Assembly (NCBI GenBank): GCA_041665485.1 | Contig: JBAYIT010000002.1 | Coordinates: 69,867-133,866, forward strand | DNA: 64,000 nucleotides | Direction of reading: 5' to 3' | DNA from: Candidatus Shapirobacteria bacterium | GTDB taxonomy: Bacteria > Patescibacteriota > Microgenomatia > UBA12405 | In this document: in pieces, positions 1 through 64,000 of the stretch | Position numbering within the stretch: the stretch's first letter is position 1 | Layout of the letters: the number at the start of each line of letters is the position of its first letter | Notes under the pieces: model-generated | The model's input: the letters and a program-made list of their open reading frames with translations, nothing else | What the model was told of the DNA's origin: nothing | Database searches by the model: none | Translations under genes and position numbers: made by a program

Positions 1-67
1 AATTATAATTTCATCACAATTTAAAAACCTCTGTCACGGCCTAAATAAAATTCCCAAAAATATATCT

Positions 68-691
68 TTGCTACTCTTTTTTCTTATTGGTCTTATGTCT
101 ATGATGGTAATTTTTAACGGTCAATTTTTTCTTTTACATGTTAGTAACATTATTCCTCTTTACCGAGACAATCAATACTATCTTGATAATATTTTATCCA
201 TTGGCTACATGTTACTTGTATTCTCGGTATTTTCCATCATTTATATTTTATTTTTTAAATCAAAACATAACTTTATTTTAATTATTATTCTACCTTTCAC
301 TATTATTTTTTCCTTTTTTTACAATTTAAATTTTGGATTCCTTAATACTTACAAATACGCCCTCTCTGGTCTGGACATAAAACTTGAAAATATTAAAAGC
401 GATCAGGATTATTTTAAAAATCTCAATTTTCTTAATTGGCAAATTTCTAATGAAGGTCCTTCTATAAAAACATACACTTGTAAGATCAATGGTAATGGAG
501 TGTTTATGTATGCCAACTACATCTCAATTGATCAGCTGGCAATTAATCAATGTCAGATCTCAGATCCTATCAAAGATAAGGGATTATATTTTTCCCAAAT
601 GGACGGATTAGAGATATCTCCCGAACTTTCAGCTAAAGTTAGAACCCTATTTCTTCAGGGAAATTACGGCATATATCAGTTAACTGATTAA
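68..691 (+). CDS. hypothetical membrane protein (N-terminal TM helices); overlaps end of convergent GT gene
   Basis: 207-aa ORF with hydrophobic N-terminus and Asn/Tyr-rich remainder. No recognisable motif. Confidence 0.3.
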   Translation: MLLFFLIGLMSMMVIFNGQFFLLHVSNIIPLYRDNQYYLDNILSIGYMLLVFSVFSIIYILFFKSKHNFILIIILPFTIIFSFFYNLNFGFLNTYKYALSGLDIKLENIKSDQDYFKNLNFLNWQISNEGPSIKTYTCKINGNGVFMYANYISIDQLAINQCQISDPIKDKGLYFSQMDGLEISPELSAKVRTLFLQGNYGIYQLTD

Positions 692-1867
692 CTTTTTATA
701 GACTTCGATTACTTGTTTTGTCGTTTTCTTCAAGTCATAGTTTTGAACAATTTTTTTCCTGGAGTTTGAATAAAATTCTATTTTTTGTTTTGAGCTAAAT
801 GTTAATAACATATTCAAATTTTTAACCACATCATTTATATCACCATAGCTAGACAGAAATCCATTTACTTTGTTGTCAACAATCTCGCCAACTCCGCCCA
901 CATCAAAAGCCACTACAGACGTACCACATGCCATTGATTCTATTGCCATATTGGGTAAATTCTCGTTTTTTGAACACATCAAAAACACGTCGCTGGCACT
1001 ATATATCTCCCTCATTCTATCTTCATCATCAATATACCCTAAATACAAAAGTCTTTTACCACTTTTTTCAAAGACTTTTTTAACCTTATCTTTATCCCCT
1101 TTGCCAACAGCCACCACCACAATATCTTTCTTTATTTTAGACAATATCTTAACTGCTAAATTTATGTTTTTATTTTTATCACCATTTGCAAATGCCGCTC
1201 CAACTAATACCACCAAGACGTCCGGCTTCAAACCCAACTTACTTTTTGCCACTTTCTTGTCCTCGGGATAATATTTCTTTAAGTCAATTCCATTGGGGAG
1301 ATAAACAATTTCCCTGCCCTCAGTTAAACAACTTTGTTCCGCCTTTTTCTTAAGCCACCTACTCGGAGATACAAAGACCATTTTTTTAATTTTCTGATAA
1401 GTTTTTGTTTTTCTTTCCCATAACCATCTATTTAGGCTGAATTTACTCTCACTTTTGTACCCCTCTTTATACTTGTTATCATTACTATGATGTTCAGCAC
1501 CACAAAAGGGCCACATATCATGCATTGTCCAAACAGTCGGTTTGTTAAACTCTGCTAAATCCTCTGGTTTCAGTAGTGCCCCATTAATCCAATGTAAGTG
1601 AACTATATCAGGATTAAATTCCTTTATTTCATCGTTTATTCCTATTGAAAACAAAGCCGGGGAATAAAAGATGCCTTTATCAACCCTCAATACCCTTAAA
1701 AACAGTTGTTCTACTAAGAAAATCACAGAAGCAATCTTTCCTTTACCATAATTATTAACAGTTACGCGCTTTACTTCCAAACCCTCTCTAGTCAACTGAG
1801 TCTCAAGTCTGTTTACGGCCACCGCCGCCCCACCTAGCTTGGTTGCATTAACTATAAGTATTTTCAT
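680..1867 (-). CDS. glycosyltransferase, GT-B fold (GT4/family 1-like)
   Basis: 395 aa. N-terminal MKILIVNATKLGGAAV matches the GT4 N-domain. The C-terminal E-x7-E region (NENLPNMAIESMACGTSVVAFDVGG) is typical of retaining GT4 enzymes. Confidence 0.75.
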   Translation of the reverse strand: MKILIVNATKLGGAAVAVNRLETQLTREGLEVKRVTVNNYGKGKIASVIFLVEQLFLRVLRVDKGIFYSPALFSIGINDEIKEFNPDIVHLHWINGALLKPEDLAEFNKPTVWTMHDMWPFCGAEHHSNDNKYKEGYKSESKFSLNRWLWERKTKTYQKIKKMVFVSPSRWLKKKAEQSCLTEGREIVYLPNGIDLKKYYPEDKKVAKSKLGLKPDVLVVLVGAAFANGDKNKNINLAVKILSKIKKDIVVVAVGKGDKDKVKKVFEKSGKRLLYLGYIDDEDRMREIYSASDVFLMCSKNENLPNMAIESMACGTSVVAFDVGGVGEIVDNKVNGFLSSYGDINDVVKNLNMLLTFSSKQKIEFYSNSRKKIVQNYDLKKTTKQVIEVYKKLIS

Positions 1868-2881
1868 TTACAAGTGTCTTCGGAACCTGTAAATCGTATC
1901 AAATATAAAACAAAAATTTGTAGCATATAGCTTAATTAACTCAACTATCTTTAAAGACAATCCTAGTTGACTATTAATTATTAACTGCAATAACTTATAA
2001 GCTTTATCGTTACGAATATCGTTTCTTTCTTTTAAACCCAGCTTATGTTTTTCTAAGAACAATCTCTCAAGATCTCTGATTGTCTCATTAACTAATTGGT
2101 ATTCGTCTTTAGTTTCGGTCTTTAGGGTTCTTAGTTTTTCTACCAACTTTAACCCTAAATCCAAACCAACATTATCTTTTATGTATTTTTGTTCAATTAA
2201 ATCAGTATTGTTTATATGGCCGTCAAAATTTATTATTGTTAAGTTTTTTCCATGCTTCCTTAACTTCAATAATGGTTCTTGTATGTTGCTCGCTTTCGAT
2301 ATCTTCAAAACTTTTCCCCATAAGTCATAATCTTCCCCGGAAAATTTCTCTCTGCCTTCAATTGTTTTTGAACCATAGCCTCCTGTCTTTTCTATAATAG
2401 CTTTTCTCATCATCACCGATGGATGGGCCAACGGAGACTGAAACATCATATTCCACCTAATAAGCCAATCGTTTTTAGGATAATAATAGTTATCGACAAA
2501 CTTTCCGTCGGCATCAATCACTTTGCAGTTAGATCCCACCAGCCCAACATCAGCATGCAATTCCAGATACTTATACTGTTCATCCAATCGGCAATCCTCA
2601 GAAATATCGTCTCCGTCCATCCTAGCAATATATTTCCCCTTAGCCAAGGTTATTCCTTCGTTTAAGGTCGCCACCAACTTCATATTCTTTTTGTGTTGAA
2701 CAATTCTTATTCTTTTATCTCCATATGATTTCAATATTTTTTCAGTTTCATCTTTCGATCCGTCATCAATGATTAAAAACTCAAAATCCCTGTAAGTCTG
2801 CCTTAAGATACTTTCAACGGCCTCTCTTAAATATTTCTCGCCATTATATACCGGCATTAAAACCGTAACCTTAGGATTCAT
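1868..2881 (-). CDS. glycosyltransferase family 2 (GT-A fold)
   Basis: N-terminal VTVLMPVYNGEKYLREAVESILRQTY..FEFLIIDDGSKDET is the classic GT2 signature, with DGD/DxD downstream. Stop and start abut the neighbouring genes, suggesting an operon. Confidence 0.75.
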   Translation of the reverse strand: MNPKVTVLMPVYNGEKYLREAVESILRQTYRDFEFLIIDDGSKDETEKILKSYGDKRIRIVQHKKNMKLVATLNEGITLAKGKYIARMDGDDISEDCRLDEQYKYLELHADVGLVGSNCKVIDADGKFVDNYYYPKNDWLIRWNMMFQSPLAHPSVMMRKAIIEKTGGYGSKTIEGREKFSGEDYDLWGKVLKISKASNIQEPLLKLRKHGKNLTIINFDGHINNTDLIEQKYIKDNVGLDLGLKLVEKLRTLKTETKDEYQLVNETIRDLERLFLEKHKLGLKERNDIRNDKAYKLLQLIINSQLGLSLKIVELIKLYATNFCFIFDTIYRFRRHL

Positions 2882-3929
2882 TTAGCAACTTTTCAAAAAT
2901 ATTTTCATGTTTTTTGAGCCACAAGTTCACTTCAAAGATATTTTTAATTCTCTTTACGCATGCTTTCGAATATTTATGGTAATTTTTAGTTAATTTTAAA
3001 ACACTATCCATAATTTCTTTAAAAGTTGGATAATACATTTTTTCATAACTCTGTGTGATCGGTATCAATATGCCGCCATCATTTCCTACCAGTTCTCGCA
3101 AACCTCCACTTGCTCCAGCCACCACTGGTACACCAACACTCATCGCTTCTAAAGGAACTGTCGGACAAGAATCATTATATTGCAAATGAATTAATATATC
3201 AGCCTTTTTGTAAATAATCGGAGCTTCCTTTTGGTTATATGGTCCCAAAATTTCCACCTTTTTGTCTAAACCAAGTTCTTTAACTTTCTCTCTCGTTTCA
3301 TTTTCACCATTACTCCAAACTAACCCTCCGCCGATAATTAATTTGGCCTCATGTCCACTTTTTATCATCTCTGATAAAACCTTAATTGGTCCCAAAACTC
3401 TTTCTTTAAAATAATGAGTACCCATAACCAACATGGTTATTATATTTTTATTTAAATCCAGTTTTTTGGCATTAAATAACTTACTATCCACACTGTTATA
3501 CACGACAGAACTCTCTTTTTCAAAGATTCCTATATAGATATCTGCACTTGTTTTACAAAACTTGCTCTGATAGATTACATAATCTGACTGATGCATGAAT
3601 TCCGACATTTGTCGATTAATACTTTCCGCCCTCTCTCCAGCCCAAGCTGGATAAGCCACTCCGTTTTGATTCCAGACAATTTTTGCTCCAATTTTTTTTG
3701 CCTTATTTATCCACTCTTGTACCTCAAATGGCAAATAACTACTGACCAAATAAAGGATATTGAAATTTTTTTTATTCTCCGGATACTTTTTATTTAAATG
3801 CAAAAGTTTTACACCACCACCATAAATTTTATTTTTATTAATCACCCCTCCATAGCATAAACTTATGCCTTCCTTGCAATAAGTTGCCGTTTGCCACCTA
3901 ATTTGATATTTTTTGAAAATATTTTTCAT
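2871..3929 (-). CDS. glycosyltransferase, GT4-like
   Basis: 352 aa. C-terminal PLEAMSVGVPVVAGASGGLRELV is the GT4 nucleotide-sugar binding motif. Confidence 0.7.
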   Translation of the reverse strand: MKNIFKKYQIRWQTATYCKEGISLCYGGVINKNKIYGGGVKLLHLNKKYPENKKNFNILYLVSSYLPFEVQEWINKAKKIGAKIVWNQNGVAYPAWAGERAESINRQMSEFMHQSDYVIYQSKFCKTSADIYIGIFEKESSVVYNSVDSKLFNAKKLDLNKNIITMLVMGTHYFKERVLGPIKVLSEMIKSGHEAKLIIGGGLVWSNGENETREKVKELGLDKKVEILGPYNQKEAPIIYKKADILIHLQYNDSCPTVPLEAMSVGVPVVAGASGGLRELVGNDGGILIPITQSYEKMYYPTFKEIMDSVLKLTKNYHKYSKACVKRIKNIFEVNLWLKKHENIFEKLLNES

Positions 3930-4891
3930 TGATCTAAAAGTATTTTTAAATATTTACCACCCACTTCTTTCATATCAGCTACTTTTATATTTTTTTGATA
4001 TTTATCATAATTCAGTACTATTTCTTCAATTGCTCCCAGAGATTTTTCTTTTGTCTTAAATCCAACTCCACCTTTATTCACCAGTTCTGGATGCCCTCCA
4101 GACTCCAAAAACACTGCCGGTAAACCACATGACAACGCTTCAATCAGAGCATTCGAGCAAGGATCATCCTCCGAAGCCGTTATATAAATATCATGATCTC
4201 TTAATATATTTCCCAGCTCTTCTGAAGCCACCGGCTGAATATGTCTTATTTTTTTAAACTCTATCTGGCTTCTCCCCACAAAAGTAAACTCGTACTTATT
4301 CCAATCCAGATTCTCCTCAATCCATTTATATGTTGCTCCACCTTTTTTTGGGTTGTCAGACCAACTAGTAGCGATAATTTTTACTTTTTTATTGAGATAC
4401 TTATCTTCAAGTTTATAAAAATATCTCGAATCAACAGCATTCGTTATTATTGAAGGGTTGATGAACTTCAGCCCCAGTTCTAAATTTTTTTTATAACTAT
4501 AATTTGATTGGAATACCGTCGCGCCAGCAAACTCTAAATTAAGATTAAGCAACTCCTGATCGATACCTGAATTGTCTCCTCGATAAATCCCAACTGGGCC
4601 ATCAACCCGATGAATTATCCTCAAGCCAGGAAAATGTTTTTTATAAGCTCTTAGCTTTCTTACATTAAACAAGAAGGCATTTAATAGCACAGCCTTGGTC
4701 CTTCTACTTACACGATTTTTACCTACCGATATACCGTTTTTTTTGTATTCTTCAAACAAGGCATTCATGAAGGTATTTGAGCCACCATAAGGCCCTTTTA
4801 CAAATTCATGAAAGAAAACTATTTCGTTTCCCAACAGCCAATTTCTAATGTTTTCAATTAACATTTGCATTTTTAACCAATAAATCACCAA
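3926..4891 (-). CDS. glycosyltransferase, GT4-like (start uncertain, may be an internal Met)
   Basis: C-terminal NALIEALSCGLPAVFLESGGHPELV is a GT4 motif. The N-terminus overlaps the upstream gene by 38 nt, so the true start is probably the Met at residue 8-10. Confidence 0.65.
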   Translation of the reverse strand: MVIYWLKMQMLIENIRNWLLGNEIVFFHEFVKGPYGGSNTFMNALFEEYKKNGISVGKNRVSRRTKAVLLNAFLFNVRKLRAYKKHFPGLRIIHRVDGPVGIYRGDNSGIDQELLNLNLEFAGATVFQSNYSYKKNLELGLKFINPSIITNAVDSRYFYKLEDKYLNKKVKIIATSWSDNPKKGGATYKWIEENLDWNKYEFTFVGRSQIEFKKIRHIQPVASEELGNILRDHDIYITASEDDPCSNALIEALSCGLPAVFLESGGHPELVNKGGVGFKTKEKSLGAIEEIVLNYDKYQKNIKVADMKEVGGKYLKILLDQ

Positions 4892-5921
4892 ACAACTTCC
4901 TGTATCTTTTAGATATCACCTCTACCGAATACTTTTTCACAACAGTATCCCTCGCTTTTCCCCCCATTCTTTTCATAAGAGAATCATTTGTTATTAATTT
5001 TTCCAACGCGTCCACCCAGTCATCCTCAGTCGACGCAATTATTCCACCTCCTAAAAATCCGATCGCTTCTTTGTATGATCCTTGAGGTGAAGCTACAGCA
5101 GGCAGTCCCAATGCCATTCCCAAAGTAATCTTATACTCAGTATGACCCATTTCATAGGCATTACTTAACTTTTTGGGAGAGATGATAATATTGCTCTTTT
5201 TTAATTCTCGCAGATAGTTTTGATGACTAAACTCGACCCATTCACATTCCATAAACTTTTGAAAAACACCCATAATTTCCGGCCTTTCATCTGATACTAA
5301 AATCAACTTCAAACGATATTTTTCAGATAACTTCTTCAGAACATCTACAACTATCTCTAAATGAGCCGATTTTTTAGCCACACCACTCCAGACTAAATTT
5401 ACAGAATTATCAACAACGTAATTTATTCTACCCTTGTAAAAATTCATATCTACAGCATCGGGAATCATCACAACGTTGTTGTTATATTTTCTAACTACTG
5501 AAGCTATATAACTAGAATCAGCAATAACCACATCACAAATAGAAGCCATAGCAATAGCATCTCTATTCTGTTCGTAAGTAGGTTTTGTTCCAGGAACAAA
5601 ATAGTCTCCCCATACCTCAAAATAATTTACATTCGCGTCAAAGATCGTCATACTTCCATATTTTTTGATCTTCCTCGCTTCAACTTGACACTTCTCGTCC
5701 ATCATTTTTACAAATATTACAATATCGTACTTTTTTTTCGGATCATAAACCTCGTTCTTATATTCACTATTTTTATTTAACCATAGGGCTATATTTTTAC
5801 ACCTAACCTCCGACACCACCCCCTTGTAACCATATTGTTCAAGTTTTCTTTTTCCACCTACAAATGACTCATATGTTACCCAGCCAATTTTCCCCATCGA
5901 TTTCTTAAACCATACTATCAT
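4854..5921 (-). CDS. glycosyltransferase, GT-B fold (GT4-like)
   Basis: 355 aa. C-terminal EYKITLGMALGLPAVASPQGSYKEAIG is GT4-like. Confidence 0.6.
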   Translation of the reverse strand: MIVWFKKSMGKIGWVTYESFVGGKRKLEQYGYKGVVSEVRCKNIALWLNKNSEYKNEVYDPKKKYDIVIFVKMMDEKCQVEARKIKKYGSMTIFDANVNYFEVWGDYFVPGTKPTYEQNRDAIAMASICDVVIADSSYIASVVRKYNNNVVMIPDAVDMNFYKGRINYVVDNSVNLVWSGVAKKSAHLEIVVDVLKKLSEKYRLKLILVSDERPEIMGVFQKFMECEWVEFSHQNYLRELKKSNIIISPKKLSNAYEMGHTEYKITLGMALGLPAVASPQGSYKEAIGFLGGGIIASTEDDWVDALEKLITNDSLMKRMGGKARDTVVKKYSVEVISKRYRKLFGDLLVKNANVN

Positions 5922-6565
5922 ACACTTTCAACCTCACTCCAAATTTCCCCCCAATTAATCTTGATTTCATTAACTCTCAATCCGGCTTTCTTAATTTCAC
6001 GTCTAAAAGACTCTTCAGTATATTCAATGTAATGCGTTGGATCAAGTCGGTAATCAATCCCCAAGTCTTTCATTAACGCCGTTTGCCAATCTCGGTTTAT
6101 CATAGGCACCCTAATTAACCACCTCTTTGGGTTTATCTGTTTTTGAACCTTTTTTAAAAAATCAACTCTATTTTCTAAATGTTCCAACACATTTGACATA
6201 ACAATAGTATCAATTTTTGTACTCGGTAAATATGCAAGAGCGTCACCCAACACATACTCAATATTTTTATGGGGATACCTTTTTACTGCTATGTTATAGT
6301 TTTGTTTTGAAAGCTCTATTCCAATAATTTTTGCTCCAACCCTTGTCGCCATGTCATAATCAAGAAATCCGTTACCACAGCCAATATCTAGCACTATTTC
6401 ATTCTTCTTTAACTTATTACAGAAAAAATCATGATATTTGGTCAATCGGTGCTTTACATGCATTCCTTTATCCAAATTAAGACATTCATTATCTATCATC
6501 CTATCAAAGAAAAGCCTTACTCGAAACATCAATCTCAAACTTCTTTTTGTGTCAATAAATAGCAT
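5918..6565 (-). CDS. class I SAM-dependent methyltransferase
   Basis: VLDIGCGNGFL is the motif I glycine-rich loop. 215 aa. Last gene of a minus-strand GT operon. Confidence 0.7.
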   Translation of the reverse strand: MLFIDTKRSLRLMFRVRLFFDRMIDNECLNLDKGMHVKHRLTKYHDFFCNKLKKNEIVLDIGCGNGFLDYDMATRVGAKIIGIELSKQNYNIAVKRYPHKNIEYVLGDALAYLPSTKIDTIVMSNVLEHLENRVDFLKKVQKQINPKRWLIRVPMINRDWQTALMKDLGIDYRLDPTHYIEYTEESFRREIKKAGLRVNEIKINWGEIWSEVESV

Positions 6566-6647
6566 ATAATTACATCAGTATTATATCCTGTTTTAGAAGC
6601 GAATATAATATTAAAATACCGATTTTAAATTTCAAGAAAAACTCATC

Positions 6648-7619
6648 ATGAAACAACTGAATTTAAACAACGAGAAAGATTCAAAAGAATTTTACGAATC
6701 TCGTTATTCTAAAAATTACATGGACGATTGGCCGATTGAAGAAAAATTAAGAATTATTGAAATAATTAAACTTCTAAATTTTCCCGAGAAAGGCCAAGCT
6801 TTAGATTTCGGTTGCGGTCAGGGAATCTTTAGTGATGTTTTAAAACACGTTCTTCCCAATTGGACTATATGTGGCTGTGATATTAGTGAAACGGCTATCC
6901 AAATTGCTTCAAAAAGATTTCCGAAATGTAAATTTTTCACAAATAACGACCAGAAATACGCCTTAAAAAAGTTTGATTTTGTTTTTACCCACCATGTCCT
7001 AGAACACGTTTTTAACATAAAGGACTTGGTCAATCAAATTAATGGAAGATTAAAAGAAAAATCTTCAATGCTTCATATATTCCCCTGTGGAAATCCCGAT
7101 AGTTACGAATATAAATTATGTGCACTTAGATCCGATGGAATTAACGTTAACCGGGAAAATCGTTTTTATTACGAGGATGAAGGGCACGTTCGTCGCCTGA
7201 CAACCAATCAATGTGAAATCTTATTTAAAGAATTTAATTATACCCTGAAACACGACTATTACTGTTACCAACATTTTGGAGCCATAAACTGGATTAGCTT
7301 GTCTCATCCAGTTCTAATACTAAAAATGTTCAATCCTATCAAGGGTAAAGATGTAAAAGCAAAATTTACGCTAACTCTTCTGTTAATAAAAATGCTTTTC
7401 GTCTCAGCCGTAAGAATTTTAGCCAAAGAATATAAAAGATCAGCTTCATTTTTTACCTATCTATTTTATCTACCTTCAAAACTATTTATACCTTTTGACA
7501 ATTATTTTACAAGAAAAGCCCTAAACGAATGGAATAAAAGTAAAACCAAAAAAAACGGTAGTGAAATGTATCTTTTTTTTGTGAGGCAAAACAATCTCTT
7601 ACAACCATCAAAAAATTAG
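6648..7619 (+). CDS. class I SAM-dependent methyltransferase with C-terminal membrane-associated extension
   Basis: ALDFGCGQGIFS motif I. 323 aa with a hydrophobic C-terminal tail. Confidence 0.65.
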   Translation: MKQLNLNNEKDSKEFYESRYSKNYMDDWPIEEKLRIIEIIKLLNFPEKGQALDFGCGQGIFSDVLKHVLPNWTICGCDISETAIQIASKRFPKCKFFTNNDQKYALKKFDFVFTHHVLEHVFNIKDLVNQINGRLKEKSSMLHIFPCGNPDSYEYKLCALRSDGINVNRENRFYYEDEGHVRRLTTNQCEILFKEFNYTLKHDYYCYQHFGAINWISLSHPVLILKMFNPIKGKDVKAKFTLTLLLIKMLFVSAVRILAKEYKRSASFFTYLFYLPSKLFIPFDNYFTRKALNEWNKSKTKKNGSEMYLFFVRQNNLLQPSKN

Positions 7620-7673
7620 CAGTAATACTAATAAAACCAACACAAGCTTTTCAACTCATTTAACTCTATCAAC

Positions 7674-8774
7674 ATGAAACAAACCACAATTAGTAATCAC
7701 AAAAACCTAGGCCTTGATATTGCTAGATGTGTTGCCATCCTGTTTGTACTTATCGCTCACGGTACACTTTTTTTCTGGAAATATAATACTAACTTAAACA
7801 ATTTAATAATGTTGGGGTTTTTTGGAGTAGAGATATTTTTCGCCTTAAGCGGATATTTAATTGGAGGAATCCTTTTAAAAGATGTCTTTAATTCTGATAA
7901 TTCAAAAAAAGTAAACTTATTTAGGTTCTATTTAAGACGATGGTTTCGCACCTTACCGCTATATTACATTGTAGTCTTTGTGCTATTTTTGAAAAACAGA
8001 GACACCTTTACCTGGCAAAATTTACTATTTTTACAAAACTTTGACCATAAGTCGTTAAATTTTTTTGCCGTCTCTTGGTCACTTTCAATAGAAGAATGGT
8101 TTTATTTTTTTATTCCATTAGTCATATTCCTAGTTATTAAATCCACCCGAAAGACAAAGAGCTCCTTTCTTGGAGTTTGTCTGTTTTTTATCATATTTTC
8201 CCCAATAGCCAGAATATTATTAGTGACACTTTCAGACCCATCCTTTGATTTTGGTGTCAGAAAACAAATATTATTTCGTTTTGACGCCATGTCCTATGGT
8301 ATGTTATTCGCTGGTTTACGTCACTTTTATCCAAATATATTTAAAAACTTGGTAAAAGGAAAAATCTTTTTAATTACCAGTCTTGTTGGTTTTTTAATCA
8401 GCTTTATTTACTATGTTCCCATACAGTTCGGAAAATTTAATGAATTATTTTTTGCTCGTACACTATTTTTTAGTTTTGTAGCAATTAGTTCTAGTATATT
8501 TGTTGTTGGTCTAGAAAAAATTACCACTAACATCTCATCGAAAAATTTCTTCACAATATTGGTTTCTTTTGTTAGTTTAACTAGTTACTCGGCTTATCTT
8601 GTACACACAGAGGTTTTTTCACTATTTTTAAAAATTGATTCATCAACAAATAATATATTGATTTCCGGACTTACTTTTTTGTTTGCATTAATGGTTGTAT
8701 TTCTTATTTCTGGATTATCTTATAATTATTTCGAAAAATATTGGTTAAAATTACGAGATAAAATTACCAAATAA
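7674..8774 (+). CDS. acyltransferase family 3 (OafA/WecH-like O-acyltransferase) membrane protein
   Basis: About 10 TM segments. The N-terminal region (LDIARCVAILFVLIAHG...FFALSGYLIG) matches the Acyl_transf_3 conserved His/FF(x)SG pattern. Confidence 0.7.
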   Translation: MKQTTISNHKNLGLDIARCVAILFVLIAHGTLFFWKYNTNLNNLIMLGFFGVEIFFALSGYLIGGILLKDVFNSDNSKKVNLFRFYLRRWFRTLPLYYIVVFVLFLKNRDTFTWQNLLFLQNFDHKSLNFFAVSWSLSIEEWFYFFIPLVIFLVIKSTRKTKSSFLGVCLFFIIFSPIARILLVTLSDPSFDFGVRKQILFRFDAMSYGMLFAGLRHFYPNIFKNLVKGKIFLITSLVGFLISFIYYVPIQFGKFNELFFARTLFFSFVAISSSIFVVGLEKITTNISSKNFFTILVSFVSLTSYSAYLVHTEVFSLFLKIDSSTNNILISGLTFLFALMVVFLISGLSYNYFEKYWLKLRDKITK

Positions 8775-9598
8775 TGAACAATTCAAATCCAATCGTCACT
8801 GTTTTCATTGTCAACTACAATTCCGCTGATTTTATTGACATAAGTTTATACGCCTTATCAAAACTATCTGGCTACCCCTACAAAGTAGTCATTCGTGACA
8901 ACAACTCAAACTTAAGAGATTACCAAAAACTAGTAAATATCTGTCGCAAGTATCCAAACACAAAAGTTGTTCGTAGCCATACACCTCTTCGTGGCAGTCT
9001 AGCCCATGGAACTGCTTTAAATTATTTATGCAAAAATATCAACACTCCTTATTTTTCAATACTAGATGCCGATGCTATCTGGTTGATAAAAAACTGGGAT
9101 AAAATATTGATCAACAAACTTAACAAAAAAGTAAAAGCAATTGGTACCCAAGTAGCTCTAGACTCAAACAAACCAAAAGATTTTCCCATAATGTTTTCTA
9201 TCTTATTTGAGACAAAAACATTTAAAAATCTGAATATTGATTTCAGACCTGATAAATCCGACATAGTTAAAGACACCGGATACCAACTAAGAGAAAAATA
9301 TCTGTCAAATCATTTCTTAGGAAAAATTATTGAAATGAGAAACACCCGTGTTTACCATTCAGGTCCATTTAAAAATGTTATTTGTGCTGAATATTATTTA
9401 GACACTGATTATAATAATATTTTTTCTTCTCATTTTAGCCGAGGTTCTTCCTTGGGTAAAGCAAAATATATTAAAAATATGAGCATTATTAGTCCATACA
9501 GAATCCCATTTTTTGGAGATTACTTATTACAACTCAAGGGAATGATGGAAAAACATCATTGGATAAATATCTGTCGTAAAATTATCGACTCACAGTAA
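8774..9598 (+). CDS. glycosyltransferase family 2-like protein
   Basis: N-terminal IVTVFIVNYNSADFI...VVIRDNNS resembles the GT2 (NYN/DxS) pattern. 274 aa. Start overlaps the preceding stop (ATGA). Confidence 0.5.
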   Translation: MNNSNPIVTVFIVNYNSADFIDISLYALSKLSGYPYKVVIRDNNSNLRDYQKLVNICRKYPNTKVVRSHTPLRGSLAHGTALNYLCKNINTPYFSILDADAIWLIKNWDKILINKLNKKVKAIGTQVALDSNKPKDFPIMFSILFETKTFKNLNIDFRPDKSDIVKDTGYQLREKYLSNHFLGKIIEMRNTRVYHSGPFKNVICAEYYLDTDYNNIFSSHFSRGSSLGKAKYIKNMSIISPYRIPFFGDYLLQLKGMMEKHHWINICRKIIDSQ

Positions 9599-10219
9599 AT
9601 CACTCTTTACAGGTTTCATTACCACTTTAATACCATAACACGGGATAACAGATGAAAACAGTACTTCATATAACTCTTGGTAAATCATTTTTTTATTGAC
9701 AATCTTTTCCAATAAATTAAATAAATGTTTTATAACTGGAAAGTAAAATCCAAATGTCAATTTAATGCTACATATCTCAAACTTTTTTATTCCATAAAAT
9801 TCAGGTACTTTTCTGTATAGATTCTTAATACTATTTTTATTAGCATAGTAAAAAAAAGTGTAATATCCAAAATAACGTTTATGAGTCGGGTCAGAATAAA
9901 AATATGGATTTGAAAAATGTGGAACAAACAACTCCAAACTTCCGGATTTTTTTAAAACTCGATGAATTTCAAGAATCAACATGTCAAAATTCTCAATGTG
10001 CTCAAAAAAGCTTTTACATTTAATCAAGTCAACACTGTCGTCAGGCAAAAAACCCAAACCCTCTTCCAAATCAGATACAATATCCACCCCTTCCAAATCC
10101 AATCTATCTATACCTAAAAAATCATCTTTTCTTTTTACTCCACAACCCAATTCAATTGCTAAATACTTTCTCTGTTTAATGTTTTTTAACAGACCATTTT
10201 TGTCAATATATTTTTGCAT
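9590..10219 (-). CDS. class I SAM-dependent methyltransferase (Methyltransf_11-like)
   Basis: LAIELGCGVKRKDDFLGID..DIVSDLE motifs I/II. 209 aa. Overlaps the convergent + strand gene by 9 nt. Confidence 0.65.
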   Translation of the reverse strand: MQKYIDKNGLLKNIKQRKYLAIELGCGVKRKDDFLGIDRLDLEGVDIVSDLEEGLGFLPDDSVDLIKCKSFFEHIENFDMLILEIHRVLKKSGSLELFVPHFSNPYFYSDPTHKRYFGYYTFFYYANKNSIKNLYRKVPEFYGIKKFEICSIKLTFGFYFPVIKHLFNLLEKIVNKKMIYQELYEVLFSSVIPCYGIKVVMKPVKSDLL

Positions 10220-11473
10220 TTAGATTGATTTCCATTCTAATATTGGAGCCATCATCCCCATTCTTCTATCAATCCAATAAGGAGAATTACTTAATCCTCC
10301 TTGGATTTCGAGATTTACCGTAGGACAATCGTTTGATAAACCAATAATCCAATCCCCCTTATTAAACTTTGCGGTTAAAACAATACGATATTCCCCCTGG
10401 TTTAAAAAATGTTTTGGAATCTTATTCAATAATCTAATTTTACCTTTCATAAATTTTGGCCAAGAATCTTCGTCTCCGTCGTAAGTAGTCGACACAAAAA
10501 CAACATTGTTATCCGCATCATAAATAACATTACTTAAATTTATATTCAGATCGTCTGCTTTACATTCACCTTCAATCTGAATCCAGATATCATCATCATT
10601 CCTAACTGGCATATCCCTCAACTGCCCCTTTTCATTTGTTATCGAATATCTTAATGGTATAAAATCACCCGCAAATTGCTTTTCCCTCTTTAACCATTCA
10701 GCATTTTTCTTACCGACACCTTCATTATTACTGTAAGAGTAGTTTTTAATAGCTTTTAATACATTATTTGTATCGTCTTTAATATTACCTTGATCTAAAA
10801 CAATTACTTTTTTACACAATTTTTCAATCGCCCCCATATTATGACTTACAAATAACACCGTTCTGCCTTCTTTCTTTGATACCTCATCCATCTTCCCTAA
10901 ACACTTTTTTTGAAATTGAGCATCACCAACCGCTAAAACCTCATCAACGATAAGGATGTCTGGTTCGAGGTTTGCCGCTATAGCAAAAGCTAATCGAACG
11001 TACATCCCCGAAGAATATCTCTTCACTGGAGTATCCAAAAACTTTTCAATTTCCGAGAAAGCCACAATTTCATCAAATTTCTTTCTTATTTCTTTCCGGC
11101 TTAATCCCAAAATTGCTCCATTTAAAAAGATGTTCTCTCTCCCTGTTAATTCTTGATTAAACCCTGTTCCTACTTCCAATAATGACGCCACCCGGCCATT
11201 CATCGTAATCTTTCCTGTTGTTGGAGGAGTGATTTGAGACAATATTTTGAGTAGAGTGCTTTTACCAGCTCCATTCCGCCCAATAATTCCCACCGCCTCT
11301 CCTCGCTTAACCTCAAAATTTACATCTTTTAACGCCCAAAATTCTTCAACCGCCTTTTTCTTATTAAAATTCCATAAATTAGCAATTTGATCACGCAAAG
11401 AATAATAAGGTTCTTTAGCACCTATCTGATATTTTTTTCCCAGATTCTCTACTTTTATTATCGTATCACTCAT
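10220..11473 (-). CDS. wzt: polysaccharide ABC exporter ATP-binding protein (Wzt/TagH-like) with C-terminal carbohydrate-binding domain
   Basis: Walker A GIIGRNGAGKSTLLKIL, ABC signature YSSGMYVRLAFA, and Walker B ILIVDE. An approximately 170-aa C-terminal extension is typical of Wzt glycan-binding domains. Confidence 0.85.
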   Translation of the reverse strand: MSDTIIKVENLGKKYQIGAKEPYYSLRDQIANLWNFNKKKAVEEFWALKDVNFEVKRGEAVGIIGRNGAGKSTLLKILSQITPPTTGKITMNGRVASLLEVGTGFNQELTGRENIFLNGAILGLSRKEIRKKFDEIVAFSEIEKFLDTPVKRYSSGMYVRLAFAIAANLEPDILIVDEVLAVGDAQFQKKCLGKMDEVSKKEGRTVLFVSHNMGAIEKLCKKVIVLDQGNIKDDTNNVLKAIKNYSYSNNEGVGKKNAEWLKREKQFAGDFIPLRYSITNEKGQLRDMPVRNDDDIWIQIEGECKADDLNINLSNVIYDADNNVVFVSTTYDGDEDSWPKFMKGKIRLLNKIPKHFLNQGEYRIVLTAKFNKGDWIIGLSNDCPTVNLEIQGGLSNSPYWIDRRMGMMAPILEWKSI

Positions 11474-12297
11474 AGTGTATCGGCAAGAAATCTCTCCGTC
11501 TTTCTAAAATAAGCTAATCCAAACATAAAAAATAAAACACTAATTCCAAAAGTCATCGCCAACAAATTGAAATCGATAATTCCATAGAGAAACCCACCTC
11601 TGGCCATAGTAATTACCCCCGCCATTGGATTTAAAAACGAAACCCACCTATAACTTTCCGGGATAATCGAAGAAGGATAAATTACTGGAGTAACATACAT
11701 TAACAATTGTATAAAAAACGGTAGTATATAACGAACATCGCGATATTTTGCATTAATCGAACCCAAAAATAATCCTACTCCCAAGGCAGTTAAAAAAGAA
11801 CAAAATAGTAATACTGGCAAAAGCAATATCCCAATAACACAAGGAACGTAACCAAAAATTAAACTTAATCCAAAAAAGATTATCAAAGAGAATCCAAAAT
11901 CAACCAATGGAGTTACCGCCGTCGACAACGGTAATAACAATCTCGGAAAATAAACCTTTTTAATAATATTTTCATTATCAACCAGGCAAGAACTTGCCGA
12001 AGATAAAGATGTTGAAAAGTAATTCCACAAAAGCAATCCAGTGTAAACAAAAATAGGGTAGGGAACACCCTCTGAAGGAATTTTTGCCAGGTTGCCAAAA
12101 AAAACCGTAAAAATTATCATCGTAAATAACGGTTGAAATATCGCCCAACCTACACCCAAAACTGTCTGTTTATAGCGCACTTTAACATCCCTCCACGCAA
12201 AAGTATATAAAAGCTCACGGTATCGCCACAATTCTCCCCAATCTAGACATACCAAATTCTTGGGTGGTGTAATTGTATATACATTATCTTTTGGCAT
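11470..12297 (-). CDS. wzm: polysaccharide ABC exporter permease (ABC-2 type, Wzm/TagG-like)
   Basis: 275 aa with 6 TM segments. Translationally coupled to wzt. The N-terminal cytoplasmic LWRYRELL..RDVKVRYKQTVLGVGWAI is typical of ABC-2 permeases. Confidence 0.8.
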   Translation of the reverse strand: MPKDNVYTITPPKNLVCLDWGELWRYRELLYTFAWRDVKVRYKQTVLGVGWAIFQPLFTMIIFTVFFGNLAKIPSEGVPYPIFVYTGLLLWNYFSTSLSSASSCLVDNENIIKKVYFPRLLLPLSTAVTPLVDFGFSLIIFFGLSLIFGYVPCVIGILLLPVLLFCSFLTALGVGLFLGSINAKYRDVRYILPFFIQLLMYVTPVIYPSSIIPESYRWVSFLNPMAGVITMARGGFLYGIIDFNLLAMTFGISVLFFMFGLAYFRKTERFLADTL

Positions 12298-12326
12298 CGT
12301 ATTCTTATTCTACTATGACTCATCAA

Positions 12327-13898
12327 CTATTTTATTATCTGGTCACAGCTAATTTTTATTCTATCGTCCATAAATGAAATAGTTATACATTTCTTCTCTT
12401 CAATCAACTCACCCGCAATAAAACCATCAAAAAAACCACTGCCACCTTTTTTTGATATATTGATTAAACTACCGCTTAAATCTCTTTCCAAAAAACTATC
12501 GTATTCCTCAACGCTTTTACCTCTCCACCTAAACCCTAAAACATTTTTTACCCCATAGGCTTCAATGAATCTCTTTATCGACAACACCGATTCATAATCT
12601 CCAGGATCGTCACTTTCGAACAATAGTATTTTTTCTTTATTTTTGTTAGCTTCAGTTACAATCATCTGAACCTTATCAGTAAACAACCTTGTCCTAACTG
12701 CATTATTTCTACCTGCTTCAACAATTACGCCATATCCTACCGTTTTAATCGCTAAAGCCATGGCTACCAACCAAACCAAAGTATATAAACTATCTAACCA
12801 CTTTCTTGTAAACAATATTTCTATCAACCGCTTACCCATATAAAAAATCACTGCCAGCAACATTGGCAACATCAATATCCCCGGATAATCATAACGTGAC
12901 AAAACCGGCCAGTTCCCATTATAAAAAAACACCTGACTACCAATCACAATTACTCCCAATATCACTGTTATTAACAGTATTTTTAAAACACTCCACCATT
13001 CTATCCAGTTTTTTTGGTTATTTCTGTAAATATATAAACTAACCGCTCCAAAGAAAACTGTTATTAAAGTAAAAACCATTTTTAAAAAAATTGGTATCTT
13101 GCCATAAACTCTTACTATCCAGTTTATTAAATTATTCAACCTTCCGCCTGTTTCCACCGAATTTCCGTAAAGATCATAACTATTAGTAGAAAAATATTTT
13201 AGTAACCCAAACCAAATCCACATCTCAAACCCTGTTAACACCAAAGCCACCACCAAAAGACACCAATCTTTATTTTTACCAGTCAATTTATACACTACTA
13301 GTCCCCAAATCGGTAACAATAAGATAAAGAAATTTTCTTTTGTTCCCAAAGCAATCAATCCTCCCACGAAAACACATCCATACCCTATACCACTCTTACC
13401 ACGCATCCACACCCAATACAAACCCATTAAAACCATCGAGGTTCCCAAAACTCCATAAATTTCTGCTGGCCCAAGCCTTGTCCAGATATCTGACCATCCA
13501 GGATATAACAAAGTTACTAGCACTATCCCGACAGCCATGCTTATACCTATCCATTTTTCTAGCAAATATATACCCGTAAACACCATAAATACAAAAAGGA
13601 TAAATTTACTCATATACCACAAAACTGGATTATTCCCCCATAAACTACACTCTATTAAATATACCAACCAAAATGATGGTCGGAAACGGTTCACTTTTCC
13701 GTACTGACCAACTTCAGTACCTAATATTATCCGAGGAATTTCAAACACCGATATTTTTCCATCGTTACCCAAAAACGTCATTATTGCATGATCATCGATC
13801 ACACCCCACTTAGCTCCAAGATTTACACCAATCAAACACCAGCCCACTACTAATGACAATAATAAAATCACCCCATTTTTAATAACCGATCTTTTCAT
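12327..13898 (-). CDS. polytopic membrane protein, probable GT-C fold glycosyltransferase with C-terminal soluble domain
   Basis: 523 aa with more than 10 TM segments followed by an approximately 120-aa hydrophilic C-terminal domain. Sits in an operon with GT2/GT-C pairs. No definitive motif. Confidence 0.4.
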   Translation of the reverse strand: MKRSVIKNGVILLLSLVVGWCLIGVNLGAKWGVIDDHAIMTFLGNDGKISVFEIPRIILGTEVGQYGKVNRFRPSFWLVYLIECSLWGNNPVLWYMSKFILFVFMVFTGIYLLEKWIGISMAVGIVLVTLLYPGWSDIWTRLGPAEIYGVLGTSMVLMGLYWVWMRGKSGIGYGCVFVGGLIALGTKENFFILLLPIWGLVVYKLTGKNKDWCLLVVALVLTGFEMWIWFGLLKYFSTNSYDLYGNSVETGGRLNNLINWIVRVYGKIPIFLKMVFTLITVFFGAVSLYIYRNNQKNWIEWWSVLKILLITVILGVIVIGSQVFFYNGNWPVLSRYDYPGILMLPMLLAVIFYMGKRLIEILFTRKWLDSLYTLVWLVAMALAIKTVGYGVIVEAGRNNAVRTRLFTDKVQMIVTEANKNKEKILLFESDDPGDYESVLSIKRFIEAYGVKNVLGFRWRGKSVEEYDSFLERDLSGSLINISKKGGSGFFDGFIAGELIEEKKCITISFMDDRIKISCDQIIK

Positions 13899-15574
13899 CT
13901 AACCCCTAGATCATAAACTTCAACATAATAACCATTATACCCGATCCTTTCTTGCTTCCCGATAGAATAATTCTTCAAAATATTTTCCATAACCTCACTC
14001 TTTTCCGCCAACCAAGGAACATGAATATATTTAAATGACCTCAATCCACCAGCGTCATCCAACCCACCCAAAATTTTAATATCCTCAAAAAGGTATTCTG
14101 ACCCACTATCTCCGTAAACTATACTATCACCAATCAATTTATTGATTTTTTTAGCTAATTTATCAACAAACACAAACTCAGTGTTATACACCAATCCATC
14201 ATAGTACCCAAATATCGCTGAACTTCGACTATTCAATGAATTACCTCCAAATAATCTCTTGGGTAAAATGTCTATTGATCGAAAAATCTGCCCCAAGAAC
14301 AAAATTGATATTATTGGCAACATTATTCTAATTCTTTTTCCGTCTTTTACTAAATAATTAAATGCTAAACCGAAAAATAATGTTGTAAAAAATACCAAGG
14401 GAACCATATATCTAGCAAAAGTCATTGTAATAAATGTCAGATTAAAAATTAGTAGGCTTACAAAAACAAAAAGGATTACTATAAATTCCTGAAGTTTCTT
14501 ATTTGTCACAAATGAATTAAATTTAATTTCTTTTCTGACAATAAATTTTAATAATACCAATAAAGTAACCGCCGATAATATCCATGAAAAATTTAGCCCA
14601 AAAATCTGAAACAATCTGGTGATTACATTACCCTTTTCCAAACCAAAACAAAAAAGACAGCTATTATTCCACTGAAGTTCCAATTTACCACCCCCAATAA
14701 TTCCATTACTCCAAAAGTTCCCTTTGAAATAAAACCAGTATCCTATCATTAACGCCACTGGCAAAAATATTACCAATAACTTCCACAAATCATTTCTCAC
14801 CACCATTTTTCTTAGATAATTCACCCCAAATATAACTATATTAATTCCCAAAAAAGATAAGTAAATCAACCAACCGGTTTCTTTCGAGAAAATTATCAGT
14901 CCTGAATAAACAATAAAATAAATATATTTCTTGTACAGCCAACTTTCAAACATTAGTACTGTAAAAATAAGCACCGGAAAGTCGATATTAAAACTTATTG
15001 ATGTGGCAATACTCAAAGGATTTAAAGCAAAAATTAGAGTAATCCACAAATTAACAGATTTTCTCTTATTATTAAAATAATTTAAAATTTCATGAAAAGC
15101 CTTAATTGCTAACAATGACAAACACAAATTCCCAACACTTAACCAAATTTTGCTCTCACCCCCAAAAAATTGAGTTATTGCCATTAGGCCTGAATAACCC
15201 ATCGAAGAGTGTCCCAACCAATTGAAATTTGGTAAAAAAGTGTTTATCGTCAAGTCAAAGGACTCAATACTTGAATGTAATAACCTCCAATACCATCCAG
15301 CATCCCATCTTTGGGTGTAATTCAAAAAAGGGATTTGGATTAAACTTCTAATCACTAAAATTACGATTATTCCCAAATTGCCCCTAATATATTTTTTTTG
15401 AATCTTTTTTATTTTCATCATCACAACCACTACTGAAACAACGTTTGAAATCCCAATTAAAATCCAAAACAATAATCCGCGCTCAACCAATCTGACCTTT
15501 TCCAAAGCAAAAGCACTATCAATAAATATCGTCAAAGACACTAAAACATTTGCAATCTGGCTCAAAATTACCAC
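13895..15574 (-). CDS. polytopic membrane protein, possible GT-C glycosyltransferase
   Basis: 559 aa, many TM segments. A QRWDAGWYWRL loop follows TM1. A 4-nt overlap couples it to the neighbouring genes. Confidence 0.4.
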   Translation of the reverse strand: MVILSQIANVLVSLTIFIDSAFALEKVRLVERGLLFWILIGISNVVSVVVVMMKIKKIQKKYIRGNLGIIVILVIRSLIQIPFLNYTQRWDAGWYWRLLHSSIESFDLTINTFLPNFNWLGHSSMGYSGLMAITQFFGGESKIWLSVGNLCLSLLAIKAFHEILNYFNNKRKSVNLWITLIFALNPLSIATSISFNIDFPVLIFTVLMFESWLYKKYIYFIVYSGLIIFSKETGWLIYLSFLGINIVIFGVNYLRKMVVRNDLWKLLVIFLPVALMIGYWFYFKGNFWSNGIIGGGKLELQWNNSCLFCFGLEKGNVITRLFQIFGLNFSWILSAVTLLVLLKFIVRKEIKFNSFVTNKKLQEFIVILFVFVSLLIFNLTFITMTFARYMVPLVFFTTLFFGLAFNYLVKDGKRIRIMLPIISILFLGQIFRSIDILPKRLFGGNSLNSRSSAIFGYYDGLVYNTEFVFVDKLAKKINKLIGDSIVYGDSGSEYLFEDIKILGGLDDAGGLRSFKYIHVPWLAEKSEVMENILKNYSIGKQERIGYNGYYVEVYDLGVR

Positions 15575-17412
15575 TTAGTTATCTTATATAAACAGTAACT
15601 ATCAAAACAAACTTCTTTTGTGGAATTTTTTAACAAATAATCTTCGAAGACAAGCCGAGGCGGAGCCCAATCTTTCCATGTATAACTATTTAAAAAACTA
15701 TTCTTTAGTTCATAATCAATCGTAAAATATTGTATTTTCTTAACTTTCAAAAATTTTGTATATCCCAAACTTTCTCCCGGAACTTCAGTAGAGTACTTAT
15801 TATTATTTACTAAATAATACTTCGCATTATGATTCCAATAATTAAGCACTACAGTGTTTTCAAAATTCTGATTAATATAGTCAGTTACTAAATATGATTT
15901 TCCCATAACTCTGGAAAGATATTCTTTTCTTTCCATTAATCCAAACATTGTCATATTTTCTGAAAGTTTCACAATCGTTAAATTCGCCAACACTTTAGTT
16001 ATACTCAACGGTCTCAACCTATAAACAAAAAATACGATCATAATTATCGCCAATACACTTGTAATTTTCTTACTCAATTTACTTAAAGTAATACTAGCCA
16101 ATATAATTATTACCACCAAAGTTGATAATAAAAATCTAGTCTGATGTGTTATCCAGAAAAACCATATTATCAAATTTACCATCACCACAAGGGACAACAT
16201 CTTTACTTCCATTCGTTTCTGTTGCCCAAAACCTCCAACAAGTGCCAACAAAAAAGCCAACCCCACCACCATTCCTCTAATATGTAAATTATCCCGAATA
16301 AAAGAGTTGTATGGAATCAACAAAAAATTCAACAAATTCCTCTCTCGAACAAATCCTTTAACCGCTCTATCAATTAAATACATTTCTGAATCTGGCAAAC
16401 CTTTATGACCAAAAAAATATGGATATATTGGATTCCCTAATTGAACAAAATTTTTGACATACCAAAACCCACCCATCGCCAAAGCTGCCATAATTGCCAA
16501 AATAGCCTTTTGAATTATCTGTCGTAAACATTCCTTATTTTTCAGAAGATAGTATGTTCCCAATATTAAAACGTATATCGGAATTGTATAAATTGCCGAA
16601 TACTTAATTGATAAACTCAAGCCCCATAATCCTCCAGTCAAAATTAAAAATTTATTTTCTTTTTTCTCAACCCACCACAACATCATAAACAATCCAATAA
16701 CCTCCGTACTCACGGCAGCGGCATCAATATAACCACTAACCGCGTTATCAATTAATTCCACTAGAAAAAACAAAGAAATCCCAGAAAACAACCCTGATCG
16801 TAAACCATACCTCCTCTTTACAAAAGCAACGACAAAAACCACCAACGAAACAAATACAGTATAGTGGAGTGCGTGCATTAAAGAAGTTCCCTGTAGAGCC
16901 AATCCAAAAGCATAAAGTACTTCCATTGAGGCTGGTAAGTTTCCATAAAACAAACCACCAACCAACGGTAGTTTTAACTTACTGTCGTCGACTATTCTAC
17001 TAACTTCTGGTAAATGGTATGCCAATTCATCCCATGCGTGGGGAGGCATAAAACAAACAGTGTAATTTAAAAAAACTAAAATCCCCAACAAATACCACTT
17101 AACATTCCCCACCGTCAATATTTTCCTTATCTTAAAACTATTTTTTAATTCTTTAAATTCAAAAATTAGAACTATTATTCCCAATAAACCAAGATAAAAC
17201 CACAAATACAGCTTTGTAAACCAACCCATTAATCCGATAAATATTAATCCATTAACAAAGAAACCTAATCCGATTAGATATGACAACACCAAATATTCGG
17301 GCTCAAACTCAATTTTGCACTTTATCTTTTCTAAAATTAACTTCCCTAAATTACTTGTAATCAATACAAAAAAAACTAAAAAGAGTGTTACCCAAGCCAG
17401 TTCACTTAACAT
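15568..17412 (-). CDS. GT-C fold membrane glycosyltransferase (ArnT/PMT-like, GT39/GT83 family)
   Basis: 614 aa with more than 11 TM segments. The first extracytoplasmic loop carries the conserved acidic motif PHAWDELAYHLPE (DE motif of the PMT/ArnT family). Confidence 0.65.
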   Translation of the reverse strand: MLSELAWVTLFLVFFVLITSNLGKLILEKIKCKIEFEPEYLVLSYLIGLGFFVNGLIFIGLMGWFTKLYLWFYLGLLGIIVLIFEFKELKNSFKIRKILTVGNVKWYLLGILVFLNYTVCFMPPHAWDELAYHLPEVSRIVDDSKLKLPLVGGLFYGNLPASMEVLYAFGLALQGTSLMHALHYTVFVSLVVFVVAFVKRRYGLRSGLFSGISLFFLVELIDNAVSGYIDAAAVSTEVIGLFMMLWWVEKKENKFLILTGGLWGLSLSIKYSAIYTIPIYVLILGTYYLLKNKECLRQIIQKAILAIMAALAMGGFWYVKNFVQLGNPIYPYFFGHKGLPDSEMYLIDRAVKGFVRERNLLNFLLIPYNSFIRDNLHIRGMVVGLAFLLALVGGFGQQKRMEVKMLSLVVMVNLIIWFFWITHQTRFLLSTLVVIIILASITLSKLSKKITSVLAIIMIVFFVYRLRPLSITKVLANLTIVKLSENMTMFGLMERKEYLSRVMGKSYLVTDYINQNFENTVVLNYWNHNAKYYLVNNNKYSTEVPGESLGYTKFLKVKKIQYFTIDYELKNSFLNSYTWKDWAPPRLVFEDYLLKNSTKEVCFDSYCLYKITKW

Positions 17413-17746
17413 TTTTTACGACCTTCTTAATTGCCATTTCCGAAACCAACTTAGCAATTTGTTTTTGCAATCGATTTATCCTGATATGATTTTCAAACAT
17501 CACATAAGCCAAAATTATCAAAGCCATTACGTTACCGAGATCAAACAAACGAATGAAGAACAGTTCTTTAACCAAGGGCTCTAAATATTTTGGAAAAGAG
17601 GTAATAAACAACAATCCACCCCAGACAGTAACCCACACCATTGCCCCTTTAGCCCCAATTTCCTTTTTCTTCCAATACAAATAAACATTGTAAAGCATGA
17701 AAAAAGAAAAAATAAAGGCAATTAATTGAACTCCCAATATATTCAT
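17402..17746 (-). CDS. small membrane protein co-transcribed with a GT2 (GtrA-like/DUF2304-like role)
   Basis: 114 aa with 2-3 TM segments and a basic C-terminal tail. It lies immediately downstream of a DPM1-like GT2, as in Gtr cassettes. Confidence 0.4.
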   Translation of the reverse strand: MNILGVQLIAFIFSFFMLYNVYLYWKKKEIGAKGAMVWVTVWGGLLFITSFPKYLEPLVKELFFIRLFDLGNVMALIILAYVMFENHIRINRLQKQIAKLVSEMAIKKVVKNVK

Positions 17747-17748
17747 AA

Positions 17749-18420
17749 TTATTTTATGAAGAACCAGTAGGGGATTTGGGTTAAAATTTTCATCGCATCA
17801 AAAAGCGACACCCCTTTGTACTTATCAATGTAAATTGTATCAACCTTTAGTTCCTTAAAGGCAATTTTATTTTTCCCCACCTTGGTTGCCATTTCCGTTT
17901 CAATCCCATACCGCGTCGAATTCCATTTAATTATTTCGTAAACCTCCTTTCTAAACCCCAGATAACCACAAAGTAGATCTTTTTTCTTAATTCCAAATAA
18001 AACATTAACTAAGTGGGCCGCAAAAATATTCCCCAACTTTCTGATTAGGGGCATTCCCTTATTTAACTCTCTGTACCCAAAAACTACCGGGTAGTCAGCC
18101 AGACATTTCCTAAATTCGGGAATGTATCTCGGGTTATGTTGGCCATCGGCATCTAGAAATAACACCGCTTGAGCCCCTTTTATAAAGGCGTATTTTGCCC
18201 CGGTCTTCATTGCTGCTCCCTTGCCTAAATTAATCGCGTGCCTTAATAGCGAAATCTGATGTTCTCCGGCAAAACTCTTGGTTAATAATTCAAAAGAATT
18301 ATCAGCCGACCCGTCATCAACCACCACCACCTCACCGTCATGTATCTTCAAAACTGCTTCAACCGTATTTACCGCCCTCTTTCCTTCGTTATATACCGGA
18401 ATAATTATTGTTAAATTCAT
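17749..18420 (-). CDS. glycosyltransferase family 2, polyprenyl-phosphate sugar synthase-like (DPM1/GtrB-like)
   Basis: 223 aa. LTIIIPVYNEGKRAVNTVEAV...VVVVDDGSADNS and DADGQH are GT2 DxD/DAD motifs. The small size is typical of GtrB/DPM1-like enzymes. Confidence 0.7.
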   Translation of the reverse strand: MNLTIIIPVYNEGKRAVNTVEAVLKIHDGEVVVVDDGSADNSFELLTKSFAGEHQISLLRHAINLGKGAAMKTGAKYAFIKGAQAVLFLDADGQHNPRYIPEFRKCLADYPVVFGYRELNKGMPLIRKLGNIFAAHLVNVLFGIKKKDLLCGYLGFRKEVYEIIKWNSTRYGIETEMATKVGKNKIAFKELKVDTIYIDKYKGVSLFDAMKILTQIPYWFFIK

Positions 18421-20081
18421 TTGTTGTCAAAATATACCCACTCCATTTGCGGTTGTCCATTAGTAACTTTAATTGTCAATATATCAGCGTAATCTTTTGA
18501 ATCAACTAGCAGGGGAGTCAACTTTAAACAAAGCCAATCTTCACCAACCACTATCGGCTTAAACTCTAAAATCATTTGTCTTTCTCCCTGAACATCCCAA
18601 GGCTTTAAATAACCATGTCTATATATTTTTTTACACTCACTATTCATTATCTGATACCGATAGGGGACTATTATCTTTTTGTTTCTGTTATCCAAGTTTA
18701 ACGCCAACCCAGAAATATTTTTCTCCGCCACCTCTTTTAATAAATTTGTTTCTTTGTCGATCAATAATAACTTATCTGCCGGCATTTTTAACTCTAATTT
18801 ATTTACTGTATTTCCCGACCAATCAAAATACCGATTCCATAAACTATTTCCCATATTTACTAACACCCCAACTAAAAGTAACCCTAATAATATGTTTTTA
18901 AAATAAACCATCAATCCACTAATTAGCACCAACCACAATGGCACCAACGGCAGCCAGTAACGCCCCTGTATTCCCTCCACACTACTATTCCCTGGGTAAG
19001 ACCACATCAGATACATCACCAAAGTTGTCAAAAAAGTTACTAAAAATATCACCCCACCGATTACCACCAATTCACTTAATTTGATTTTATTCTTTAAGTC
19101 TTTGGCCAGTCTAGCCACCACAAAAACCGCCAATATTACAAATGCAAAATATAAATAATTATTTATCATCGGCATATTTCTCCAACCCATTACCCCAACC
19201 ATTTCCTCAAAATGGGGCAAGAATTTTTCTACCCAAGTATCTTTAACTACTTCCAAGAAATATATTAGATCATTTTTGATTACTTCAAGCTGTAATTTCG
19301 GATTAACAAAAGTCGGATAATTATTTTCTCCTTTGCCCAATTTTCCCGTTCCTAAAACCATCACTGTTACCAGTCCAATTACTATAATTTTTCGTCTGTC
19401 TAACCCAAACAGTAGTATTAACGGCAAATAAACCGGCTTAATTATGCTAATTAGCAATACTATTGCATAAGCCAGCCAACCTCTGTGCTTACTAAACCAC
19501 AAGGCTGTTAGTGGCAACACTGAACCCAAAATTACCACGTCATAGCTATAGGCTGTAGCCTGATGGACCACCATTGGCATTAGAGCGTAAAACCAGAGCA
19601 AATATTCAAATTTTTTATTAATTATTTTTAGCCCAATCTTAAGCATTAAAAGCAAAAACAAAAATCCAAACAATCTACCGGCATAAAAAATCACTGCCGG
19701 CTGATTAGTCCAACTCGTAAGCCATACACCAAGAGAATTAGGAATATAACCTAAAAAGTTCAAACCACACCCTCCAATATTCACTGTTTCTTTTAAATCA
19801 TCTTTCGTCCAACTTCTATTAAAATCAATCAAACCAAGCGGAAATTTTTGGTTTTCCAGTAGCACTTTCTCGAAATTAAAACTTTTTTGTACATCTTCGT
19901 AAACCTTAGGAATAATAAAATGGCCATTTCGACAAAATAATTGCCCGGAACTTAAAGCCACCGCTCTCGTAAAATGAGCCGTCTCATCAAACTTTTGAAA
20001 CGGCGGTAAACCAAGGGTCAACAACAATCCTTCCGCCAAGAGAAAAACCACCAAAAACAATCTCATTATTTTTCTAAACAT
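18417..20081 (-). CDS. GT-C fold membrane glycosyltransferase (ArnT/PMT-like)
   Basis: 554 aa, polytopic. Loop 1 contains FQKFDETAHFTRAVALSSG, a DE..H..R motif as in PMT_2/ArnT-like enzymes. A large C-terminal periplasmic domain is present. Confidence 0.5.
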   Translation of the reverse strand: MFRKIMRLFLVVFLLAEGLLLTLGLPPFQKFDETAHFTRAVALSSGQLFCRNGHFIIPKVYEDVQKSFNFEKVLLENQKFPLGLIDFNRSWTKDDLKETVNIGGCGLNFLGYIPNSLGVWLTSWTNQPAVIFYAGRLFGFLFLLLMLKIGLKIINKKFEYLLWFYALMPMVVHQATAYSYDVVILGSVLPLTALWFSKHRGWLAYAIVLLISIIKPVYLPLILLFGLDRRKIIVIGLVTVMVLGTGKLGKGENNYPTFVNPKLQLEVIKNDLIYFLEVVKDTWVEKFLPHFEEMVGVMGWRNMPMINNYLYFAFVILAVFVVARLAKDLKNKIKLSELVVIGGVIFLVTFLTTLVMYLMWSYPGNSSVEGIQGRYWLPLVPLWLVLISGLMVYFKNILLGLLLVGVLVNMGNSLWNRYFDWSGNTVNKLELKMPADKLLLIDKETNLLKEVAEKNISGLALNLDNRNKKIIVPYRYQIMNSECKKIYRHGYLKPWDVQGERQMILEFKPIVVGEDWLCLKLTPLLVDSKDYADILTIKVTNGQPQMEWVYFDNK

Positions 20082-20787
20082 TAATTTTATTTTTCACCAA
20101 CATCCACACCGCCTCCCAAAAGTCTTTAAGTTTAATTTTTTTACCCTGTTGTTTATTGCGCGGGTTGTAACTAATCGGCACCTCATATATTTTTTCTCCG
20201 CTTTTTAAAATCTTGGCAGTTACCTCCGGGCAAAATTCAAATCTTTTTGATTCAAGCTTTATCGACTTTAATAATTTTGTTTCAAACATTTTATAACAAG
20301 TTGGCTCATCAGTGATATTTCCACCATACAAAAGATTGGTCAACAAAGTTAATACTTGGCCTCCCAAATAAAAACCAATTCCTGAATAATGGTTTTTTCG
20401 ACCCCCAAGTTGTCTTGAACCATAAACCACCCTCACCTTATTCTCCATCATTTTAGCTAACATTGTCTTGAAATCGTTTGGATCATACTCTAAATCTCCA
20501 TCCTGAACTACTGCCACGTCGCCTGTCATTTTTTTAAACCCAGTTCTCAAAGCCATGCTTTTGCCTTGATTCTTAAGGTGATTAACCAAAACAATTGGCA
20601 ATTTTTTTGACTTAATTATTTTTCCTAATTTATCCCCGGTACCGTCAGTTGACCCGTCGTTAACCACAATTATTTCTTTCTTTATTTCTCCCAAATCCAC
20701 ATCCGCCACTCTCTTAATAATCTTTTCAATCGTATTCTCTTCGTTATATACCGGAATAACTATCGATAATCTTTTTATTGATTTCAT
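20074..20787 (-). CDS. glycosyltransferase family 2, dolichyl/polyprenyl-phosphate hexosyltransferase-like (DPM1/GtrB-like)
   Basis: 237 aa. LSIVIPVYNEENTIEKII...IIVVNDGSTDGT and VQDGDLEYDP are GT2 motifs. Confidence 0.75.
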   Translation of the reverse strand: MKSIKRLSIVIPVYNEENTIEKIIKRVADVDLGEIKKEIIVVNDGSTDGTGDKLGKIIKSKKLPIVLVNHLKNQGKSMALRTGFKKMTGDVAVVQDGDLEYDPNDFKTMLAKMMENKVRVVYGSRQLGGRKNHYSGIGFYLGGQVLTLLTNLLYGGNITDEPTCYKMFETKLLKSIKLESKRFEFCPEVTAKILKSGEKIYEVPISYNPRNKQQGKKIKLKDFWEAVWMLVKNKINV

Positions 20788-22367
20788 AGATGACCCGTTA
20801 TTATAACCAATTTTTGCCGTTCATAACCCAAGAAACTTGTCTCCTCTTCTGACTCCACCATAAATCCTCTAATTGTAATATTTTTTAAACAAGACTCATA
20901 TTCCGTATTCATCCCACTCCTAGCAGCAATCGTTACAAATTTTACCCGGTCTTTTGCTCTCAAATGTTTTTCCAACCTAAGTTTACTTTCCTCTTTGTAA
21001 TTCGAATTGTTTGTCATTTGACTATAGGCATTCTGGCCAATATTGAGCACCGGCAAATTAGTAAAAGGAGAGAGAACATAATAAGTCATCCCCCCAACCT
21101 CACAATTTAAATATATATCCGGTTTGTAAACCAAAGATTTATCGGCCTTAATCTTGCTTGCTAAAATATTTTTAAATTCCTTTGGATAACTTTCCCGGTT
21201 ATAAAAATACCCCGGCCGAAAGCCAATATCATAAGCCAAAGACAAGTTAACCACCCGCTTATTTTGAACCAAAAGTACCAAAAACAAAGGCAAAAACAAA
21301 AAATATCTCCAAGATTTATTTTGAAATTTTGAATAAATCAATAGAATTATTAAGCCTCCTAAATACTCCAGAATTAACCCATATCGTAAATAACCGAAAC
21401 TTAACCCCCAACCCAAAAAAGCCACTACATAAAAACTAACCAACCAAGATCGCGCCAAAAATAACGCTAAAATTGCCATTACAAAATAAATATTTATTTT
21501 GTAGTCATTAAACAAATCGTGGACTTGACCAAGTCTTGCCGGCTTTAAAGCCGAATAATAGCCCCACCCCAATCTTTGCCATAAATTTTCCCCACCAAAT
21601 TGAGGTTCATGAAAACTAACCGGAGCAAAATATTTAGATTTAAAAACCGCATTATAAAAAGGAAAAATCGGGCTACCCGTGACTAGCCAATTTTTGCCAT
21701 ACCACCACAGGGGCAACAACATTACTACTCCCAAAACCAACAATGCTTTCTTCGTGGCTATTTTCTTTTTAAACCACTGATACAACACCACCATCCCAAA
21801 GGCCGGAACCAAATATAAATTCGTTTGCTTCCCCGCCACCAACACTGATAGCAAAAAACCAGCCAAAAATAGATTGCCCTTAATTAACCAATAAACCACC
21901 CACAAGCCCGCCATCGCCACCAAGCCGTCAACATAATACGATCCAACTCCCAAAAATAGTTCAAACGACAAAAAACTACTTACCAATAGAAAAGTTGATC
22001 CCAAATCACCCAGAATTTTTCCCTTGTGGTTAAGTAATTTATATATTTTATAAATCGCCAAAATCCCCAAGTATATTGCCAGCACCGAAAAAAATGTTCC
22101 CAATCTATAGCCCAATAAAGCATTGAACCCAAAGCCTACCATATCCAAAATTGGCGAAAAGTTGTGAATCCCGGTCGGAAAAAATTCATATTTATTGTTT
22201 TCCCAATTAATACCCTTAAAACCTAAATACAAGTGATAATTCAACGAATCTGCCGACACATCGGGGATAAAAACTCGATTTAAAAAAATCAAAAAAGGGA
22301 TAGCTAAACCAAACACCAATAAAAAAAGTGACAACCACCACTCAAACTTTTTCAAAAACAATTTCAC
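20784..22367 (-). CDS. polytopic membrane protein, probable GT-C glycosyltransferase
   Basis: 527 aa, many TM segments. The loop after TM1 reads PDVSADSLNYHLYLGF. It pairs with the upstream GT2, giving a GtrB/GtrC-like arrangement. Confidence 0.45.
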   Translation of the reverse strand: MKLFLKKFEWWLSLFLLVFGLAIPFLIFLNRVFIPDVSADSLNYHLYLGFKGINWENNKYEFFPTGIHNFSPILDMVGFGFNALLGYRLGTFFSVLAIYLGILAIYKIYKLLNHKGKILGDLGSTFLLVSSFLSFELFLGVGSYYVDGLVAMAGLWVVYWLIKGNLFLAGFLLSVLVAGKQTNLYLVPAFGMVVLYQWFKKKIATKKALLVLGVVMLLPLWWYGKNWLVTGSPIFPFYNAVFKSKYFAPVSFHEPQFGGENLWQRLGWGYYSALKPARLGQVHDLFNDYKINIYFVMAILALFLARSWLVSFYVVAFLGWGLSFGYLRYGLILEYLGGLIILLIYSKFQNKSWRYFLFLPLFLVLLVQNKRVVNLSLAYDIGFRPGYFYNRESYPKEFKNILASKIKADKSLVYKPDIYLNCEVGGMTYYVLSPFTNLPVLNIGQNAYSQMTNNSNYKEESKLRLEKHLRAKDRVKFVTIAARSGMNTEYESCLKNITIRGFMVESEEETSFLGYERQKLVIITGHL

Positions 22368-22926
22368 TGTTTAATCCAAACTGAAACAATTTATAACTCA
22401 CCATTTTGAAACCAGTTTCCTTGGCTAATTTTACAACATCTTTTCTTTCGTAATATTTTTTATGATCGTCAATTTGAGCTTTATCAATTAACCCAATTTT
22501 AGCCATGAATTCCAACATCGGTTTAGATGGTGGAGTTGGTGTTGTCATAACCAAAAAACCGCCAGTCTTTAGCACCCTTCTAAATTGAGCAAATAAATCA
22601 CTTACTTTGTCCAAATCAATGTGTTCCAATACCGCCAACATCACTACCTTATTAAAACTATTTAGTTTTAGTTCATTCCAGATATTTTTATCTTGTTTTT
22701 TAAATTCTAAATTCTTAGATTTTTTTGGGTTTATCTCTAGGTCTATTCCCAATCCGTATCCAATCTTATCTGCAATTTTTCTCAAAAAATATCCCTGACT
22801 GCCACAGCCAAAATCCAACACCCTGTCTCCATTTTCAATATACTTTTCAACCCTTACCAGCCTCATTCCAGCAATTAACCTGTCTAATACGTTGAAAGCT
22901 TCCGTGCTCATAGGAGATGCTATCAT
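22342..22926 (-). CDS. class I SAM-dependent methyltransferase
   Basis: VLDFGCGSQGYF motif I. 194 aa. First gene of the long minus-strand operon. Confidence 0.65.
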   Translation of the reverse strand: MIASPMSTEAFNVLDRLIAGMRLVRVEKYIENGDRVLDFGCGSQGYFLRKIADKIGYGLGIDLEINPKKSKNLEFKKQDKNIWNELKLNSFNKVVMLAVLEHIDLDKVSDLFAQFRRVLKTGGFLVMTTPTPPSKPMLEFMAKIGLIDKAQIDDHKKYYERKDVVKLAKETGFKMVSYKLFQFGLNSEIVFEKV

Positions 22927-22931
22927 AAATC

Positions 22932-23489
22932 ATGACATTCACCACCCTCTCCCTCCCCGGATTAATCTTAATTGAACCTCAAGTTTTTGGAGATAATCGA
23001 GGCTTCTTTTTAGAAAGTTATAACGCCAAAGTTTTTGCCGAAAACGGAATTACCACCCAATTTATTCAAGACAATCATTCACAATCCCAAAACAACATTC
23101 TTCGCGGTCTACATCTTCAACTCCCTCCTTTTGCCCAAACCAAATTAGTCCGAGTCACTCGTGGCCAAGTCTTGGACGTTGTTGTTGATGCCCGCCCAAA
23201 TTCTCCTACTTACAAAAAATTTGAAATGGTGGAGCTTTCTGAAAGCAACAAACGCCAGCTTTATATCCCAGCCGGATTCCTTCATGGTTTTCTCACCCAA
23301 AGCCCGATTGTCGACTTTCAGTACAAAGTAGATAACTACTATTCTAAAGAGTCGGAAATCGGTGTTCTCTGGAACGACCCGGATATTAATATTTCCTGGC
23401 CCGCAAACAATCCAGAGCTATCTGCCAAGGATGCCATTAATCCGAGAATTGCTGAAGTTGAAGAAAAATTATCTATTTTCAAAAACTAA
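22932..23489 (+). CDS. rfbC: dTDP-4-dehydrorhamnose 3,5-epimerase
   Basis: IEPQVFGDNRGFFLESYN, catalytic His/Tyr context (NILRGLHLQ, YIPAGFLHGF) and YSKESEIGVLWNDPDINISWP are the RmlC signature. Confidence 0.9.
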   Translation: MTFTTLSLPGLILIEPQVFGDNRGFFLESYNAKVFAENGITTQFIQDNHSQSQNNILRGLHLQLPPFAQTKLVRVTRGQVLDVVVDARPNSPTYKKFEMVELSESNKRQLYIPAGFLHGFLTQSPIVDFQYKVDNYYSKESEIGVLWNDPDINISWPANNPELSAKDAINPRIAEVEEKLSIFKN

Positions 23490-23490
23490 A

Positions 23491-24378
23491 ATGAAAATAA
23501 TTGGCACCGGCCTTTCCGGGCTCGTCGGTTCAAGAATTGTTGAAATATTGGGCAATCAACATCAATTTATTGATTTTTCACTCGACAGCGGAGTGGATAT
23601 CCTCAATCAAAAACAACTCCAAGATGAATTCCAAAAACATCTTGACGCCTCTTTAGTTATCCATCTTGCCGCTTTTACCGATACTAATATTGCCTGGGCG
23701 CAAAGAGGGGACAAATCCGGCCTCTGTTACCAGCTTAATGTAATTGGAACCCAAAACATCGCCAACCTCTGCCAAGAACACAAGAAATATCTTATTTACG
23801 TCTCCACCGATTTTGTTTTCGACGGCGCCACCAATAAACCCTACACCGAAGACGATTTACCAAATCCAATCGAATGGTACGGCCAAACCAAATTCGAAGG
23901 AGAAAAAGTAGTCTCCCAATTAACCGATTCCGCCATCACCCGCATCTCTTTTCCCTATCGTGCTGTTTTCGCCCCAAAAAAAGATTTAATCAGAAAAATT
24001 ATTGACGGCTTTAAAAACAATAGTTTGAATCCATTTTTTACTGACCAAATTACCACTCCAACCTTTACGGACGATATCGCCAATGGCCTCGATTATTTCT
24101 TTAAAAACAAACCACAAGGCACATTCCACCTCACTGGATCGTCTTCACAGTCGCCCTTCGATCTCGCCAACGCTATTGCCCAAATTTTCGGTTTCGACCC
24201 AAGCCTAATCAGGCCTTCACTTCTTTCCGAATATATTAAAAACCAACCGCCCGAATCCCGCCCATGGCAAAAAAATCTTACCATTGACAACACCAAAATC
24301 ACTTCTCTTGGTCTCAATTTTTCCGATTTGTCTCAAGGGTTAGAGAAAATCAAAGAGCAGCTTCAGACGCTTTCTTAG
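23491..24378 (+). CDS. rfbD: dTDP-4-dehydrorhamnose reductase
   Basis: [18 protein letters not shown] Rossmann GxxGxx[16 protein letters not shown] (YxxxK). Start chosen at 23491 (ATG 1 nt after the rfbC stop), not the longer in-frame ORF starting at 23362, which overlaps rfbC. Confidence 0.85.
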
Positions 24379-25072
24379 CCATAAAATTACTTACCCGCAA
24401 CAAAGAATCAAATGTCCCAGCGTCTTCCCAGACACCATCAATAATATTTACTGTCAACTCACTACTTTGCAAATAAATATTGTTAAGATCGGTAATTTCT
24501 AATTCTCCCCGGGCCGATGGTTGCAAATCTTTGGCAAATTTGACCACTCGATTGTCATAAGTATAAAGGCCGACTACGGCATAGTCACTTTTTGGTTTAA
24601 TAGGTTTTTCTTCAATTGAAATTGCCCTCATTTCTTTATCAAACTCAACTACTCCAAACCTCTCCGGATCTGGAACTTTTTTTGCAAACACCATAGCGCC
24701 ATTGTTAAAAGTTTTTATAGCTTCCGAAAAATCATCCTCAAATATATTATCTCCCAAAATCATGGTTACATTATCGTTACCAATAAAGTTCTCTCCGATT
24801 CTAAAAGCGTCAGCCAACCCTCTCGGTTCTTCCTGAATTTCATAAGAAAACTTAACCCCAAAATCTCTCCCCGATCCTAATAAGTTCAAAAAATGACCGG
24901 AATAATCGGGGGCGATAATTATTAAGATGTCCTTAATACCCGCTTTAGCTAAAGTTTCAATCGGATAATAAATCATCGGTTTGTTGTAAACCGGCAGTAA
25001 CTGTTTTGAGGTGATTTTGGTTAACGGCCTCAACCGAGTGGCTTTCCCACCAGCCAAAACTATACCTTTCAT
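24350..25072 (-). CDS. rfbA: glucose-1-phosphate thymidylyltransferase (short form)
   Basis: [41 protein letters not shown] is the RmlA N-terminal signature. 240 aa. Confidence 0.85.
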
Positions 25073-25094
25073 TATCTTAGTATATACTTAAATC

Positions 25095-26108
25095 ATGAAA
25101 CTTTTAATCACCGGCGGTCTTGGTTTTATTGGCACCAATTTTATTCGTTATTGGATAACCAAACACCCAAACGATCAAATCATAAACCTCGATAAAATTA
25201 CCTACGCTGCCAACCCCGACAATCTGGCTAATTTATCAACCAACCCCAACTATAAGTTTATCAAGGGAGATATTGTTGATCAGGAGGTTGTCGACGATCT
25301 TGTTTCCCAAGTTGACACTATTGTCCATTTTGCCGCTGAATCGCACGTTGACCGCTCAATCGACGACCCTCTCCTTTTTGTTAAAACCAATGTTTTGGGA
25401 ACATACTCTCTTCTTAAAGCTGCCCTAAAACAAAAGACTCGTTTTCATCACATCTCCACCGACGAAGTTTATGGTACCGTCGACCCAAATACCAACGAAG
25501 AGTTTTCTGAAATCACATCCTTTAACCCAACTTCACCATACGCCGCCTCCAAAGCTAGTTCTGATCTTTTTGCCCTTTCTTTTTACAAAACTTACGGCCT
25601 GCCTTTAACCATTACCAATTGCTCAAACAACTACGGCCCCTACCAAAATCCGGAAAAATTTATTCCCCGTCTTATCACAAATATTTTGTCCGATAAAAAA
25701 ATACCCGTTTATGGTCGAGGAGAGAATCTTCGCGACTGGCTTTTTGTTGACGATCATTGCTCTGCCATCGAAACTGTTTTATTAAAAGGAAAAATAGGAG
25801 AAACATACTGCATTGGTGGGCTAAAAGAAGCTACTAGAAATATTGACATTGTTAAAAAAGTTTTAACCATTATGGGTAGGGGAGAGGAAATGATCGAATA
25901 TGTTGCCGACAGGCCAGCTCACGACAACTATCGTGTTTCTTGGAAAAAAATCAATCAAGAGCTCGGTTGGCAACCAAAAGAATCACTCGAGTCAGGGCTA
26001 ACAAAAACTATTAAGTGGTATACCGAAAATCAGGACTGGTGGCAAAAATCAAAAGCCGAAGCCGAACAGTTTTATCAAAAACTAAACAACTACCAAAACC
26101 TGAAATGA
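25095..26108 (+). CDS. rfbB: dTDP-glucose 4,6-dehydratase
   Basis: MKLLITGGLGFIGTNFIRY, HFAAESHVDRS, ISTDEVYG, YAASKASSD (YxxxK) are the RmlB SDR motifs. Confidence 0.9.
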   Translation: MKLLITGGLGFIGTNFIRYWITKHPNDQIINLDKITYAANPDNLANLSTNPNYKFIKGDIVDQEVVDDLVSQVDTIVHFAAESHVDRSIDDPLLFVKTNVLGTYSLLKAALKQKTRFHHISTDEVYGTVDPNTNEEFSEITSFNPTSPYAASKASSDLFALSFYKTYGLPLTITNCSNNYGPYQNPEKFIPRLITNILSDKKIPVYGRGENLRDWLFVDDHCSAIETVLLKGKIGETYCIGGLKEATRNIDIVKKVLTIMGRGEEMIEYVADRPAHDNYRVSWKKINQELGWQPKESLESGLTKTIKWYTENQDWWQKSKAEAEQFYQKLNNYQNLK

Positions 26109-27517
26109 CCGTGCTAAAGACTATTTTATCGGTTTCTATAATTCTCCTCTTCCTCTTTCTCCGTTTTTACAAAATCCAAAACTCTCTTTTCTTTTTTAAC
26201 GACATGGGCCGGGACATGTTGGTTTTATATACTTGGCAGGAAACCGGCAAACCTCCTCTTTTGGGCCCTCAAACCAGCGCCCTCCCTTTCAATCAATCGG
26301 CTATCTATTTTTACATCCTTTTCCCCTTCTATTTACTCACCAACGCCTCGCCCTACACCGCCCTTATCGCCAACGCTTTTCTCTACATCTCCTCTTTTAT
26401 CTTCAGTCTTTATTTTTTCCGCAACAATCCAAAATCTAGTTTCTTGTTACTAGTATCTTTTTTTCTCATAAGTGTCCACCCTCAATTTATTATCCAAAAC
26501 CGTTACATCTGGAACCCTTCGTTTGTCACTCCATTTTTACTTCCATCACTTTTATCTTTCTATCTCCTCAGCCAAAAATATTCAAAAATATATTTATGGC
26601 TTTTTTCTTTTAGTCTGAGCATGGCTCTTTCTTTAAGCTATTCTATCGCTCCACTTTTTATTGCCCTTATTGTTACTTCTCTTTTTATTTTCAAACAAAA
26701 AATTATTTCCATTCTTTTTTCTCTTGGAACTTCCCTTGCCATTATCAATCTACCCACTATTTTTTTTGAATTTCGCCATCAGTTCCTCTTAACCACTGCC
26801 CTATTAACCAAACATTCGCCACCTCAAGCCGACACAGAATTCTTATCTAAATTAAACAATCTCCTAACGTTTACCGTTGGTAGCTCCAGTTACTTACTAA
26901 ACTTAATCATCTTAATTTTAATCATCACCACTTCGCTCTTCTTTATTTTTAAATCTAAAAGCCATTTCCAAAAACTCATATCAATACTTCTCCTTATTAC
27001 CTTAGCTTTTACATTTCTAATTCCCATAACCATCCAAGCCCACTATATCTTTGGTATTTTAATCCTATTTTTTCTACTTTTAGCCTCAGTTCCCTTTCCT
27101 TATTCGCTTTTAATTTTAATTACTTCTAGCTTAATTTATTTCCAGCCATCTCACCTTAATTCTTATTTCAAAACTGCCCCCAGAACCATTACTCAAACCA
27201 ATCAATGTTTTCAACAGTTTTGCCAAAAATATCCCAAACCACTATTTGTCACTGTCACCTCAAGTCTTCATCCTTACCATTACGGCCCGGAATTTCGATA
27301 TCTAATGGCCAAAAACGGTTGCCTAGTTAGAAACATAGAATCACAACCATCTAGCGCCAATACCATGGCTGTCGTTCTCGATTCTGCCACCTTTTCTCAA
27401 AAAACTCACTATTATGAACTCGATCTTTTTGGCCCATTTTCTCTTGGCTCTACTTTCCCTTGCGCCCCCAACCTTGGCATTCAATTAATCACCAGGTCTA
27501 ATAACTCCATCCCTTAG
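26105..27517 (+). CDS. polytopic membrane protein, Pro-rich, unknown function (possible glycan polymerase or GT-C)
   Basis: Start placed at ATG 26105, overlapping the rfbB stop (ATGA). About 12 TM segments, no recognisable motif. Confidence 0.35.
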   Translation: MTVLKTILSVSIILLFLFLRFYKIQNSLFFFNDMGRDMLVLYTWQETGKPPLLGPQTSALPFNQSAIYFYILFPFYLLTNASPYTALIANAFLYISSFIFSLYFFRNNPKSSFLLLVSFFLISVHPQFIIQNRYIWNPSFVTPFLLPSLLSFYLLSQKYSKIYLWLFSFSLSMALSLSYSIAPLFIALIVTSLFIFKQKIISILFSLGTSLAIINLPTIFFEFRHQFLLTTALLTKHSPPQADTEFLSKLNNLLTFTVGSSSYLLNLIILILIITTSLFFIFKSKSHFQKLISILLLITLAFTFLIPITIQAHYIFGILILFFLLLASVPFPYSLLILITSSLIYFQPSHLNSYFKTAPRTITQTNQCFQQFCQKYPKPLFVTVTSSLHPYHYGPEFRYLMAKNGCLVRNIESQPSSANTMAVVLDSATFSQKTHYYELDLFGPFSLGSTFPCAPNLGIQLITRSNNSIP

Positions 27518-28505
27518 GTTTATTTTTATACCAAGTTACTAACGCTTTTACACTATCTTCAATCGTTCTTTTTGGCACCCAACCCAAAACAGATTTTACT
27601 TTATCGATATTAGCGTAAATTTCAGCGTATTCTCCCTTCCTTGCTTCACCTCTTTCTATTGGAAAGTCAGTTCCTGTTATCGCTTTCACCTGATTAACAA
27701 TTTCCATTACCGAATTTCCTCTACCTGTTCCCAAATTAAACAATTGACTCTCTCCACCATTACTTAAATATTCAAAAGCCAAAACATGAGCTTCGGCTAA
27801 ATCCAAAACATTAATGTAATCTCTAATTGGTGTTGTATCCGGCGTTTCCACTTGGGGGCAAGTTAGTTTAAACGGCTCAATTCCCAAGGCCCCTCGCACC
27901 GCATTTTGCATTAGTAGTTGCGATGGTTTTTTGCTATCGCCAATTATGCCATCTTCTACCGCCCCAGCCACGTTGAAATATCTAAAAATCGTGTATTTTA
28001 AACCATATATCTTTCCGAACCATCTAATCATTTCTTCGGCAATTAGTTTTGATTCACCATAAGGATTACTAGGATTAGTCGGATGCTTTTCATCCACTGG
28101 CAGATACTGACTCTCGCCGTAAACGGCGCAAGTTGAGGAAAAAACCAAGTTCTTAACATTGTTATTTTTAAGTGCGTTTAATAAGTTTAGCGTCCCCAAA
28201 TCATTATTTTCAAAATACAATTCCGGCTGTTCCATCGATTCATTCACCAAACATAGCGCCGCAAAATGCAATACTCCTGCTGGGCTAATTTCCTTAATTA
28301 TTTCATCTAATTTTTGCTTTTCTCTTAAGTCAACTTTATAAAAACTAATTTTTTCCTTACCGTACTTTTTCAGCAAAACATCAATTACTTCCTGATAACC
28401 TCGAAACAAATTATCAATCACCGCCACTTCGTAACCCTTCTCTAATAACGTCAAAACAGTATGTGATCCAATGTAACCCGCTCCTCCGGTAACTAAAATT
28501 TTCAT
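27498..28505 (-). CDS. galE: UDP-glucose 4-epimerase
   Basis: MKILVTGGAGYIGSHTV, SSTCAVYG, YGESKLIAE (YxxxK), and length 335 aa fit GalE. Confidence 0.85.
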   Translation of the reverse strand: MKILVTGGAGYIGSHTVLTLLEKGYEVAVIDNLFRGYQEVIDVLLKKYGKEKISFYKVDLREKQKLDEIIKEISPAGVLHFAALCLVNESMEQPELYFENNDLGTLNLLNALKNNNVKNLVFSSTCAVYGESQYLPVDEKHPTNPSNPYGESKLIAEEMIRWFGKIYGLKYTIFRYFNVAGAVEDGIIGDSKKPSQLLMQNAVRGALGIEPFKLTCPQVETPDTTPIRDYINVLDLAEAHVLAFEYLSNGGESQLFNLGTGRGNSVMEIVNQVKAITGTDFPIERGEARKGEYAEIYANIDKVKSVLGWVPKRTIEDSVKALVTWYKNKPKGWSY

Positions 28506-28508
28506 AAT

Positions 28509-29438
28509 TTATTTAATTAATAAAAATACTCCGCCAATTAATGCCCCGATTATCCCCATTACTCCGCCAAAGGTCGACACCAGTAAAATCTTTTCATCAG
28601 CAATTCCTAATTGAGAAAAGAAAAATAAAAACAATTGCTCTCTGGCTCCGAAGCCAGCCACTGATATTGGTAAAACTAAAATCAATGATATTACCGGCAT
28701 AAAAATGTAGACATCTAAAAGTCCAATCCCAGCCTTAAAAACCAACGAATAAAACCATACTGGCAACATCCAAATTGGTTCGGCCAAAAGCGATATTAAA
28801 AGGCATTTAAAAATTTTCCTTTTATTTTCTGCTCTTAATAAGCTAACTACCTGCATTATTCTTTTACCAAACGGCAATTTCATCACTAACTTCTCAAAAT
28901 CAACCAAGTAGACAAATAAATAAAAACCGATTACTCCAATGTTTAAAGCTCCAAATAGCCATAATAAAAATTCCGGAAATTTATACCCCAAAATCTTTCC
29001 TGCCACCAAGGCCACTAAAGCCACTATCGAAAAAGCCGTAAAGCCAATTACTCGATCAATGATCACCGAAGAGGCAATTCTTACTTTTGACAATTCCGGA
29101 TATTTTTCAATTAGTGGCAACCATTTAAATAAATCACCTCCCACCGCCGTTGGAAACACTAAACTATAAAAACCCCCGCCCCAAGTTGCTTTAGTAAAAG
29201 TCCAATAATCGGCAAACTTTGGTTTATCGAGCAGAAGCGTTGCCCATCTAATCCCGCCAATCAACATTATTACCGACGAATACACCAAAAACAACACCAC
29301 AAACCAAATCGGCACTAATCTCAGTTCACCAATCAAATGCACCACATTCACTCTCCTAAAAGCAAAATATATTAAAACTGCCGAAAAAATCAATCTTATC
29401 CACTTTGACCCCAAAACAATTTTTAGTTTATCTTTCAT
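28509..29438 (-). CDS. flippase-like membrane protein (LPG_synthase_TM/UPF0104 family)
   Basis: 309 aa, 8 TM segments. The N-terminus (KIVLGSKWIRLIFSAVLIYFAFRRVNV..GGIRWATLL) is typical of PF03706 proteins that flank glycosyltransferases. Confidence 0.5.
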   Translation of the reverse strand: MKDKLKIVLGSKWIRLIFSAVLIYFAFRRVNVVHLIGELRLVPIWFVVLFLVYSSVIMLIGGIRWATLLLDKPKFADYWTFTKATWGGGFYSLVFPTAVGGDLFKWLPLIEKYPELSKVRIASSVIIDRVIGFTAFSIVALVALVAGKILGYKFPEFLLWLFGALNIGVIGFYLFVYLVDFEKLVMKLPFGKRIMQVVSLLRAENKRKIFKCLLISLLAEPIWMLPVWFYSLVFKAGIGLLDVYIFMPVISLILVLPISVAGFGAREQLFLFFFSQLGIADEKILLVSTFGGVMGIIGALIGGVFLLIK

Positions 29439-29465
29439 AAAAGCTAACCTATACTATATCAGTAT

Positions 29466-30593
29466 ATGCGACTTTTGTTTGTTTCTCACATCCACCCACC
29501 TGGAGTTGACGGTGGCTCAAAAATAATCTGGAAACTAAGAGATTATTTCCAAAATAACGGCCACCAAACCTTGTCCCTGGCCACCAATCTTTATTCTACT
29601 GATGATTTTGTTAGATCCAACCCTAAAGCTAACAAGTTTACTCAAAACAATCTCTTTCTTCTTCCGACCTATCGCCTCCATCGCCGTCTCCCCAAACCGG
29701 TTTTTAAGATTGCTTCTTTTATCAAGTTTCTAGTTTCTTGTTTCAAGTTCCGCCCTGATTTCATAGTTGCTGGCCCACTCCCCACTACTATTATTTTTTA
29801 CGCCATCTTAATAAAGTTTTTAACTAGAGCAAAATTAATTTTTATTCCTTGCTTCCACGAAAAAGATTCAGAATTCACCTCCCTTTTTATCATCAAAGCC
29901 CTCCGCCAAGTCGATCTTCTCTGCACCCTCACCCACCACGAAGTTTCTGTTCTAACTAGGAACTATCATCTAAAATCTAACAACTGTTTTGTATTAGGCG
30001 CAGGCATCGACCACTCTTTTCTTATCAGTAAATTCACTAAGCCCAAAAAACAAAATTTATTATTTCTTGGCAACTTTGCCGCTCATAAACAAGCCGAACT
30101 TCTCATCAAATCATTTGCTATTCTCTTAGCCAAATATCCCCATCTCACCCTTACTCTAGCCGGCCAAAAAACTCTCTACTACCCTAAAATTTTAGCAACT
30201 CTCAAAAAACTCCCTCTCTCAATTCGTCAAAAAATTAAAATATATCCTAAACGCTATAGCACTAGCGCACTAGCGCACTTCCTATCTAATTGCTCTTTTC
30301 TAGTTCTACCCTCAATTCACGAAAGTTTTGGTTTGGTTTTCATTGAGGCTCTCGCCCGTGGCCGAGCGGTTATTGGCGCCGATATTGGACCGGTTTCGGA
30401 ACTTATTGCCCAAACCGGTGGTGGTCTTACTTTCAAACCCAAATCAATTCCTTCGCTTACTAAAGCCATTTCTAAACTTCTTAGTTCACCCGTTCTTTCT
30501 CAAAAAATGGCCCAAACCGGATATCAATACATCAAAGATCACTACACTTGGGATAAAATAGGGGACAGGCTATGCCAAAAAATCGCATGTTAG
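29466..30593 (+). CDS. glycosyltransferase, GT4-like
   Basis: C-terminal IHESFGLVFIEALARGRAVIGADIGPVSELI is the GT4 E-x7-E motif. Contains an internal 8-mer tandem duplication at 30261-30279. Confidence 0.7.
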   Translation: MRLLFVSHIHPPGVDGGSKIIWKLRDYFQNNGHQTLSLATNLYSTDDFVRSNPKANKFTQNNLFLLPTYRLHRRLPKPVFKIASFIKFLVSCFKFRPDFIVAGPLPTTIIFYAILIKFLTRAKLIFIPCFHEKDSEFTSLFIIKALRQVDLLCTLTHHEVSVLTRNYHLKSNNCFVLGAGIDHSFLISKFTKPKKQNLLFLGNFAAHKQAELLIKSFAILLAKYPHLTLTLAGQKTLYYPKILATLKKLPLSIRQKIKIYPKRYSTSALAHFLSNCSFLVLPSIHESFGLVFIEALARGRAVIGADIGPVSELIAQTGGGLTFKPKSIPSLTKAISKLLSSPVLSQKMAQTGYQYIKDHYTWDKIGDRLCQKIAC

Positions 30594-31036
30594 CATTACT
30601 TTTCATACCATTTTTTTTCTTACTCTATTTTCTATTTTTAAAAAACAACAACGATATCCGTCAAATCCGCTTACAAATCGGTGATAAATCTTTCTCCCTA
30701 GAAGTTGCCTCCGCTATTTGGCAACAAAGCAGGGGCCTGTCCAATCGCTCATCTTTATGCCCAAATTGCGGTATGTTGTTTGTTTTCCCAGAATCCCACA
30801 TTCAAACATTTTGGATGAAAGACACCCTTATCCCTCTCGATATAATTTTTATTGATACATTAGGTAAAATAGTTACTATTCACACTGCCAACCCCCAACC
30901 AAATACACCCATAAACAAACTCAAAACTTATTCCTCAACAAAAAATGCCCAATACGTTATCGAGCTCAATGCCGGCCAAGCAAAACTGTTAAACTTAACC
31001 ATCGGTCAAACCCTACCTCTACCTCTAACTTTATAA
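30572..31036 (+). CDS. DUF192 (COG1430) family protein, secreted/membrane anchored
   Basis: N-terminal TM, then GLSNRSSLCPNCGMLFVF...FWMKDTLIPLDIIFID..G.IV and YVIELNAGQ match the conserved DUF192 core (GMLFvF, fWMkNT.iPLDiiFi). Confidence 0.6.
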   Translation: MPKNRMLALLFIPFFFLLYFLFLKNNNDIRQIRLQIGDKSFSLEVASAIWQQSRGLSNRSSLCPNCGMLFVFPESHIQTFWMKDTLIPLDIIFIDTLGKIVTIHTANPQPNTPINKLKTYSSTKNAQYVIELNAGQAKLLNLTIGQTLPLPLTL

Positions 31037-31057
31037 CTTTCTAACTTTATAACTTTC
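31026..31057 (+). repeat. octanucleotide tandem repeat (taactttN)x4 spanning the DUF192 stop and the RBS region of the downstream GT4
   Basis: taacttta taactttc taacttta taactttc. It ends 11 nt before the ATG at 31069. Confidence 0.75.
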
Positions 31058-31068
31058 AAACTTAATTA

Positions 31069-32187
31069 ATGATTATTGGCATTGATGTTTCCGCCATTCC
31101 CTATGGTACCGGTGTTAGTAGCTACACTCTGAATTTAGTTCGTCATTTGCTCCGTATTGATAAAACTAACATTTACAAACTTTTTTTCTCCTCTCTCCGC
31201 CAGCCCCTACCTCCAGAAATCCAAGAACTTAAAGGAAAGAAAAATGTCAAAGTTTTCCACTTTCGTCTACCACCAACCTTTCTTGAGGTAATCTGGAACC
31301 AGCTTTATGTTTTACCCATCGAGCTTTTTATCGGTAAATGCGACGTCTTTCACACCTGGGATTGGTATCAACCTCCCTCACTTAACGCCAAAATTGTTAC
31401 CACCGTCCACGACCTGATTCCCTTTCTCTATCCTCAATGGCAACATCCCAAAACCATTACTACTTTCAAACGAAAATTTAACCAAGCCACCAGACACCCC
31501 ACCTCTTTTATTTGTGTTTCCCAAAACACCCGCACTGATCTTCTTAAACTATTCCCTAACATAAACTCCAAAAACATTACTATTATCTATGAAGCCGCCG
31601 AAGACAAATATTGCCCCCAAACCAAAGATAAAATCCAAAAGGTTAAAAAAATCTACGGACTCAACTCTTTTATTCTTGCCCAAGGAACTCGGGAACCACG
31701 AAAAAATCTTGATCGACTTATTAAAGCCTTCATTAAGTTCAAAGAACTCCATCCCCAAAACCAGACTGAATTAGCCATTACCGGCAAATATGGCTGGGGC
31801 CAAGATATTACCCACCCCCAACATTCTTATATCAAAATTCTAGGATATATTCCCGAAAAAGATATGCCCTCGCTTCACTCCGCCGCTCTTTGCTTAGCCT
31901 ACCCATCCCTCTATGAAGGTTTTGGCCTTCCGGTTATCAAATCCCTCAAGGTTGGCACCCCTGTTATTACCAGTAACACCTCATCTCTTCCAGAAGTCGC
32001 TGGCAACGCCACCATTTTGGTCAACCCAACCTCCGTCAAAGAAATAACCTTAGCCCTAACCAAAATAATTACCCAAAGCAACCTTCGTCAACAACTCAAA
32101 AGCATAAGTTTGGCTCAAGCTAAAAAGTTTAGTTGGACAATTACCGCCCGCCAAACCCTTTCCCTTTATCAATCCCTAATTAAATAA
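31069..32187 (+). CDS. glycosyltransferase, GT4-like
   Basis: [34 protein letters not shown] is a GT4 motif. Confidence 0.7.
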   Translation: MIIGIDVSAIPYGTGVSSYTLNLVRHLLRIDKTNIYKLFFSSLRQPLPPEIQELKGKKNVKVFHFRLPPTFLEVIWNQLYVLPIELFIGKCDVFHTWDWYQPPSLNAKIVTTVHDLIPFLYPQWQHPKTITTFKRKFNQATRHPTSFICVSQNTRTDLLKLFPNINSKNITIIYEAAEDKYCPQTKDKIQKVKKIYGLNSFILAQGTREPRKNLDRLIKAFIKFKELHPQNQTELAITGKYGWGQDITHPQHSYIKILGYIPEKDMPSLHSAALCLAYPSLYEGFGLPVIKSLKVGTPVITSNTSSLPEVAGNATILVNPTSVKEITLALTKIITQSNLRQQLKSISLAQAKKFSWTITARQTLSLYQSLIK

Positions 32188-32249
32188 ATTTAATAATTTA
32201 ATAATTTAAAATTGACTAAAAATTTAAAATTAAAAATTAAAAATTTCCT
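32188..32249 (+). repeat. AT-rich intergenic micro-repeats (aatttaat x2-3; aaaaatt x2-3) immediately upstream of the GT4 start
   Basis: aatttaataatttaataatttaaaatt...aatttaaaattaaaaattaaaaatt. No obvious purine-rich RBS. Confidence 0.6.
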
Positions 32250-33338
32250 ATGCTGATAGGTATCGACGGCAACGAAGCCAATCAACCAATTAGGGCCGGT
32301 GTTGGCCAATATGCTTTTCATATTCTTTGTAACTTAGCCAAACTTGATCAGCAAAACCAATATCTTATCTATCTTAAAGACCAACCTCTTTCTGATATGC
32401 CCAAGACCTCCAAAAATTGGCATTATCTAGTTTTCGGCCCCAAAAAACTCTGGACTAAGTTTGCCCTCCCCGTTTATCTCTTTACCCACTTCCCCAGACC
32501 TAATGTTTTCTTCTCTCCAAACCAATATTCACCTATCTTCTCTCCTTGCCCCACCATTCCCACTGTTCACGACATTGGTTATCTCACTTACCCCGAACAA
32601 TTTACCAAAAAAGATCTTTTCCAATTAACTTATTGGACCAAAGCTTCTATTTTTCGAGCTAAATACATTGTCGCTGTTTCTGAGTTTACCAAAAATGAGC
32701 TTATAAAAACTTATCATCTTGACCCCCAGAAAATCTCCATCGTCTACAACGGAGTAGACAGTCCCCCAATTACCGATTACCGATTACCAATTACCAAATT
32801 TAAAATTAATCAACCCTTCTTCCTCTCCGTCGGCACCCTTAAACCAAACAAAAATATTCCCTATATACTCGAAGCTTTTTCTTTATTTTTAACAAAGCAA
32901 CCCAACTACCAGCTAGTTATTGCCGGCAAAAAGGGTTGGCTTTTTGACGAAATATTTTCTACTGTCAAGAAATTAAAACTGGAATCTAAAGTTATTTTTA
33001 CCGATTACATCAGCGAAAACGAAAAATGGTGGCTTTACACTCAGGCTAGGGCCACCCTTATCCCCAGCCTTTATGAAGGTTTTGGTATTCCGGCCATCGA
33101 AAGCCAAAGAGTCAGCACTCCCGTTATTGCCAGCAACATCGAATCTTTAAAAGAAATACTCGACAAATCAGCTTTATTCGTCGACCCCAAAAACTATTTT
33201 GACCTAGCCAAAAAAATGCATGAAATCATTAATCCCAAAGTTCGGAAAGAATTAATTACTGCCGGACTTTCCCAAAGTCAAAAATTCACCTGGACAAACT
33301 CTGCTAAAACCTTAATCAACCTCTTTAATCAGTTATAA
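32250..33338 (+). CDS. glycosyltransferase, GT4-like
   Basis: [33 protein letters not shown] is a GT4 motif. A paralogue of 31069-32187. Contains an in-frame heptamer repeat at 32769-32796. Confidence 0.7.
32769..32796 (+). repeat. heptanucleotide tandem repeat (attaccN)x4 inside the GT4 coding sequence
   Basis: attaccg attaccg attacca attacca. In frame it encodes ITDYRLPIT. Confidence 0.75.
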
Positions 33339-33346
33339 TCAAAACT

Positions 33347-33943
33347 ATGAATGAGTACGTTGGCCAACCAGTCTCCATCAGCAATATTCTTCCCAAAATT
33401 ACTAACCGAACTAAAACTATCTTTCTCGAATTCTGGTTATATGTTTTACGTCTTGTTGGCCTAATTCCTAGCCATACTATCCGCAATCTCTTTTACATCA
33501 TTTCCGGTATTAAAATGCCCTTTTTTGGTTCTGTCATTCATCTTGGCGCCAACTTTTTCACTCCTCAAGGCATTACTATCGGCCAAAACACCATTATCGG
33601 CTACAGATCTTTTCTTGACGGAAGAGGAAAACTTAAAATCGGCAACCATGTTGATATTGCCTCAGAAGTTATGATCTACACCGATGAACACGATGTTAAT
33701 TCAGAAAATTTCGGCAATTCTTTCGCTCCAGTAATTATTGAAGACTATGTCTTCATTGGACCCCGCTCAATTATTCTTCCTGGCGTAACTATCAGTAAAG
33801 GCGCCGTCGTTGCTGCCGGCGCTGTCGTTACTAAAAGCATCCCTCCAGGTGAAATTTGGGGCGGAGTTCCAGCCAAAAAAATAAAAGATCGTGGTCTAAA
33901 AAGCTACAATTACCGCCTCGGTCGGCCCATGCTTTTCCAATGA
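33347..33943 (+). CDS. sugar O-acetyltransferase, left-handed beta-helix (hexapeptide repeat; WbbJ/LacA-like)
   Basis: Repeating [LIV]G-x4 hexapeptides ([41 protein letters not shown]) and C-terminal [15 protein letters not shown]. Confidence 0.75.
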
Positions 33944-34488
33944 TCAAAAAAATTATCCTAATCTTAGTTCTTGTCTCTAATCTCTTATTTCTATCTTATC
34001 TTCTTTCTCCCACCCCCAGCCTTCCACCCCTAGCCAACAGCGCTATATCCAATCTCCCCGGCGACACCGTTCAAGTTTCCAATGTCTCCGGCTTTTTTAC
34101 CAACCAAACCCGGCAACAAGTCATTAATTTTTACAAAGCCAACTATACCGGCCCGTTCCGCATTATTCTCAATCACCCTCCAGAAAAAGCTAGAGAGGTA
34201 ATTGTTGACACTATCCCAAGCTATTATTTCGAAGAATTTATTCTCCCCTTTAAAGAAACACTATATATTAATGGTTATGAGTGGCAAAACGATGTTTTTA
34301 CCAAACTGGAAAACAGACTTAAAAATAAACTTATTTACGACAGCAAAGAGTATTTTTCTAAAATCACTATTCGTCGTTTTCCTGTCAGTATCAAAAACCG
34401 CCTCGTTAATTTCTTCATCGTTGAAGCTGGAATTTTAGCCATAATTAGTATCTACTACATTAAAGTCTTCAAGAAAAATGCCAGTTAA
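33940..34488 (+). CDS. hypothetical membrane-anchored protein
   Basis: Start at ATG 33940, overlapping the upstream stop. N-terminal TM helix ([18 protein letters not shown]) and a C-terminal TM helix. No motif. Confidence 0.35.
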
Positions 34489-35452
34489 ACCAATACTATC
34501 TATCATTATCGTTTCCTATAATGTTGCTCCTTTCATTGAAAATTGTTTAAAATCAATTTTTGCTGACAAAAACCTAGATTTTAATGGTGACTCTAAGAAT
34601 TCCAAAACCCCCGCCGAGCTCATCATCGTCGACAACCATTCCTCCGACGCCAGCGTTTCGATCATTAAAAATTTTCAAATTAAAAATTGTTTAAAAATTT
34701 CAAATTTCAAATTAAAAATCAGTCATTCCAATCAAGGTTTTTCCCAAGCCAATAATCTCGGCGTCAAACAAGCCCAGGGCAACTACCTCCTCTTCTTGAA
34801 TCCTGACACTGTCATCCTCCATTCCTCAATTAGCCAATCTCTTGATTGGTTATCTAGTCACCCTGAAGCTCTTGGTTGCACTGCCCAACTTCTCAACACC
34901 GACAAAACCATTCAACCATCAGGTGGCTTTTTTCCCAATCTATTAAATCTCTTTACTTGGTCAACCAACCTCGACGACCTACCCCTGACAAACGATCTTA
35001 TTAAGCCCATTCACCCCCACAGTCCTATTTTTTATACTCATCCAAAATTCTATCTCCAAGACCACTCCCAAGATTGGCTTACCGGCGCCTGTATTCTCCT
35101 CCGCAAAAACGCCTTTGATCAAGTTGGTGGATTTGACCAAGACTACTTTATGTACGGCGAGGAATTAGAACTCTGTTATCGGTTGAAAAAAGTTTTTCCT
35201 TTAAAAAAGTTTTGGTACCTTATCGGCCCTCAAATAACCCATCTCGGTGGCGGTTCATCTGTCAATCGCCTCAATCCACTTATTAATGAATATCATGGTA
35301 TTATCGCTTTCTTTAAAAAACATCAACCCTCTTGGCAATTACCTCTCGCCAAGTTACTAATTAAATTCAACTGTCTCTGTCATTATCTTCTTTATCTTAT
35401 TAAGAAACCGGAAACCGCCAAGCTTTATCAACAAATTTTTTCCCAACTATGA
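34478..35452 (+). CDS. glycosyltransferase family 2
   Basis: ILSIIIVSYNVAPFIENCLKSI...IIVDNHSSD, GFSQANNLG, FLNPDT and YGEELELC are GT2 motifs (DxD, QxxRW-type region). Carries an AT-rich 7-mer repeat insert at 34667-34720. Confidence 0.7.
   Translation: MPVKPILSIIIVSYNVAPFIENCLKSIFADKNLDFNGDSKNSKTPAELIIVDNHSSDASVSIIKNFQIKNCLKISNFKLKISHSNQGFSQANNLGVKQAQGNYLLFLNPDTVILHSSISQSLDWLSSHPEALGCTAQLLNTDKTIQPSGGFFPNLLNLFTWSTNLDDLPLTNDLIKPIHPHSPIFYTHPKFYLQDHSQDWLTGACILLRKNAFDQVGGFDQDYFMYGEELELCYRLKKVFPLKKFWYLIGPQITHLGGGSSVNRLNPLINEYHGIIAFFKKHQPSWQLPLAKLLIKFNCLCHYLLYLIKKPETAKLYQQIFSQL
34667..34720 (+). repeat. AT-rich 7-mer tandem array (aaaaatt/tcaaatt)x7 inside the GT2 coding sequence
   Basis: aaaaatt ttcaaatt aaaaatt gttt aaaaatt tcaaatt tcaaatt aaaaatc. 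It encodes KNFQIKNCLKISNFKLKI at the same linker position as the 38412 repeat in the paralogue. Confidence 0.75.
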
Positions 35453-36828
35453 CTTTTAATCTTTTTCGTCCAATCCTTGCCATCCTCCTTCTTTTTATTC
35501 CCCTATATCCAAAATTCCCCTTGTCTTTTGCTCAAGGCGCTCAAGTCGCTTTTCGTCTTGACGACATTATCATTGCTCTAGTTTTTTTAATCTACCTCGT
35601 TAATCAGATAAAAAACCGATTTCCAATTTTAAAATTAAAGGTGACCTGGGTAATTTTAGCCTACCTTATCGCCATTACTTTAAGTAGTCTTAATGCTTTC
35701 CTAATTTACCAAACCACCCCCACCCATATTCTTCTTCTCCATCTCCTAAGACGTTTTCAATATATCTCCCTATTTTTTGTCACCCTTGAAGCCATTAAAA
35801 CCCGCCGTGATTTTAAGTTTATCTATCTTTTTACTTGCCTTGCCTTTATTGGTGTCTTTGCCTATGGCATTGGCCAAAAATACTTTAACCTTCCCATTAT
35901 TTCCACCATGAACTTTGAGTTCGCCAAAGGCCAACTCCTCCAAATGAATTTTTGGAGTCGAATCAGTTCCACTTTTGCCGGACATTATGATCTGGCCGCC
36001 TATTTAAGTGTCATTTCCGTCATCTTCTTTGGTGTCTTTTTGTCTCAAAAAAACAAACTTTATCGCTTCTTTTCTTTCATCCTTTGGTTAATGGCTTTCT
36101 ACCTACTCACTTTAACTGCCGCCAGAATCTCCACCTTTGCCTACTGGGGCGGAGTCACTCTCCTCTGTCTTCTTCTCAAACGTTTCTTCTGGATTATTCC
36201 CACCAGTCTCTTGGTGGTTCTAAGCATCGTTAGCTCCAAAGATCTTAACCAACGTCTGCTTGCCACCATCCCCAGTATCAAGCCTTATTTTTCCCAGAAT
36301 ATCGCCAAACCAACTCCAGCAACCATTCCCACTATTACCCCAGTTCTTACACCAATTCCAACATCTAAAATCCAAGATCTAACATCTAAGATCTCTCCAA
36401 TACCCACCGTTTTCCGCCACAAACCTGAAGAGTTTCCTCCAGTTGATGCTGACGCCGGCGTTGCCAGAAGTGGCGAAATCCGTTTTAATGTCGAATGGCC
36501 CCGGGCCATTACCGCTTTTAATAAAAATAAACTATTGGGAACCGCCCCCGGCTCTATTACTTTAGCCACCGACAACGATTATCTCCGCAGTCTCGGCGAA
36601 ACCGGACTCCTTGGTTTTGTCACCTTTTGCCTCATCTTTGTTTACTTTTTTATCAATCTAATCAAAAAATCTACTGCCCTCAACCTTGTTTTTGCCACCG
36701 CCATTCTCATTGTCTTGGTCAACGCCATTTTTATCGATATTTTCGAAGCTTCAAAAACCGCCTACCTTTTTTGGATGATGATGGCTGTTTTTTATAAATC
36801 GGAAACTTTAAATGATTCAAAAGGTTAG
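35449..36828 (+). CDS. O-antigen ligase/polymerase-like (Wzy_C-like) polytopic membrane protein with Pro/Thr-rich loop
   Basis: 459 aa with more than 10 TM segments and a large hydrophilic loop (residues approx. 280-370) rich in P/T/I. The architecture resembles WaaL/Wzy. Confidence 0.45.
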   Translation: MTFNLFRPILAILLLFIPLYPKFPLSFAQGAQVAFRLDDIIIALVFLIYLVNQIKNRFPILKLKVTWVILAYLIAITLSSLNAFLIYQTTPTHILLLHLLRRFQYISLFFVTLEAIKTRRDFKFIYLFTCLAFIGVFAYGIGQKYFNLPIISTMNFEFAKGQLLQMNFWSRISSTFAGHYDLAAYLSVISVIFFGVFLSQKNKLYRFFSFILWLMAFYLLTLTAARISTFAYWGGVTLLCLLLKRFFWIIPTSLLVVLSIVSSKDLNQRLLATIPSIKPYFSQNIAKPTPATIPTITPVLTPIPTSKIQDLTSKISPIPTVFRHKPEEFPPVDADAGVARSGEIRFNVEWPRAITAFNKNKLLGTAPGSITLATDNDYLRSLGETGLLGFVTFCLIFVYFFINLIKKSTALNLVFATAILIVLVNAIFIDIFEASKTAYLFWMMMAVFYKSETLNDSKG

Positions 36829-38227
36829 TCTAATTGCCGTTTTAGTTATTGGTCTAATTCTTCGTCTTTACAAAATCGATTCTCCCCTCGCTGATTGGCA
36901 CTCTCACCGCCAAGCTGACACCGCCTCGGTCACCCGTAATCTTTCTCAAAATTTAGAAAATTTTTTTACCCCCACTTATCATGATTTAAGTAATCTTCAA
37001 TCCGGCCAAGAGAATCCCCAAGGTTACCGCATGGTTGAGCTCCCTCTTTACAATCTCTTTTCCCTAATCACCGTCAAAATTACTGGGCAAAGTCTCGAAA
37101 TTAGTAGCCGTCTAACCTCAATTCTCTTCTCTCTTGGTAGTAGCTTTATTATTTTTCTCATTGTCCGCCGTCTTACTAATCTTTTTTGGCCATCTCTCCT
37201 TTCTACTGCTGTCTTTTTATTTTTGCCTTTTAGTATCTATTATTCTCGGGCAATTCTTCCCGAAAACGTGGCCGTTTTTTTTATGCTCCTCTGCCTCTAT
37301 TTCTTTCCAAAAAATCTTATTGTCGCTGGGATTACTCTCGGACTTTCTTTTCTTGTCAAGCCATTTACCGGCTTTATCGTCTTTCCGGCCCTAATTTATT
37401 TAACCCTCTCCCATCGTCCACCACTTTTAAAGCTTTTCATCTTTTTTGTTCTGGCGATCCTGCCATTCTTTTTCTGGCGTCAACATATTTCCCATTTTCC
37501 TCAAGGCATACCCGCCTCTGCCTGGTTGTTTAACAACAGCGATAAGCCAATTTTTCCCGAATGGTATCGTGGTTATAATTTAACCTTCATCAACCATCTG
37601 GTTGCCTTCCGTCCCAGTTGGTTTAACTGGCTCTTCAACATCCGCATCAATCAGCTGATCCTCGGTTCTTTTGGCCTTGTCCCTTTTATTGTCGGTTTTG
37701 CCTATCGTCATCGTCAGGTAAAAATAACTAATTTTTCACTTTTTCTCGGAACCATGTTCTATTTTATTATCGTTGCTCAAGGCAATATCCAGCACGACTA
37801 TTATCAAATTCTTATCATTCCTCAAATTGCTATTTCCACCGGCCTTGGTCTCTATTATCTTCGGCAACATTCCTTTTTTCTATTTCTTATTCCCGTAACT
37901 ATTGGCTTAGTCATCAGCTGGTCTCAAATCAAAAATTATTACCATATTAATAATCAAAATATTATTAAAGCCGGCCAAATTGCCAATCAACTTCTTCCTC
38001 AAGATGCTATTGTTGTTGCCCCCTACAACGGCGACACAAGCTTTCTTTATCAAATTAATCGTTCCGGTTATCCCATCGATATTTACGATCTTGATTCAAT
38101 CAAAAATCTCCACCCCAATAATCCATTATTCTTGGTTTCAGTAAACTTTGATGACTATACCAACAAAATTATCAAATCAAATACTGTCATAATCCAAAAT
38201 AAAGATTTTGTAATTGTTAAACTATAA
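36812..38227 (+). CDS. GT-C fold membrane glycosyltransferase (ArnT/PMT-like)
   Basis: 471 aa. N-terminal TM, then loop SPLADWHSHRQADTASVTRN (an acidic motif as in PMT_2 family proteins). More than 10 TM segments. Confidence 0.5.
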   Translation: MIQKVSLIAVLVIGLILRLYKIDSPLADWHSHRQADTASVTRNLSQNLENFFTPTYHDLSNLQSGQENPQGYRMVELPLYNLFSLITVKITGQSLEISSRLTSILFSLGSSFIIFLIVRRLTNLFWPSLLSTAVFLFLPFSIYYSRAILPENVAVFFMLLCLYFFPKNLIVAGITLGLSFLVKPFTGFIVFPALIYLTLSHRPPLLKLFIFFVLAILPFFFWRQHISHFPQGIPASAWLFNNSDKPIFPEWYRGYNLTFINHLVAFRPSWFNWLFNIRINQLILGSFGLVPFIVGFAYRHRQVKITNFSLFLGTMFYFIIVAQGNIQHDYYQILIIPQIAISTGLGLYYLRQHSFFLFLIPVTIGLVISWSQIKNYYHINNQNIIKAGQIANQLLPQDAIVVAPYNGDTSFLYQINRSGYPIDIYDLDSIKNLHPNNPLFLVSVNFDDYTNKIIKSNTVIIQNKDFVIVKL

Positions 38228-38231
38228 ACAA

Positions 38232-39158
38232 ATGACCCCCGACCTATCTATTGTTATTTTGAATTTCAATACCGGTGACTATCTAAAAAAATGTCTTGAA
38301 AGTATCTACCAAAGCCAACTTAAACATCAAATAGAAGTTATTGTTGTTGACAACGCCTCCACCGATGACAGTATCGATCAAGCCAAAAAACTTGATTTTA
38401 AGTCCAAAAAAATTCTAGATTCTAGATTCTTGATTCTAGATTCTAATTTGGGTTTTGCTCAAGGCAACAATCAAGGAATTAAATTAGTCAACCCTCAAAG
38501 TAGATACGTTCTTTTCCTAAATCCCGACACCACCGTCAATTCCGACACTCTCTCTGGCACCATCGATTATCTCGATTCTCACCCTAAAATCGACGCCGCC
38601 ACCGTCAATGTAGTTTTTGTCAAAACCGGCCAAACTCAACCCGAATGTCATCGCGGTTTCCCCAGTCCTGGGAACGCCTTCTTCCACTTTTTTCTTCCTT
38701 TTCTTCCTAAAATCTTTCCCAAATCTAAATTATTTAATGGTTATTTCCTTGGCCACCTTGACTTTAATCAACCTCAAATTATTGACGCCTGTGTTGGCGC
38801 CTTCATCGTTCTTAAAAAGAGGGTAGGGGAGACTGTTGGCTGGTGGTGTCCCGACTATTTTTTCTACGGCGAAGACCTTGATCTTTGTTACCAAATTCAA
38901 CAACACGGTTTTAAACTCTGGTATCTCCCCCAATACCAAATTCACCATTTTCAAGGTATTTCTTCCGGAGTTAACAATGCCACCTCCAAGGCCTCTCGGT
39001 CTACTAAAATAAAAATCGCCAAGGCCTCTACAGACGCCATGAGAATTTTTTATCGCCGAAATCTTCTCCACCATTACTCGCCACTTTCCCAAAAAATAAT
39101 TCTCTTTGGGATTAAATTGCTAGAACTTCAACGCCTTTTCAAAGCCAAATATTTATGA
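38232..39158 (+). CDS. glycosyltransferase family 2
   Basis: Start at ATG 38232. LSIVILNFNTGDYLKKCLESI...VIVVDNASTDDS, GFAQGNNQG, FLNPDT and YGEDLDLCYQI. A paralogue of 34478-35452. Contains a heptamer tandem repeat at 38412-38446. Confidence 0.7.
   Translation: MTPDLSIVILNFNTGDYLKKCLESIYQSQLKHQIEVIVVDNASTDDSIDQAKKLDFKSKKILDSRFLILDSNLGFAQGNNQGIKLVNPQSRYVLFLNPDTTVNSDTLSGTIDYLDSHPKIDAATVNVVFVKTGQTQPECHRGFPSPGNAFFHFFLPFLPKIFPKSKLFNGYFLGHLDFNQPQIIDACVGAFIVLKKRVGETVGWWCPDYFFYGEDLDLCYQIQQHGFKLWYLPQYQIHHFQGISSGVNNATSKASRSTKIKIAKASTDAMRIFYRRNLLHHYSPLSQKIILFGIKLLELQRLFKAKYL
38412..38446 (+). repeat. imperfect heptanucleotide tandem repeat (attctag)x5 inside the GT2 coding sequence
   Basis: attctag attctag attcttg attctag attctaa. 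In frame it encodes ILDSRFLILDSN between the DxD and GFAQGNN motifs. Confidence 0.8.
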
Positions 39159-40273
39159 AACACCTAGTTATTGACGCCCGATGGTACGGCCCCAAACACA
39201 CCGGTATTGGCCGTTATACTCAAAACTTAATTTTAGAGTTAATCAAAATTAAAGACTTTCAGAAAAATATTAAATTAACTCTCTTAATTCACCCGGAAGA
39301 TAAGAAAAACATTCAATCGGAACTTGGATTAGATATTAATTTTGTCACCACCAACATTACTCACTATTCTTTCCTCGACCAGATCATTACCCCCTTTATT
39401 CTTTACCATCTTCAGCCCGACCTCGTCCACTTTACCCACATTGACAAACCGATTCTTTATTTCAGTAAAAGTGTTGTTACTATCCACGACCTGATTAAAA
39501 ACTTTTCTACCGGCCCGGAAACTACCACCAAAAATATCGGTATCTACTGGATCAAACAATTTGCCTATCTTCTAAATAGCTGGTTTTCCATTAAATTCAA
39601 TTCTCTTATTGTTCCCAGTAATTATTGGAAAAATTATCTTATTTCTCATTACCACCTTCTAGCTTCGCAGGTCACCACCACCCACGAAGCCGTCGACCCC
39701 AAATTCCTAAAATTAAAAACTAAGAACTACCAACTAAGAACTAAGAACTATCTCTTATATACTGGCAATCTCTACCCTCATAAAAATCTCGACGTTGTCC
39801 TTCAAACCCTTACCAAACTACCCAATCTCAAACTAAAAATAATTTCCAAGCCTTCAGTTTTTCTCGATCGTCTAAAGGCCACCATTCAAGAACTCCATCT
39901 TCAAAAACAAGTCGAATTTTTAGGTTTCGTCCCCGACAATGATTTTCAAAAAATATATCAAGAAGCCCTCGCTTTTGTTTTCCCCAGTCTCATGGAAGGT
40001 TTTGGCCTACCGCCACTCGAAGCCATGAGCTTAGATTGCCCGGTTATTTCTTCAAATAGTAGCTGTTCTCCGGAAATCTACCAACAGGCTGTCCTTTATT
40101 TTAATCCAAAAGACCCAGATGATTTAGTAAAACAAATTAATCTTCTCACTACTAAGCCCAGTCTTCGTCAACAATTAATTGCCAACGGCTACCAACAAGT
40201 TAAAAAATATTCATGGTCCAAAACAGCCAAACAAACCCTTGCGGTCTATAAAAAACTCTTAAATACTAATTGA
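39155..40273 (+). CDS. glycosyltransferase, GT4-like
   Basis: PSLMEGFGLPPLEAMSLDCPVISSNSSCSPEI is a GT4 motif. Heptamer repeat at 39720-39750. The stop lies inside the heptamer array at 40268-40299. Confidence 0.7.
   Translation: MKHLVIDARWYGPKHTGIGRYTQNLILELIKIKDFQKNIKLTLLIHPEDKKNIQSELGLDINFVTTNITHYSFLDQIITPFILYHLQPDLVHFTHIDKPILYFSKSVVTIHDLIKNFSTGPETTTKNIGIYWIKQFAYLLNSWFSIKFNSLIVPSNYWKNYLISHYHLLASQVTTTHEAVDPKFLKLKTKNYQLRTKNYLLYTGNLYPHKNLDVVLQTLTKLPNLKLKIISKPSVFLDRLKATIQELHLQKQVEFLGFVPDNDFQKIYQEALAFVFPSLMEGFGLPPLEAMSLDCPVISSNSSCSPEIYQQAVLYFNPKDPDDLVKQINLLTTKPSLRQQLIANGYQQVKKYSWSKTAKQTLAVYKKLLNTN
39720..39750 (+). repeat. heptanucleotide tandem repeat (ctaagaa)x4, imperfect, inside the GT4 coding sequence
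   Basis: ctaagaa ctaccaa ctaagaa ctaagaa cta. It encodes KTKNYQLRTKNY. Confidence 0.75.
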
Positions 40274-40299
40274 AAATTGAAAATTGAAAATTGAAAATT
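40268..40299 (+). repeat. heptanucleotide tandem repeat (aattgaa)x4 spanning the stop of one GT4 gene and the TTG start of the next
   Basis: aattgaa aattgaa aattgaa aattgaa aattt. The upstream TGA stop (40271-73) and the downstream TTG start (40284) both lie within the repeat units. Confidence 0.8.
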
Positions 40300-41384
40300 T
40301 CAAGATTGCTATTTTTTTTGATTGGCTCAATCAATGGGGCGGGGCCGAGCGTCTTCTTGGTGACATTTTAACTATTTTCCCCAATGCTAATCTTTATACT
40401 TCAATCTGGGACAAGTCAAAAACACCTTGGTTACCAAGCTCCACCAAAGTCTTTGTTTCAAAACTAAATAATTTTTCTTTTTTTCGCCAAAACTCACCTC
40501 TAAGCCTGGCTCTCCAACCCTTATTCTTGGAACAATTTAACTTTAAAGACTATCAACTAGTTATCTCTCTCACTTCCCAAAACGGCCACTGTCTCCTTAC
40601 TCCACCAGATACAACTTTTGTTTGCTATCACTTAAACCCCAACCGCTATCTTTACCAAATTTCTCACTCTTTACTTAAACATATTTATTCTTTTTACAAA
40701 AAAATAGACTGGATCTTTGCCCAAAGGCCAGACTACTACTTCACCACTTCTCCAACCGTCCAAAATCGAATCAAACAAACCTATGGCCGAGAAGCAGAAA
40801 TTATTCACCCCGGAGTCGACACTGATTTTTTTTGCCCCCCAAAAAACCCCAAACCAGGAAACTATTTTCTCGTTGTCTCCCGTCTGGTTGTTCATAAAAA
40901 AATTGAGCTGGCTATCCGCACTTGTCATCAGCTCAAACAAACGCTTGTTATTGCCGGTACCGGCCGAGACGAAACCCGCCTTAAAGAAATTATCCCCTCG
41001 TCTCCATTTATAAAGTTTGTTGGTCAAGTTTCAGACAAGAAACTATTAACCCTCTACCAAAATTGTCTGGCTCTAATCTGCCCTCAAGAAGAAGATTTTG
41101 GCTTAACCCCACTTGAAGCTATGGCCTGTGACAAACCGGTTATTGCCTACAACCAAGGTGGTATTCCCGACACCATTATCAACCATAAAACCGGCATTTT
41201 ATTTGCCAAACAAACAACCGAATCATTGGCTGAAGCCATTAATTTATTTTTTAAAACTAAGTTCGAAGTTCTAGACTGCCGAAGACAAAGTCTTAAATTT
41301 AGTCGTCGTCGCTTTATGTTAAACTTTACTCATTCACTAAACACAATTCTCCATGATCAACCAAAAATCCAAATTTCTGGTTAA
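40284..41384 (+). CDS. glycosyltransferase, GT4-like (TTG start inside heptamer repeat; start uncertain)
   Basis: N-terminal IAIFFDWLNQWGGAERL is typical of the GT4 N-domain. C-terminal PQEEDFGLTPLEAMACDKPVIAYNQGGIPDTI. Confidence 0.7.
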   Translation: MKIENFKIAIFFDWLNQWGGAERLLGDILTIFPNANLYTSIWDKSKTPWLPSSTKVFVSKLNNFSFFRQNSPLSLALQPLFLEQFNFKDYQLVISLTSQNGHCLLTPPDTTFVCYHLNPNRYLYQISHSLLKHIYSFYKKIDWIFAQRPDYYFTTSPTVQNRIKQTYGREAEIIHPGVDTDFFCPPKNPKPGNYFLVVSRLVVHKKIELAIRTCHQLKQTLVIAGTGRDETRLKEIIPSSPFIKFVGQVSDKKLLTLYQNCLALICPQEEDFGLTPLEAMACDKPVIAYNQGGIPDTIINHKTGILFAKQTTESLAEAINLFFKTKFEVLDCRRQSLKFSRRRFMLNFTHSLNTILHDQPKIQISG

Positions 41385-42024
41385 AACAAGAACCATCCTC
41401 TTTAACCTTTGGAAACGGTTAGTTGATATCTTTAGTTCTCTCTTTCTCCTCCTAATATTTTCACCAATAATGATAATTACGGCTATTATTATTAAAGTTA
41501 GCTCCCCGGGGCCGATATTGTTTAGTCAACTTCGGGTTGGTAAAAATAGTCGCCCATTTCGGATGTACAAATTCCGATCAATGTTTATCGGCGACAACGA
41601 CAAAAGACTTCGTGAAGAACACCCAAAACTATGGGAAAAATACAAAGCTTCTGACTGGAAACTCCCGCTTGAAGAAGATCCGCGGATTACCCCCATCGGC
41701 AAATTCATCAGAAAATTTACCATCGACGAATTTCCTCAACTTTTCAATGTTTTCATTGGCGATATGAGCTTGGTTGGTCCTCGAGCTTACCGCGAAGAAG
41801 AACTCCAGGAGTACTCCAAAAAATACCCTCAAAGCCAAGGACACATCGACGATCTCCGTCAGATTAAACCGGGCATCACTGGCCTCTGGCAAACATCGGG
41901 TAGAAACGAACTACTCTTTGAAAAAAGAGCCGAGCTTGACTCCTACTACGCCCGCAATCTTTCTTTTCGCCAAGATATGAGAATTATTCTTAAAACACCC
42001 CTCGCCATGCTTTCTCGCTGGTAA
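41353..42024 (+). CDS. polyprenyl-phosphate sugar phosphotransferase (bacterial sugar transferase family; WbaP/PglC-like, short single-TM form)
   Basis: SPGPILFSQLRVGKNSRPFRMYKFRSM and DEFPQLFNVFIGDMSLVGPRA are hallmark motifs of the monotopic phosphoglycosyl transferases. Confidence 0.8.
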   Translation: MINQKSKFLVKTRTILFNLWKRLVDIFSSLFLLLIFSPIMIITAIIIKVSSPGPILFSQLRVGKNSRPFRMYKFRSMFIGDNDKRLREEHPKLWEKYKASDWKLPLEEDPRITPIGKFIRKFTIDEFPQLFNVFIGDMSLVGPRAYREEELQEYSKKYPQSQGHIDDLRQIKPGITGLWQTSGRNELLFEKRAELDSYYARNLSFRQDMRIILKTPLAMLSRW

Positions 42025-42053
42025 TATTAACTTTTTTCCATTAGACTTACTAA

Positions 42054-43937
42054 GTGAAAATAAAAAACATTCTCATTTCTATTATTTCTGTTCTAGTAAT
42101 TCTTGGCACTGTTCTTAGTTGCCTCGGCTTCTTTTTTGTTTATCTTCCCGGAAAGGAAGTTCAACAATCAGTTCAAAACGCAGTCGATAAGACCAAAACA
42201 CTCCAACAGGCTATTAGCTCCAAAGATCTTAAACTGGCCAAAGAAACATTAGTCGACGTCCGCCGACAACTCCAGGTAGTTAGTCAAAAAACAGAAAAAT
42301 TTAAATTTTTTCAAAAGTTACCCCGATTAAAATATTACTATCAAGACTCGCAGACTTTTCTTGATATTGCCAGTAATTCTATTGATATTGGCGATATTGT
42401 TATCGCTGCCATCGAGCCATATTCTGATTTTCTTGGACTTGCTGGTAGTAGCACCGATAGTGCTAAAACCACCCAAGATAGAATTGCTTTCCTAACCCAA
42501 AGTGTTGAAAGCCTGATTCCTCACCTTAATAGCATCGAAACCAAATTTGGCCAAATCAAATCTGACCTCGATAAAATTGATCCCAATCTATATCCTGAAA
42601 ATCTTCGTGGCTACCCGCTTCGCTCATACCTAATGAAGGCCAAACAAATGACTGACGAAACCTACGGCTATTTTAAAGACAGCCGTCCGTTACTTGAAAA
42701 AACTGCTTGGCTACTTGGCAAAGATAAACCCCGAAACTACTTTCTCATTTTTCAAAATGATGCGGAACTTCGCCCGACTGGGGGATTTTGGACCGCCTAC
42801 GGTATTCTCAAAGTCGATAATGGCAAAGTTACACCCCTAATCTCTGATGATATCTACGCTCTCGACGCCAAATTTCAAAGCACCATTCCTGCCCCTCGCC
42901 CGATCAAGGCCTATCATCTCAACGTCCCTTACTGGAATTTACGGGACATGAATATCTCTCCAGATTTTCCTGAAAGCATCAAAACTTTCTTAGGATACTA
43001 CAATAAAATATCTGGCAACAAAGACAAAATAGACGCTGTCGTCGCCATTGACACCCAAGTTCTGGTTGACCTTGTTAAGGTTTTGGGTAGAGTTGGTGTT
43101 TCCGGCTGGGGAAACTTTTCTGCCGACCCCGACAAACGCTGTGATGGTTGCCCTCAAATTATCTATCAACTTGAATGGATTGCCGGCCGGCCCAGAAATT
43201 ACATTGAAACTGATCGCAAGGGCTTTCTTGGCCCTCTAATGCAAGCCCTGTTAAGCAATGCTATGGGGTCAGAAAAAAGTAAAATCCCTCTCTTGGTAGA
43301 AGCCGCCGTTAATAATATTCACCAGAAACATATCCTCTTCTATTTTATTGACCCTTTAATGCAACAGTCAGCCGTTACTGCCAATGTTTCCGGCTCAATC
43401 TATCAATCACCGGCTAAGATGGACTATTTTCATCTCAACGATGCCAATATGAGCAGTGCCAAAACAAATTTATTTTTAAAACAAAAAATTAAACACGAAA
43501 TTATTTCTCAAAACGGTGTCGTCGAACATAAAGTCACCATTACTTATCAAAATCCGTCCAAAGCTAGTAATTGTAATCTAGAAAAAGGAGACCTTTGTCT
43601 CAACGCCCCTAAATATCGTGATTGGTTTAGGTTCTATGTTCCCCTCGGTTCCAAATTAGTTAAAATGACCGGCTCTGAAGTTGATCCGGTTCTTTACGAA
43701 GAACTAGGCAAGCAAGTTTTTGAAGGATTTTATGGCAACAAATATCCTCTTTATGCTCAAGGTAGCCTTAAAACATCAATCCAATACCAATCATCAGTCG
43801 CCCCAAGTAGTCAATATACTCTCTACCTCCAAAAACAACCCGGAACCAAGGCTATTCCCTATGAACTTTGGGTCAATGGTCAAAAATACGACGAGTTTTC
43901 CTGGACAACCGACAAGATCATCAAACTCTCTCTTTAA
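42054..43937 (+). CDS. DUF4012 domain protein (exported, N-terminal TM anchor)
   Basis: GTG start. FLIFQNDAELRPTGGFWTAYGILKVDNGKV matches the DUF4012 conserved ELRPTGGF motif. 627 aa. Confidence 0.55.
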   Translation: MKIKNILISIISVLVILGTVLSCLGFFFVYLPGKEVQQSVQNAVDKTKTLQQAISSKDLKLAKETLVDVRRQLQVVSQKTEKFKFFQKLPRLKYYYQDSQTFLDIASNSIDIGDIVIAAIEPYSDFLGLAGSSTDSAKTTQDRIAFLTQSVESLIPHLNSIETKFGQIKSDLDKIDPNLYPENLRGYPLRSYLMKAKQMTDETYGYFKDSRPLLEKTAWLLGKDKPRNYFLIFQNDAELRPTGGFWTAYGILKVDNGKVTPLISDDIYALDAKFQSTIPAPRPIKAYHLNVPYWNLRDMNISPDFPESIKTFLGYYNKISGNKDKIDAVVAIDTQVLVDLVKVLGRVGVSGWGNFSADPDKRCDGCPQIIYQLEWIAGRPRNYIETDRKGFLGPLMQALLSNAMGSEKSKIPLLVEAAVNNIHQKHILFYFIDPLMQQSAVTANVSGSIYQSPAKMDYFHLNDANMSSAKTNLFLKQKIKHEIISQNGVVEHKVTITYQNPSKASNCNLEKGDLCLNAPKYRDWFRFYVPLGSKLVKMTGSEVDPVLYEELGKQVFEGFYGNKYPLYAQGSLKTSIQYQSSVAPSSQYTLYLQKQPGTKAIPYELWVNGQKYDEFSWTTDKIIKLSL

Positions 43938-43939
43938 TA

Positions 43940-44494
43940 ATGTCCGAATTTGTTGTTACAAGGGCAATCGTCATCAATCGTCTCCCCAAGGAAAATAATA
44001 TTGACATCACTCTTCTCACCGAAAAACTGGGTAAGATTTACGTCAAAGCCAATGGGGCCCAAAAGATAACCAGTCGTCGTTTGGGCCAAATTCAACTCGG
44101 CAATATTATCAACGCCCATCTCTATCGTCATCAAAACAGCTTTTGGTTATCCGAAAGCATCGTCGAATCAGCCTTTCTCCAAAACCAAATCAGCCTGTCA
44201 CAATCAAACCTTCTCTTTTTTATCCTAGAAGTTAGCAATCGACTTCTCCCCACCGAAGTCAATCAACCGGAGATATTTTTCACCATCAAGCAAGCTGTCG
44301 ATAACATCAAAAGAAATTCTTTTGCCAAATTAATTGACAATGAAATCAAATTTCTTGATCTTCTTGGGTTCGGCCCACCCGAAGAGATAATTTTATCTTT
44401 CGATCAAAAAAAATATCGTCACTGCCAACAGCTAATTACCGCCTATTTCGAATCTCTCACCAACTACCAATTCCAAAGTTTAAAATTATGGTAA
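43940..44494 (+). CDS. recO: DNA repair protein RecO-like (short, N-terminal OB-fold plus helical region)
   Basis: Start at ATG 43940. RAIVINRLPKENNIDITLLTEKLGKIYVKANGAQKITSRRLGQIQLGNIIN is a RecO-type OB-fold pattern. 184 aa is shorter than canonical RecO. Confidence 0.5.
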   Translation: MSEFVVTRAIVINRLPKENNIDITLLTEKLGKIYVKANGAQKITSRRLGQIQLGNIINAHLYRHQNSFWLSESIVESAFLQNQISLSQSNLLFFILEVSNRLLPTEVNQPEIFFTIKQAVDNIKRNSFAKLIDNEIKFLDLLGFGPPEEIILSFDQKKYRHCQQLITAYFESLTNYQFQSLKLW

Positions 44495-44640
44495 ACTAAC
44501 AGATTGCAACGATGAAAAGGTTGGCATCTTGGAGTTGCTAAACAAAGTGGTCCGATAACTATCGGACAACCAGAGTGGAACCGCGGCTTTCGAAAATAAT
44601 TCGAAATTCGTCTCTGATAATTATTTAATTATTAGAGACC
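44495..44640 (+). ncRNA. T-box riboswitch-like leader (glycine specific) upstream of glyS
   Basis: T-box consensus-like AGAGUGGAACCGCGG at 44572-44586, including the UGGA bulge that pairs with tRNA-Gly ACCA/UCCA. A stem gcaac...gttgc (44506-44538) encloses a loop containing GGC followed by A (Gly specifier) at 44523-44526. Downstream hairpin tttcgaa-aataa-ttcgaaa (44588-44606). Sits directly 5' of the glycyl-tRNA synthetase ATG. Confidence 0.5.
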
Positions 44641-45963
44641 ATGGAACAAAATAAAAACCAAGACGACACCGTCAGTAAAATAGTATCCCTGTGTAAACGT
44701 CGGGGAATAATCTTTCAAAATAGCGAGATTTACGGCGGGGTTCAAGGTTTCTATGATTTTGGCCCAATTGGTTCTTTAATGAAAAAAAATTGGAAAGATG
44801 CGTGGATCCATGACAACGTCACCAGTCGTAAAGACGTGGTCATGATCGACGGTTCAATTATTACTCACCCCCGTGTCTGGGAAGCCTCCGGCCATGTTAA
44901 AAATTTTGCTGATGATTTGGTCGAATGCAAATCCTGCCACAAAAGATTTCGCCCCGACCTTATTAATAATGCCGCCAAATGTCCTGAATGTAATGGTGAA
45001 CTTACCGACCCCCGCAAATACAATATTCTTTTTCATACCGAAATTGGGGTTATTGAAGGTGAAAAACTCCCTGCCTATCTAAGAGGAGAAGCCTGCCAAA
45101 CCATTTATCTCGATTTCAAAAATATTGTCGATAGCACCAGGGTAAAAATCCCCTTTGGTATCGCCCAAATAGGGAAAGCCTTTAGAAACGAAATCACTCC
45201 CAAAAACTTCCTTTATCGCACCCGCGAATTCGAGCAATGGGATATTCAATATTTCGTTCACCCCTCCGATATGGACAAGTGGTACGAATATTGGAAAAGT
45301 CAAAGAATGTCTTGGTACCAAAAATATTTTAATCAACAAGACAATTTACGTTTCCGCCAACACCAACCAGACGAATTAGTTTTTTATGCCAAAAAAGCCT
45401 TTGATATTGAATTTAATGCTCCTTGGGGCTGGGCTGAAATGGAAGGTATCCATTGGCGCTCTGACTACGATCTTACCCAACATTCCAAGTTTAGTGGCCA
45501 AGATTTGTCTTATCTTGATCCGATTACTCACGAAAAGTATCTTCCCTGGATTGCCGAAACTTCCGGAGGAGTCGACCGTAGTTTTTTCTTCCTCCTTCTT
45601 GATAGCTATCGGGAAGACAAACTAGAATCCGGCGAAATCCGCACTTGGCTCAAAATCCACCCCAAAATCGCCGCCTATAAAGCCGCCATCTTCCCTCTGG
45701 CTTCAAATAAACCAGAGTTAGTTTCCAAAGCCGAAAGTATTTATCAAACTTTATCGCAAAACTATTCTATCGATTTTGATGATAGTAGTAATATCGGTAA
45801 AAAATACCGTCGCCAAGACGAAATTGGCACCCCTTGGTGTGTTGTTGTTGACTACCAAACCATCACCGACAACACTGTCACTATTCGTGACCGCGACACC
45901 ATGGAACAAATTCGGCTTTCAAGTCAGGATCTTTCTTCTTGGTTACAAACTAAACTATCTTAA
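44641..45963 (+). CDS. glyS: glycine--tRNA ligase, alpha2 homodimeric type
   Basis: N-terminus LCKRRGIIFQNSEIYGGVQGFYDFGPIGSLMKKNW is the class II GlyRS signature. Motif 2/3 regions present (FRNEITPKNFLYRTREFEQ, GGVDRSFF). Confidence 0.85.
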   Translation: MEQNKNQDDTVSKIVSLCKRRGIIFQNSEIYGGVQGFYDFGPIGSLMKKNWKDAWIHDNVTSRKDVVMIDGSIITHPRVWEASGHVKNFADDLVECKSCHKRFRPDLINNAAKCPECNGELTDPRKYNILFHTEIGVIEGEKLPAYLRGEACQTIYLDFKNIVDSTRVKIPFGIAQIGKAFRNEITPKNFLYRTREFEQWDIQYFVHPSDMDKWYEYWKSQRMSWYQKYFNQQDNLRFRQHQPDELVFYAKKAFDIEFNAPWGWAEMEGIHWRSDYDLTQHSKFSGQDLSYLDPITHEKYLPWIAETSGGVDRSFFFLLLDSYREDKLESGEIRTWLKIHPKIAAYKAAIFPLASNKPELVSKAESIYQTLSQNYSIDFDDSSNIGKKYRRQDEIGTPWCVVVDYQTITDNTVTIRDRDTMEQIRLSSQDLSSWLQTKLS

Positions 45964-45977
45964 TCTATAATCAAACT

Positions 45978-46670
45978 ATGGATATAAGAAAAATAACTCT
46001 CTTCGTTCTGGTTATCTTCTCCGGCTTGGCCCTTTCAGGTTGCGGACCGGCCAAAAAAATTGAAACAACAATTACCCCCACCCCCATCCCAAGAGTTGTT
46101 GAGATGCCAGCGGAAGATAGGCCACATATCAGCTTGATTCCCCGGGTGGACGGCCACGAACTCAAACTTAAGATAGACAAAATTCCAAGCTACGTTTCTC
46201 AAATTGAGTACGAGTTACTCTACACCGCCACCGATGAAGGCAACGAAATAGAAAAAGGAGTAGGGGACACCATAAAAGTTACCGGTAACAACCTGGAAAG
46301 AGATCTATTATTGGGAACTGCCAGTTGTACCAACGGCTGTAAATACAAATATGATGCCAACATCAACGGCGGAACCCTAACCCTTACTTTTATTAATCAA
46401 AATTCTCAAGTTTCCACCTATCAAACACCTTTTCGTTTCGTTTCCGGATCAGAATTAAAAAAGACAAAACTTCTGGACCTTCCAACCGAGAATTTTTCTA
46501 TTAGTCTCAATAATCCCGCTTCAGAATTTTTCATCCTACTTAAAAATTACCGCCCCGGATTTTCCGTTTTCAGTAGCGGTTCCGGTAAAGGAAAAGTTAT
46601 CTCCATCACTCCATCCACCTTTACTAAAACCGATCTCAATCTGATTAGTGGCGAATATCTCGGACCTTAA
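45978..46670 (+). CDS. lipoprotein, unknown function
   Basis: Signal peptide with lipobox LALSGC at residues 17-22. Hydrophilic Thr/Gly-rich mature region. Confidence 0.5.
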   Translation: MDIRKITLFVLVIFSGLALSGCGPAKKIETTITPTPIPRVVEMPAEDRPHISLIPRVDGHELKLKIDKIPSYVSQIEYELLYTATDEGNEIEKGVGDTIKVTGNNLERDLLLGTASCTNGCKYKYDANINGGTLTLTFINQNSQVSTYQTPFRFVSGSELKKTKLLDLPTENFSISLNNPASEFFILLKNYRPGFSVFSSGSGKGKVISITPSTFTKTDLNLISGEYLGP

Positions 46671-47530
46671 TGGATTACCACCAATCTGTTCTAGCCAATG
46701 AAATAGTTCAATTACTCTCTCCTGATTCTAATAAAATATTCATCGACGCCACTCTCGGCCACGGCGGACACACCCTAAAATTACTCGAAAGGGGAGCTAT
46801 TGTTTACGGACTTGACGCCGATCCATTATCCCTTGAAATTGCCAAAAAAAGGATTGGTAAAAACAGCAATTTCCACCCAATTAATGCAAACTTTAGAGAT
46901 ATTGGCCAAATTTTTAAAATCCAAATCAATCAACCACTTGACGGCATACTTTTTGATCTTGGTCTAAATCTTTATCAACTTAAACAACAAAATCGCGGAT
47001 TTTCTTTTGACGATACCGACACTCTCGATATGAGACTGAACCCAGATCAATCTTCGCCTACAGCTACCGACCTGATCAACAAACTCACCCAGACTGAACT
47101 TGAAAACTTATTTTCAAAATATGTTCAACAACCATTTTCTCGAGAAATATGTCAAACCATTGTCAATCGTCGGCAACACAGGAAAATAACCACCGCCAAA
47201 GAGCTATCTGAAATCGTAAAAGAATTTTATCTTCAGAAAAAAATATTTTCTTCAAAACATCCCGCCACTCTTATTTTTCTCGGCCTAAGAATCGCCGTTA
47301 ATCAGGAATTTGAATCGCTATCTCTGGCTCTCAATGACTGCTTATCAATCGGACTTCCCAAAACTACTATCGCCGTCATCAGTTTTCATTCCGGAGAGGA
47401 CCGGATTGTAAAAAACTTCATTCGCCAAAACAATCTCCCAACCGGACAAATTAAAAAACCGTCAACTTCGGAAATCCACCAAAACCCACTCTCTCGATCG
47501 GCCATATTAAGATGGTTTAGCCCAAAATGA
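46670..47530 (+). CDS. rsmH: 16S rRNA (cytosine1402-N4)-methyltransferase
   Basis: MDYHQSVLANEIVQLL...FIDATLGHGGHT and GILFDLGLN are RsmH/MraW motifs. First gene of the dcw cluster. Confidence 0.85.
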   Translation: MDYHQSVLANEIVQLLSPDSNKIFIDATLGHGGHTLKLLERGAIVYGLDADPLSLEIAKKRIGKNSNFHPINANFRDIGQIFKIQINQPLDGILFDLGLNLYQLKQQNRGFSFDDTDTLDMRLNPDQSSPTATDLINKLTQTELENLFSKYVQQPFSREICQTIVNRRQHRKITTAKELSEIVKEFYLQKKIFSSKHPATLIFLGLRIAVNQEFESLSLALNDCLSIGLPKTTIAVISFHSGEDRIVKNFIRQNNLPTGQIKKPSTSEIHQNPLSRSAILRWFSPK

Positions 47531-47772
47531 GTAAAATCATTAAGATCACCTTTGTCGTTATTCTTATTCTGGAGCTGACCTTCTCTATTATCTATTCTCA
47601 AATAATAGTTGAGTTAAACGGGCTGTTTCAACAATCCCAAAGCCAAGTTTCTCAAGCCAACGAACTCAATCTTGATTTAACTCAAAAACTATCAGAAATT
47701 ACCTCAATCAAATCTCTCTTGGCCAGTAGTTCAGCTAAAAATTTAAAGCCAATAACCAATGTTCTCTACTAG
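47527..47772 (+). CDS. ftsL: cell division protein FtsL-like (single TM plus coiled coil)
   Basis: 81 aa. N-terminal TM (ITFVVILILELTFSIIY) then a Q/L-rich coiled coil. Sits between rsmH and ftsI with 4-nt overlaps. Confidence 0.45.
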   Translation: MSKIIKITFVVILILELTFSIIYSQIIVELNGLFQQSQSQVSQANELNLDLTQKLSEITSIKSLLASSSAKNLKPITNVLY

Positions 47773-49342
47773 AGTTGGCTCTTTATCTGTTGCCATTATC
47801 ACTAGTTTTATTGTTATATTAGGCCGAATTATTTACTGGCAGTTTTACACTCCAACCAATCTTCGTCGTCAAGAAACCAGCCAAAACTATAGTGATCACC
47901 AAATAGACGAAAATCAAGGAAAAATATACTACAAAGACCATTCTCTCCTGGCTGGAAACAAAAGGGTATACAAATTATCTCTTTATAAACCAAATCTAGA
48001 TAAACCAATTGAAGATGTCCGTCTAATCCTTGAAAAGGAGATCACCAACCTTTTGCCTCAAGATAAAATTCGTCTCCGTTCAATTGTGGAGAAACCAAAC
48101 CTCAAGTGGGTTGACTTTGAAACCGAGATCACCAAGGAACAATATCAAAAAATAAGCACCATTGCCGGCCTCGAATTCAAATCAAAAACTAGTCGTTATT
48201 ACCCCGAGTCGGATTTGTCTCAAAATCTCTTTTTTGGTATAGAAAGCTACTATCGCCGACAACTCCAAGGAAAACCAGGATACTTTTATTCCAATCAGGA
48301 CGCTCTCGGATTACCGGTTTTAACTCAGCATTCATTATATATCGAACCAGTTGACGGTCTCGATCTATCTACGTCTATTGACCGAAGAATACAGTATTTA
48401 ACTGAAACCACCATCGCCGACGGCATCAATAAATATTCCGCTGACTCGGGAATGGCAATTGTTCTGGACCCTCAGTCAGGAGCCGTTTTAAGCCTCGTCA
48501 GTCTTGAGTCTAGCCCTTCTGCTAACCAAAACTCAAAGCTAATTGATCCAATTAGTCATCTCTTTGAACCAGGCTCAATTTTCAAACCATTAGTTGTTGC
48601 TGCCGCTCTCGATTCCAATTCCATCAGCGATGATTATGTCTGCCCCAAATGCGATCAACCATTTATTGCCAGCGGTTTCTCCATCAACAATTGGGACAAA
48701 TCTTTCCACCCCAACACTGACATTAAAGACATTATCAAAAATTCTGACAATATTGGTATGAGTAATATTGTCTTTGTTCTCGGCCAAAAACAATTTCTTA
48801 AGTATTTTAACCTTCTTGGTTTGGACAAAAAAACCGGCATTGACCTCCCCAGTGAAAATATCTCTCCAGTCAAATCATACTGGTCTGACATTGATCTGGC
48901 CACCGCCTCCTTCGGCCAAGGGCTTGCGGTTACCCCCATTCAAATGATTCAGGCCTTCAACTCTCTGGCCAACTCCGGCAAAATCGTTCATCCTCACATC
49001 AATCTTAATAACCCAATTAAGCCACCCATCAAAGTTTACTCTGAAAACACCGTCGAAAAAATAAATCAGATTCTTTCCTACGCCGTCAACAACGGAGTTG
49101 TCTCCCAATTCAAACCAAAAGATCTTGATGTTTGTGCAAAAAGTGGCACTGCTCAGGTCGCCATAAACGGACAATATTCCGACAACTCTTTCATCGCCTC
49201 ATATATTGGCTACTCTCCCTGTCGCCATCCCAAATTTACTTTACTCATAACCCTCTCCAATCCCAAAAGCTCGTCTTGGGGATCAAGTACTGCTGCCCCT
49301 TTGTGGTTCTCGTTAGCGGAAAAAATAGACAAACTGCTATAA
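47759..49342 (+). CDS. ftsI: penicillin-binding protein 2B/FtsI-type transpeptidase
   Basis: SxxK (GSIFKP), SxN (NSDNIG) and KSG(T) (AKSGTAQV) transpeptidase motifs. N-terminal TM and dimerisation domain. Confidence 0.85.
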   Translation: MFSTRVGSLSVAIITSFIVILGRIIYWQFYTPTNLRRQETSQNYSDHQIDENQGKIYYKDHSLLAGNKRVYKLSLYKPNLDKPIEDVRLILEKEITNLLPQDKIRLRSIVEKPNLKWVDFETEITKEQYQKISTIAGLEFKSKTSRYYPESDLSQNLFFGIESYYRRQLQGKPGYFYSNQDALGLPVLTQHSLYIEPVDGLDLSTSIDRRIQYLTETTIADGINKYSADSGMAIVLDPQSGAVLSLVSLESSPSANQNSKLIDPISHLFEPGSIFKPLVVAAALDSNSISDDYVCPKCDQPFIASGFSINNWDKSFHPNTDIKDIIKNSDNIGMSNIVFVLGQKQFLKYFNLLGLDKKTGIDLPSENISPVKSYWSDIDLATASFGQGLAVTPIQMIQAFNSLANSGKIVHPHINLNNPIKPPIKVYSENTVEKINQILSYAVNNGVVSQFKPKDLDVCAKSGTAQVAINGQYSDNSFIASYIGYSPCRHPKFTLLITLSNPKSSSWGSSTAAPLWFSLAEKIDKLL

Positions 49343-49354
49343 TTTAGCCATATC

Positions 49355-50572
49355 ATGCCTTCTATTAGAAAAATAAAAAATATCTTTTGGCATTTACCCA
49401 AAGCCGTTGTTGCCAACATCATTTATCAGTTTCCCAGTCGCCACCTTAAATTAATTGCCGTTACTGGCACCGATGGCAAAACTACTACCGCCACCCTCAT
49501 TCACCATCTCTTAAAAAAATCAGGAATTAAAGTCGGGCTGATTACCACTGTCACCAGCCCGGGTTTACACACCACTTCTCCTGACTCGCTAATTGTCCAA
49601 AAAGTCTTATCTGACTATTTTCACCAGGGTTATAGTCATGTTATTCTCGAAGTTACTGCCCATGCTCTTGACCAATTTCGCTTCTGGGGTTGCCACTTTC
49701 AGGTTGGAGTTTTAACCAATATCACTCACGAACATCTCGACGAATTCAAAACCATGGAAAATTACACCGCCGTCAAAGCTAGTCTCTTTTCCTCCTGCCA
49801 AACCGCCATTCTCAATAAAGACGATCCGTCTTTTCCGCAAATAAAAGCAAAATTTCCAAAAAAAATCATTCCCTACAGTATTAAATCACCCTGTAAATAT
49901 CAGGCTAAAAATATCCATCTTACCTCAAATTCCATTACCTTTACCGCCAATAGGCTAAAGATAGTCACCGACAGCCCTTATCGTTATCAAATTTACAACA
50001 TTCTTCCAAGTCTTATAATCTCTGACCTTTTCAAACTAAAGCGGTCAAGTTTTCAAAAAAATATCGCCGTTTTTCCTCACATCTCCGGACGCAGACAAGA
50101 GGTCAACAATCGTTTTGGTTTCAAAACTATTGTTGATTTTGCCCACACCCCCAATGCTCTCAAAAACACTCTTGAATCTCTCAAGAAAAAAAGGGGGAGC
50201 AAAATAATTGTTATCTTTGGAGCCACCGGTGGCCGAGACCAATCCAAACGTCCGCTTATGGGCAAGGTCGTTTCTGAATTGTCTGATATTGCCATCATTA
50301 CCTCCGACGACACCAGAAGTGAAAACATCTCCGTCATTAATCGTCAAATAATCTCCGGAATCACAAAAAATAAGAAATTCAAATATTATCAAATCGAAAA
50401 CCGTCAAGAGGCTTTTAATTATGCTGTTAGTATTGCCAAAACCAACGACATCATTATCGCCTGTGGCAAAGGTCACGAACAAACCATTCTCCTCGGTAAT
50501 ATCGAATACCCCTGGTCTGAAACCGCCGCCTTTCAAACCGCCTTCAAACTAAGAAGTCAAAAACATGACTAA
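49355..50572 (+). CDS. murE: UDP-N-acetylmuramoyl-L-alanyl-D-glutamate--diamino-acid ligase (MurE) lacking the N-terminal UDP-binding domain
   Basis: IYQFPSRHLKLIAVTGTDGKTTTA aligns to the E. coli MurE domain-2 start (FYHEPS..LVGVTGTNGKTTT). C-terminal GGRDQSKRPLMG and TSDDTRSEN correspond to MurE GGDRDKGKRPLMG and TDDNPRTEE. Only about 30 residues precede the P-loop; there is no room upstream for domain 1. Confidence 0.75.
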   Translation: MPSIRKIKNIFWHLPKAVVANIIYQFPSRHLKLIAVTGTDGKTTTATLIHHLLKKSGIKVGLITTVTSPGLHTTSPDSLIVQKVLSDYFHQGYSHVILEVTAHALDQFRFWGCHFQVGVLTNITHEHLDEFKTMENYTAVKASLFSSCQTAILNKDDPSFPQIKAKFPKKIIPYSIKSPCKYQAKNIHLTSNSITFTANRLKIVTDSPYRYQIYNILPSLIISDLFKLKRSSFQKNIAVFPHISGRRQEVNNRFGFKTIVDFAHTPNALKNTLESLKKKRGSKIIVIFGATGGRDQSKRPLMGKVVSELSDIAIITSDDTRSENISVINRQIISGITKNKKFKYYQIENRQEAFNYAVSIAKTNDIIIACGKGHEQTILLGNIEYPWSETAAFQTAFKLRSQKHD

Positions 50573-51155
50573 ATATAATCTAAAACCATCCAGTCCAGAC
50601 CCTGCCACAAACTATGCTCTTGGTTTACTCCCTCAAAGAAACGTGGCCCACCTCTGGTATCAGGACACCAGTTGCCGATCTAATCTTTCAAAATTTAAGC
50701 TTTCCTCAGAAAACAAAAGAATAATAAAATTAACCGGCGATTTTGAATTCGAAAAAATACCTTTATTAAAATTTAACCTATCATCAAGTCTCCTAAACAC
50801 CATAAACACCTGGTCTGAGACCCTGGACTGGCAATTTCCCAAAAGCTCAATTAGAAATGTTTTTACTCACCACATCTTCAATTATCTTTACCTCTGGAAA
50901 AAAACAGGCAGTCAGAATGTTGTTGCCTATTCTGTCTGTTATTTTGATCAAAACATCTCTCATATCGCCTACGTTTTTTATCACCCCAGTCTGGCCCGAA
51001 CCAATCTTCCCATCAGGCTGACTCTTCAATCCATTATTGATAGTCAAAAATTGGGGCTAAAATATTGTTATCTTGGTCGTTTCAGTCATTACAAACGCAA
51101 CTTTCCCGGATTTGAACATTATCAAAATCAAATCTGGTCGGATTACCGCCACTAA
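50565..51155 (+). CDS. hypothetical protein; weak resemblance to aminoacyl-tRNA-protein transferase (ATE_C/Bpt, Fem-like fold) C-terminal region
   Basis: 196 aa. The C-terminal YCYLGRFSHYKRNFPGFEHYQNQIW recalls the ATE/Bpt YLGY..KM.YK..F.P.E...W region. The match is from memory only and weak. Confidence 0.25.
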   Translation: MTKYNLKPSSPDPATNYALGLLPQRNVAHLWYQDTSCRSNLSKFKLSSENKRIIKLTGDFEFEKIPLLKFNLSSSLLNTINTWSETLDWQFPKSSIRNVFTHHIFNYLYLWKKTGSQNVVAYSVCYFDQNISHIAYVFYHPSLARTNLPIRLTLQSIIDSQKLGLKYCYLGRFSHYKRNFPGFEHYQNQIWSDYRH

Positions 51156-51159
51156 CAAC

Positions 51160-52461
51160 ATGAAAATACACATTTTAGGTATCGCCGGAACTAAAACAGC
51201 CCCCCTTGCCATTCTTTTGCAAAGAATGGGCCACCAAGTTAGTGGTTCTGATCAGCCACAAATTTTTCCCCCCATCAGTACCCTGCTTGCTAAAAACAAA
51301 ATCCCTATCAATTCCACTCCCATCACCAAAGAAATTGATCAGGTTATTGTCGGCAACTCTTTTAAATCATTCCAACTTTGTCAATCAGAATACCAACAGG
51401 CACAAAAGCTTAAAATCCCCACCATGTCTTACACCCAGTACCTAATTAGAAATCTTATTAAAAAACAATCAATACTTGTTGCCGGATCTTATGGTAAAAC
51501 AACTATCACTGGTTTATTATCGTTTGTTTTTCTTAAACTTAAACTTGACCCGTCGTATATGTTTGGTGGCCAAGCGGTAAATCATCTCGAATCAACCAGA
51601 TTCGGTCAGTCTGATTTTTCAATTATCGAAGCCTGTGAGTCTATAAACGGACTAGATACCCAGTCAACATTCCTATATTATCCAATTAAGTACGTCATAT
51701 TGACATCCGCCGATTGGGAACATAAAGATTCCTTTAAAACCGAACAAGAAAATTTAAAAGCATTTATTCAACTGGTTAGTAAAATCCCTAAAAATGGCCT
51801 ACTTGTCTATAACCCCAAAAGCAAATCAGCCTCATCAGTCGCCCAATACTCTTCGGCCAAAAAAGTACCGTACAACTACTCTTTAAACATAAACCCGATT
51901 ATTCCCGGAAAATATAACTTCGAAAACTCACTTGCAGTGGCTACTCTCTGCCAAGAATTAGGGTTGAATAAAATCGCATTCATCAAAGCCATTAATCAAT
52001 TCCGAGGAATTAAACGTCGATTAGAACCTATTTACCACCACAAAGACATATTGATATACGACGATTTCGCCCAATCTCCGGTAAGAATAAGCCAAGCGCT
52101 TCAAGCTATATCCGAAAAACATCCAAACTGTCCGATCAAAGTTTTTTTCGAACCTCATGCCTCCTTTCTTCAATACCAAGCCGGAATTAAAGGTCTTAAA
52201 GAATCTCTCCAAATAGCCACTGAAATTATTGTTTCGCCATTAAAATTTTCTGAAAGTGTCTCTAAATCAGACAGAGTAACTATTAAGGACTATCAAAAAA
52301 TTCTTGAAAAAAAAATGGAATACATTCCCGATTACCAATTGATTTCCCAACATTATCTTCAAACACTTCAAAAGGGGGATATCTTAATTCATTTTAGCTC
52401 CGGAGGCCTTAATGGCCTTACTTGCTTAAAAAAGATTGCTAAAAACTTAATTTCCCGATAA
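51160..52461 (+). CDS. MurC/Mpl-family UDP-N-acetylmuramate--amino acid/peptide ligase, Mpl-like
   Basis: Start at ATG 51160. MKIHILGIAGT..LAILLQRMGHQVSGSDQPQIFPPISTLL resembles Mpl (MRIHILGICGT..GHEVTGSD..YPPMSTLL). P-loop LVAGSYGKTT, GQSDFSIIEA, YDDFAQSP (compare Mpl YDDFAHHP). Confidence 0.65.
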   Translation: MKIHILGIAGTKTAPLAILLQRMGHQVSGSDQPQIFPPISTLLAKNKIPINSTPITKEIDQVIVGNSFKSFQLCQSEYQQAQKLKIPTMSYTQYLIRNLIKKQSILVAGSYGKTTITGLLSFVFLKLKLDPSYMFGGQAVNHLESTRFGQSDFSIIEACESINGLDTQSTFLYYPIKYVILTSADWEHKDSFKTEQENLKAFIQLVSKIPKNGLLVYNPKSKSASSVAQYSSAKKVPYNYSLNINPIIPGKYNFENSLAVATLCQELGLNKIAFIKAINQFRGIKRRLEPIYHHKDILIYDDFAQSPVRISQALQAISEKHPNCPIKVFFEPHASFLQYQAGIKGLKESLQIATEIIVSPLKFSESVSKSDRVTIKDYQKILEKKMEYIPDYQLISQHYLQTLQKGDILIHFSSGGLNGLTCLKKIAKNLISR

Positions 52462-52470
52462 CATTAACCA

Positions 52471-53505
52471 ATGACTCATCTTTTTCTCGGTCTGCTCCTC
52501 TTTTCTTTTTTAACCACCAGCATTCTCGTTGTCCCTTTCATAAATCTTCTCTACCGCCTTAAATTTCAACGTCAGAACCAAAAAACAGTTGACTTCCAGA
52601 ATAAAAAAACTGAAATATTTGATAAGTTTCACTCTCAAAAACAGGGGACTCCTGTCGGTGGTGGCCTCCTCATTATTCTTTCCGTCTGCCTTCTTTTCAT
52701 TATTCTTCTTCCTATTCTAAAATTTGCTCGTATTTTTATCTCCTCTAACTACCAAATGGAGAGTGAACTGGGCATAATTTTCTTCTCTTTCATTAGTTTT
52801 GCTCTTCTCGGCCTATATGATGATGTTCACAAGTTTTTCGGCTTCCAAAAAACAGGCTTTTTTGGATTGAAGATGCGCCAAAAGCTACTTCTCCAAATTT
52901 TTTTGGCCACCGTTATTTCTTGTCTAATTTACTTCCAACTAGGAATTAACTTTATTTACATCCCCTTTGCTGGAGCTGTTAGTCTTGGTCTGTTTTTTAT
53001 TCCCATAAGCAGTGTTATTATCGTTGCCTTCGCCAACTTCTTCAATATTACTGACGGGCTTGACGGCCTTTCCTGCGGGCTTTTAATGATTTCTCTTTTT
53101 GCTTTTTGGTTTCTTAGTAGCAACTCTCTGGATACTCCAATTTCTCTCTTTCTTAGTCTGTGGCTGGGAGCATTAATTGCCTTCCTGTATTTCAATGTCT
53201 TTCCCGCCCGCATCTGGCTGGGCGACGTCGGCTCTCTCTCCTTTGGAGCCACCTTTGCCGTCATCGCCATTCTTCTCGGAAAAATTGTCCCTCTTATTAT
53301 TGTTGGCTCACCCTTCATTATTGAAGGCCTTTCCAGTGCTATCCAGATTATTAGTAAGAAATATTTTAATCGAAAAATATTCCCTGCCGCTCCCATCCAC
53401 CTCACCCTCCAACATTTTGGTTGGGAAGAGCCAAAAATCGTTCTTCGTGCTTGGCTTGCCGGTATTATTCTCGCTATCTTTGGCCTATGGCTCGGACTAA
53501 ACTAG
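52471..53505 (+). CDS. mraY: phospho-N-acetylmuramoyl-pentapeptide-transferase
   Basis: NITDGLDGL and WLGDVGSLSFGATFA are MraY signature motifs. 10 TM segments, 344 aa. Confidence 0.9.
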   Translation: MTHLFLGLLLFSFLTTSILVVPFINLLYRLKFQRQNQKTVDFQNKKTEIFDKFHSQKQGTPVGGGLLIILSVCLLFIILLPILKFARIFISSNYQMESELGIIFFSFISFALLGLYDDVHKFFGFQKTGFFGLKMRQKLLLQIFLATVISCLIYFQLGINFIYIPFAGAVSLGLFFIPISSVIIVAFANFFNITDGLDGLSCGLLMISLFAFWFLSSNSLDTPISLFLSLWLGALIAFLYFNVFPARIWLGDVGSLSFGATFAVIAILLGKIVPLIIVGSPFIIEGLSSAIQIISKKYFNRKIFPAAPIHLTLQHFGWEEPKIVLRAWLAGIILAIFGLWLGLN

Positions 53506-54194
53506 AAAAATTACTAACAGAAGAGGTCAATCATTATTTAGGAATTCCGTATGCTAAAAACTACTGGAAAAACAACCTCTTAATTAAAGAGGCTATTCTT
53601 GGTGGCAAAGGAACCTGGCCGGAAATTGACTACGCCACCACTTGCGCCGGAGAAAAATACCAAGTTGACATCACCTCTCTATCACCCAAAGAACTCTATA
53701 ATTTTCAAAAAAAACACAAGATCGGCATCGATTGCTCCGGTCTCGTCTACCACCTACTCGATTTCATCGATAAAAATATTGGCGCAAATGGCATTCTATT
53801 TAAAGTTGTCAGTGTTAATCCTAATCATGGCAAATATGGCGTTAGGTCACTATCAGCCGACAGCCTCACCAATTCTATAAATTCTTACCCCATCACCAAT
53901 TATTCTCATGTTCAGCTCGGAGATTTAATTCGCCATCATCAAGGCAAGCACACTCTCCTTATTACCGGCCAAAAGAACAACCGCCTCAACTATGTTCACA
54001 GTAGTCTCACCACTTTAGTTTCCGGAGTTCACACCGGCTATATCAAAATAATTGACCCTCAAAAACCACTTTTTTACCAAGATTGGACCGATGTCACTAA
54101 AAACCACCAAAAATATCAGGAACTTTCTGACTCCAAAGCCGGGGACGGCATATATCGCCTTAATTGCTGGAAAAATATTACTTTTCCTCTATAA
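53487..54194 (+). CDS. NlpC/P60-family (papain-like) cell-wall peptidase/amidase-like protein
   Basis: Start at ATG 53487, overlapping the mraY 3' end by 19 nt. GIDCSGLVYHLL is the NlpC/P60 catalytic Cys motif. A downstream His-containing region (HVQLGDLIRHHQGKH) follows. Confidence 0.5.
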   Translation: MARTKLEKLLTEEVNHYLGIPYAKNYWKNNLLIKEAILGGKGTWPEIDYATTCAGEKYQVDITSLSPKELYNFQKKHKIGIDCSGLVYHLLDFIDKNIGANGILFKVVSVNPNHGKYGVRSLSADSLTNSINSYPITNYSHVQLGDLIRHHQGKHTLLITGQKNNRLNYVHSSLTTLVSGVHTGYIKIIDPQKPLFYQDWTDVTKNHQKYQELSDSKAGDGIYRLNCWKNITFPL

Positions 54195-54345
54195 GTTCTC
54201 GATATTTAGATGGGTCTAAAGATAATATCTCTACTTCCGTTCCACATTCTTGGCACTCTAAAATGTCGCCAACTTCCAGCAATCCTTCTGTTTTTTTAAT
54301 CTCCATTCCGCAATCTGGGCAAATAATTTTTTTGTTTTGGTCCAT
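54178..54345 (-). CDS. LysW-like C4 zinc-ribbon small protein (55 aa), not in the supplied ORF track
   Basis: Reverse complement translates to MDQNKKIICPDCGMEIKKTEGLLEVGDILECQECGTEVEILSLDPSKYRELIEEK. The CPxCG...GE...C.ECG.E.E...LDP pattern mirrors LysW/ArgW amino-group carrier proteins (CPECGAEL..GELVVCEDCGAELEVVGLDP). The C-terminus is EEK, not the canonical ..EDWGE. Confidence 0.45.
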   Translation of the reverse strand: MDQNKKIICPDCGMEIKKTEGLLEVGDILECQECGTEVEILSLDPSKYRELIEEK

Positions 54346-54378
54346 ATAGAGTAAAATAAAATCTAACTAACCTATTAT

Positions 54379-55167
54379 ATGACACCTTTAATCAAATTCG
54401 AAAACATCTACTTTAAGAGGGAAGATCAAAACCCTACCGGGTCGGCCAAAGATCGAAGCCTTCCACTGCAACTAAAAAATCTTCTTGCTAAAAACTATCA
54501 ATCAGCTGTCATCTCATCTTCTGGTAACGCCGCCATCTCTGCTATCTTTTATTGTCGAAAACTAAATATTCCTCTCAAAGTCTTTCTTTCTCCACAAACT
54601 GATCCTTACAAATTAAAATTAATTCTCTCTCAACATCAGGATGTCACCCTTACTCCATCTCCCAATAGTCTGGCTTTTAAATACGCCAAAACTAACCATT
54701 CATATCTCCTGCGTCAATCAACCGACCCTGTTGCCCAAATCGGTTACTCCACTATTGCCACCGAAATAGTTTCCAAGCTCCCTCTTGTTTCCAGCATCTT
54801 TATACCTGTTGGCTCCGGAACCACTCTCCTTGGCGTCTCCAAAAATTTACCCCAAAACGTAAAAATATTCGCCGTAGAACCGGCCTCTCGCTACGGCCAA
54901 GAATCAGAAACTATCACCGACGCACTATCTGTCAAACTAACCCCTCTTAAATCAGAAGTCGCCGAAGCTATTAAAAAACATCACGGGTCAAATATCATCG
55001 TAAGAAACCAAGCCGTTTTAGATAATCTAAAAAAACTCCATCAACATCAAATAAACACTTCTCCCGAAGGCGCTCTTGCTTTAACAGGCTATTATCAAGC
55101 CAAAACAAAATTTGAAGTTGGAGACTACCCCGTTATTTTATTAACTGGCATTAATCGCCAAATATGA
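54379..55167 (+). CDS. fold-type II PLP-dependent enzyme, cysteine synthase/CBS (CysK)-like, short (262 aa)
   Basis: FKREDQNPTGSAKDRSL is the PLP-lysine motif (CysK E..NPxGSvKDR, threonine synthase NPTGSFKDR). SSGNAAISAIFYC matches TSGNTG. A Gly-rich loop PVGSGTTLLG is present. Confidence 0.6.
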   Translation: MTPLIKFENIYFKREDQNPTGSAKDRSLPLQLKNLLAKNYQSAVISSSGNAAISAIFYCRKLNIPLKVFLSPQTDPYKLKLILSQHQDVTLTPSPNSLAFKYAKTNHSYLLRQSTDPVAQIGYSTIATEIVSKLPLVSSIFIPVGSGTTLLGVSKNLPQNVKIFAVEPASRYGQESETITDALSVKLTPLKSEVAEAIKKHHGSNIIVRNQAVLDNLKKLHQHQINTSPEGALALTGYYQAKTKFEVGDYPVILLTGINRQI

Positions 55168-56213
55168 AAAAACTAATCCAACTAATTATCAACTCTGGCT
55201 ACACTATCATTTATCCTCAGGTCGACGAATTCCTCGGAATTGATTTCCCCCAACTTAATTGCTTTCATTCTCTCAAAAATGAATCAAAAACAGTAAAAAA
55301 TACTGGCCAATTTCTTAAATCAAACCTGAAATTCATAAGTCAGGAATTTAAACCGCCAATCGCCATCATGCCTTTCAAACCATCAGCCAAAACCGAAAAA
55401 ATTTGCCAAAAGCAAAATTGGCTGGTTCTAAGCAATCCCGCCAAATTAAATCGTCTACTGGAAGACAAAATAAAATTCAGCCAACTTTGCCACCAACACA
55501 AACTCCCCACCATCCCCCATCTTGTCGCTCCACTCGATCAAGAAAATTTTCTTTTGGCTCAAAAAAAATTTGGCCCGAAACTCGTTCTTCAAACTCACTT
55601 CGGCTGGGCCGGCAATAGCACCTTTTATTTTGAAAGTTATCAGGAAATCGCCAATAAAATTTCCCCAAACACCCTTTGTAAGTTTTCACCCTACCTGGAG
55701 GGCTACACTCTCATTAACAACTGCTGTCAAACAAAATTTGGTCTAATTCAAAGCCCAGTTGGCCGTCAACTTACCGGCCTTAAAGAATATACCCAAAACC
55801 CTTTTGCCACTGTTGGACGTCAGTGGCCCTCTCTTGCTCCTCAATCTGTTATCAATCAGGTGGTTGAGGTTACTAAACTACTATCCGACAAATTGCTAAA
55901 AAAATACGATTATCGTGGTTTTTTCGGAATAGATTTTTTTGTCCACCAAAACCGAGTTATGATTCTTGAAATTAATCCCCGATTAACCGCCTCATTTGGT
56001 TTCTACACTAAACTCGAAACGGATAACAATATCACCCCTCTTTTCCTCTTTCACTTAGCCGAATTTCTTAACCTTGATTATCAGGTCGATTTTGATCGAG
56101 AACAGTCAAGAACTGACTCCTCTTTAATTGTTGGCACCGAAATAACTCCCAAAGACAAGTTCGGTAAAACCATTGCCCAATACCACCAGACTTCCCCTAT
56201 TATCAAGGATTAG
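55164..56213 (+). CDS. ATP-grasp family ligase (RimK/LysX/Ddl-like), specificity unknown
   Basis: LEDKIKFSQLCHQHKLPTIPHL (central domain) and RGFFGIDFFVHQNRVMILEINPRLTAS (C-terminal Mg/ATP site) are generic ATP-grasp motifs. It lacks the Ddl N-terminal HG..GEDG signature. Confidence 0.55.
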   Translation: MKKLIQLIINSGYTIIYPQVDEFLGIDFPQLNCFHSLKNESKTVKNTGQFLKSNLKFISQEFKPPIAIMPFKPSAKTEKICQKQNWLVLSNPAKLNRLLEDKIKFSQLCHQHKLPTIPHLVAPLDQENFLLAQKKFGPKLVLQTHFGWAGNSTFYFESYQEIANKISPNTLCKFSPYLEGYTLINNCCQTKFGLIQSPVGRQLTGLKEYTQNPFATVGRQWPSLAPQSVINQVVEVTKLLSDKLLKKYDYRGFFGIDFFVHQNRVMILEINPRLTASFGFYTKLETDNNITPLFLFHLAEFLNLDYQVDFDREQSRTDSSLIVGTEITPKDKFGKTIAQYHQTSPIIKD

Positions 56214-57252
56214 CCCGCTAATTTGGCTACCAATAAGTATTACCATAATTGGCTTATTCTTTATTTCTCTTGCCAGCCCGTCAGAAGCCAAAAGTTTTGG
56301 TAGTCCAACCTATTTTCTGGAACGACAATTTATTTGGGCAATCGTTGCCTTCCTTCTCTATTTTATTGCCACCAAAATTCCTGTTAATTTACTTTTTCGC
56401 CACTCTATTTGGCTTTACTTAATCTCTATTGTCGGACTAATAATCGTTCTTATTCCTCAACTCGGCCATCAAGCTCTTGGAGCCAGCCGTTGGTTCCGAT
56501 TCGGCCAAATTGGCATTCAACCAACCGAAATTTTCAAACTAACTGGAATCATTGTTTTTAGCCAAATATTTTCTCAAGCCAAATATCAGTCACTCAAATA
56601 TCTTTTATATTTTCTCTGTCCGCCACTACTTCTCATTCTCCTCGAACCAAACTTTAGTGCCGTTGTTCTCATTTGTGCTATTACTATCTCCATCTATTAC
56701 CTTTCCGGAGCTAGTCTCAACGATTTAGTCATCCTTAGCCTTATCGGCCTTGCCTCTGGTTGCATCCTTGTTGTCACTTCACCCTATAGGTTAGCCAGAT
56801 TCAACAGTCTAACTTCACCCGACAGCCAAAAAAGCTACCATTCTCAACAACTAATCATCAGCCTCTCTGCCGGAGGCTGGTTTGGTAAAGGTCTAACTAA
56901 CTCTAATCAAAAATTTCAATTCCTTCCCAAAATTTCTACCGACTCAATTATGGCTGTTATTGCTGAAGAAACGGGCATTGTCGGTATTGTTGCCATCTTC
57001 TACCTCTATCTAACTTTAATCGGCCATCTCTTTAAATTATCAAAAAAAGTTATTGCCCCATATTCTCTTTTCGTCGCCGGCATCGCCTGTTGGCTTGCTT
57101 TCCAGGCTTTGGTTAATGCCGCTGCTGTTTCTTCTCTGGTTCCTTTAACCGGTGTCCCTCTGCCTTTAATTTCCTACGGCGGATCTTCACTTGTTAGTCT
57201 AATAGTTGCCTTTGGACTAGCAAAAAATATAGAATCAAAATATGCCAAATAA
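56173..57252 (+). CDS. ftsW: SEDS-family peptidoglycan glycosyltransferase FtsW/RodA
   Basis: 10 TM segments. The C-terminal VPLPLISYGGSSLVSL SEDS signature is present. Sits in the dcw cluster before murG. Confidence 0.85.
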   Translation: MPNTTRLPLLSRISPLIWLPISITIIGLFFISLASPSEAKSFGSPTYFLERQFIWAIVAFLLYFIATKIPVNLLFRHSIWLYLISIVGLIIVLIPQLGHQALGASRWFRFGQIGIQPTEIFKLTGIIVFSQIFSQAKYQSLKYLLYFLCPPLLLILLEPNFSAVVLICAITISIYYLSGASLNDLVILSLIGLASGCILVVTSPYRLARFNSLTSPDSQKSYHSQQLIISLSAGGWFGKGLTNSNQKFQFLPKISTDSIMAVIAEETGIVGIVAIFYLYLTLIGHLFKLSKKVIAPYSLFVAGIACWLAFQALVNAAAVSSLVPLTGVPLPLISYGGSSLVSLIVAFGLAKNIESKYAK

Positions 57253-58297
57253 TAAGGTAATCTGCCTTACCGGCAATCACCATACTCCAGCCATAGAACT
57301 TATTCGCCAACTAAAACAGCAACCCCAAAAGTGGCAAATAAGCTATTTAACCCACAGCTATCAAACTGAGACTCACATCAAAAACACCATTATTCCTAAA
57401 CTCAATGTCAGCCTCCATCTAATTCAATGCAACAAATTCGACCGTCAAAAACCACTTCTGTCCATCTTTAAAACACCACTCTTAATCGTTGGCATTTTTC
57501 AATCTTTATTACTTCTTAAGTCGGAAAAACCAGATATTGTCGTTTCTTTTGGTGGTTATGTTTCTGTTCCGGTAATTATTGCTGCTTGGATTCTCAAAAT
57601 TCCCTCAATCACCCACGAACAAACACTCACTATCGGCCTGGCTACCAAAATAAATAGTTACTTCTGCCAAAAAGTTGCTCTGTCTTTTCCTGGTCCTGAC
57701 ATTAACAATAAAACTATCGTCACTGGCAATCTTCTTCGCCAACAAATCTTCGATACCAAATCAAAAAAATATCAAAGTCTTGAATCAAAAATTAAAAAAT
57801 CACCACTAATTTATATCACCGGAGGCAGTCAAGGATCCCAATTTATTAATGACTTAACCGTTAGTATTTTACCTCAACTTAGCCAATACACAATTATCCA
57901 TCAAACCGGGCCAAAACCAACTCAAACAAACAACAAATATCCCAATTATCACCAGACCGAATATATTGACCTCGAAGATATCGGCTGGGTTTTCCACCAA
58001 TCCTCTTTAATTGTCAGCCGAGCCGGGGCTAATATTTGTCAGGAAATTGCCACTCTCAACCATCAATCAATTATTATTCCTCATCCCAAAACTCAACAAG
58101 ACGAACAAATAAAAAACGCCCAGTGGCTTAAATCAAGATTACCGGAATTAACCACTATTATTCCTCAATCAAAAGCCAACTCTAGTTTAGTTACAAGGGC
58201 GATTTTTAAACACCTTAATTCCAAAATTAAAAACAACAAAACAATCGCGGGCCAAACAACCCATCCTCTAATCAATCTCATCAATGAAATGGTTTAA
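57242..58297 (+). CDS. murG: UDP-GlcNAc--undecaprenyl-PP-MurNAc-pentapeptide GlcNAc transferase
   Basis: GT28 architecture. LIYITGGSQGSQFIN (MurG GGSQGA motif). N-terminal LTGNHHTPAIEL Gly-rich loop variant. Confidence 0.8.
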   Translation: MPNNKVICLTGNHHTPAIELIRQLKQQPQKWQISYLTHSYQTETHIKNTIIPKLNVSLHLIQCNKFDRQKPLLSIFKTPLLIVGIFQSLLLLKSEKPDIVVSFGGYVSVPVIIAAWILKIPSITHEQTLTIGLATKINSYFCQKVALSFPGPDINNKTIVTGNLLRQQIFDTKSKKYQSLESKIKKSPLIYITGGSQGSQFINDLTVSILPQLSQYTIIHQTGPKPTQTNNKYPNYHQTEYIDLEDIGWVFHQSSLIVSRAGANICQEIATLNHQSIIIPHPKTQQDEQIKNAQWLKSRLPELTTIIPQSKANSSLVTRAIFKHLNSKIKNNKTIAGQTTHPLINLINEMV

Positions 58298-58658
58298 AGT
58301 TCTTCTCATTATTTTTATTGTCGCCTCTTTCTTCTTCTTTAGATTGTCACTTCACTATCAAAATATCTCCCCAAATTCAAACAATCTTAGTCAGTATCTT
58401 AAATTCAAGTCCGCCCTGGAATCAAACGGTTTTATAATCCACACGATCGATATAAGCTCCCTAAATCAAGCTAAAGTATTAATTTCAAACACCAAGGAAA
58501 CCCCATCATTCACTGTTTACTTCAATCTTGATCATCCCATCGAGCAACAGCTTATGCTCTTACAAAAGGTAACTAAAATCGCTACAATTAAACTTAAATA
58601 CCCCTACCTTATAGATTTCGGCGGGGAAAAACCATATGCCACACTCAAAAATAATTAG
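58284..58658 (+). CDS. small bitopic membrane protein, possible minimal FtsQ/DivIB-like (POTRA only)
   Basis: 124 aa. N-terminal TM (VLLIIFIVASFFFF) plus a roughly 95-aa periplasmic domain. The position between murG and ftsA is the canonical ftsQ slot. Confidence 0.3.
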   Translation: MKWFKVLLIIFIVASFFFFRLSLHYQNISPNSNNLSQYLKFKSALESNGFIIHTIDISSLNQAKVLISNTKETPSFTVYFNLDHPIEQQLMLLQKVTKIATIKLKYPYLIDFGGEKPYATLKNN

Positions 58659-59883
58659 CGGATTGGATATCGGCACGTCCAAAATTACCGCCATTGTCAG
58701 CCAGTATTTTGAAGTAGAAAACAAACTGAATGTTGTTGCTGTCGCCTCAGTTCCCGCCACTGGCTTTCGTAAGGGTCAAATCGTCAATCTTGAAGAGGCC
58801 AGCAAAACCCTTAATCAGTGTATTGAATCTGCCGAAAGAATGGCCGGCTTTGAAATAAGTAACCTTCATATTTCCCTCGCCGCCAACTACATTGAATCCG
58901 TCAATTCTCAAGGAGTCGTCGCCATTAGTAATCCTAACGGAGAAATCGGCAAAGATGACATTGTCAGAGTTATTGAAGCTGCCAAGGCTATTTCTTTACC
59001 AACCGGCAAAGAAATTATTCACGTTATTCCCCGAAGGTATACCGTTGACGGTCAAGATGGCATCATTGATCCCGTTGGTATGAACGGTATCAGACTGGAG
59101 CTCGAAGCCCACATTATTCTTGCCTCAACTCCAGCTCTCAAAAATCTCCACAAATGCCTCGAAGAAATTGGTATTACTCCTATCAGCATTATTTACTCCG
59201 GCCTTACCACCACTAAAGCTGCCGCCACTGAAACCGAAAAAGAGCTTGGAGTTGCTATTGTCGATATCGGTGGATCAATTACCACCATCACTATTTACCA
59301 AGAAGGCTCCCCAACCTACTCGGCTGTTATCCCCGTTGGAGCCAACAATGTCACCAACGATTTGGCCATTGGCCTGAGATTATCAATTGACGAAGCTGAA
59401 AAAATTAAACTCCGCCTCGGTCGGATTATTGAAAATAAAAAATATCAAGACGAAATTGAACTATCTCAATTTGGCATAACCACCGATGAAAATCATAAAA
59501 TTTCTCTTCAAACCGCCGTTAGCGGAATTATCAAACCCCGGCTTGAAGAAGTCTTTTCTCTAGTTTGGAAACAAATTGAAGCCAGTGGTTTCTCTGAATC
59601 CATACCCGCCGGTGTCGTCCTAACTGGTGGAGGATCACTAACCACTCAAACCAGAGATATTTGTGGCAAAATTATTCCTCTACCTCTCCGTCTTGCTTCC
59701 CCCCCCAAAATTGGCGGAATAGTTGATGAAATATCCAACCCTGCTTTTACTAGTACTATCGGCTTGATTCTTTATGTTAAAGACAATCAGCAACCGCAAA
59801 CCACTAAAAACAAGAAAAGTAGGGTCAATATTGGTGGCATATTTGGTAGATTAAAAAACATTATTGAACCACTTCTTCCCTAA
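58636..59883 (+). CDS. ftsA: cell division protein FtsA
   Basis: N-terminal ISGLDIGTSKITAIV (actin-fold phosphate-1) and VVDIGGSITTITIY (phosphate-2). 415 aa. Confidence 0.9.
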   Translation: MPHSKIISGLDIGTSKITAIVSQYFEVENKLNVVAVASVPATGFRKGQIVNLEEASKTLNQCIESAERMAGFEISNLHISLAANYIESVNSQGVVAISNPNGEIGKDDIVRVIEAAKAISLPTGKEIIHVIPRRYTVDGQDGIIDPVGMNGIRLELEAHIILASTPALKNLHKCLEEIGITPISIIYSGLTTTKAAATETEKELGVAIVDIGGSITTITIYQEGSPTYSAVIPVGANNVTNDLAIGLRLSIDEAEKIKLRLGRIIENKKYQDEIELSQFGITTDENHKISLQTAVSGIIKPRLEEVFSLVWKQIEASGFSESIPAGVVLTGGGSLTTQTRDICGKIIPLPLRLASPPKIGGIVDEISNPAFTSTIGLILYVKDNQQPQTTKNKKSRVNIGGIFGRLKNIIEPLLP

Positions 59884-60995
59884 TGGCTCTCATAAAAACC
59901 CTTGCCGGTCAATTTGCCAAAATTAAAGTTCTCGGAGTTGGTGGCGGTGGCAATAATGCCATCAATTCCATGATTAGCCTCGACAATATCCAGGGGGTAG
60001 AGTTTATCGCCATTAACACTGATTCCCAGGCCCTCTTAAACTCTCAGGCACCAATCAAAATTCAAATTGGAGAAAAATTAACCAAGGGCCTTGGCGCTGG
60101 CAGTGACCCCCAAATCGGCGAACAAGCCGCCGAAGAATCGAAAGACAAAATCAGAGAAGTTTTGGAAAATGCTGATATGGTTTTCATCACCGGTGGCATG
60201 GGTGGGGGAACCTGCACCGGCGCCGCCCCCATAATTGCTAAAATCGCCAAAGAAGAATTGGGTATTTTAACCATCGGTGTTGTCACTAAACCTTTTCTTT
60301 TCGAAGGCACCCGCCGAATGACCAAAGCCGAAGAAGGTATTCGGGAACTCAAGCAACACCTAGACACCTTGGTAGTTATCCCTAATCAGAAAGTCATGGA
60401 GGTTGTTAATAGCCAAACTACCATGATTGATGCTTTTAAAATCGCCGATTCGGTTCTCAACAAGGGCACCAAGGCCATTGCCGACCTTATTACCACTCCC
60501 GGCCTAATTAATCTTGATTTTGCCGATATAAAGTCAATTATGAACAACGCCGGCACCGCTCTGATGGGAGTCGGAGAAGCTGAAGGCGACAACAAAGCCA
60601 GGGAAGCTGTTAGTGCTGCCATCGACTCACCCCTCGTTGATGTTGATATCCGAGGCGCTCGGGGCGTTCTTATCAATATCACCGGTGGACCAGATCTGAC
60701 TATGGCTGAAATTGAAGATGCTGCCCAAACCATTACTCATAGCACCTCGCCCGACGCCAATATTATTTTCGGAGCCACTATTGACCCCGAGCTTAAAGGT
60801 AAAATAAGAATTACTGTTATCGCCACCGGTTTTAGCACCGATAGGCCAAAATCTTATTCTCAAGCTCCAATCAAACTGATTGAAGAAAACCACCCATCTC
60901 CCCAAGTTCAACAACTAATGAACGACCAGGAAATACCTGAAGGGATTGATATTGTCGATGAATTTGACATCCCCGCCTTCTTAAGAAAAAAGTAG
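59883..60995 (+). CDS. ftsZ: cell division GTPase FtsZ
   Basis: GVGGGGNNAI, GGGTGTGAAPIIA (tubulin signature), NTDSQAL. 370 aa. Confidence 0.95.
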   Translation: MALIKTLAGQFAKIKVLGVGGGGNNAINSMISLDNIQGVEFIAINTDSQALLNSQAPIKIQIGEKLTKGLGAGSDPQIGEQAAEESKDKIREVLENADMVFITGGMGGGTCTGAAPIIAKIAKEELGILTIGVVTKPFLFEGTRRMTKAEEGIRELKQHLDTLVVIPNQKVMEVVNSQTTMIDAFKIADSVLNKGTKAIADLITTPGLINLDFADIKSIMNNAGTALMGVGEAEGDNKAREAVSAAIDSPLVDVDIRGARGVLINITGGPDLTMAEIEDAAQTITHSTSPDANIIFGATIDPELKGKIRITVIATGFSTDRPKSYSQAPIKLIEENHPSPQVQQLMNDQEIPEGIDIVDEFDIPAFLRKK

Positions 60996-61083
60996 TATAA
61001 TAAAAACCAACAATGGCAAATAATACTATTTTAATTATTTCCTAGCTCCAGGAGCCGAATTACTTCGGCCACCCGGGGCATTA

Positions 61084-61112
61084 AAATCCTTCACTTCGAA
61101 GGATTTTTTGTT
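61084..61112 (+). terminator. rho-independent terminator-like hairpin after ftsZ (preceded by a second hairpin at 61054-61069)
   Basis: aaatccttc-actt-gaaggattt followed by tttttg (61084-61110). Upstream hairpin gccgaa-ttac-ttcggc. It lies only about 12 nt before the ileS ATG. Confidence 0.5.
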
Positions 61113-61122
61113 TTAATAAACC

Positions 61123-63897
61123 ATGAACTATTTTTCTGAACTCAATCAAAACCCTGATTTAAACCAAATAGAGTTAGACACTCTTAAATGGTGGCAAGAA
61201 CACGATATTGTTAATCTTTATCTCCACAAAAACGATAATTCGCCGAAAACTTTTTCTTTTATTGATGGCCCCATCACTGCCAACGGGCCCATGGGCGTTC
61301 ATCATGCCCGTGGCCGAACACTTAAAGACGTTTTTCAACGCTATAAAAATTCCTGTGGCTTTGCTCAAAGATTTCAAAACGGTTTCGACTGTCAAGGATT
61401 ATGGGTTGAGGTTGAAGTTGAAAAAGAAGCCGGTTTCAATTCTAAAAAAGACATTCAAAATTTTGGCCTGGAAAATTTCACCAATGCTTGCCTTGCTAGA
61501 GTTAACAAGTTTTCTACCATTCAAACTGAACAGTCACAACGTCTGGGTATGTTTATGGATTGGCCCAATTCTTACTACACCAATTCTGTCGAAAATAATC
61601 TCTACATTTGGCATTTTCTAAAAAAAATAAACGATAAGGGCTGGCTTGTAAAGAAAAAATCAGCCACCACTTGGTGCCCTCGTTGCGAAACTGGTCTTTC
61701 CCAACACGAGCAAGCCGATGGTTATCAGGAAATTACCGACACTTCAGTCTATGTTATGTTTAAACTTCAAAGTCGCTCCGATGAATATATTCTAGCTTGG
61801 ACCACCACCCCCTGGACACTCTCTGCCAATGTTCTTTTGGCCATCAACACTCAACATCAATATGTTAAAGCTAAACATCAAGGCAAAATTCTTTATTTGG
61901 CCAAAATATCTGCTGAAAAGCTGGGGCTAACTGATTATGAAAAAATCGATGCGTCATCTCTTCTTAATATTCCTTATGATTCTCTTTACGATATCCCTGC
62001 CCAATCCGGTGTCAAACATTACATTACCAATTGGGACCTAGTTGATCCAATTGAAGGCACTGGTGTCGTCCATATTGCTCCCGGTTGTGGCCAAGAAGAC
62101 TATGAATTAGGTAAAAAACTAAATAGTGACATGATTGCCCCTCTCGACGAGACCGGCCATTTTACCCAAGGTTACGGAGAATTAACCGACAAATACGCCC
62201 ACCACGTCAACCAACAAGTTTTTGATTATCTCGAAGCAAAAAAAGCTCTATTCAAAACCGAACCGATTACCCATCGCTACCCCCACTGTTGGCGTTGTAA
62301 AACCAAATGTTTATTTCGTCTTGAGGACAACTGGTTTATGGACGCCGATGAAATCCGACCGCTTCTCAAATCCGCTGCCGACAAAGTTAATTGGCATCCC
62401 AAGTATGGTGGTCGTCGAATGCAAAACTGGCTTGACTCTATGGAGGATTGGATGATTAGCCGTAAGCGTTTTTACGGATTAGCCTTGCCTTTTTACCCCT
62501 GCTCCTGTGGCCACCTTACCGTTATTGGCAGTCTAGATGAATTAAAAGCCAAAGCTGTTAACCCCAAGCTTGTCGAGGAATTAAAATCAGTTCATCGCCC
62601 CTGGATTGATGCTATTGAGATAAAATGTTCTAAGTGTGGTAAAAATGTCACCAGAATCCCCGATGTTGGTGACGTTTGGCTTGATGCCGGCATCATCCCT
62701 TTCTCTACTCTCAAATATCTCTCTGATAAAAATTATTGGCAAAAGTGGTTCCCGGCTGACTTGGTTTTGGAAATGACCGAACAAATCCGCCTTTGGTTTT
62801 ACTCCATGCTCTTCATGAGTGTCACTCTTGAAGATGTTCCACCTTACAAACACGTTGTCACCTACGCCGAAGTTCGTGATGAAAAAGGCAATCGGATGAG
62901 TAAAACAAAAAAGAACGGTATTCCCTACGACGAAGCCATCCCTAAAATGGGCGCCGATGCCATGCGTTGGCTCTACTGTCAACAAAAAGCTTACACTTCA
63001 GTTAACTTTGGTTACGATATTGCCGATCAGGTTAAACGGGATTTTATCTTTATTCTTTGGAACTCTTATCGCTTCTTTACTCAACACGCCAATCTTGAAA
63101 ACTGGAGCCCAAAACAAACAACCAACCCCACCACTCATATTTTAGATCAGTGGATAGTTTCTCGTCTGAATTCCACTATCAATAAAGTCACCAAAGCGTT
63201 GGATAAATTTTCAACTCCACTTGCCACTGCCAGCATCGAAAGTTTTGTTTCCGATTTATCGACCTGGTATATTCGTCGCTCCCGCGATCGAGTCGATAAT
63301 TTCGATCTCCTTTATCAAATTTTTAATACCCTTACCGTTATTATTTCTCCTTTTGTTCCCTTTTTTGCCGAAACCATCTATCAAAACCTTAATCCCACCA
63401 AAAATAAATCTGTCCATCTCCAAAATTGGCCTAATGCACTAACCTCAACTATTAACTCCGAATTGGAAAAAGAGATGGAGGTGGTTCGTCAAATCTGTCA
63501 ACTTATTCATGGCCAAAGACAAGCCACCGCTATTAAAGTTCGTCAACCACTATCTTCAGCCACTGTCACCAGCAAATTTCAACTTCAACCCGAACTTATC
63601 AACATTATCTGTCAAGAAACCAACATCAAAACCGTCACTCTTATAAAAAATCAATCATCCTCAATCGAGGTCTCCCTTGACACGGTCATCACCCCCGCCC
63701 TCAAAGAAGAAGGTGATTTTCGCGATTTTGTTCGCCAAATTCAAGTTATTCGCAAAGAATCGGGGTTTTCTCCGGCTGATAAAATTTCTATCCTCGCCCC
63801 AACTTGGCCAAAAAGTTTTGAAGCTGAAATTCTTAAAAAAACCCAAGCTGTCTCCATTGTTCAAGACACCTCCCTCCAAATCAAAAAAATCAGCTAA
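61123..63897 (+). CDS. ileS: isoleucine--tRNA ligase (class I; ValS not fully excluded)
   Basis: HIGH-region variant PITANGPMGVHHARGRT, FDCQGLWVEVEVE (IleS WDcHGLPiE), DLVLEMTEQIRLWF (IleS DLYLEGSDQHRGWF), KMSKS as NRMSKTKKNG. 924 aa. Confidence 0.75.
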   Translation: MNYFSELNQNPDLNQIELDTLKWWQEHDIVNLYLHKNDNSPKTFSFIDGPITANGPMGVHHARGRTLKDVFQRYKNSCGFAQRFQNGFDCQGLWVEVEVEKEAGFNSKKDIQNFGLENFTNACLARVNKFSTIQTEQSQRLGMFMDWPNSYYTNSVENNLYIWHFLKKINDKGWLVKKKSATTWCPRCETGLSQHEQADGYQEITDTSVYVMFKLQSRSDEYILAWTTTPWTLSANVLLAINTQHQYVKAKHQGKILYLAKISAEKLGLTDYEKIDASSLLNIPYDSLYDIPAQSGVKHYITNWDLVDPIEGTGVVHIAPGCGQEDYELGKKLNSDMIAPLDETGHFTQGYGELTDKYAHHVNQQVFDYLEAKKALFKTEPITHRYPHCWRCKTKCLFRLEDNWFMDADEIRPLLKSAADKVNWHPKYGGRRMQNWLDSMEDWMISRKRFYGLALPFYPCSCGHLTVIGSLDELKAKAVNPKLVEELKSVHRPWIDAIEIKCSKCGKNVTRIPDVGDVWLDAGIIPFSTLKYLSDKNYWQKWFPADLVLEMTEQIRLWFYSMLFMSVTLEDVPPYKHVVTYAEVRDEKGNRMSKTKKNGIPYDEAIPKMGADAMRWLYCQQKAYTSVNFGYDIADQVKRDFIFILWNSYRFFTQHANLENWSPKQTTNPTTHILDQWIVSRLNSTINKVTKALDKFSTPLATASIESFVSDLSTWYIRRSRDRVDNFDLLYQIFNTLTVIISPFVPFFAETIYQNLNPTKNKSVHLQNWPNALTSTINSELEKEMEVVRQICQLIHGQRQATAIKVRQPLSSATVTSKFQLQPELINIICQETNIKTVTLIKNQSSSIEVSLDTVITPALKEEGDFRDFVRQIQVIRKESGFSPADKISILAPTWPKSFEAEILKKTQAVSIVQDTSLQIKKIS

Positions 63898-63906
63898 ACT
63901 AAACCA

Positions 63907-64000
63907 TGTGGCTTTCCATCCTCGTCCTCTTTGGTTTTAATTTATTAACGATTAGCTCCGTTTCACCTGAAAATCTCGCCAAACAAATCTTTGCCTGGGC
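63907..64000 (+). CDS. 5' end of a gene truncated by the window edge; hydrophobic N-terminus (signal peptide or first TM; lspA-like position after ileS)
   Basis: MWLSILVLFGFNLLTISSVSPENLAKQIFAW. ileS-lspA linkage is common, but 31 aa are insufficient to call. Confidence 0.25.

Follow-up and report, generated by a model that had tools for sequence, protein, structure and literature searches.

What might a bacterium of the CPR/Patescibacteria do with five large polytopic proteins encoded next to a glycan exporter? The question is raised by a locus of an uncultured, ultrasmall Candidatus Shapirobacteria bacterium, lying in the 64,000-nucleotide stretch of DNA analysed here ("the window"). We address it from gene layout, family and fold assignments, acidic motifs, predicted topology and the recurrence of the gene combination elsewhere. 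For this locus, ORF calling gives twelve ORFs, all on the minus strand and spanning exactly 9590-22926 of the window. Gene calls on a separate JGI metagenome contig (L001) yield an identical set of twelve, in agreement with the twelve co-directional genes of a preliminary description. The genes were also said to be joined by overlaps of 4-26 nt. Read in the order of transcription, the junctions measure -26, -4, -8, -4, +2, -11, -7, -4, +29, -4 and 0 nt; such overlaps are present at eight of the eleven junctions, but not at the other three (0, +2 and +29 nt). A consensus promoter scan found 54 sites against 57.9 expected, none above chance, so that it is the spacing alone that suggests a single transcript of the twelve genes. 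Two small GT2 enzymes are encoded in the operon, alongside five large polytopic proteins; it thus does not consist of three stacked GtrB-like GT2/GT-C modules, as initially described.

The two small enzymes, GT2a (17749..18420, 223 aa) and GT2b (20074..20787, 237 aa), match Glycos_transf_2 with 81.6 and 105.9 bits, respectively. Both align over their full length with the dolichol-P-mannose synthase PfDPMS (5mlz; E = 1.2e-10 for GT2a, 8.6e-19 for GT2b), followed by ArnC and GtrB. NCBIfam matches of the pair are PpgS, AglJ, PgfS and ArnC, the top match being PpgS for GT2a (full length, 73.7 bits for an equivalog cut-off of 370) and AglJ for GT2b (87.8 bits, under the cut-off). Neither protein has a predicted TM helix. 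Their small size, the lack of TM helices and the end-to-end alignment with 5mlz argue against processive, cellulose-synthase-like enzymes. These features support the earlier view of both as small DPM1/GtrB-like enzymes of the polyprenyl-phosphate sugar synthase class, GT2b being predicted to be a soluble or peripheral GT-A protein of the polyprenyl-phosphate hexose synthase type.

The gene downstream of GT2a encodes a small membrane protein of 114 aa (17402..17746), which had been placed at the GtrA position. This identity is rejected, as the protein matches DUF2304 (PF10066, 59.3 bits). GacJ and Rv3632 belong to the DUF2304 family and stimulate GacI and PpgS, respectively (10.1101/180810). 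By analogy, the DUF2304 protein is a putative activator, of the GacJ/Rv3632 type, of the adjacent GT2a, for which a role as its GacI/PpgS-like partner is predicted. The pair is kept in loci L006 and L015 (60% and 73% identity). Because a GT2 and a DUF2304 protein make up the GacI/GacJ pair (10.1101/180810), the analogy with the Gac/Rgp systems is closer than the preliminary description realised.

The five large polytopic proteins are M527 (20784..22367, 527 aa, about 8-10 TM helices and a 154-aa C-terminal soluble domain), a DUF2142 protein (18417..20081, 554 aa; PF09913, 101 bits), M614 (15568..17412, 614 aa, about 12 TM helices and a 143-aa C-terminal domain), M559 (13895..15574, 559 aa) and M523 (12327..13898, 523 aa). 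All five exhibit a family-conserved acidic motif in a predicted extracytoplasmic loop, located after a TM helix that is preceded by a K/R-rich loop (positive-inside rule). The two ArnT/PMT-type motifs noticed at the outset, WDELAY, at residue 127 of M614, and FDETAHF, at residue 31 in the DUF2142 protein, both follow this pattern, just after the helix, and the predicted topology places them outside.

M527 has no direct Pfam match. However, many of its 63 homologues are annotated with PF13231, and one (54% identity) clears the PMT_2 gathering score with 33.5 bits; all aligned family members retain D36 and D40, which lie in the loop that follows TM1. M614 scores 24.9 bits against PMT_2, slightly below the gathering score of 26.1, and weakly matches the LIC_10190 family of NCBIfam. 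An hhalign comparison relates it to the M527 family with 97% probability (E = 1.1e-10, 314 columns), WDELAY being aligned with D36..D40, and these two are the only GT-C genes linked by BLAST (E = 5e-4).

M559 and M523 belong to uncatalogued families. M559 matches neither Pfam nor NCBIfam; a profile search collected 1425 cluster representatives, and in a sample of ten family members eight lack a Pfam match and two have a weak PMT_2 match. W90-D91 is conserved in all members covering that position, and the family is related to that of M527 with 90% probability (hhalign). M523 is rare: a word-indexed search covering 5.8 billion clusters gave only 16 homologues, all of them devoid of Pfam domains. 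D35, D36 and H37 are kept throughout the members that cover these positions, and K187 and E188 are invariant. The AlphaFold model of M523 (pLDDT 90.4, pTM 0.89) has exclusively GT-C proteins as its top 19 Foldseek matches in the PDB: ArnT (E = 1.5e-3), DPY19, STT3, PglB, ALG9/12 and Pmt. For the M559 model (pLDDT 70.6) the top matches are ArnT (E = 1.1e-4), ALG9/12, AftD and Pmt4, with EmbB and PimE also among the matches. With such modest E-values (1e-3 to 1e-4) and TM-scores of about 0.4, the fold call derives from every top match being a GT-C and not from one strong match.

For the DUF2142 protein, D32, E33 and H36 of FDETAHF do not vary among six sequences that are 22-27% identical. The protein has no PDB match, and its hhalign comparison with the M527 family is weak (24% probability, E = 8e-4), the conserved D and K residues being aligned. 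Its status as a putative GT-C comes from the literature, the DUF2142 family including the lactococcal GT-C WpsI (PMC12599335, PMC9574508). Negative controls in the same hhalign test (Wzm, the acyltransferase and an LPG_synthase_TM protein) all stay below 0.5%. A PMT_2 protein of a neighbouring glycan cluster (36812-38227, plus strand, 471 aa; PMT_2 45.1 bits, PMT 24 bits) reaches 80%, and brings the count of GT-C-type proteins in the window to six, within the five to six first estimated. None of the five large proteins matches PMT proper (PF02366) or any soluble luminal domain in Pfam. The HMM classification suggested earlier, the hhalign links to PMT_2-related proteins and the GT-C matches of the models speak against transporters or non-GT families. 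They identify M527, M614, M559 and M523 as predicted GT-C glycosyltransferases or relatives of one.

The ABC-2 exporter of the preliminary description is readily recognised in Wzm (11470..12297, 275 aa; ABC2_membrane 76.4 bits) and Wzt (10220..11473, 417 aa; ABC_tran 84.3 bits). The top NCBIfam matches are the galactan export permease Wzm/RfbD and then KpsM for the permease, and TagH and the galactan Wzt for the ATPase. As for the carbohydrate-binding domain attributed to Wzt, a hypervariable C-terminal extension of about 165 aa is indeed present, but its match to Wzt_C is below threshold (16.8 bits, E = 0.0068; gathering score 30.4), and a search of PDB sequences gives no match for it. Compared with the L006 orthologue, the NBD is 72% identical and the C-terminal domains have no detectable similarity. 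This is the pattern expected of a glycan-specific CBD (PMC9445017), and the extension is possibly such a domain. MT1 (9590..10219, 209 aa SAM methyltransferase; Methyltransf_11 31.2 bits) directly follows Wzt (gap 0) and, on the Wzt-CBD paradigm (PMC9445017), is a candidate chain-terminating or capping enzyme. In the sibling operon its position is taken by a 474-aa protein with a C-terminal methyltransferase domain of 25% identity (E = 1.6e-5). The first gene of the operon encodes MT2 (22342..22926, 194 aa), a class I SAM-dependent methyltransferase (Methyltransf_23 58.3 bits). Its orthologues (45-51% identity) precede M527-type GT-C genes in L005, L006, L007 and L014, and its 26-nt overlap with the next gene recurs in the gene calls of L005 and L006.

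The operon is adjoined by the dTDP-L-rhamnose genes rmlABCD (22932..26108), the rhamnose genes of the preliminary description: rmlC (22932-23489, plus strand; dTDP_sugar_isom 228.7 bits), rmlD (23362-24378, plus; RmlD_sub_bind 163.2 bits), rmlA (24350-25072, minus; NTP_transferase 220 bits) and rmlB (25095-26108, plus; GDP_Man_Dehyd/Epimerase 258 bits). On its other side, a minus-strand block (680..6565) encodes cytoplasmic Leloir glycosyltransferases (four GT4 and one GT2) and a methyltransferase (Glycos_transf_1, Glyco_trans_1_4, Glycos_transf_2, Methyltransf_23), which by proximity alone are candidate builders of the polymer carried by Wzm/Wzt. A GtrA or Wzx flippase gene is found neither in the operon nor in those ORFs of the window that were scanned, and an anchoring enzyme, whether an LCP-type ligase or another, is not recognised in the window. 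The LPG_synthase_TM protein (28509..29438, minus strand, 309 aa; PF03706 95.4 bits) has a weak match to the TIGR00374 flippase-like domain (19.3 bits), and lies, at 48-56% identity, beside the M527-type locus in L005, L006, L007, L012, L013 and L015. It could be a flippase for polyprenyl-phosphate sugars.

Related loci are found in other genomes. A sibling Shapirobacteria operon (L006/L015) has the order GT2b-MT2-M527-GT2a-DUF2304-Wzm-Wzt-MT, the DUF2142 protein, M614, M559 and M523 all being missing; compared with this minimal operon with a single GT-C, the window version has four more. The contig of an M523 homologue (P0003) reads GT2-MT-610aa-M523like-608aa-Wzm-Wzt. A near-full-length short GT2 gene lies on the same strand within 2.5 kb in 40 of 79 M527-type GT-C loci, and Wzm/Wzt within 10 kb in 24 of the 79. 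In five Clostridia loci (L053, L061, L069, L070, L084), DUF2142 adjoins short GT2 genes near Wzm/Wzt. Across otherwise related operons, the number of GT-C genes ranges from one to five, the donor genes being constant.

We regard it as reasonably probable that the operon encodes a unit for the export and decoration of a cell-envelope glycan, for which we infer the sugars, the acceptor, the capping and the flippase. At the cytoplasmic face, the neighbouring Leloir GT4/GT2 enzymes would build a polyprenyl-diphosphate-linked glycan, probably containing rhamnose since rmlABCD is adjacent. A methyl cap added by MT1 possibly ends the chain, and the Wzm/Wzt transporter would export it, the variable C-terminal domain of Wzt recognising the chain end. 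In parallel, GT2a and GT2b would each load a nucleotide-sugar-derived sugar onto polyprenyl monophosphate, GT2a being activated by the DUF2304 protein as GacI is by GacJ and PpgS by Rv3632. A protein whose gene lies outside the operon would then flip the lipid-linked sugars, the LPG_synthase_TM neighbour being a candidate. At the outer face, M527, the DUF2142 protein, M614, M559 and M523 would move the sugars onto the exported glycan, each with its own acceptor or linkage specificity, presumably set by its C-terminal soluble domain of 120-155 aa. Homology, fold and gene context support the Gac/Rgp-like logic proposed at the outset, namely an exported polymer receiving side chains from lipid-linked sugars.

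With five GT-C genes for two donor synthases, a logic of one sugar per module cannot apply to every GT-C. The same ratio would suit five GT-Cs that act in sequence outside the membrane and build an oligomeric or polymeric branch from just two polyprenyl-P-sugar donors. In mycobacteria, the Emb and Aft enzymes all use decaprenyl-P-arabinose, and the PimE and Mpt enzymes all use polyprenyl-P-mannose. The occurrence of AftD, EmbB and PimE among the structural matches of M559 fits with this, as does the variable GT-C number at constant donor genes. However, the GT-C genes are highly divergent, the BLAST link between M614 and M527 being their only one, and exhibit no sign of a paralogous expansion as in embCAB. 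Moreover, the cytoplasmic GT4/GT2 set and Wzm/Wzt suffice to make a backbone. Nothing at the sequence level separates chain building from the addition of single sugars, and we consider the former unlikely.

Protein acceptors appear less plausible still. Actinobacterial Pmt O-glycosylates proteins with the Ppm1 product. Some or all of the PMT_2-like GT-Cs might similarly glycosylate secreted proteins (S-layer, pilins, adhesins) on Ser/Thr, with Wzm/Wzt serving a separate polymer. Three of the large proteins (M527, M614, M559) are relatives of Pfam PMT_2, Pmt1/2 and Pmt4 are among the fold matches of the M523/M559 models, and no LCP ligase is seen in the window. Yet PMT_2 spans many non-protein acceptors, ArnT, of which the acceptor is lipid A, tops the structural matches of both models, and PF02366 and luminal domains are not matched. 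The genes, furthermore, lie between a glycan exporter and rml, and M527-type genes repeatedly occur with Wzm/Wzt as noted above; protein O-glycosylation is thus quite improbable. We give even less credit to the scheme proposed for the lactococcal polysaccharide pellicle, in which WpsA/B are homologues of GacI/GacJ, and WpsI, carrying DUF2142, and WpsJ are GT-C enzymes (PMC9574508, PMC12599335). Here, GT2a and the DUF2304 protein would start a polyprenyl-monophosphate-linked oligosaccharide, to be extended in the cytoplasm and flipped; its polymerisation would be the task of one GT-C, for instance the DUF2142 protein, and its ligation to the backbone exported by Wzm/Wzt that of another. The DUF2142 gene lies directly upstream of GT2a-DUF2304, and the Clostridia loci have a comparable arrangement. 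In contrast, neither a Wzx-type flippase nor a WpsH/Wzz-like co-polymerase is recognised in the operon, and the sibling operon retains GT2a-DUF2304 without DUF2142, so that the pair is independent of the latter.

An export-and-decoration unit is a type of mechanism already known from streptococci and mycobacteria; the present operon combines five predicted membrane sugar-transferases, two of them from uncatalogued families. The Streptococcus pyogenes Group A carbohydrate system (GacI/GacJ/GacK/GacL, ABC exporter GacD/E, rml; equivalent Rgp/Scc) likewise has a polyprenyl-P-sugar GT2 with a DUF2304 activator, a polytopic GT-C acting outside the membrane, and an ABC-2 exporter and dTDP-rhamnose genes in the locus. 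This likeness, drawn by family, is between a Firmicute and a CPR bacterium. The present locus differs in having five GT-C genes instead of one, a second donor synthase without a DUF2304 partner and three methyltransferases in or beside the operon; a Wzx (GacK) flippase was not found, and a GacH-type glycerol-phosphate transferase is absent. In Mycobacterium tuberculosis, PpgS (Rv3631), Rv3632 and Rv3779 carry out the galactosamine modification of arabinogalactan, and Rv3781/Rv3783 are the Wzm/Wzt galactan exporter. The resemblance lies in the top NCBIfam matches of GT2a, Wzm and Wzt, in the stimulation of PpgS by a DUF2304 protein and in the use of the donor by a GT-C. However, all scores are far under the equivalog cut-offs, and here a single operon is involved.

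In Lactococcus lactis, several GT2/GT-C pairs per organism (CsdAB, CsdCD, CsdEF, and WpsA/B-WpsI/WpsJ) decorate an ABC-exported rhamnan, with a shared flippase (CflA) encoded elsewhere and the participation of DUF2142-type GT-C enzymes. Those pairs are dispersed and one-to-one, whereas here five GT-C and two GT2 genes share one translationally coupled operon with the exporter. The three-component GT136 O-antigen glycosylation of Citrobacter youngae (PMC11127046) also modifies a polymer of the ABC-transporter pathway after polymerisation, by a GT-C with a C-terminal substrate-binding module and a polyprenyl-P-sugar donor. There, the donor polyprenyl-phosphoribose comes from a PRPP-dependent synthase and a MATE protein flips it; no counterpart of either protein is found in the present operon. 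Finally, in the WzmWzt systems for capped O-antigens (E. coli O9a WbdD; Aquifex aeolicus 3-O-methyl-Rha/Man cap; PMC9445017), from which the present locus differs by its sub-threshold Wzt_C match and by an MT1 without the kinase or coiled-coil ruler domain of WbdD, a Wzt C-terminal extension fully divergent between orthologues is likewise accompanied by an adjacent methyltransferase gene and nearby rhamnose genes.

The preliminary description placed an operon of twelve genes on the minus strand at 9590-22926, and ORF calling in the window bears out both its boundaries and its gene number. In transcription order, the genes encode a methyltransferase (MT2, 22342-22926, 194 aa, Pfam Methyltransf_23), a large polytopic protein (M527, 20784-22367, 527 aa), a family 2 glycosyltransferase assigned by Pfam (GT2b, 20074-20787, 237 aa), a DUF2142 protein (18417-20081, 554 aa), a second GT2 likewise assigned by Pfam (GT2a, 17749-18420, 223 aa), a small DUF2304 protein (17402-17746, 114 aa), three more polytopic proteins (M614, 15568-17412, 614 aa; M559, 13895-15574, 559 aa; M523, 12327-13898, 523 aa), a permease (Wzm, 11470-12297, 275 aa), an ABC ATPase (Wzt, 10220-11473, 417 aa) and a last methyltransferase (MT1, 9590-10219, 209 aa, Methyltransf_11). 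The GT2 enzymes thus number two and the large membrane proteins five, in place of the three GT2/GT-C pairs first proposed. The junctions, in the same order, measure -26, -4, -8, -4, +2, -11, -7, -4, +29, -4 and 0 nt: the overlaps described earlier hold for eight of the eleven, and the remaining three abut or leave short gaps. The same twelve called genes occur in the same order on an independent JGI metagenome contig, where MT2 is called from its second methionine (189 aa). The GC content of the operon genes is 28-39%, against 41-46% for housekeeping genes. A scan for consensus promoters and terminators gave nothing above chance. The first start codon of the operon (22926, minus strand) and the start of rmlC (22932, plus strand) are 5 nt apart, so that the promoter of each must sit within the other gene. 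At the 3' end, the MT1 stop overlaps a convergent GT2 gene (8774-9598) by 9 nt, which leaves no space for a terminator.

The window comes from a Candidatus Shapirobacteria lineage (CPR/Patescibacteria) and is chromosomal, and its 0.7-44 kb interval is entirely devoted to glycan biosynthesis. Four GT4 genes, one GT2 gene and a methyltransferase gene (680-6565, Pfam) precede a group of methyltransferase, acyltransferase and GT2 genes (6648-9598). On the other side of the operon lie rmlC, rmlD, rmlA and rmlB (22932-26108, Pfam), an epimerase gene, the gene for an LPG_synthase_TM protein (28509-29438), further GT4 and GT2 genes, and the genes for a PMT_2 protein (36812-38227) and a Bac_transf phosphoglycosyltransferase (41353-42024). 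A cell-division and cell-wall cluster (46.6-61 kb: MraW, PBP, Mur ligases, MraY, FtsW, MurG, FtsA, FtsZ) follows, and then IleRS. The rhamnose genes of the preliminary description are therefore a complete rmlA-D set adjoining the operon, as in rhamnose-rich cell-wall polysaccharide loci (Rgp/Gac/Cwps); the GT4 and GT2 enzymes at 680-5921 are only candidates for rhamnosyltransferases of the RgpA/B/F type. For the LCP ligase that anchors the polymer to peptidoglycan in such loci, no LytR_cpsA_psr match was obtained among the scanned window ORFs, and an LCP gene could sit beyond the window.

The five polytopic proteins were examined at the levels of family, fold and topology. M523 has 16 homologues in a word-indexed search of 5.8 billion clusters, none of them with a Pfam domain. 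Its AlphaFold model (pLDDT 90.4, pTM 0.89) retrieves GT-C enzymes as all of its top 19 Foldseek matches in the PDB (ArnT, E-value = 1.5e-3; DPY19, STT3, PglB, ALG9/12, Pmt1/2), with TM-scores of about 0.4 against about 0.1 for transporters lower in the list. For M559, the word index gave 9 homologues and a profile search 1425 cluster representatives; eight of ten sampled family members lack a Pfam match and two show a weak PMT_2 match. The M559 model is of moderate quality (pLDDT 70.6), and its top Foldseek matches are ArnT (E-value = 1.1e-4), ALG9/12, AftD and Pmt4. The predicted structures thus show a GT-C fold for M523 and M559. For both models, transporter folds among the PDB matches score about 0.1 against about 0.4 for the GT-C enzymes. 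On this ground a transporter, a Wzy polymerase or an O-antigen ligase was rejected for these two proteins, for which the transporter or non-glycosyltransferase identity contemplated in the preliminary description can be set aside.

The other proteins were compared through their families. M527 has 63 homologues, many of them annotated as PMT_2, and one with 54% identity exceeds (33.5 bits) the PMT_2 (PF13231) gathering score of 26.1 bits, as does a relative of M559 (28.6 bits). In the window, M614 scores 24.9 bits, just below this cut-off, and M527, M559 and M523 have no Pfam match; given their relatives above the threshold, the window proteins are remote relatives and not recognised members. 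HMM classification, proposed from the start for these proteins, succeeds for DUF2142 (PF09913, 101 bits against a gathering score of 30.1; residues 21-382 on profile positions 7-394 of 395), and none of the other four reaches the PMT_2 threshold. By hhalign, the M527 family is linked to M614 (97% probability, E-value = 1.1e-10, 314 columns) and to the M559 family (90%, E-value = 1.6e-6); control alignments of Wzm, the acyltransferase and the LPG_synthase_TM protein to the M527 family each stayed below 0.5%. DUF2142 matches the M527 family weakly (24% probability, E-value = 8e-4), and in this alignment family-invariant D and K residues fall into register. Neither M523 nor the single-sequence DUF2142 gave an hhalign link to other families. 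The GT-C assignment of the DUF2142 protein rests, by analogy, on the lactococcal literature, in which WpsI, a DUF2142 carrier, and WpsJ are described as GT-C enzymes (PMC9574508, PMC12599335). No meaningful match came out of PDB searches, by single sequence or by profile HMM, with DUF2142, M614, the M523 family, the M527 family or the DUF2142 set, these GT-C relationships being too remote for sequence alone. The best BLAST pair among the window membrane proteins is M614-M527 (E-value = 5e-4); there is no recent paralogy, and the GT-C stack is therefore not a tandem duplication.

All five proteins possess a family-conserved acidic motif (IDDH in M523, WD in M559, WDE in M614, FDETAH in DUF2142, PDxxxD in M527), each in the loop that directly follows a TM helix, the loop before this helix being rich in K/R. 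By the positive-inside rule, all five motifs are predicted to be extracytoplasmic, the location anticipated in the preliminary description. Each protein ends in a soluble C-terminal domain of 120-155 aa, for which the GT136 enzyme offers a parallel in its substrate-binding module (PMC11127046).

GT2a and GT2b are short enzymes with no predicted TM helix. In a PDB search, residues 6-225 of GT2b and residues 1-216 of GT2a align with the Pyrococcus dolichol-phosphate mannose synthase (DPMS; 5mlz; E-value = 8.6e-19 and 1.2e-10, respectively), ArnC and GtrB coming next for both; for GT2a, a chondroitin synthase match scores higher but spans the N-terminal 105 residues only. In NCBIfam, GT2a scores best with PpgS (polyprenyl-phospho-GalNAc synthase), over the full length, and GT2b with AglJ; PgfS and ArnC come next for both, and all scores lie far under the equivalog cut-offs. 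Both sequences contain a D-x-D-[GL]-[QE]-x-x-P stretch (LDADGQHNP and QDGDLEYDP), which we take to be a feature of the DPM1/GtrB/ArnC class. Judged by homology, GT2a and GT2b are predicted GT-A-fold enzymes making polyprenyl-monophosphate sugars. Processive GT2s of the cellulose or chitin synthase type, which the preliminary description had kept in mind, are ruled out by the size of the enzymes, their lack of TM helices and an alignment with DPMS that spans the full length.

The gene of the 114-aa membrane protein begins 2 nt past the GT2a stop. It had been described as occupying the GtrA position; Pfam matches the protein to DUF2304 (PF10066, 59.3 bits), with only a weak LapA_dom match besides and none to GtrA, and the GtrA assignment was dropped. 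The GT2a-DUF2304 pair is kept at the sibling Shapirobacteria locus (L006 and L015) and at a further related locus (L008). GacJ and Rv3632 are small membrane proteins of the DUF2304 family that bind and stimulate GacI and PpgS (10.1101/180810). This shared family suggests that, of a "four-component" glycosylation system (PMC9574508), GT2a and the DUF2304 protein are the half that makes the donor; the DUF2304 gene adjoins the GT2 gene, the arrangement expected of the four-component variant (GacI/GacJ, WpsA/WpsB, PpgS/Rv3632).

The exporter of the preliminary description is upheld at the sequence level, an ABC-2 permease (ABC2_membrane, 76.4 bits) and Wzt/TagH-type ATPase (ABC_tran, 84.3 bits) being encoded together by genes that overlap by 4 nt. 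The best NCBIfam matches, all under equivalog cut-offs, are the teichoic-acid exporter protein TagH and galactan Wzt for Wzt, and galactan Wzm for Wzm. The C-terminus of Wzt is extended by about 165 aa, in which Wzt_C scores a sub-threshold 16.8 bits against a gathering score of 30.4; a weak Wzt_C match also occurs in the Wzt of a related operon, and the domain has no PDB sequence match. Wzt and its sibling-operon orthologue are 72% identical in the nucleotide-binding domain (NBD), and their C-terminal domains have no detectable similarity. A conserved NBD with a divergent C-terminal domain is the pattern expected of, and by analogy fits, a domain reading a lineage-specific glycan terminus (PMC9445017). 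In both operons a methyltransferase gene directly follows wzt, and in Aquifex the Wzt domain binds a methylated rhamnose or mannose cap (PMC9445017); it is therefore reasonable to suppose that MT1 would cap the non-reducing end of the glycan chain.

The sibling operon (L015, a Shapirobacteria MAG) has the order GT2b-MT2-M527-GT2a-DUF2304-Wzm-Wzt-MT, with 46-73% identity to the window proteins and the same flank (LPG_synthase_TM, epimerase, DUF192, GT4). Relative to it, the window has four extra GT-C genes: DUF2142, M614, M559 and M523. The 26-nt MT2/M527 overlap recurs in the gene calls of L006 and another related Shapirobacteria locus, L005. One M523 homologue lies in the order GT2-MT-610aa-M523like-608aa-Wzm-Wzt, and others adjoin GT2 and DUF2304 (L008) or GT2, TMEM234 and MT (L009); the glycan clusters in which M559 homologues occur also encode methyltransferases, PMT_2 proteins and Wzx-type flippases. 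M527-type proteins were located in 79 species-representative genome loci (Shapirobacteria, Saccharimonadales, Acidobacteria, Clostridia, Desulfobulbus, Paenibacillus). A near-full-length short GT2 on the same strand within 2.5 kb accompanies them at 40 of the 79 loci, Wzm/Wzt within 10 kb at 24, and DUF2142 as well at five, all in Clostridia. The gene combination is thus recurrent and widespread, with a varying number of GT-C genes. Between the LPG_synthase_TM and sugar-nucleotide genes, L005 (1313-1966) and L006 (2769-3425) have an HTH_3/Gp49 toxin-antitoxin-like pair that is absent from the matching interval of the window (27498-29438). Two contigs labelled "uncultured Gammaproteobacteria" (L012, L018) carry M527-type genes; the M527 copy of L012 is 45% identical to that of the window and has a Shapirobacteria-like LPG_synthase_TM neighbour. 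At least L012 may thus be a contig of CPR origin that was mis-binned or mis-labelled.

No GtrA, Wzx or MATE Pfam match was found in the operon or among about 60 scanned window ORFs. The "flippase-like" stand-alone LPG_synthase_TM protein (minus strand), kept at 48-56% identity beside the M527-type locus at six related CPR loci, is a candidate for the role of flipping lipid-linked sugars. L. lactis, too, encodes its flippase away from the other components (PMC9574508). Directly after rmlB, a 500-aa polytopic protein (26015-27517, plus strand; about 8 TM helices and a 138-aa C-terminal tail) matches nothing in Pfam or NCBIfam, and hhalign does not link it to the GT-C families; a polymerase, a ligase or a further, seventh GT-C are conceivable identities. 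Another polytopic protein (35449-36828, plus strand, 459 aa), encoded between a GT2 and the PMT_2 gene, matches no Pfam or NCBIfam family; its shape, with about 130 aa (residues 257-387) devoid of predicted TM helices, suggests a Wzy polymerase or O-antigen ligase.

Family and fold assignments, motifs, predicted topology and gene context are what the analysis shows; the sugars, the acceptor, the capping, the flippase and a single transcript are inferred. On this footing we consider it fairly probable that an exported glycan is decorated outside the membrane by five GT-C enzymes using two lipid-linked sugars. A polyprenyl-diphosphate-linked glycan, probably containing rhamnose and possibly methyl-capped, would be built in the cytoplasm and exported by Wzm/Wzt. 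GT2a with the DUF2304 protein, and GT2b, would supply two polyprenyl-monophosphate sugars, which a flippase encoded elsewhere would turn outward, and the five GT-C enzymes would put them onto the exported glycan. Such a system would work like GacIJKL/GacDE, PpgS/Rv3632/Rv3779, the Csd/Wps systems of Lactococcus and the GT136 three-component system that modifies ABC-transporter-pathway O antigens. The GT2 synthases and the polytopic GT-C proteins with an acidic loop motif are, by homology and fold, those expected of multi-component transmembrane glycosylation (GtrABV, CsdAB-CflA, GacIJKL). The mechanism itself is already known from Gram-positive pathogens and mycobacteria, and is here expanded by added GT-C genes. 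Unlike these systems, the window operon couples five mutually divergent GT-C genes with an exporter, has two donor synthases only and no recognisable flippase, and bears conserved methyltransferases at both ends. The model is weakest at four points: this missing flippase, a ratio of five transferases to two donors, a Wzt_C score under threshold and a DUF2142 fold taken from the literature.

Mycobacterial Emb/Aft and Mpt enzymes build chains outside the membrane, and the GT-C stack might similarly assemble a branch or chain there, from two donors only; we regard this as rather unlikely. Still less probable is that some of the GT-Cs O-glycosylate proteins in a Pmt-like manner. We give little credence to a scheme resembling WpsA/B-WpsI/J, in which GT2a and the DUF2304 protein start a lipid-linked oligosaccharide, with one GT-C as its polymerase and another as its ligase. 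Under any of these three readings the system stays in the same basic class. A more radical proposal concerns the conserved CPR core (short GT2, methyltransferase, GT-C, GT2 with DUF2304, Wzm/Wzt, methyltransferase), which would be a self-contained machine building its glycan largely outside the membrane. The ABC-2 transporter would replace the missing GtrA or Wzx flippase and move short polyprenyl-phosphate-linked donors, possibly O-methylated by MT2 while lipid-linked, as Haloferax AglP methylates its substrate at that stage, and a stack of one to five GT-Cs would make lineage-specific surface structures. This we hold to be quite improbable; if true, such structures could set host recognition in these episymbionts.

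Decoration of an exported glycan, our preferred reading, bears on a group of ultrasmall bacteria (CPR/Patescibacteria), many of them host-attached and very few cultured, whose surface chemistry is essentially unknown; the locus offers a concrete and testable view of the way in which one lineage makes its surface glycan and varies it. For two of its GT-C families neither Pfam nor NCBIfam has a model; one is rare (the 16 homologues of M523), and the other has about 1,400 cluster representatives. These uncatalogued families could extend glycosyltransferase classifications and mark extracytoplasmic glycosylation in metagenomes.

Several minor features were observed in the rest of the window. The gene for a 627-aa DUF4012 protein (42054-43937, plus strand), which has a TM helix at its N-terminus and no NCBIfam match, immediately follows that of the Bac_transf phosphoglycosyltransferase. 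The two Mur ligases flank a 196-aa protein (50565-51155, plus strand) that matches ATE_C (aminoacyl-tRNA transferase-like) weakly. A Mur ligase often sits between MraY and FtsW; here this interval (53421-56213, plus strand) encodes a 257-aa protein without family, a PLP-dependent (PALP) enzyme and an ATP-grasp enzyme. With such unusual genes in the cell-wall cluster, the peptidoglycan stem or cross-bridge may be of a non-standard kind. The GC skew of the plus strand is extreme and independent of gene orientation (-0.11 to -0.47 in every 2-kb bin, 1-64000), and at third codon positions it amounts to -0.58 in plus-strand genes and +0.47 in minus-strand genes. Should the G-rich strand be the leading one, the lagging strand would carry the cell-division cluster and IleRS.

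Follow-up and report, generated by a model that had tools for sequence, protein, structure and literature searches.

Heptanucleotide Tandem Arrays in a Conserved Envelope-Glycan Operon of Candidatus Shapirobacteria

Gene Content and Tandem Arrays of the Locus

The window, i.e., the whole stretch of 64,000 nt that was analysed, covers positions 69,867 to 133,866 (forward strand) of contig JBAYIT010000002.1 from Candidatus Shapirobacteria, an uncultured CPR bacterium. ORF calling and Pfam delimit a 14-gene envelope-glycan operon on its plus strand (29466–43937), in which GT4a, DUF192, GT4b, GT4c, a hexapeptide acyltransferase, an unknown gene and GT2a are followed by a polytopic membrane protein (no match in the Pfam search), PMT_2, GT2b, GT4d, GT4e, Bac_transf and DUF4012. 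The Pfam content of the array-bearing locus (five GT4, two GT2, PMT_2 and Bac_transf) agrees with a first-pass annotation of this DNA, which had recognised the host genes as glycosyltransferases. Moreover, Shapirobacteria, Woesebacteria and other Microgenomates loci share this gene order; rather than a variable surface-antigen island, the operon is a syntenic and conserved core locus.

Tandem Repeats Finder (TRF), run over the whole window, returned arrays at every position named in the first-pass annotation (all on the plus strand), along with two that it had missed, at 29725–29749 and 36357–36394. The former lies in GT4a (AGTTTCT ×3.6, residues 87–95; 83% matches, longest perfect run 2.0 copies), as does a perfect period-8 array, GCACTAGC ×2.6 (30259–30279, residues 265–272). 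Another array of period 8 (TAACTTTA ×3.9, or a 16-mer ×2.5) spans the DUF192/GT4b junction (31024–31063), where it covers the DUF192 stop (TAA, 31034–31036) and ends 6 nt before the GT4b ATG (31069); the unit is thus 8 nt, not 7, in these two of the tracts listed earlier. At the GT4b/GT4c junction, A/T-rich arrays (32177–32246; periods 7 and 8, indels present) occupy the whole 62-nt spacer from the GT4b stop (32187) to the GT4c ATG (32250). Within GT4c, CCAATTA/CCGATTA ×4.6 (32766–32797, residues 173–183; longest perfect run 2.9 copies) sits between the Glyco_transf_4 and Glycos_transf_1 domains. The array of GT2a (34665–34719, residues 63–81), between the DxSxD and N-x-G-F motifs, had been read as seven copies; TRF resolves no clean ×7 but TTAAAAA/TCAAATT (7 nt ×4.1) or a 25-mer ×1.9. 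In the polytopic membrane protein, AACATCT ×5.0, or a 14-mer ×2.7 (36357–36394, residues 303–316), falls in a Pro/Thr-rich stretch that is variable and indel-rich between sister species. Finally, GT2b harbours ATTCTAG ×4.9 (38412–38445, residues 61–72), GT4d harbours TAAGAAC ×5.3 (39714–39750, residues 187–199), and the GT4d/GT4e stop/start junction consists of AATTGAA ×4.6 (40268–40299), the only perfect heptamer tract, with the GT4d stop (TGA, 40271–40273) in unit 1, the GT4e TTG start (40284) in unit 3, and units 3–5 encoding MKIENF.

Enrichment and Period Specificity

TRF detected eight arrays of period 7 with 3.5 copies or more, all inside 29725–40299, whereas the rest of the window (53 kb) has none, in keeping with the earlier statement that the tracts are concentrated in this locus. 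In 100 dinucleotide-preserving shuffles (1-kb blocks), no more than one such array was ever obtained, and the mean was 0.10 for the window and 0.01 for the locus, which confirms that the clustering is real and far above chance. At face value, A/T-rich units and the extreme strand skew of the host genome might suggest a product of chance or compositional bias, but the array-free 53 kb is of similar composition, and neighbouring lags are not enriched: when nine hot-spot segments were compared across 84 loci, identity at lag 7 reached at least 0.76 in 43 of 483 segments, against 0–3 at lags 5, 6, 8, 9 and 10. Already refuted by the shuffles and the lag test, this explanation retains practically no probability. 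The same preference appears over 1.2 Mb of related loci, where 112 arrays with 3.5 copies or more have period 7, versus 14, 22 and 17 with periods 6, 8 and 9, respectively.

These arrays are diverse in sequence (67 distinct units among 113 arrays, A/T-rich overall) and patchy in distribution, being absent from 42 of 66 related loci, among them close relatives that share the operon. In control loci of the relatives (division/cell-wall, ileS), heptamer arrays occur only upstream of start codons or in a Wzy gene. The second glycan cluster of the window (0.6–23 kb), which holds about nine GT4/GT2 genes, has no arrays, an absence that mutation acting genome-wide, with tolerance as its only filter, does not explain.

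Reading Frame and Protein Context

As the first-pass annotation had remarked, the arrays are imperfect: all intragenic period-7 arrays of the window are interrupted, with longest perfect runs of 2.0–2.9 units. Its prediction that a one-unit change would frameshift the GT genes was also borne out, since removing or adding one or two units in silico truncates every host ORF. Yet all of the ~66 intragenic arrays found in the window and in 80 or more related loci are in frame, and no frameshifted (OFF) allele was seen among them. Fifteen apparent OFF calls were rejected, all 15 being stop/start junction arrays. Of the six intragenic arrays in the window, five have a stop triplet within their consensus unit (40/68 when all intragenic arrays are considered), so that a perfect in-frame array is impossible for those five. 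The ORFs are kept open by point changes at the in-frame position (e.g., TAG to TTG, TAA to TAC/TAT), and array mismatches coincide with codons at which the intact unit would place a stop in frame. For instance, the single internal mismatch of the GT2b array (TAG to TTG, unit 3) is the very codon where TAG is in frame, while both in-frame TAA positions of the GT4d array are TAC and TAT.

These observations bear on the classic slipped-strand phase variation proposed initially, according to which the tracts would be contingency loci that slip often, frameshift GT genes on and off, and vary the surface glycan. The idea draws on a unit not divisible by three inside GT genes, on the in silico truncations, on the breaking of Logan contigs at the perfect tract, on a concerted evolution (see below) that shows past misalignment, and on the precedent of NeuO, with AAGACTC in the 5' coding region and an ON state only at multiples of three (PMC3046976). 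It nevertheless appears very unlikely in view of the short perfect runs, the stop-bearing units, the lack of OFF alleles among the ~66 arrays, a copy number that does not differ among assemblies and sister species, the syntenic nature of the operon and the tract-free second GT cluster. In this genome, the intragenic arrays would now be ordinary coding sequence rather than on/off switches.

Arrays recur at the same hot spots in orthologues across Microgenomates, namely the coil between the GT4 domains, a single GT2 segment, a loop of PMT_2 and the junctions between genes. At the position of the first GT4a array, L007 carries AGTTACT ×3.6, and the GT4b/GT4c junction bears heptamer arrays in both L007 and L014; the GT4c hot spot is also filled in L053, L081 and L082, and that of GT2a in L007, L010, L037, L045, L047 and L090. 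Intragenic and junction arrays alike typically have 4–5.3 units. The commonest hot spot among relatives is the GT4d interdomain coil, which in the window (residues 186–198) connects two Rossmann-like domains (the two covering pLDDT blocks average 82–83) and is the sole long stretch without a consensus residue in a 120-sequence alignment. The earlier suggestion that the tracts might be remnants of slippage encoding flexible linkers comes close to this evidence, except for GT2b, whose array encodes strand E61–68 in the AlphaFold2 model and is thus predicted to yield an ordered beta-strand, not a tolerant loop.

Evolution of the Arrays among Strains and Species

The tracts are identical in four further assemblies of the same organism (L003, L004, L005, L001), and array length is unchanged in three sister species (L086, L090, L091; 66–80% protein identity). 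In GT2b, where length is likewise equal in these three species, the unit has been altered in concert: ATTCTAG in the window corresponds to ATACTAA/ATACTTA in L086 and in ~40/120 homologues (peptide ILNTKYLILNTN), and two unit changes (positions 3 and 7) jointly account for N to D, T to S, K to R and Y to F. The array-encoded GT4d linker differs by exactly seven residues between P0082 and both P0080 and P0088 (90–92% identity), and between P0109 and P0129 (83% identity), while P0021 and P0024, 89.5% identical, have unrelated linker peptides. Linker length is equal in orthologues with and without periodicity, which implies that the arrays are not simple insertions.

Some array-encoded peptides are widespread (xLNTKYLILNTN in ~40/120 GT2b homologues, KL[EK]IxNY in ~30/115 GT4d homologues). 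This conservation, repeats such as ILNTKYL-ILNTN and TKNYQLR-TKNYLLY, and the modelled GT2b strand might indicate that selection acts on the proteins only, the enzymes needing a 7-residue repeat and the DNA periodicity being a by-product of A/T-rich codon bias. However, a 7-residue repeat alone gives no 7-nt periodicity, whereas the peptides are exactly what a single heptamer yields when read in three frames with its stop patched, synonymous and non-synonymous positions shift jointly across units, and the same periodicity exists in non-coding junctions. Together with the unrelated linkers of P0021 and P0024, this makes an explanation based on proteins alone quite improbable.

Arrays at Gene Junctions

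An SD-like motif precedes only 7/47 genes, and none was found at the 31026 and 32188 junctions, where ribosome binding sites had been assumed. RNA is predicted to be fully unstructured at 31024–31063 (MFE 0) and unstructured in the AATTGAA junction (z = 0.23). Because the latter has its stop in unit 1 and the next start in unit 3, slippage would alter spacing, not frame. Four perfect AATTGAA units are shared with sister species L089; the array is also present at a contig end in L091, and is degenerate in L086, where GT4e starts with ATG. Three Logan contigs (k=31), drawn from three species, terminate within the perfect 32-nt array, which is not expected of clonal sequence, and minority length variants may exist; one Logan contig begins within the 32177–32246 array.

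The perfect AATTGAA array is kept across three species in spite of flanking DNA that is only ~73% identical, and in two species pairs (L081/L082 and L045/L047) arrays are ~91% conserved versus ~70% for flanking coding DNA; such patterns are a hint that the nucleotide sequence as such is under selection. Accordingly, the arrays could be cis-acting elements, i.e., heptamer-periodic stretches of ~32–35 nt under selection as RNA or as DNA. Their role might be that of a single-stranded platform for an S1-, Csp- or CsrA-like protein favouring initiation without an SD motif, or coupling, at junctions, or the perfect junction array might be a rheostat whose copy number tunes downstream expression. Recurrent positions despite changing units, the similar size of intragenic and junction arrays, and unstructured arrays on the start codons of SD-less genes (in relatives, also upstream of ileS and rpmA) are compatible with this, and such a role has been proposed for the TAACTGA repeats that lie upstream of start codons (PMC4679880). 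Still, it remains unlikely: the many distinct units share no motif, close relatives with the same operon do without arrays, an Rfam search gave no match, no candidate binding protein was found, and most of the junction array is coding or stop-bearing, so that ordinary coding constraint can account for its conservation.

A Probable Origin

Altogether, the arrays are probably degenerate coding heptanucleotide microsatellites and A/T-rich unstructured junction spacers, now fixed. In this scenario, 7-nt units would pair out of register, through replication slippage or unequal exchange, and give rise to arrays that, in Microgenomates, would survive only in tolerant protein sites (the GT4 interdomain coil, one GT2 segment, membrane-protein loops) or in short spacers between cistrons. 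Each intragenic unit would be read in three frames, three units making one 7-residue block, and selection would thus permit in-frame states only; point mutation would clear in-frame stop triplets, length would move by three-unit (21-nt) steps, and a unit change would spread across the whole array over evolutionary time by concerted evolution. Junction arrays would supply stops in all frames as well as the codon at which the next gene starts, with a possible role in translation initiation in an organism most of whose genes have no Shine-Dalgarno motif. The ordered GT2b beta-strand counts against this tolerance-based explanation.

Comparison with Known Repeat Systems

Within coding sequences, the closest parallel is the poly-psi VNTR of NeuO, the CUS-3 prophage O-acetyltransferase of E. 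coli K1, where 2–93 perfect copies of the stop-free heptanucleotide AAGACTC occupy a disordered, non-catalytic portion of the protein, the frame is kept only at multiples of three, and high-frequency switching yields many OFF alleles (PMC3046976). Both systems feature a heptamer in the coding sequence of a glycan enzyme, three-frame reading with three units per 7-residue block, and exact 7-residue steps (here between close GT4d homologues). In contrast to the N-terminal NeuO repeat, our arrays are internal (linker or strand), comprise 4–5 interrupted copies of mostly stop-containing units, and show neither OFF alleles nor strain variation among the assemblies compared.

Outside reading frames, the 7-bp promoter repeats of Haemophilus influenzae hmw1A/hmw2A, whose copy number is reported to grade expression and not to switch the frame (PMC8262952 and PMC2651432), could serve as a model for the perfect junction array. 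However, hmw repeats are long, perfect and variable between and within strains, whereas the junction array has 4.6 copies in every assembly and in a sister species. Lineage-specific tandem heptamers are also reminiscent of the cyanobacterial STRR, reportedly described by Mazel et al. in 1990 and said to be of unknown function. The STRR correspond to few specific sequences and are mostly intergenic, unlike the many different, largely coding units found here.

The intergenic TAACTGA direct repeats reported by MacGregor (2015) in Beggiatoaceae, cyanobacteria and Bacteroidetes occur in two to six copies upstream of or overlapping start codons, provide stops in three frames, overlap the upstream stop, and lie in regions where the SD motif is rare, some copies being inside ORFs, in peripheral positions (PMC4679880). 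Our junction arrays at 31024, 32177 and 40268 fit this description, but TAACTGA is one heptamer conserved genome-wide, whereas our units vary between sites and genomes, and many of our arrays lie within conserved enzymes. Finally, the LSSR survey of Mrazek, Guo and Shah (2007), as summarised in PMC4679880, covered 5–11-nt units, with heptanucleotides commonest and arrays exceeding statistical expectation in phylogenetically scattered genomes; polymerase slippage was proposed for the 7-nt preference, and units within genes were mostly divisible by three. The heptamer preference and the genome-to-genome patchiness are shared with our arrays, which differ in that units not divisible by three are found inside conserved enzymes, at structural positions that recur.

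Heptamer Arrays in a Conserved Glycan Operon

The window belongs to a Candidatus Shapirobacteria bacterium (Microgenomates, CPR), whose nearest species-level relatives are MAGs of Shapirobacteria and Woesebacteria. Its envelope-glycan operon consists of 14 co-directional genes (29466–43937, plus strand): GT4a, DUF192, GT4b, GT4c, a hexapeptide acyltransferase, an unknown gene, GT2a, a polytopic membrane protein, PMT_2, GT2b, GT4d, GT4e, Bac_transf and DUF4012, in which the glycosyltransferases (GT) are lettered in gene order. This order is shared by Shapirobacteria, Woesebacteria, Amesbacteria and other Microgenomates, so that, judged from the sequences compared, the operon is conserved in gene order and is no variable island.

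Tandem Repeats Finder recovered tracts at every position where that annotation had placed one, and added two arrays that it lacked (at 29725 and 36357). The units are mostly of 7 nt, as had been claimed, except that the tracts at 30259 and 31024 are built from 8-nt units. The claimed concentration in the locus also held up: the eight period-7 rows that reach 3.5 copies or more are all found at 29725–40299 and none in the remaining 53 kb, be it the second glycan cluster (0.6–23 kb, about nine GT4/GT2 genes) or the division/cell-wall cluster with ileS (44–64 kb). Based on 100 dinucleotide-preserving shuffles of 1-kb blocks, 0.10 arrays are expected per window and 0.01 in the locus, against the eight observed; the clustering is real and far beyond chance. 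With a unit within the 5–11-nt range and a length greater than composition predicts, these arrays are long simple sequence repeats in the sense of Mrazek (2007), and the unit of each window array differs from all others.

The second glycan cluster (680–22926, mostly minus strand) comprises four to five GT4 genes, four GT2 genes, several methyltransferases, an acyltransferase_3, an ABC-2 transporter pair and a DUF2142 gene; its G+C is 0.29–0.36, compared to about 0.39 elsewhere in the window, and it may represent a more recently acquired, variable glycan island. At 15724–15774, a 26-nt unit is repeated in tandem (2.0 copies, 80% matches) inside a minus-strand gene of unknown function. Finally, a minus-strand lipase-like (LCAT/abhydrolase) gene (about 16010–18262) measures 746, 733 and 750 residues in the related loci L095, L096 and L097, respectively, which is an in-frame length polymorphism among three samples of one Shapirobacteria-like species.

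Anatomy of the Intragenic Arrays

Six genes of the operon carry an array within their coding sequence: GT4a (residues 87–95), GT4c (173–183), GT2a (63–81), the polytopic membrane protein (303–316), GT2b (61–72) and GT4d (187–199). All six arrays are interrupted, their longest perfect periodic stretch spanning 13–20 nt (1.9–2.9 copies), and the interruptions are non-random. The GT2b array is laid out as ATTCTAG, ATTCTAG, ATTCTTG, ATTCTAG and ATTCTAA, its sole internal mismatch falling on the codon at which an in-frame TAG would arise, while both in-frame TAA positions of the GT4d array read TAC and TAT. A stop triplet is found in the consensus unit of five of the six arrays (40 out of 68 over all loci), which implies that such arrays can never be perfect within an open frame. 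The heptamer is read in three frames, three units yielding one 7-residue block.

In the AlphaFold2 model of GT4d (mean pLDDT 93.5), residues 186–198 form a coil, preceded by a short helix (182–185) and followed by the first C-terminal-domain strand (199–203); the two 10-residue blocks over this coil have a pLDDT of 82–83, among the lower values of the model, and the linker is the only long consensus-free run in an alignment of 120 sequences. The AlphaFold2 model of GT2b (mean pLDDT 92.9) shows array residues 61–68 as an ordered beta-strand, and the array-derived peptide is thereby predicted to be a structural part of the fold.

Distribution across Microgenomates

Arrays of at least 3.5 copies in 80 related loci include 112 of period 7, versus 14 of period 6, 22 of period 8 and 17 of period 9. 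Comparable tracts do occur in orthologues, their positions recurring at a few alignment hot spots: the interdomain region of the GT4 enzymes (GT4b 184, GT4c 174–178, GT4d 187–194, GT4e 189), a GT2 segment (residues 54–77, in GT2a and GT2b alike), residue 166 of PMT_2 and the gene junctions. None of the arrays mapped on alignments falls in DUF192, the acyltransferase, Bac_transf or DUF4012. Across nine hot-spot segments in 84 loci, a lag-7 identity of at least 0.76 is reached by 43 of the 483 segments, whereas lags of 5, 6, 8, 9 and 10 give 0–3.

The trait is patchy, with 42 of 66 loci devoid of arrays and a few loci harbouring 5–17. In the relatives, the density of 0.91 arrays per 10 kb in the syntenic cluster is nearly equalled by that of the adjacent flanks (0.76 per 10 kb), which argues against a strict confinement to the cluster in these genomes; the flank arrays are hosted by GT paralogues, a PMT_2 paralogue, RecO and an LPG-synthase-like protein. 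Our controls, 68 kb of division/cell-wall and ileS loci of relatives (two from array-bearing genomes), contain three heptamer arrays, of which two are directly upstream of start codons (ileS, rpmA) and one is in a Wzy gene; their housekeeping coding sequence has none. Overall, 67 distinct units were counted among 113 arrays. In related MAGs, long and perfect arrays are also seen at contig ends (L068, 2–139, ATAACGA x19.7; L022, 14556–14610, AGTAATT x7.9), where they were probably truncated by assembly.

GC skew is about −0.3 along the entire plus strand of the window (1–64000), and GC3 skew, taken in sense orientation, is −0.58 for plus-strand genes and +0.47 for minus-strand genes. Going by these signs, the C-rich strand carries the glycan operon as well as the entire division/cell-wall cluster, ileS included, and it also carries the operon in Shapirobacteria-like loci (GC3 skew of about −0.3 to −0.6). 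A head-on replication–transcription conflict was considered as a cause of the arrays and rejected, since across 66 loci array density does not correlate with skew (Spearman −0.04, p = 0.75).

Unit-Level Evolution of the Arrays

Linker length is equal in orthologues with and without periodicity, which means that the arrays replace sequence and add none; their origin as simple insertions was thus rejected. Three sister species were recovered via homologous proteins and their encoding contigs: L086 (78% nucleotide identity to the window), L089/L090 (73%) and L091 (GT4d protein 73% identical to that of the window). The GT2b array keeps its length while its unit varies, from ATTCTAG (window) to ATACTTA/ATACTAA (L086), TTCTTAG (L090) and ATTCTNA (L091). 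About 40 of 120 GT2b homologues read ILNTKYLILNTN, i.e., (ATACTAA)n in three frames with the in-frame TAA turned into AAA, and the window GT2b reads ILDSRFLILDSN, i.e., (ATTCTAG)n with TAG turned into TTG. The units ATACTAA and ATTCTAG differ at positions 3 and 7 only, and changing these two positions in all units converts N to D, T to S, K to R and Y to F together. Units change in concert.

In GT4d, the unit is the heptamer that codes for the conserved K-[N/S]-Y with which the first C-terminal-domain strand begins (AAGAACT in the window, AAATCAT in L086 and L090, GAAAATT in the related locus L010), and in about 30 of 115 homologues the linker K-L-[E/K]-I-x-N-Y is the three-frame translation of (AAATTGR)n. 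Among GT4d homologues, the array-encoded linker differs by exactly 7 residues between P0082 and both P0080 and P0088 (90–92% identity), as well as between P0109 and P0129 (83%); these steps are found in relatives, not in the window species. Moreover, P0021 and P0024 have unrelated linker arrays at 89.5% overall identity. Together, concerted units and 7-residue steps indicate that misalignment acts on evolutionary time scales, while in-frame three-unit steps offer a route to homogenisation without frameshifted intermediates.

Similarities between paralogues were also noticed. In the related locus L045, the N-terminal DNA of GT2a and GT2b (7620–7780 vs. 13890–14040) is nearly identical, heptamer array included, which suggests that the paralogues underwent gene conversion or duplication recently. 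Compared by eye, several tens of bases of the L090 GT2a array closely resemble the window's GT2b array.

We regard it as fairly probable that the arrays are degenerate heptanucleotide microsatellites. They would be born by slippage, through out-of-register pairing with a preference for 7 nt, and retained only where the protein or the gene junction tolerates them; selection would keep the intragenic ones in frame, three-unit steps would homogenise them, and those of the window genome would now be fixed.

Arrays at Gene Junctions

The operon's only sizeable non-overlapping gene junctions are occupied by three arrays: DUF192/GT4b (31024–31063, ending 6 nt before the ATG), GT4b/GT4c (32177–32246, ending 4 nt before the ATG) and GT4d/GT4e (40268–40299, AATTGAA x4.6), the latter being the only perfect array. 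Within it, TGA is present in every frame; the TGA stop of GT4d lies in unit 1 and the TTG start of GT4e in unit 3 (an ATG at the equivalent place in L086), and the last units encode MKIENF. Gain or loss of a unit would consequently alter the stop-to-start spacing and neither reading frame.

As RNA, the junction arrays are predicted to be unstructured (MFE 0 to −3 kcal/mol, z-scores 0.2–1.0), the 32177 spacer being a partial exception (MFE −9.3 kcal/mol, z = −1.7). RNA hairpins were rejected for the window arrays, which are unstructured except for a weak self-pairing of ATTCTAG (z = −2.2), and so were a known RNA family (0 Rfam matches within the window) and a promoter or terminator function, given that promoter-like and terminator-like counts are at shuffle background. 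A Shine–Dalgarno (SD)-like motif is found in the 20 nt upstream of the start codon in 7 of 47 window genes, and such scarcity, along with the A/T-rich leaders, suggests that initiation may be largely SD-independent.

Two related genomes have GT-gene spacers with facing pairs of arrays, (AAAAGTY)n followed by (RACTTTT)n (L047, 3685–17097; L045, 2445–14837). The example tested (L047, 7465–7570) is predicted to form a long hairpin (MFE −23 kcal/mol, z = −4.9) that no shuffle equals in stability. These inverted, folding arrays, of which the window contains none, are a separate, structured class of heptamer element.

A selected role of the arrays at the RNA or DNA level, especially at junctions, is possible, if rather doubtful. 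It would account for the perfect junction array being kept across three species, L089 having the same four perfect AATTGAA units and L091 the array as well; two species pairs in which the arrays exceed their flanks in conservation and a typical size of 4–5 units point the same way. The array-free second glycan cluster of the window, so far accounted for by no explanation, is a further argument in its favour.

Tests of Phase Variation

According to the first-pass annotation, the tracts were candidate contingency loci, in which slipped-strand changes of copy number would frameshift the GT genes. The potential is there, as simulated changes of one or two units in either direction shorten every host ORF. 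Uninterrupted slippage-prone runs are absent from the genes, perfection being limited to the 40268 junction tract. At the assembly level, no tract length difference was seen across four other assemblies of the locus: the ENA copy (ERZ27249449) is 100% identical over 21,119 nt, the JGI copy (3300037810) shows four SNPs, all outside arrays, and zero gaps, and the Logan copies (SRR6484324 and SRR18595301) are 100% identical. No indel was seen over 21 kb in L003 (the copy with the four SNPs) or L004, nor in L005, L001 or L002. Beyond the species, the GT2b array is of exactly equal length in the window and the three sister species, for which the membership of its peptide in the fold is a sufficient explanation by itself, and that of GT4d varies by no more than one codon.

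For a survey of reading frames, 113 merged period-7 arrays were collected from the window plus 80 loci (1.2 Mb) that surround homologues of PMT_2. All of the approximately 66 arrays well inside long ORFs are in frame, with zero frameshifted (OFF) alleles, so that OFF alleles should be rarer than roughly 5%. In sequenced genomes, contingency genes recognised as such are commonly OFF. For fifteen further arrays, a change of one or two units seemed to rescue a long ORF, as if they were OFF, but each of them turned out to lie where one gene stops and the next starts. In the protein collection, clustering at 90% identity leaves the eight proteins with just 1–2 members per cluster, which yields no length variants.

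A truncated GT2a in L089 was dismissed as an array effect, because it is due to a C-to-A nonsense SNP (TCA to TAA, position 1112) that does not lie at an array. L089 and L090, two assemblies of one species, differ by six SNPs, four of which are C in L090 and A in L089, and DUF4012 is called in fragments in L089; the SNP pattern, GT2a stop included, possibly reflects sequencing damage or a real pseudogenising variant.

Of the features that define a contingency locus, these results bear out the non-triplet unit alone. Interrupted tracts, stop-containing units, the lack of OFF alleles among some 66 arrays, equal lengths and a conserved operon all speak against it, and we hold frameshift switching of the glycosyltransferase genes to be very unlikely.

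One observation bears on length variation at junctions. Logan contigs (k = 31) of three species stop within the perfect 32-nt junction array, and another begins within the 32177 array; the ends of Logan contigs (L005, L001, L090, L091 and L093) inside perfect or long arrays were located at 32217, 40274 and 40295 in the window, at 6569 in L089, at 4743 in L091 and at the start of L093, while the degenerate junction array of L086 is read through by a Logan contig. Since a clonal 32-nt heptamer array has no repeated 30-mer, these breaks could reflect length variants, but they could equally result from low coverage of very A/T-rich sequence. A more far-reaching reading is a selected, lineage-wide device of Microgenomates envelope-glycan operons, combining linker tuning (by three-unit steps and concerted units) with copy-number-graded, SD-independent translation of the next cistron at junctions. 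Linker changes would then re-tune how active or how specific GT-B and GT-A enzymes are, and populations would be mixed with respect to the copy number of the perfect, unstructured junction arrays, the contig breaks being a first sign of such variation. We consider such a device improbable, and keep to degenerate, slippage-born microsatellites as the preferred reading.

What these results take away is a tempting but unsupported claim, namely that a CPR bacterium has phase-variable surface glycans. Less expected are non-triplet, 7-nt microsatellites in frame within conserved enzymes, which come back at equivalent structural positions throughout a phylum-level lineage and evolve at the level of the unit, where a single nucleotide change rewrites three codons. 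Should populations prove to vary in length at the perfect junction tracts, or by 7 residues in the linkers, organisms with tiny genomes and few regulators would have a new way of varying their envelope; if there is no such variation, the arrays are a clean case of slippage creating, then freezing, protein sequence.

Comparison with Known Systems

Where coding heptamers are concerned, NeuO of E. coli K1 (PMC3046976) comes nearest as a functional precedent, and the arrays share with it the three-frame reading, the equivalence of three units and 7 residues, and length steps of 7 residues (here in relatives). The NeuO tract is perfect and hypervariable, whereas ours are interrupted, and the corresponding ON/OFF switching has no counterpart here, in terms of either single-unit gain or loss across assemblies and sister species or OFF alleles. 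Regarding junctions, Beggiatoaceae, cyanobacteria and Bacteroidetes have TAACTGA heptamers repeated directly ahead of start codons, and for these repeats the binding of S1-, Csp- or CsrA-type proteins has been proposed (PMC4679880). Unlike these repeats, based on one conserved heptamer, ours use 67 units among 113 arrays; as in that system, the junction arrays of the window are heptamer copies at or just before starts, with stops and mostly no SD. Finally, a 7-nt preference exists among prokaryotic long simple sequence repeats, as far as the summary of Mrazek et al. (2007) in PMC4679880 goes, and the patchiness of our arrays among loci resembles the scattered distribution of such repeats among genomes.

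Follow-up and report, generated by a model that had tools for sequence, protein, structure and literature searches.

A heptanucleotide array across the stop/start junction of two GT4 genes in a Shapirobacteria surface-glycan operon is probably a coding-neutral microsatellite

In the window (the whole 64,000-nucleotide stretch of Candidatus Shapirobacteria DNA analysed here), two GT4 genes meet within a perfect heptanucleotide tract, which we interpret as a coding-neutral microsatellite made by slippage at their stop/start junction and not as an ON/OFF switch; we put the probability of this reading at about 0.7. The tract represents a further case of the known heptanucleotide long SSRs, and its notable property is an indel-immune geometry. 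Both genes belong to a same-strand, tightly packed surface-glycan operon, the other members of which encode an unassigned membrane protein, a PMT_2 protein, a GT2, a Bac_transf priming transferase and a DUF4012 protein. The features at the junction are as follows.

39155..40273, plus strand: upstream GT4 gene, 372 aa, Glycos_transf_1 (NCBI name: glycosyltransferase family 1 protein; P0121)
40268..40299, plus strand: perfect heptanucleotide array, (AATTGAA)x4.6, each unit carrying a TGA and a TTG that overlap as TTGA (TRF and direct scan)
40274..40283, plus strand: untranslated gap of 10 nt, AAATTGAAAA, all of it repeat sequence
40284..40286, plus strand: TTG start codon of the downstream GT4, in the third array unit (orthologues and gene calls)
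40284..41384, plus strand: downstream GT4 gene, 366 aa (Pfam domain, orthologues and gene calls)

The array consists of four complete AATTGAA units followed by AATT (32 nt, 4.6 copies, 100% matches) and is the sole perfect tandem repeat of at least three copies with a period of 4–12 that a direct scan of the 64-kb window recovered. Its TRF score of 64 compares with a top period-7 score of 45 in 40 dinucleotide-preserving shuffles. The upstream ORF ends ACT AAT TGA, with the AAT codon and the TGA (40271–73) falling within the first unit, while a second TGA (40278–80), inside the 10-nt gap, is in frame with the downstream gene and closes that frame on its 5′ side. The final 2.3 units are read as the downstream codons TTG AAA ATT GAA AAT T, the array thus taking in the start codon plus the gene’s first five codons. 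An earlier note on this DNA, which had placed the upstream TGA and the downstream TTG in one (AATTGAA) repeat, was therefore correct on the layout: the first T of the TTG lies 11 nt past the stop, across a gap of 10 nt. Both products carry the C-terminal Glycos_transf_1 domain (117.2 bits in the upstream and 107.0 bits in the downstream GT4; Pfam gathering cut-off 26.4 bits). Because independent JGI (L002) and ENA (L003) assemblies carry the identical junction sequence, it is not an assembly artefact. Elsewhere in the cluster, L002 calls the Bac_transf gene differently; mutation was rejected as the cause of that difference because the sole mismatch is at window position 36187.

On the comparative evidence, TTG 40284 is the true start of the downstream GT4. 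The earlier note had proposed this codon, and orthologue N-termini, the junction DNA and gene calls from three sources all uphold it, the same 366-aa product being present in NCBI (MFA6518523.1), JGI/IMG and Logan/ENA records. It had also observed that neither ATG nor GTG is available ahead of the IAIFFDW peptide, and TTG 40284 is indeed the sole canonical start there. Alignment of orthologues agrees with this N-terminus: L005, the closest relative by protein identity (77%), reads ATG AAG ATT GAA GAT TTA at exactly the aligned codons, and the motif [M/L]-[KDE]-I-x-N-[LF]-K-[IV]-A-I-F-[FY]-D-W recurs widely among the best 120 homologues (for example as MKIENLKVAIFFDW and MKIENLKIALFYDW, the fourth residue being mainly [EKR]). 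Our junction comparison covered 46 species loci with a scorable junction, in which the start codon chosen is ATG in 24, TTG in 21 and GTG in one. At nearly all of the TTG loci (about 20 species), no other canonical start lies between the motif and the in-frame stop, and the TTG usually stands in the context ‘stop AAA TTG’. For annotation, this means that an SD-less TTG start can be accepted as real in this lineage even when it lies within a repeat.

An SD-like core, defined as GGAG, GAGG or AGGA at −20 to −4, accompanies two of the 54 long ORFs in the window, and the downstream GT4 has none; judging from these leaders, translation initiation in the genome appears to be mostly independent of Shine-Dalgarno sites. 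Leaders of the window’s genes are A/T-rich and G-poor, with G accounting for only 2–6% of bases at −3 to −1, and the stop codons of the 54 ORFs are TAA in 27, TGA in 15 and TAG in 12. No stable RNA fold was found at the junction (z = 0.64), and a search for known RNA elements across the whole window returned zero Rfam matches, no Rfam family and no rRNA or tRNA-like family reaching threshold anywhere in it. An internal promoter formed by the TTGAAA boxes was rejected, since two promoter-like matches against 1.7 expected is chance level. The junction has the layout of stop/start coupling (same strand, a 10-nt gap, no terminator or promoter signal above chance), the coupling itself being a prediction from this layout.

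To follow the consequences of changes in copy number, the locus was rebuilt in silico with 0.6 to 8.6 units. From 2.6 to 8.6 units, the 372-aa and 366-aa proteins were both identical to the reference, and added units changed only the untranslated gap, which took values of −4, 3, 10, 17 and 24 nt in steps of 7 nt; the predicted series is thus −4/3/10/17 nt for 2.6/3.6/4.6/5.6 units. Termination of the upstream GT4 falls in unit 1 throughout, and the downstream GT4 invariably starts at the TTG that lies 15 nt before the TTC codon. Since a TGA and a TTG are present in every unit, and since a length of 7 nt is not divisible by three, the same two proteins result at 2.6 units and above. At 1.6 units (three units lost) the start was gone and only an internal TTG was left, giving a 285-aa downstream product, while at 0.6 units the two GT4 genes were fused in frame into a 733-aa product.

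The earlier note had gone on to argue that the gain or loss of a unit would abolish the downstream start or move it relative to an RBS, and that the repeat is a candidate translational phase-variation switch. This part of it is not supported by the analysis. The start persists at every copy number from 2.6 to 8.6, so a one-unit change cannot abolish it, and the spacing between start and RBS cannot shift because the genome is almost without SD sites, the downstream GT4 being among the window genes that lack one. The switch itself is not supported either, given the unchanged proteins, the lack of an RBS and the existence of the different gap states in species with both ORFs intact. Like the tract of a contingency locus, the AATTGAA array is uninterrupted over its 32 nt (100% matches); a one-unit change switches expression through none of frame, start codon, SD or promoter signals, and 4.6 units falls short of the length needed for high-frequency slippage, by a threshold taken from the literature on other organisms. 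Contact between a perfect SSR and a start codon does not by itself make a switch; the geometry needs to be worked out first.

Comparison between species gave gaps of the same sizes as the simulation. Among the 46 species loci, the stop-to-start distance is −4 nt in 16, 3 nt in six, 10 nt in three and 17 nt in two; assemblies of different species show these distances as they stand, and neither ORF is disrupted at any of these loci. Such a series follows from an array that tolerates indels, its unit holding both stop and start and its length not being a multiple of three. A positive gap is found at 17 of 21 TTG-start loci versus two of 24 ATG-start loci, an association that may come partly from shared ancestry.

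Within the species, copy number is the same (4.6 units) in the window, in L002 (JGI 3300037810) and in L003 (ENA ERZ27249449), a comparison of low power between assemblies that are 99.9–100% identical. Public assemblies were accordingly set aside as a source of copy-number variation: the four of this species are near-clonal (99.99–100% over 7 kb), and the absence of variation among them therefore has little power. Closer relatives for such a comparison were sought, with none above 73% in the metagenome scan and none above 57% in the GTDB scan. A second species (L008, the same as L117; 73% protein and 75% DNA identity) shows the same architecture, with 4.9 copies by TRF, the same four full units, an AAT TGA stop in unit 1, a 10-nt gap and a TTG start. 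In a third species (L116 and L006), the array runs to 4.6 units or more and is immediately preceded by a TAG stop; in L005 it is degenerate and TGAAGAT-like, the upstream gene ending in TAA, the gap measuring 10 nt and the downstream gene starting with ATG.

The four Logan k=31 assemblies (contigs L001/L004, L006/L007/L116 and L118), which cover three species, all end inside the AATTGAA array, their left and right contigs overlapping by 22 or 26 nt; the JGI and ENA assemblies cross it. These breaks could stem from k-mers shared by co-occurring relatives, from low complexity or from real heterogeneity. As evidence of heterogeneity they were rejected, since the break points fit no simple two-allele de Bruijn scenario worked by hand, and they were treated as technical.

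Heptamer periodicity at the orthologous junction is common in Shapirobacteria, and the unit differs between species, as follows.

L039 junction: ATTAGAA, perfect run of 3.4 copies (4.6 copies at 88% by TRF)
L043, L049, L054, L067 and L071 junctions: AATTAGA
L060 junction: TTAATT[AT], 4 copies
L095 junction: TGAAGA[CT], 4 copies
L096 junction: TAATTCG, 3.7 copies

Stop/start overlaps of 4 nt (ATGA or TTGA) are a form of translational coupling in bacterial operons. Of the 46 species, 16 have a −4 overlap at the orthologous junction, and the AATTGAA unit amounts to such an overlap plus three A’s; the window differs in that the overlap is expanded, leaving stop and start 10 nt of repeat apart. We propose that the AATTGAA unit is a tandemly duplicated TTGA stop/start overlap, in which the upstream GT4 stops at its first in-frame TGA and the downstream GT4 starts at its last in-frame TTG (40284). 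The array was presumably born by replication slippage, seeded by the 7-nt periodicity of TTG AAA ATT G, a string that already makes up 1.6 units and could for that reason have acted as a seed; being neutral for coding, it would then have persisted. Translation of the downstream GT4 would proceed without an SD, from the A-rich unstructured leader and/or by termination–reinitiation from the upstream gene, and the length of the gap may at most weakly tune the coupling of the second gene to the first. The perfection of the tract speaks against full neutrality, as an old neutral array would be expected to decay in the way seen in L005.

Heptanucleotides are the most abundant class of long SSRs with units of 5–11 nt in prokaryotes and are credited to polymerase slippage (Mrazek 2007, as summarised in PMC4679880; also PMC4692102). 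Our array resembles such long SSRs in exceeding chance length and in the enrichment of period 7, and differs from them in sitting precisely on a stop/start junction, in a unit that carries both signals and in a copy number that is neutral for coding. With a unit of 5–11 nt and a length beyond what composition predicts, it falls within the heptanucleotide long SSR class. To our knowledge, Patescibacteria were not part of the underlying survey.

Precedents for a different reading come from known heptanucleotide switches. The AAGACTC repeats of E. coli K1 neuO, located within the 5′ part of the ORF, vary by slippage, the gene being ON only at copy numbers divisible by 3, over a range of 3–53, and OFF in 66% of genomes (PMC13001214). 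Haemophilus influenzae has SSRs of 13–38 units in its hmw1A/hmw2A promoters, as well as an AACAACC tract, 13 bp upstream of a gene for a TonB-dependent receptor, that varies from 1 to 7 units between strains; these tracts exert their effect on transcription, between two promoters (PMC8262952, PMC2651432). Our array shares with neuO a heptanucleotide repeat at the 5′ end of a surface-polysaccharide gene, with slippage as the mutational process, and shares with the Haemophilus tracts a heptamer SSR upstream of a coding region, where those tracts act as an expression ‘volume control’ and not by frameshift. One might accordingly suppose that frequent slippage moves the gap in 7-nt steps that strongly alter reinitiation at the downstream GT4, thereby diversifying the surface glycan of the population. 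The perfect repeat within a surface-glycan operon, the changes in copy number between species, the known switches just cited and the breaks of the four Logan assemblies in the tract would all suit this idea. We nevertheless regard it as unlikely. Whereas the neuO repeats lie inside the ORF, the variable part of our array is upstream of the start, and at 2.6 units or more coding and start codon are always unaffected, so that the gene is ON throughout; there is no RBS to displace; and every gap state has been assembled in some species with the genes intact. The array has only 4.6 units, against 13–38 for hmw and 3–53 (most commonly about 20) for neuO. Unlike the Haemophilus tracts, it lies inside an operon with no promoter signal above chance and shows no strain variation among near-clonal assemblies, and the copy number is the same in this species’ assemblies and in the species of 75% identity.

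Recognition of the repeat in RNA is a slightly less probable alternative still, in which S1, a Csp-like protein or another factor would bind heptamer-periodic, unstructured, A-rich RNA and control translation. TAACTGA repeats, direct and intergenic, occur upstream of SD-less starts in Beggiatoaceae, Cyanobacteria and Bacteroidetes (MacGregor 2015, PMC4679880), and binding of a translation-controlling factor has been proposed for those upstream of SD-less genes in Beggiatoaceae (PMC4679880). Shared features are a forward heptamer with stops in all three frames, in 2–6 copies, immediately at an SD-less start and with no predicted RNA structure, to which may be added that heptamer periodicity at the junction is kept across many species. 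Two differences from the TAACTGA repeats are the sequence of the unit itself and the extension of the AATTGAA array over the start codon and first five codons of the gene. Against recognition, different species carry different units (AATTGAA, AATTAGA, TGAAGAC, TAATTCG, TTAATTA), so there is no conserved recognition motif; many orthologues have a plain ATGA overlap and no array; and, where TAACTGA repeats occur at many loci, the TTGAAAATTGAAAA dimer is confined to the junction within the 64-kb window. Far less probable than either is a mis-annotated junction, with a downstream or non-canonical start or with a single protein made by frameshifting or stop read-through. An SD-less TTG start does look weak, and an array cut down to 0.6 units would yield an in-frame fusion (733 aa), but in the orthologues two distinct genes are present, in many cases overlapping as ATGA; the codon aligned with the TTG is ATG in L005, the N-terminal peptide shows conservation and TGA is a normal stop in the window. 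Read-through cannot join the GT4 genes because the two frames differ, and recoding of TGA or a GT4 fusion was rejected because TGA ends 15 of the 54 genes, the frames differ and the orthologues are separate. A coding-neutral microsatellite thus remains our preferred reading of the tract.

The junction array has counterparts throughout the cluster. The window contains eight period-7 arrays of at least three copies versus 0.42 per dinucleotide shuffle, and all eight lie within the glycan cluster at 29.7–40.3 kb, with zero in the other ~53 kb; a Markov-2 simulation of the cluster alone (29.4–41.4 kb) gave an expectation of 0.09. Their positions are as follows.

29725–29749
32186–32246
32766–32797
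34691–34719
36360–36394
38412–38445
39714–39750
40268–40299 (the junction array)

Across 80 related GTDB loci, 40 period-7 arrays were found versus 6.0 in simulations, and other periods were not enriched, save for a smaller excess at period 6 (11 versus 2.6). This strong and specific excess in the Shapirobacteria glycan cluster is a mutational signature and a more interesting lead than the junction tract, and it fits a bias of slippage towards 7-nt units.

Several of these arrays lie within genes: 38412–38445 in the GT2 (around aa 67), 39714–39750 in the upstream GT4 (around aa 187), and also 36360–36394 and 29725–29749. In such in-gene arrays, a deviating unit occurs exactly where a perfect array would create an in-frame stop (TAG to TTG, TAA to TAC, TAA to CAA). 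In other species, arrays with different units are found again at the homologous sites of the GT2 and GT4 genes, for example ATACTAA/TACTAAA in five copies (L052, L045, L067, L100) and a perfect ATTCAAA x4.4 (L036). When four close species were compared (window 39680–39760 with L005, L116 and L117), the position and length of the array were kept in both the upstream GT4 and the GT2, and the units differed (ACTAAGA, ACTGACA/ACTACCA, CATAAAT). Parallel changes 21 nt apart suggest concerted evolution of a 21-nt (7-aa) repeat. In-gene arrays were rejected as ON/OFF switches, all 29 of those in the 80 GTDB loci lying in intact ORFs. HutP-like (UAG-N4)x3 sites, which we took to be a candidate for the AATTAGA/ATTCTAG arrays, were dropped because the trinucleotide is not conserved between species.

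It is conceivable, though we attach little probability to it, that heptanucleotide arrays in Shapirobacteria surface-glycan genes are lineage-wide selected mutational hotspots, the junction array among them. Equally speculative is the fuller picture of such hotspots, in which arrays occupy gene junctions and conserved GT2/GT4 positions, keeping their position and length while their units turn over in concert. Were this so, the arrays would diversify cell-surface glycans, either as contingency loci of low frequency or as a heptamer-periodic recognition system; they would offer glycan diversity to host-dependent, regulator-poor bacteria and would represent the first case described from the Candidate Phyla Radiation. 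Among the top literature matches, none connected SSR phase variation with CPR bacteria.

Two further junctions in the cluster carry short-period repeats. Between the stop of the DUF192 gene and the GT4 that starts at 31069, a tandem repeat of period 8/16 (2.5 copies, 31024–31063) includes the stop, and about 70 nt of period-7/8 tandem sequence (32177–32246) likewise includes the stop of the GT4 at 31069..32187 and connects it with the ATG of the next GT4 at 32250. Base composition also changes along the window, with a GC content of 0.32–0.35 in 1–20000, where genes are mainly on the minus strand, and of 0.37–0.42 in 20001–64000.
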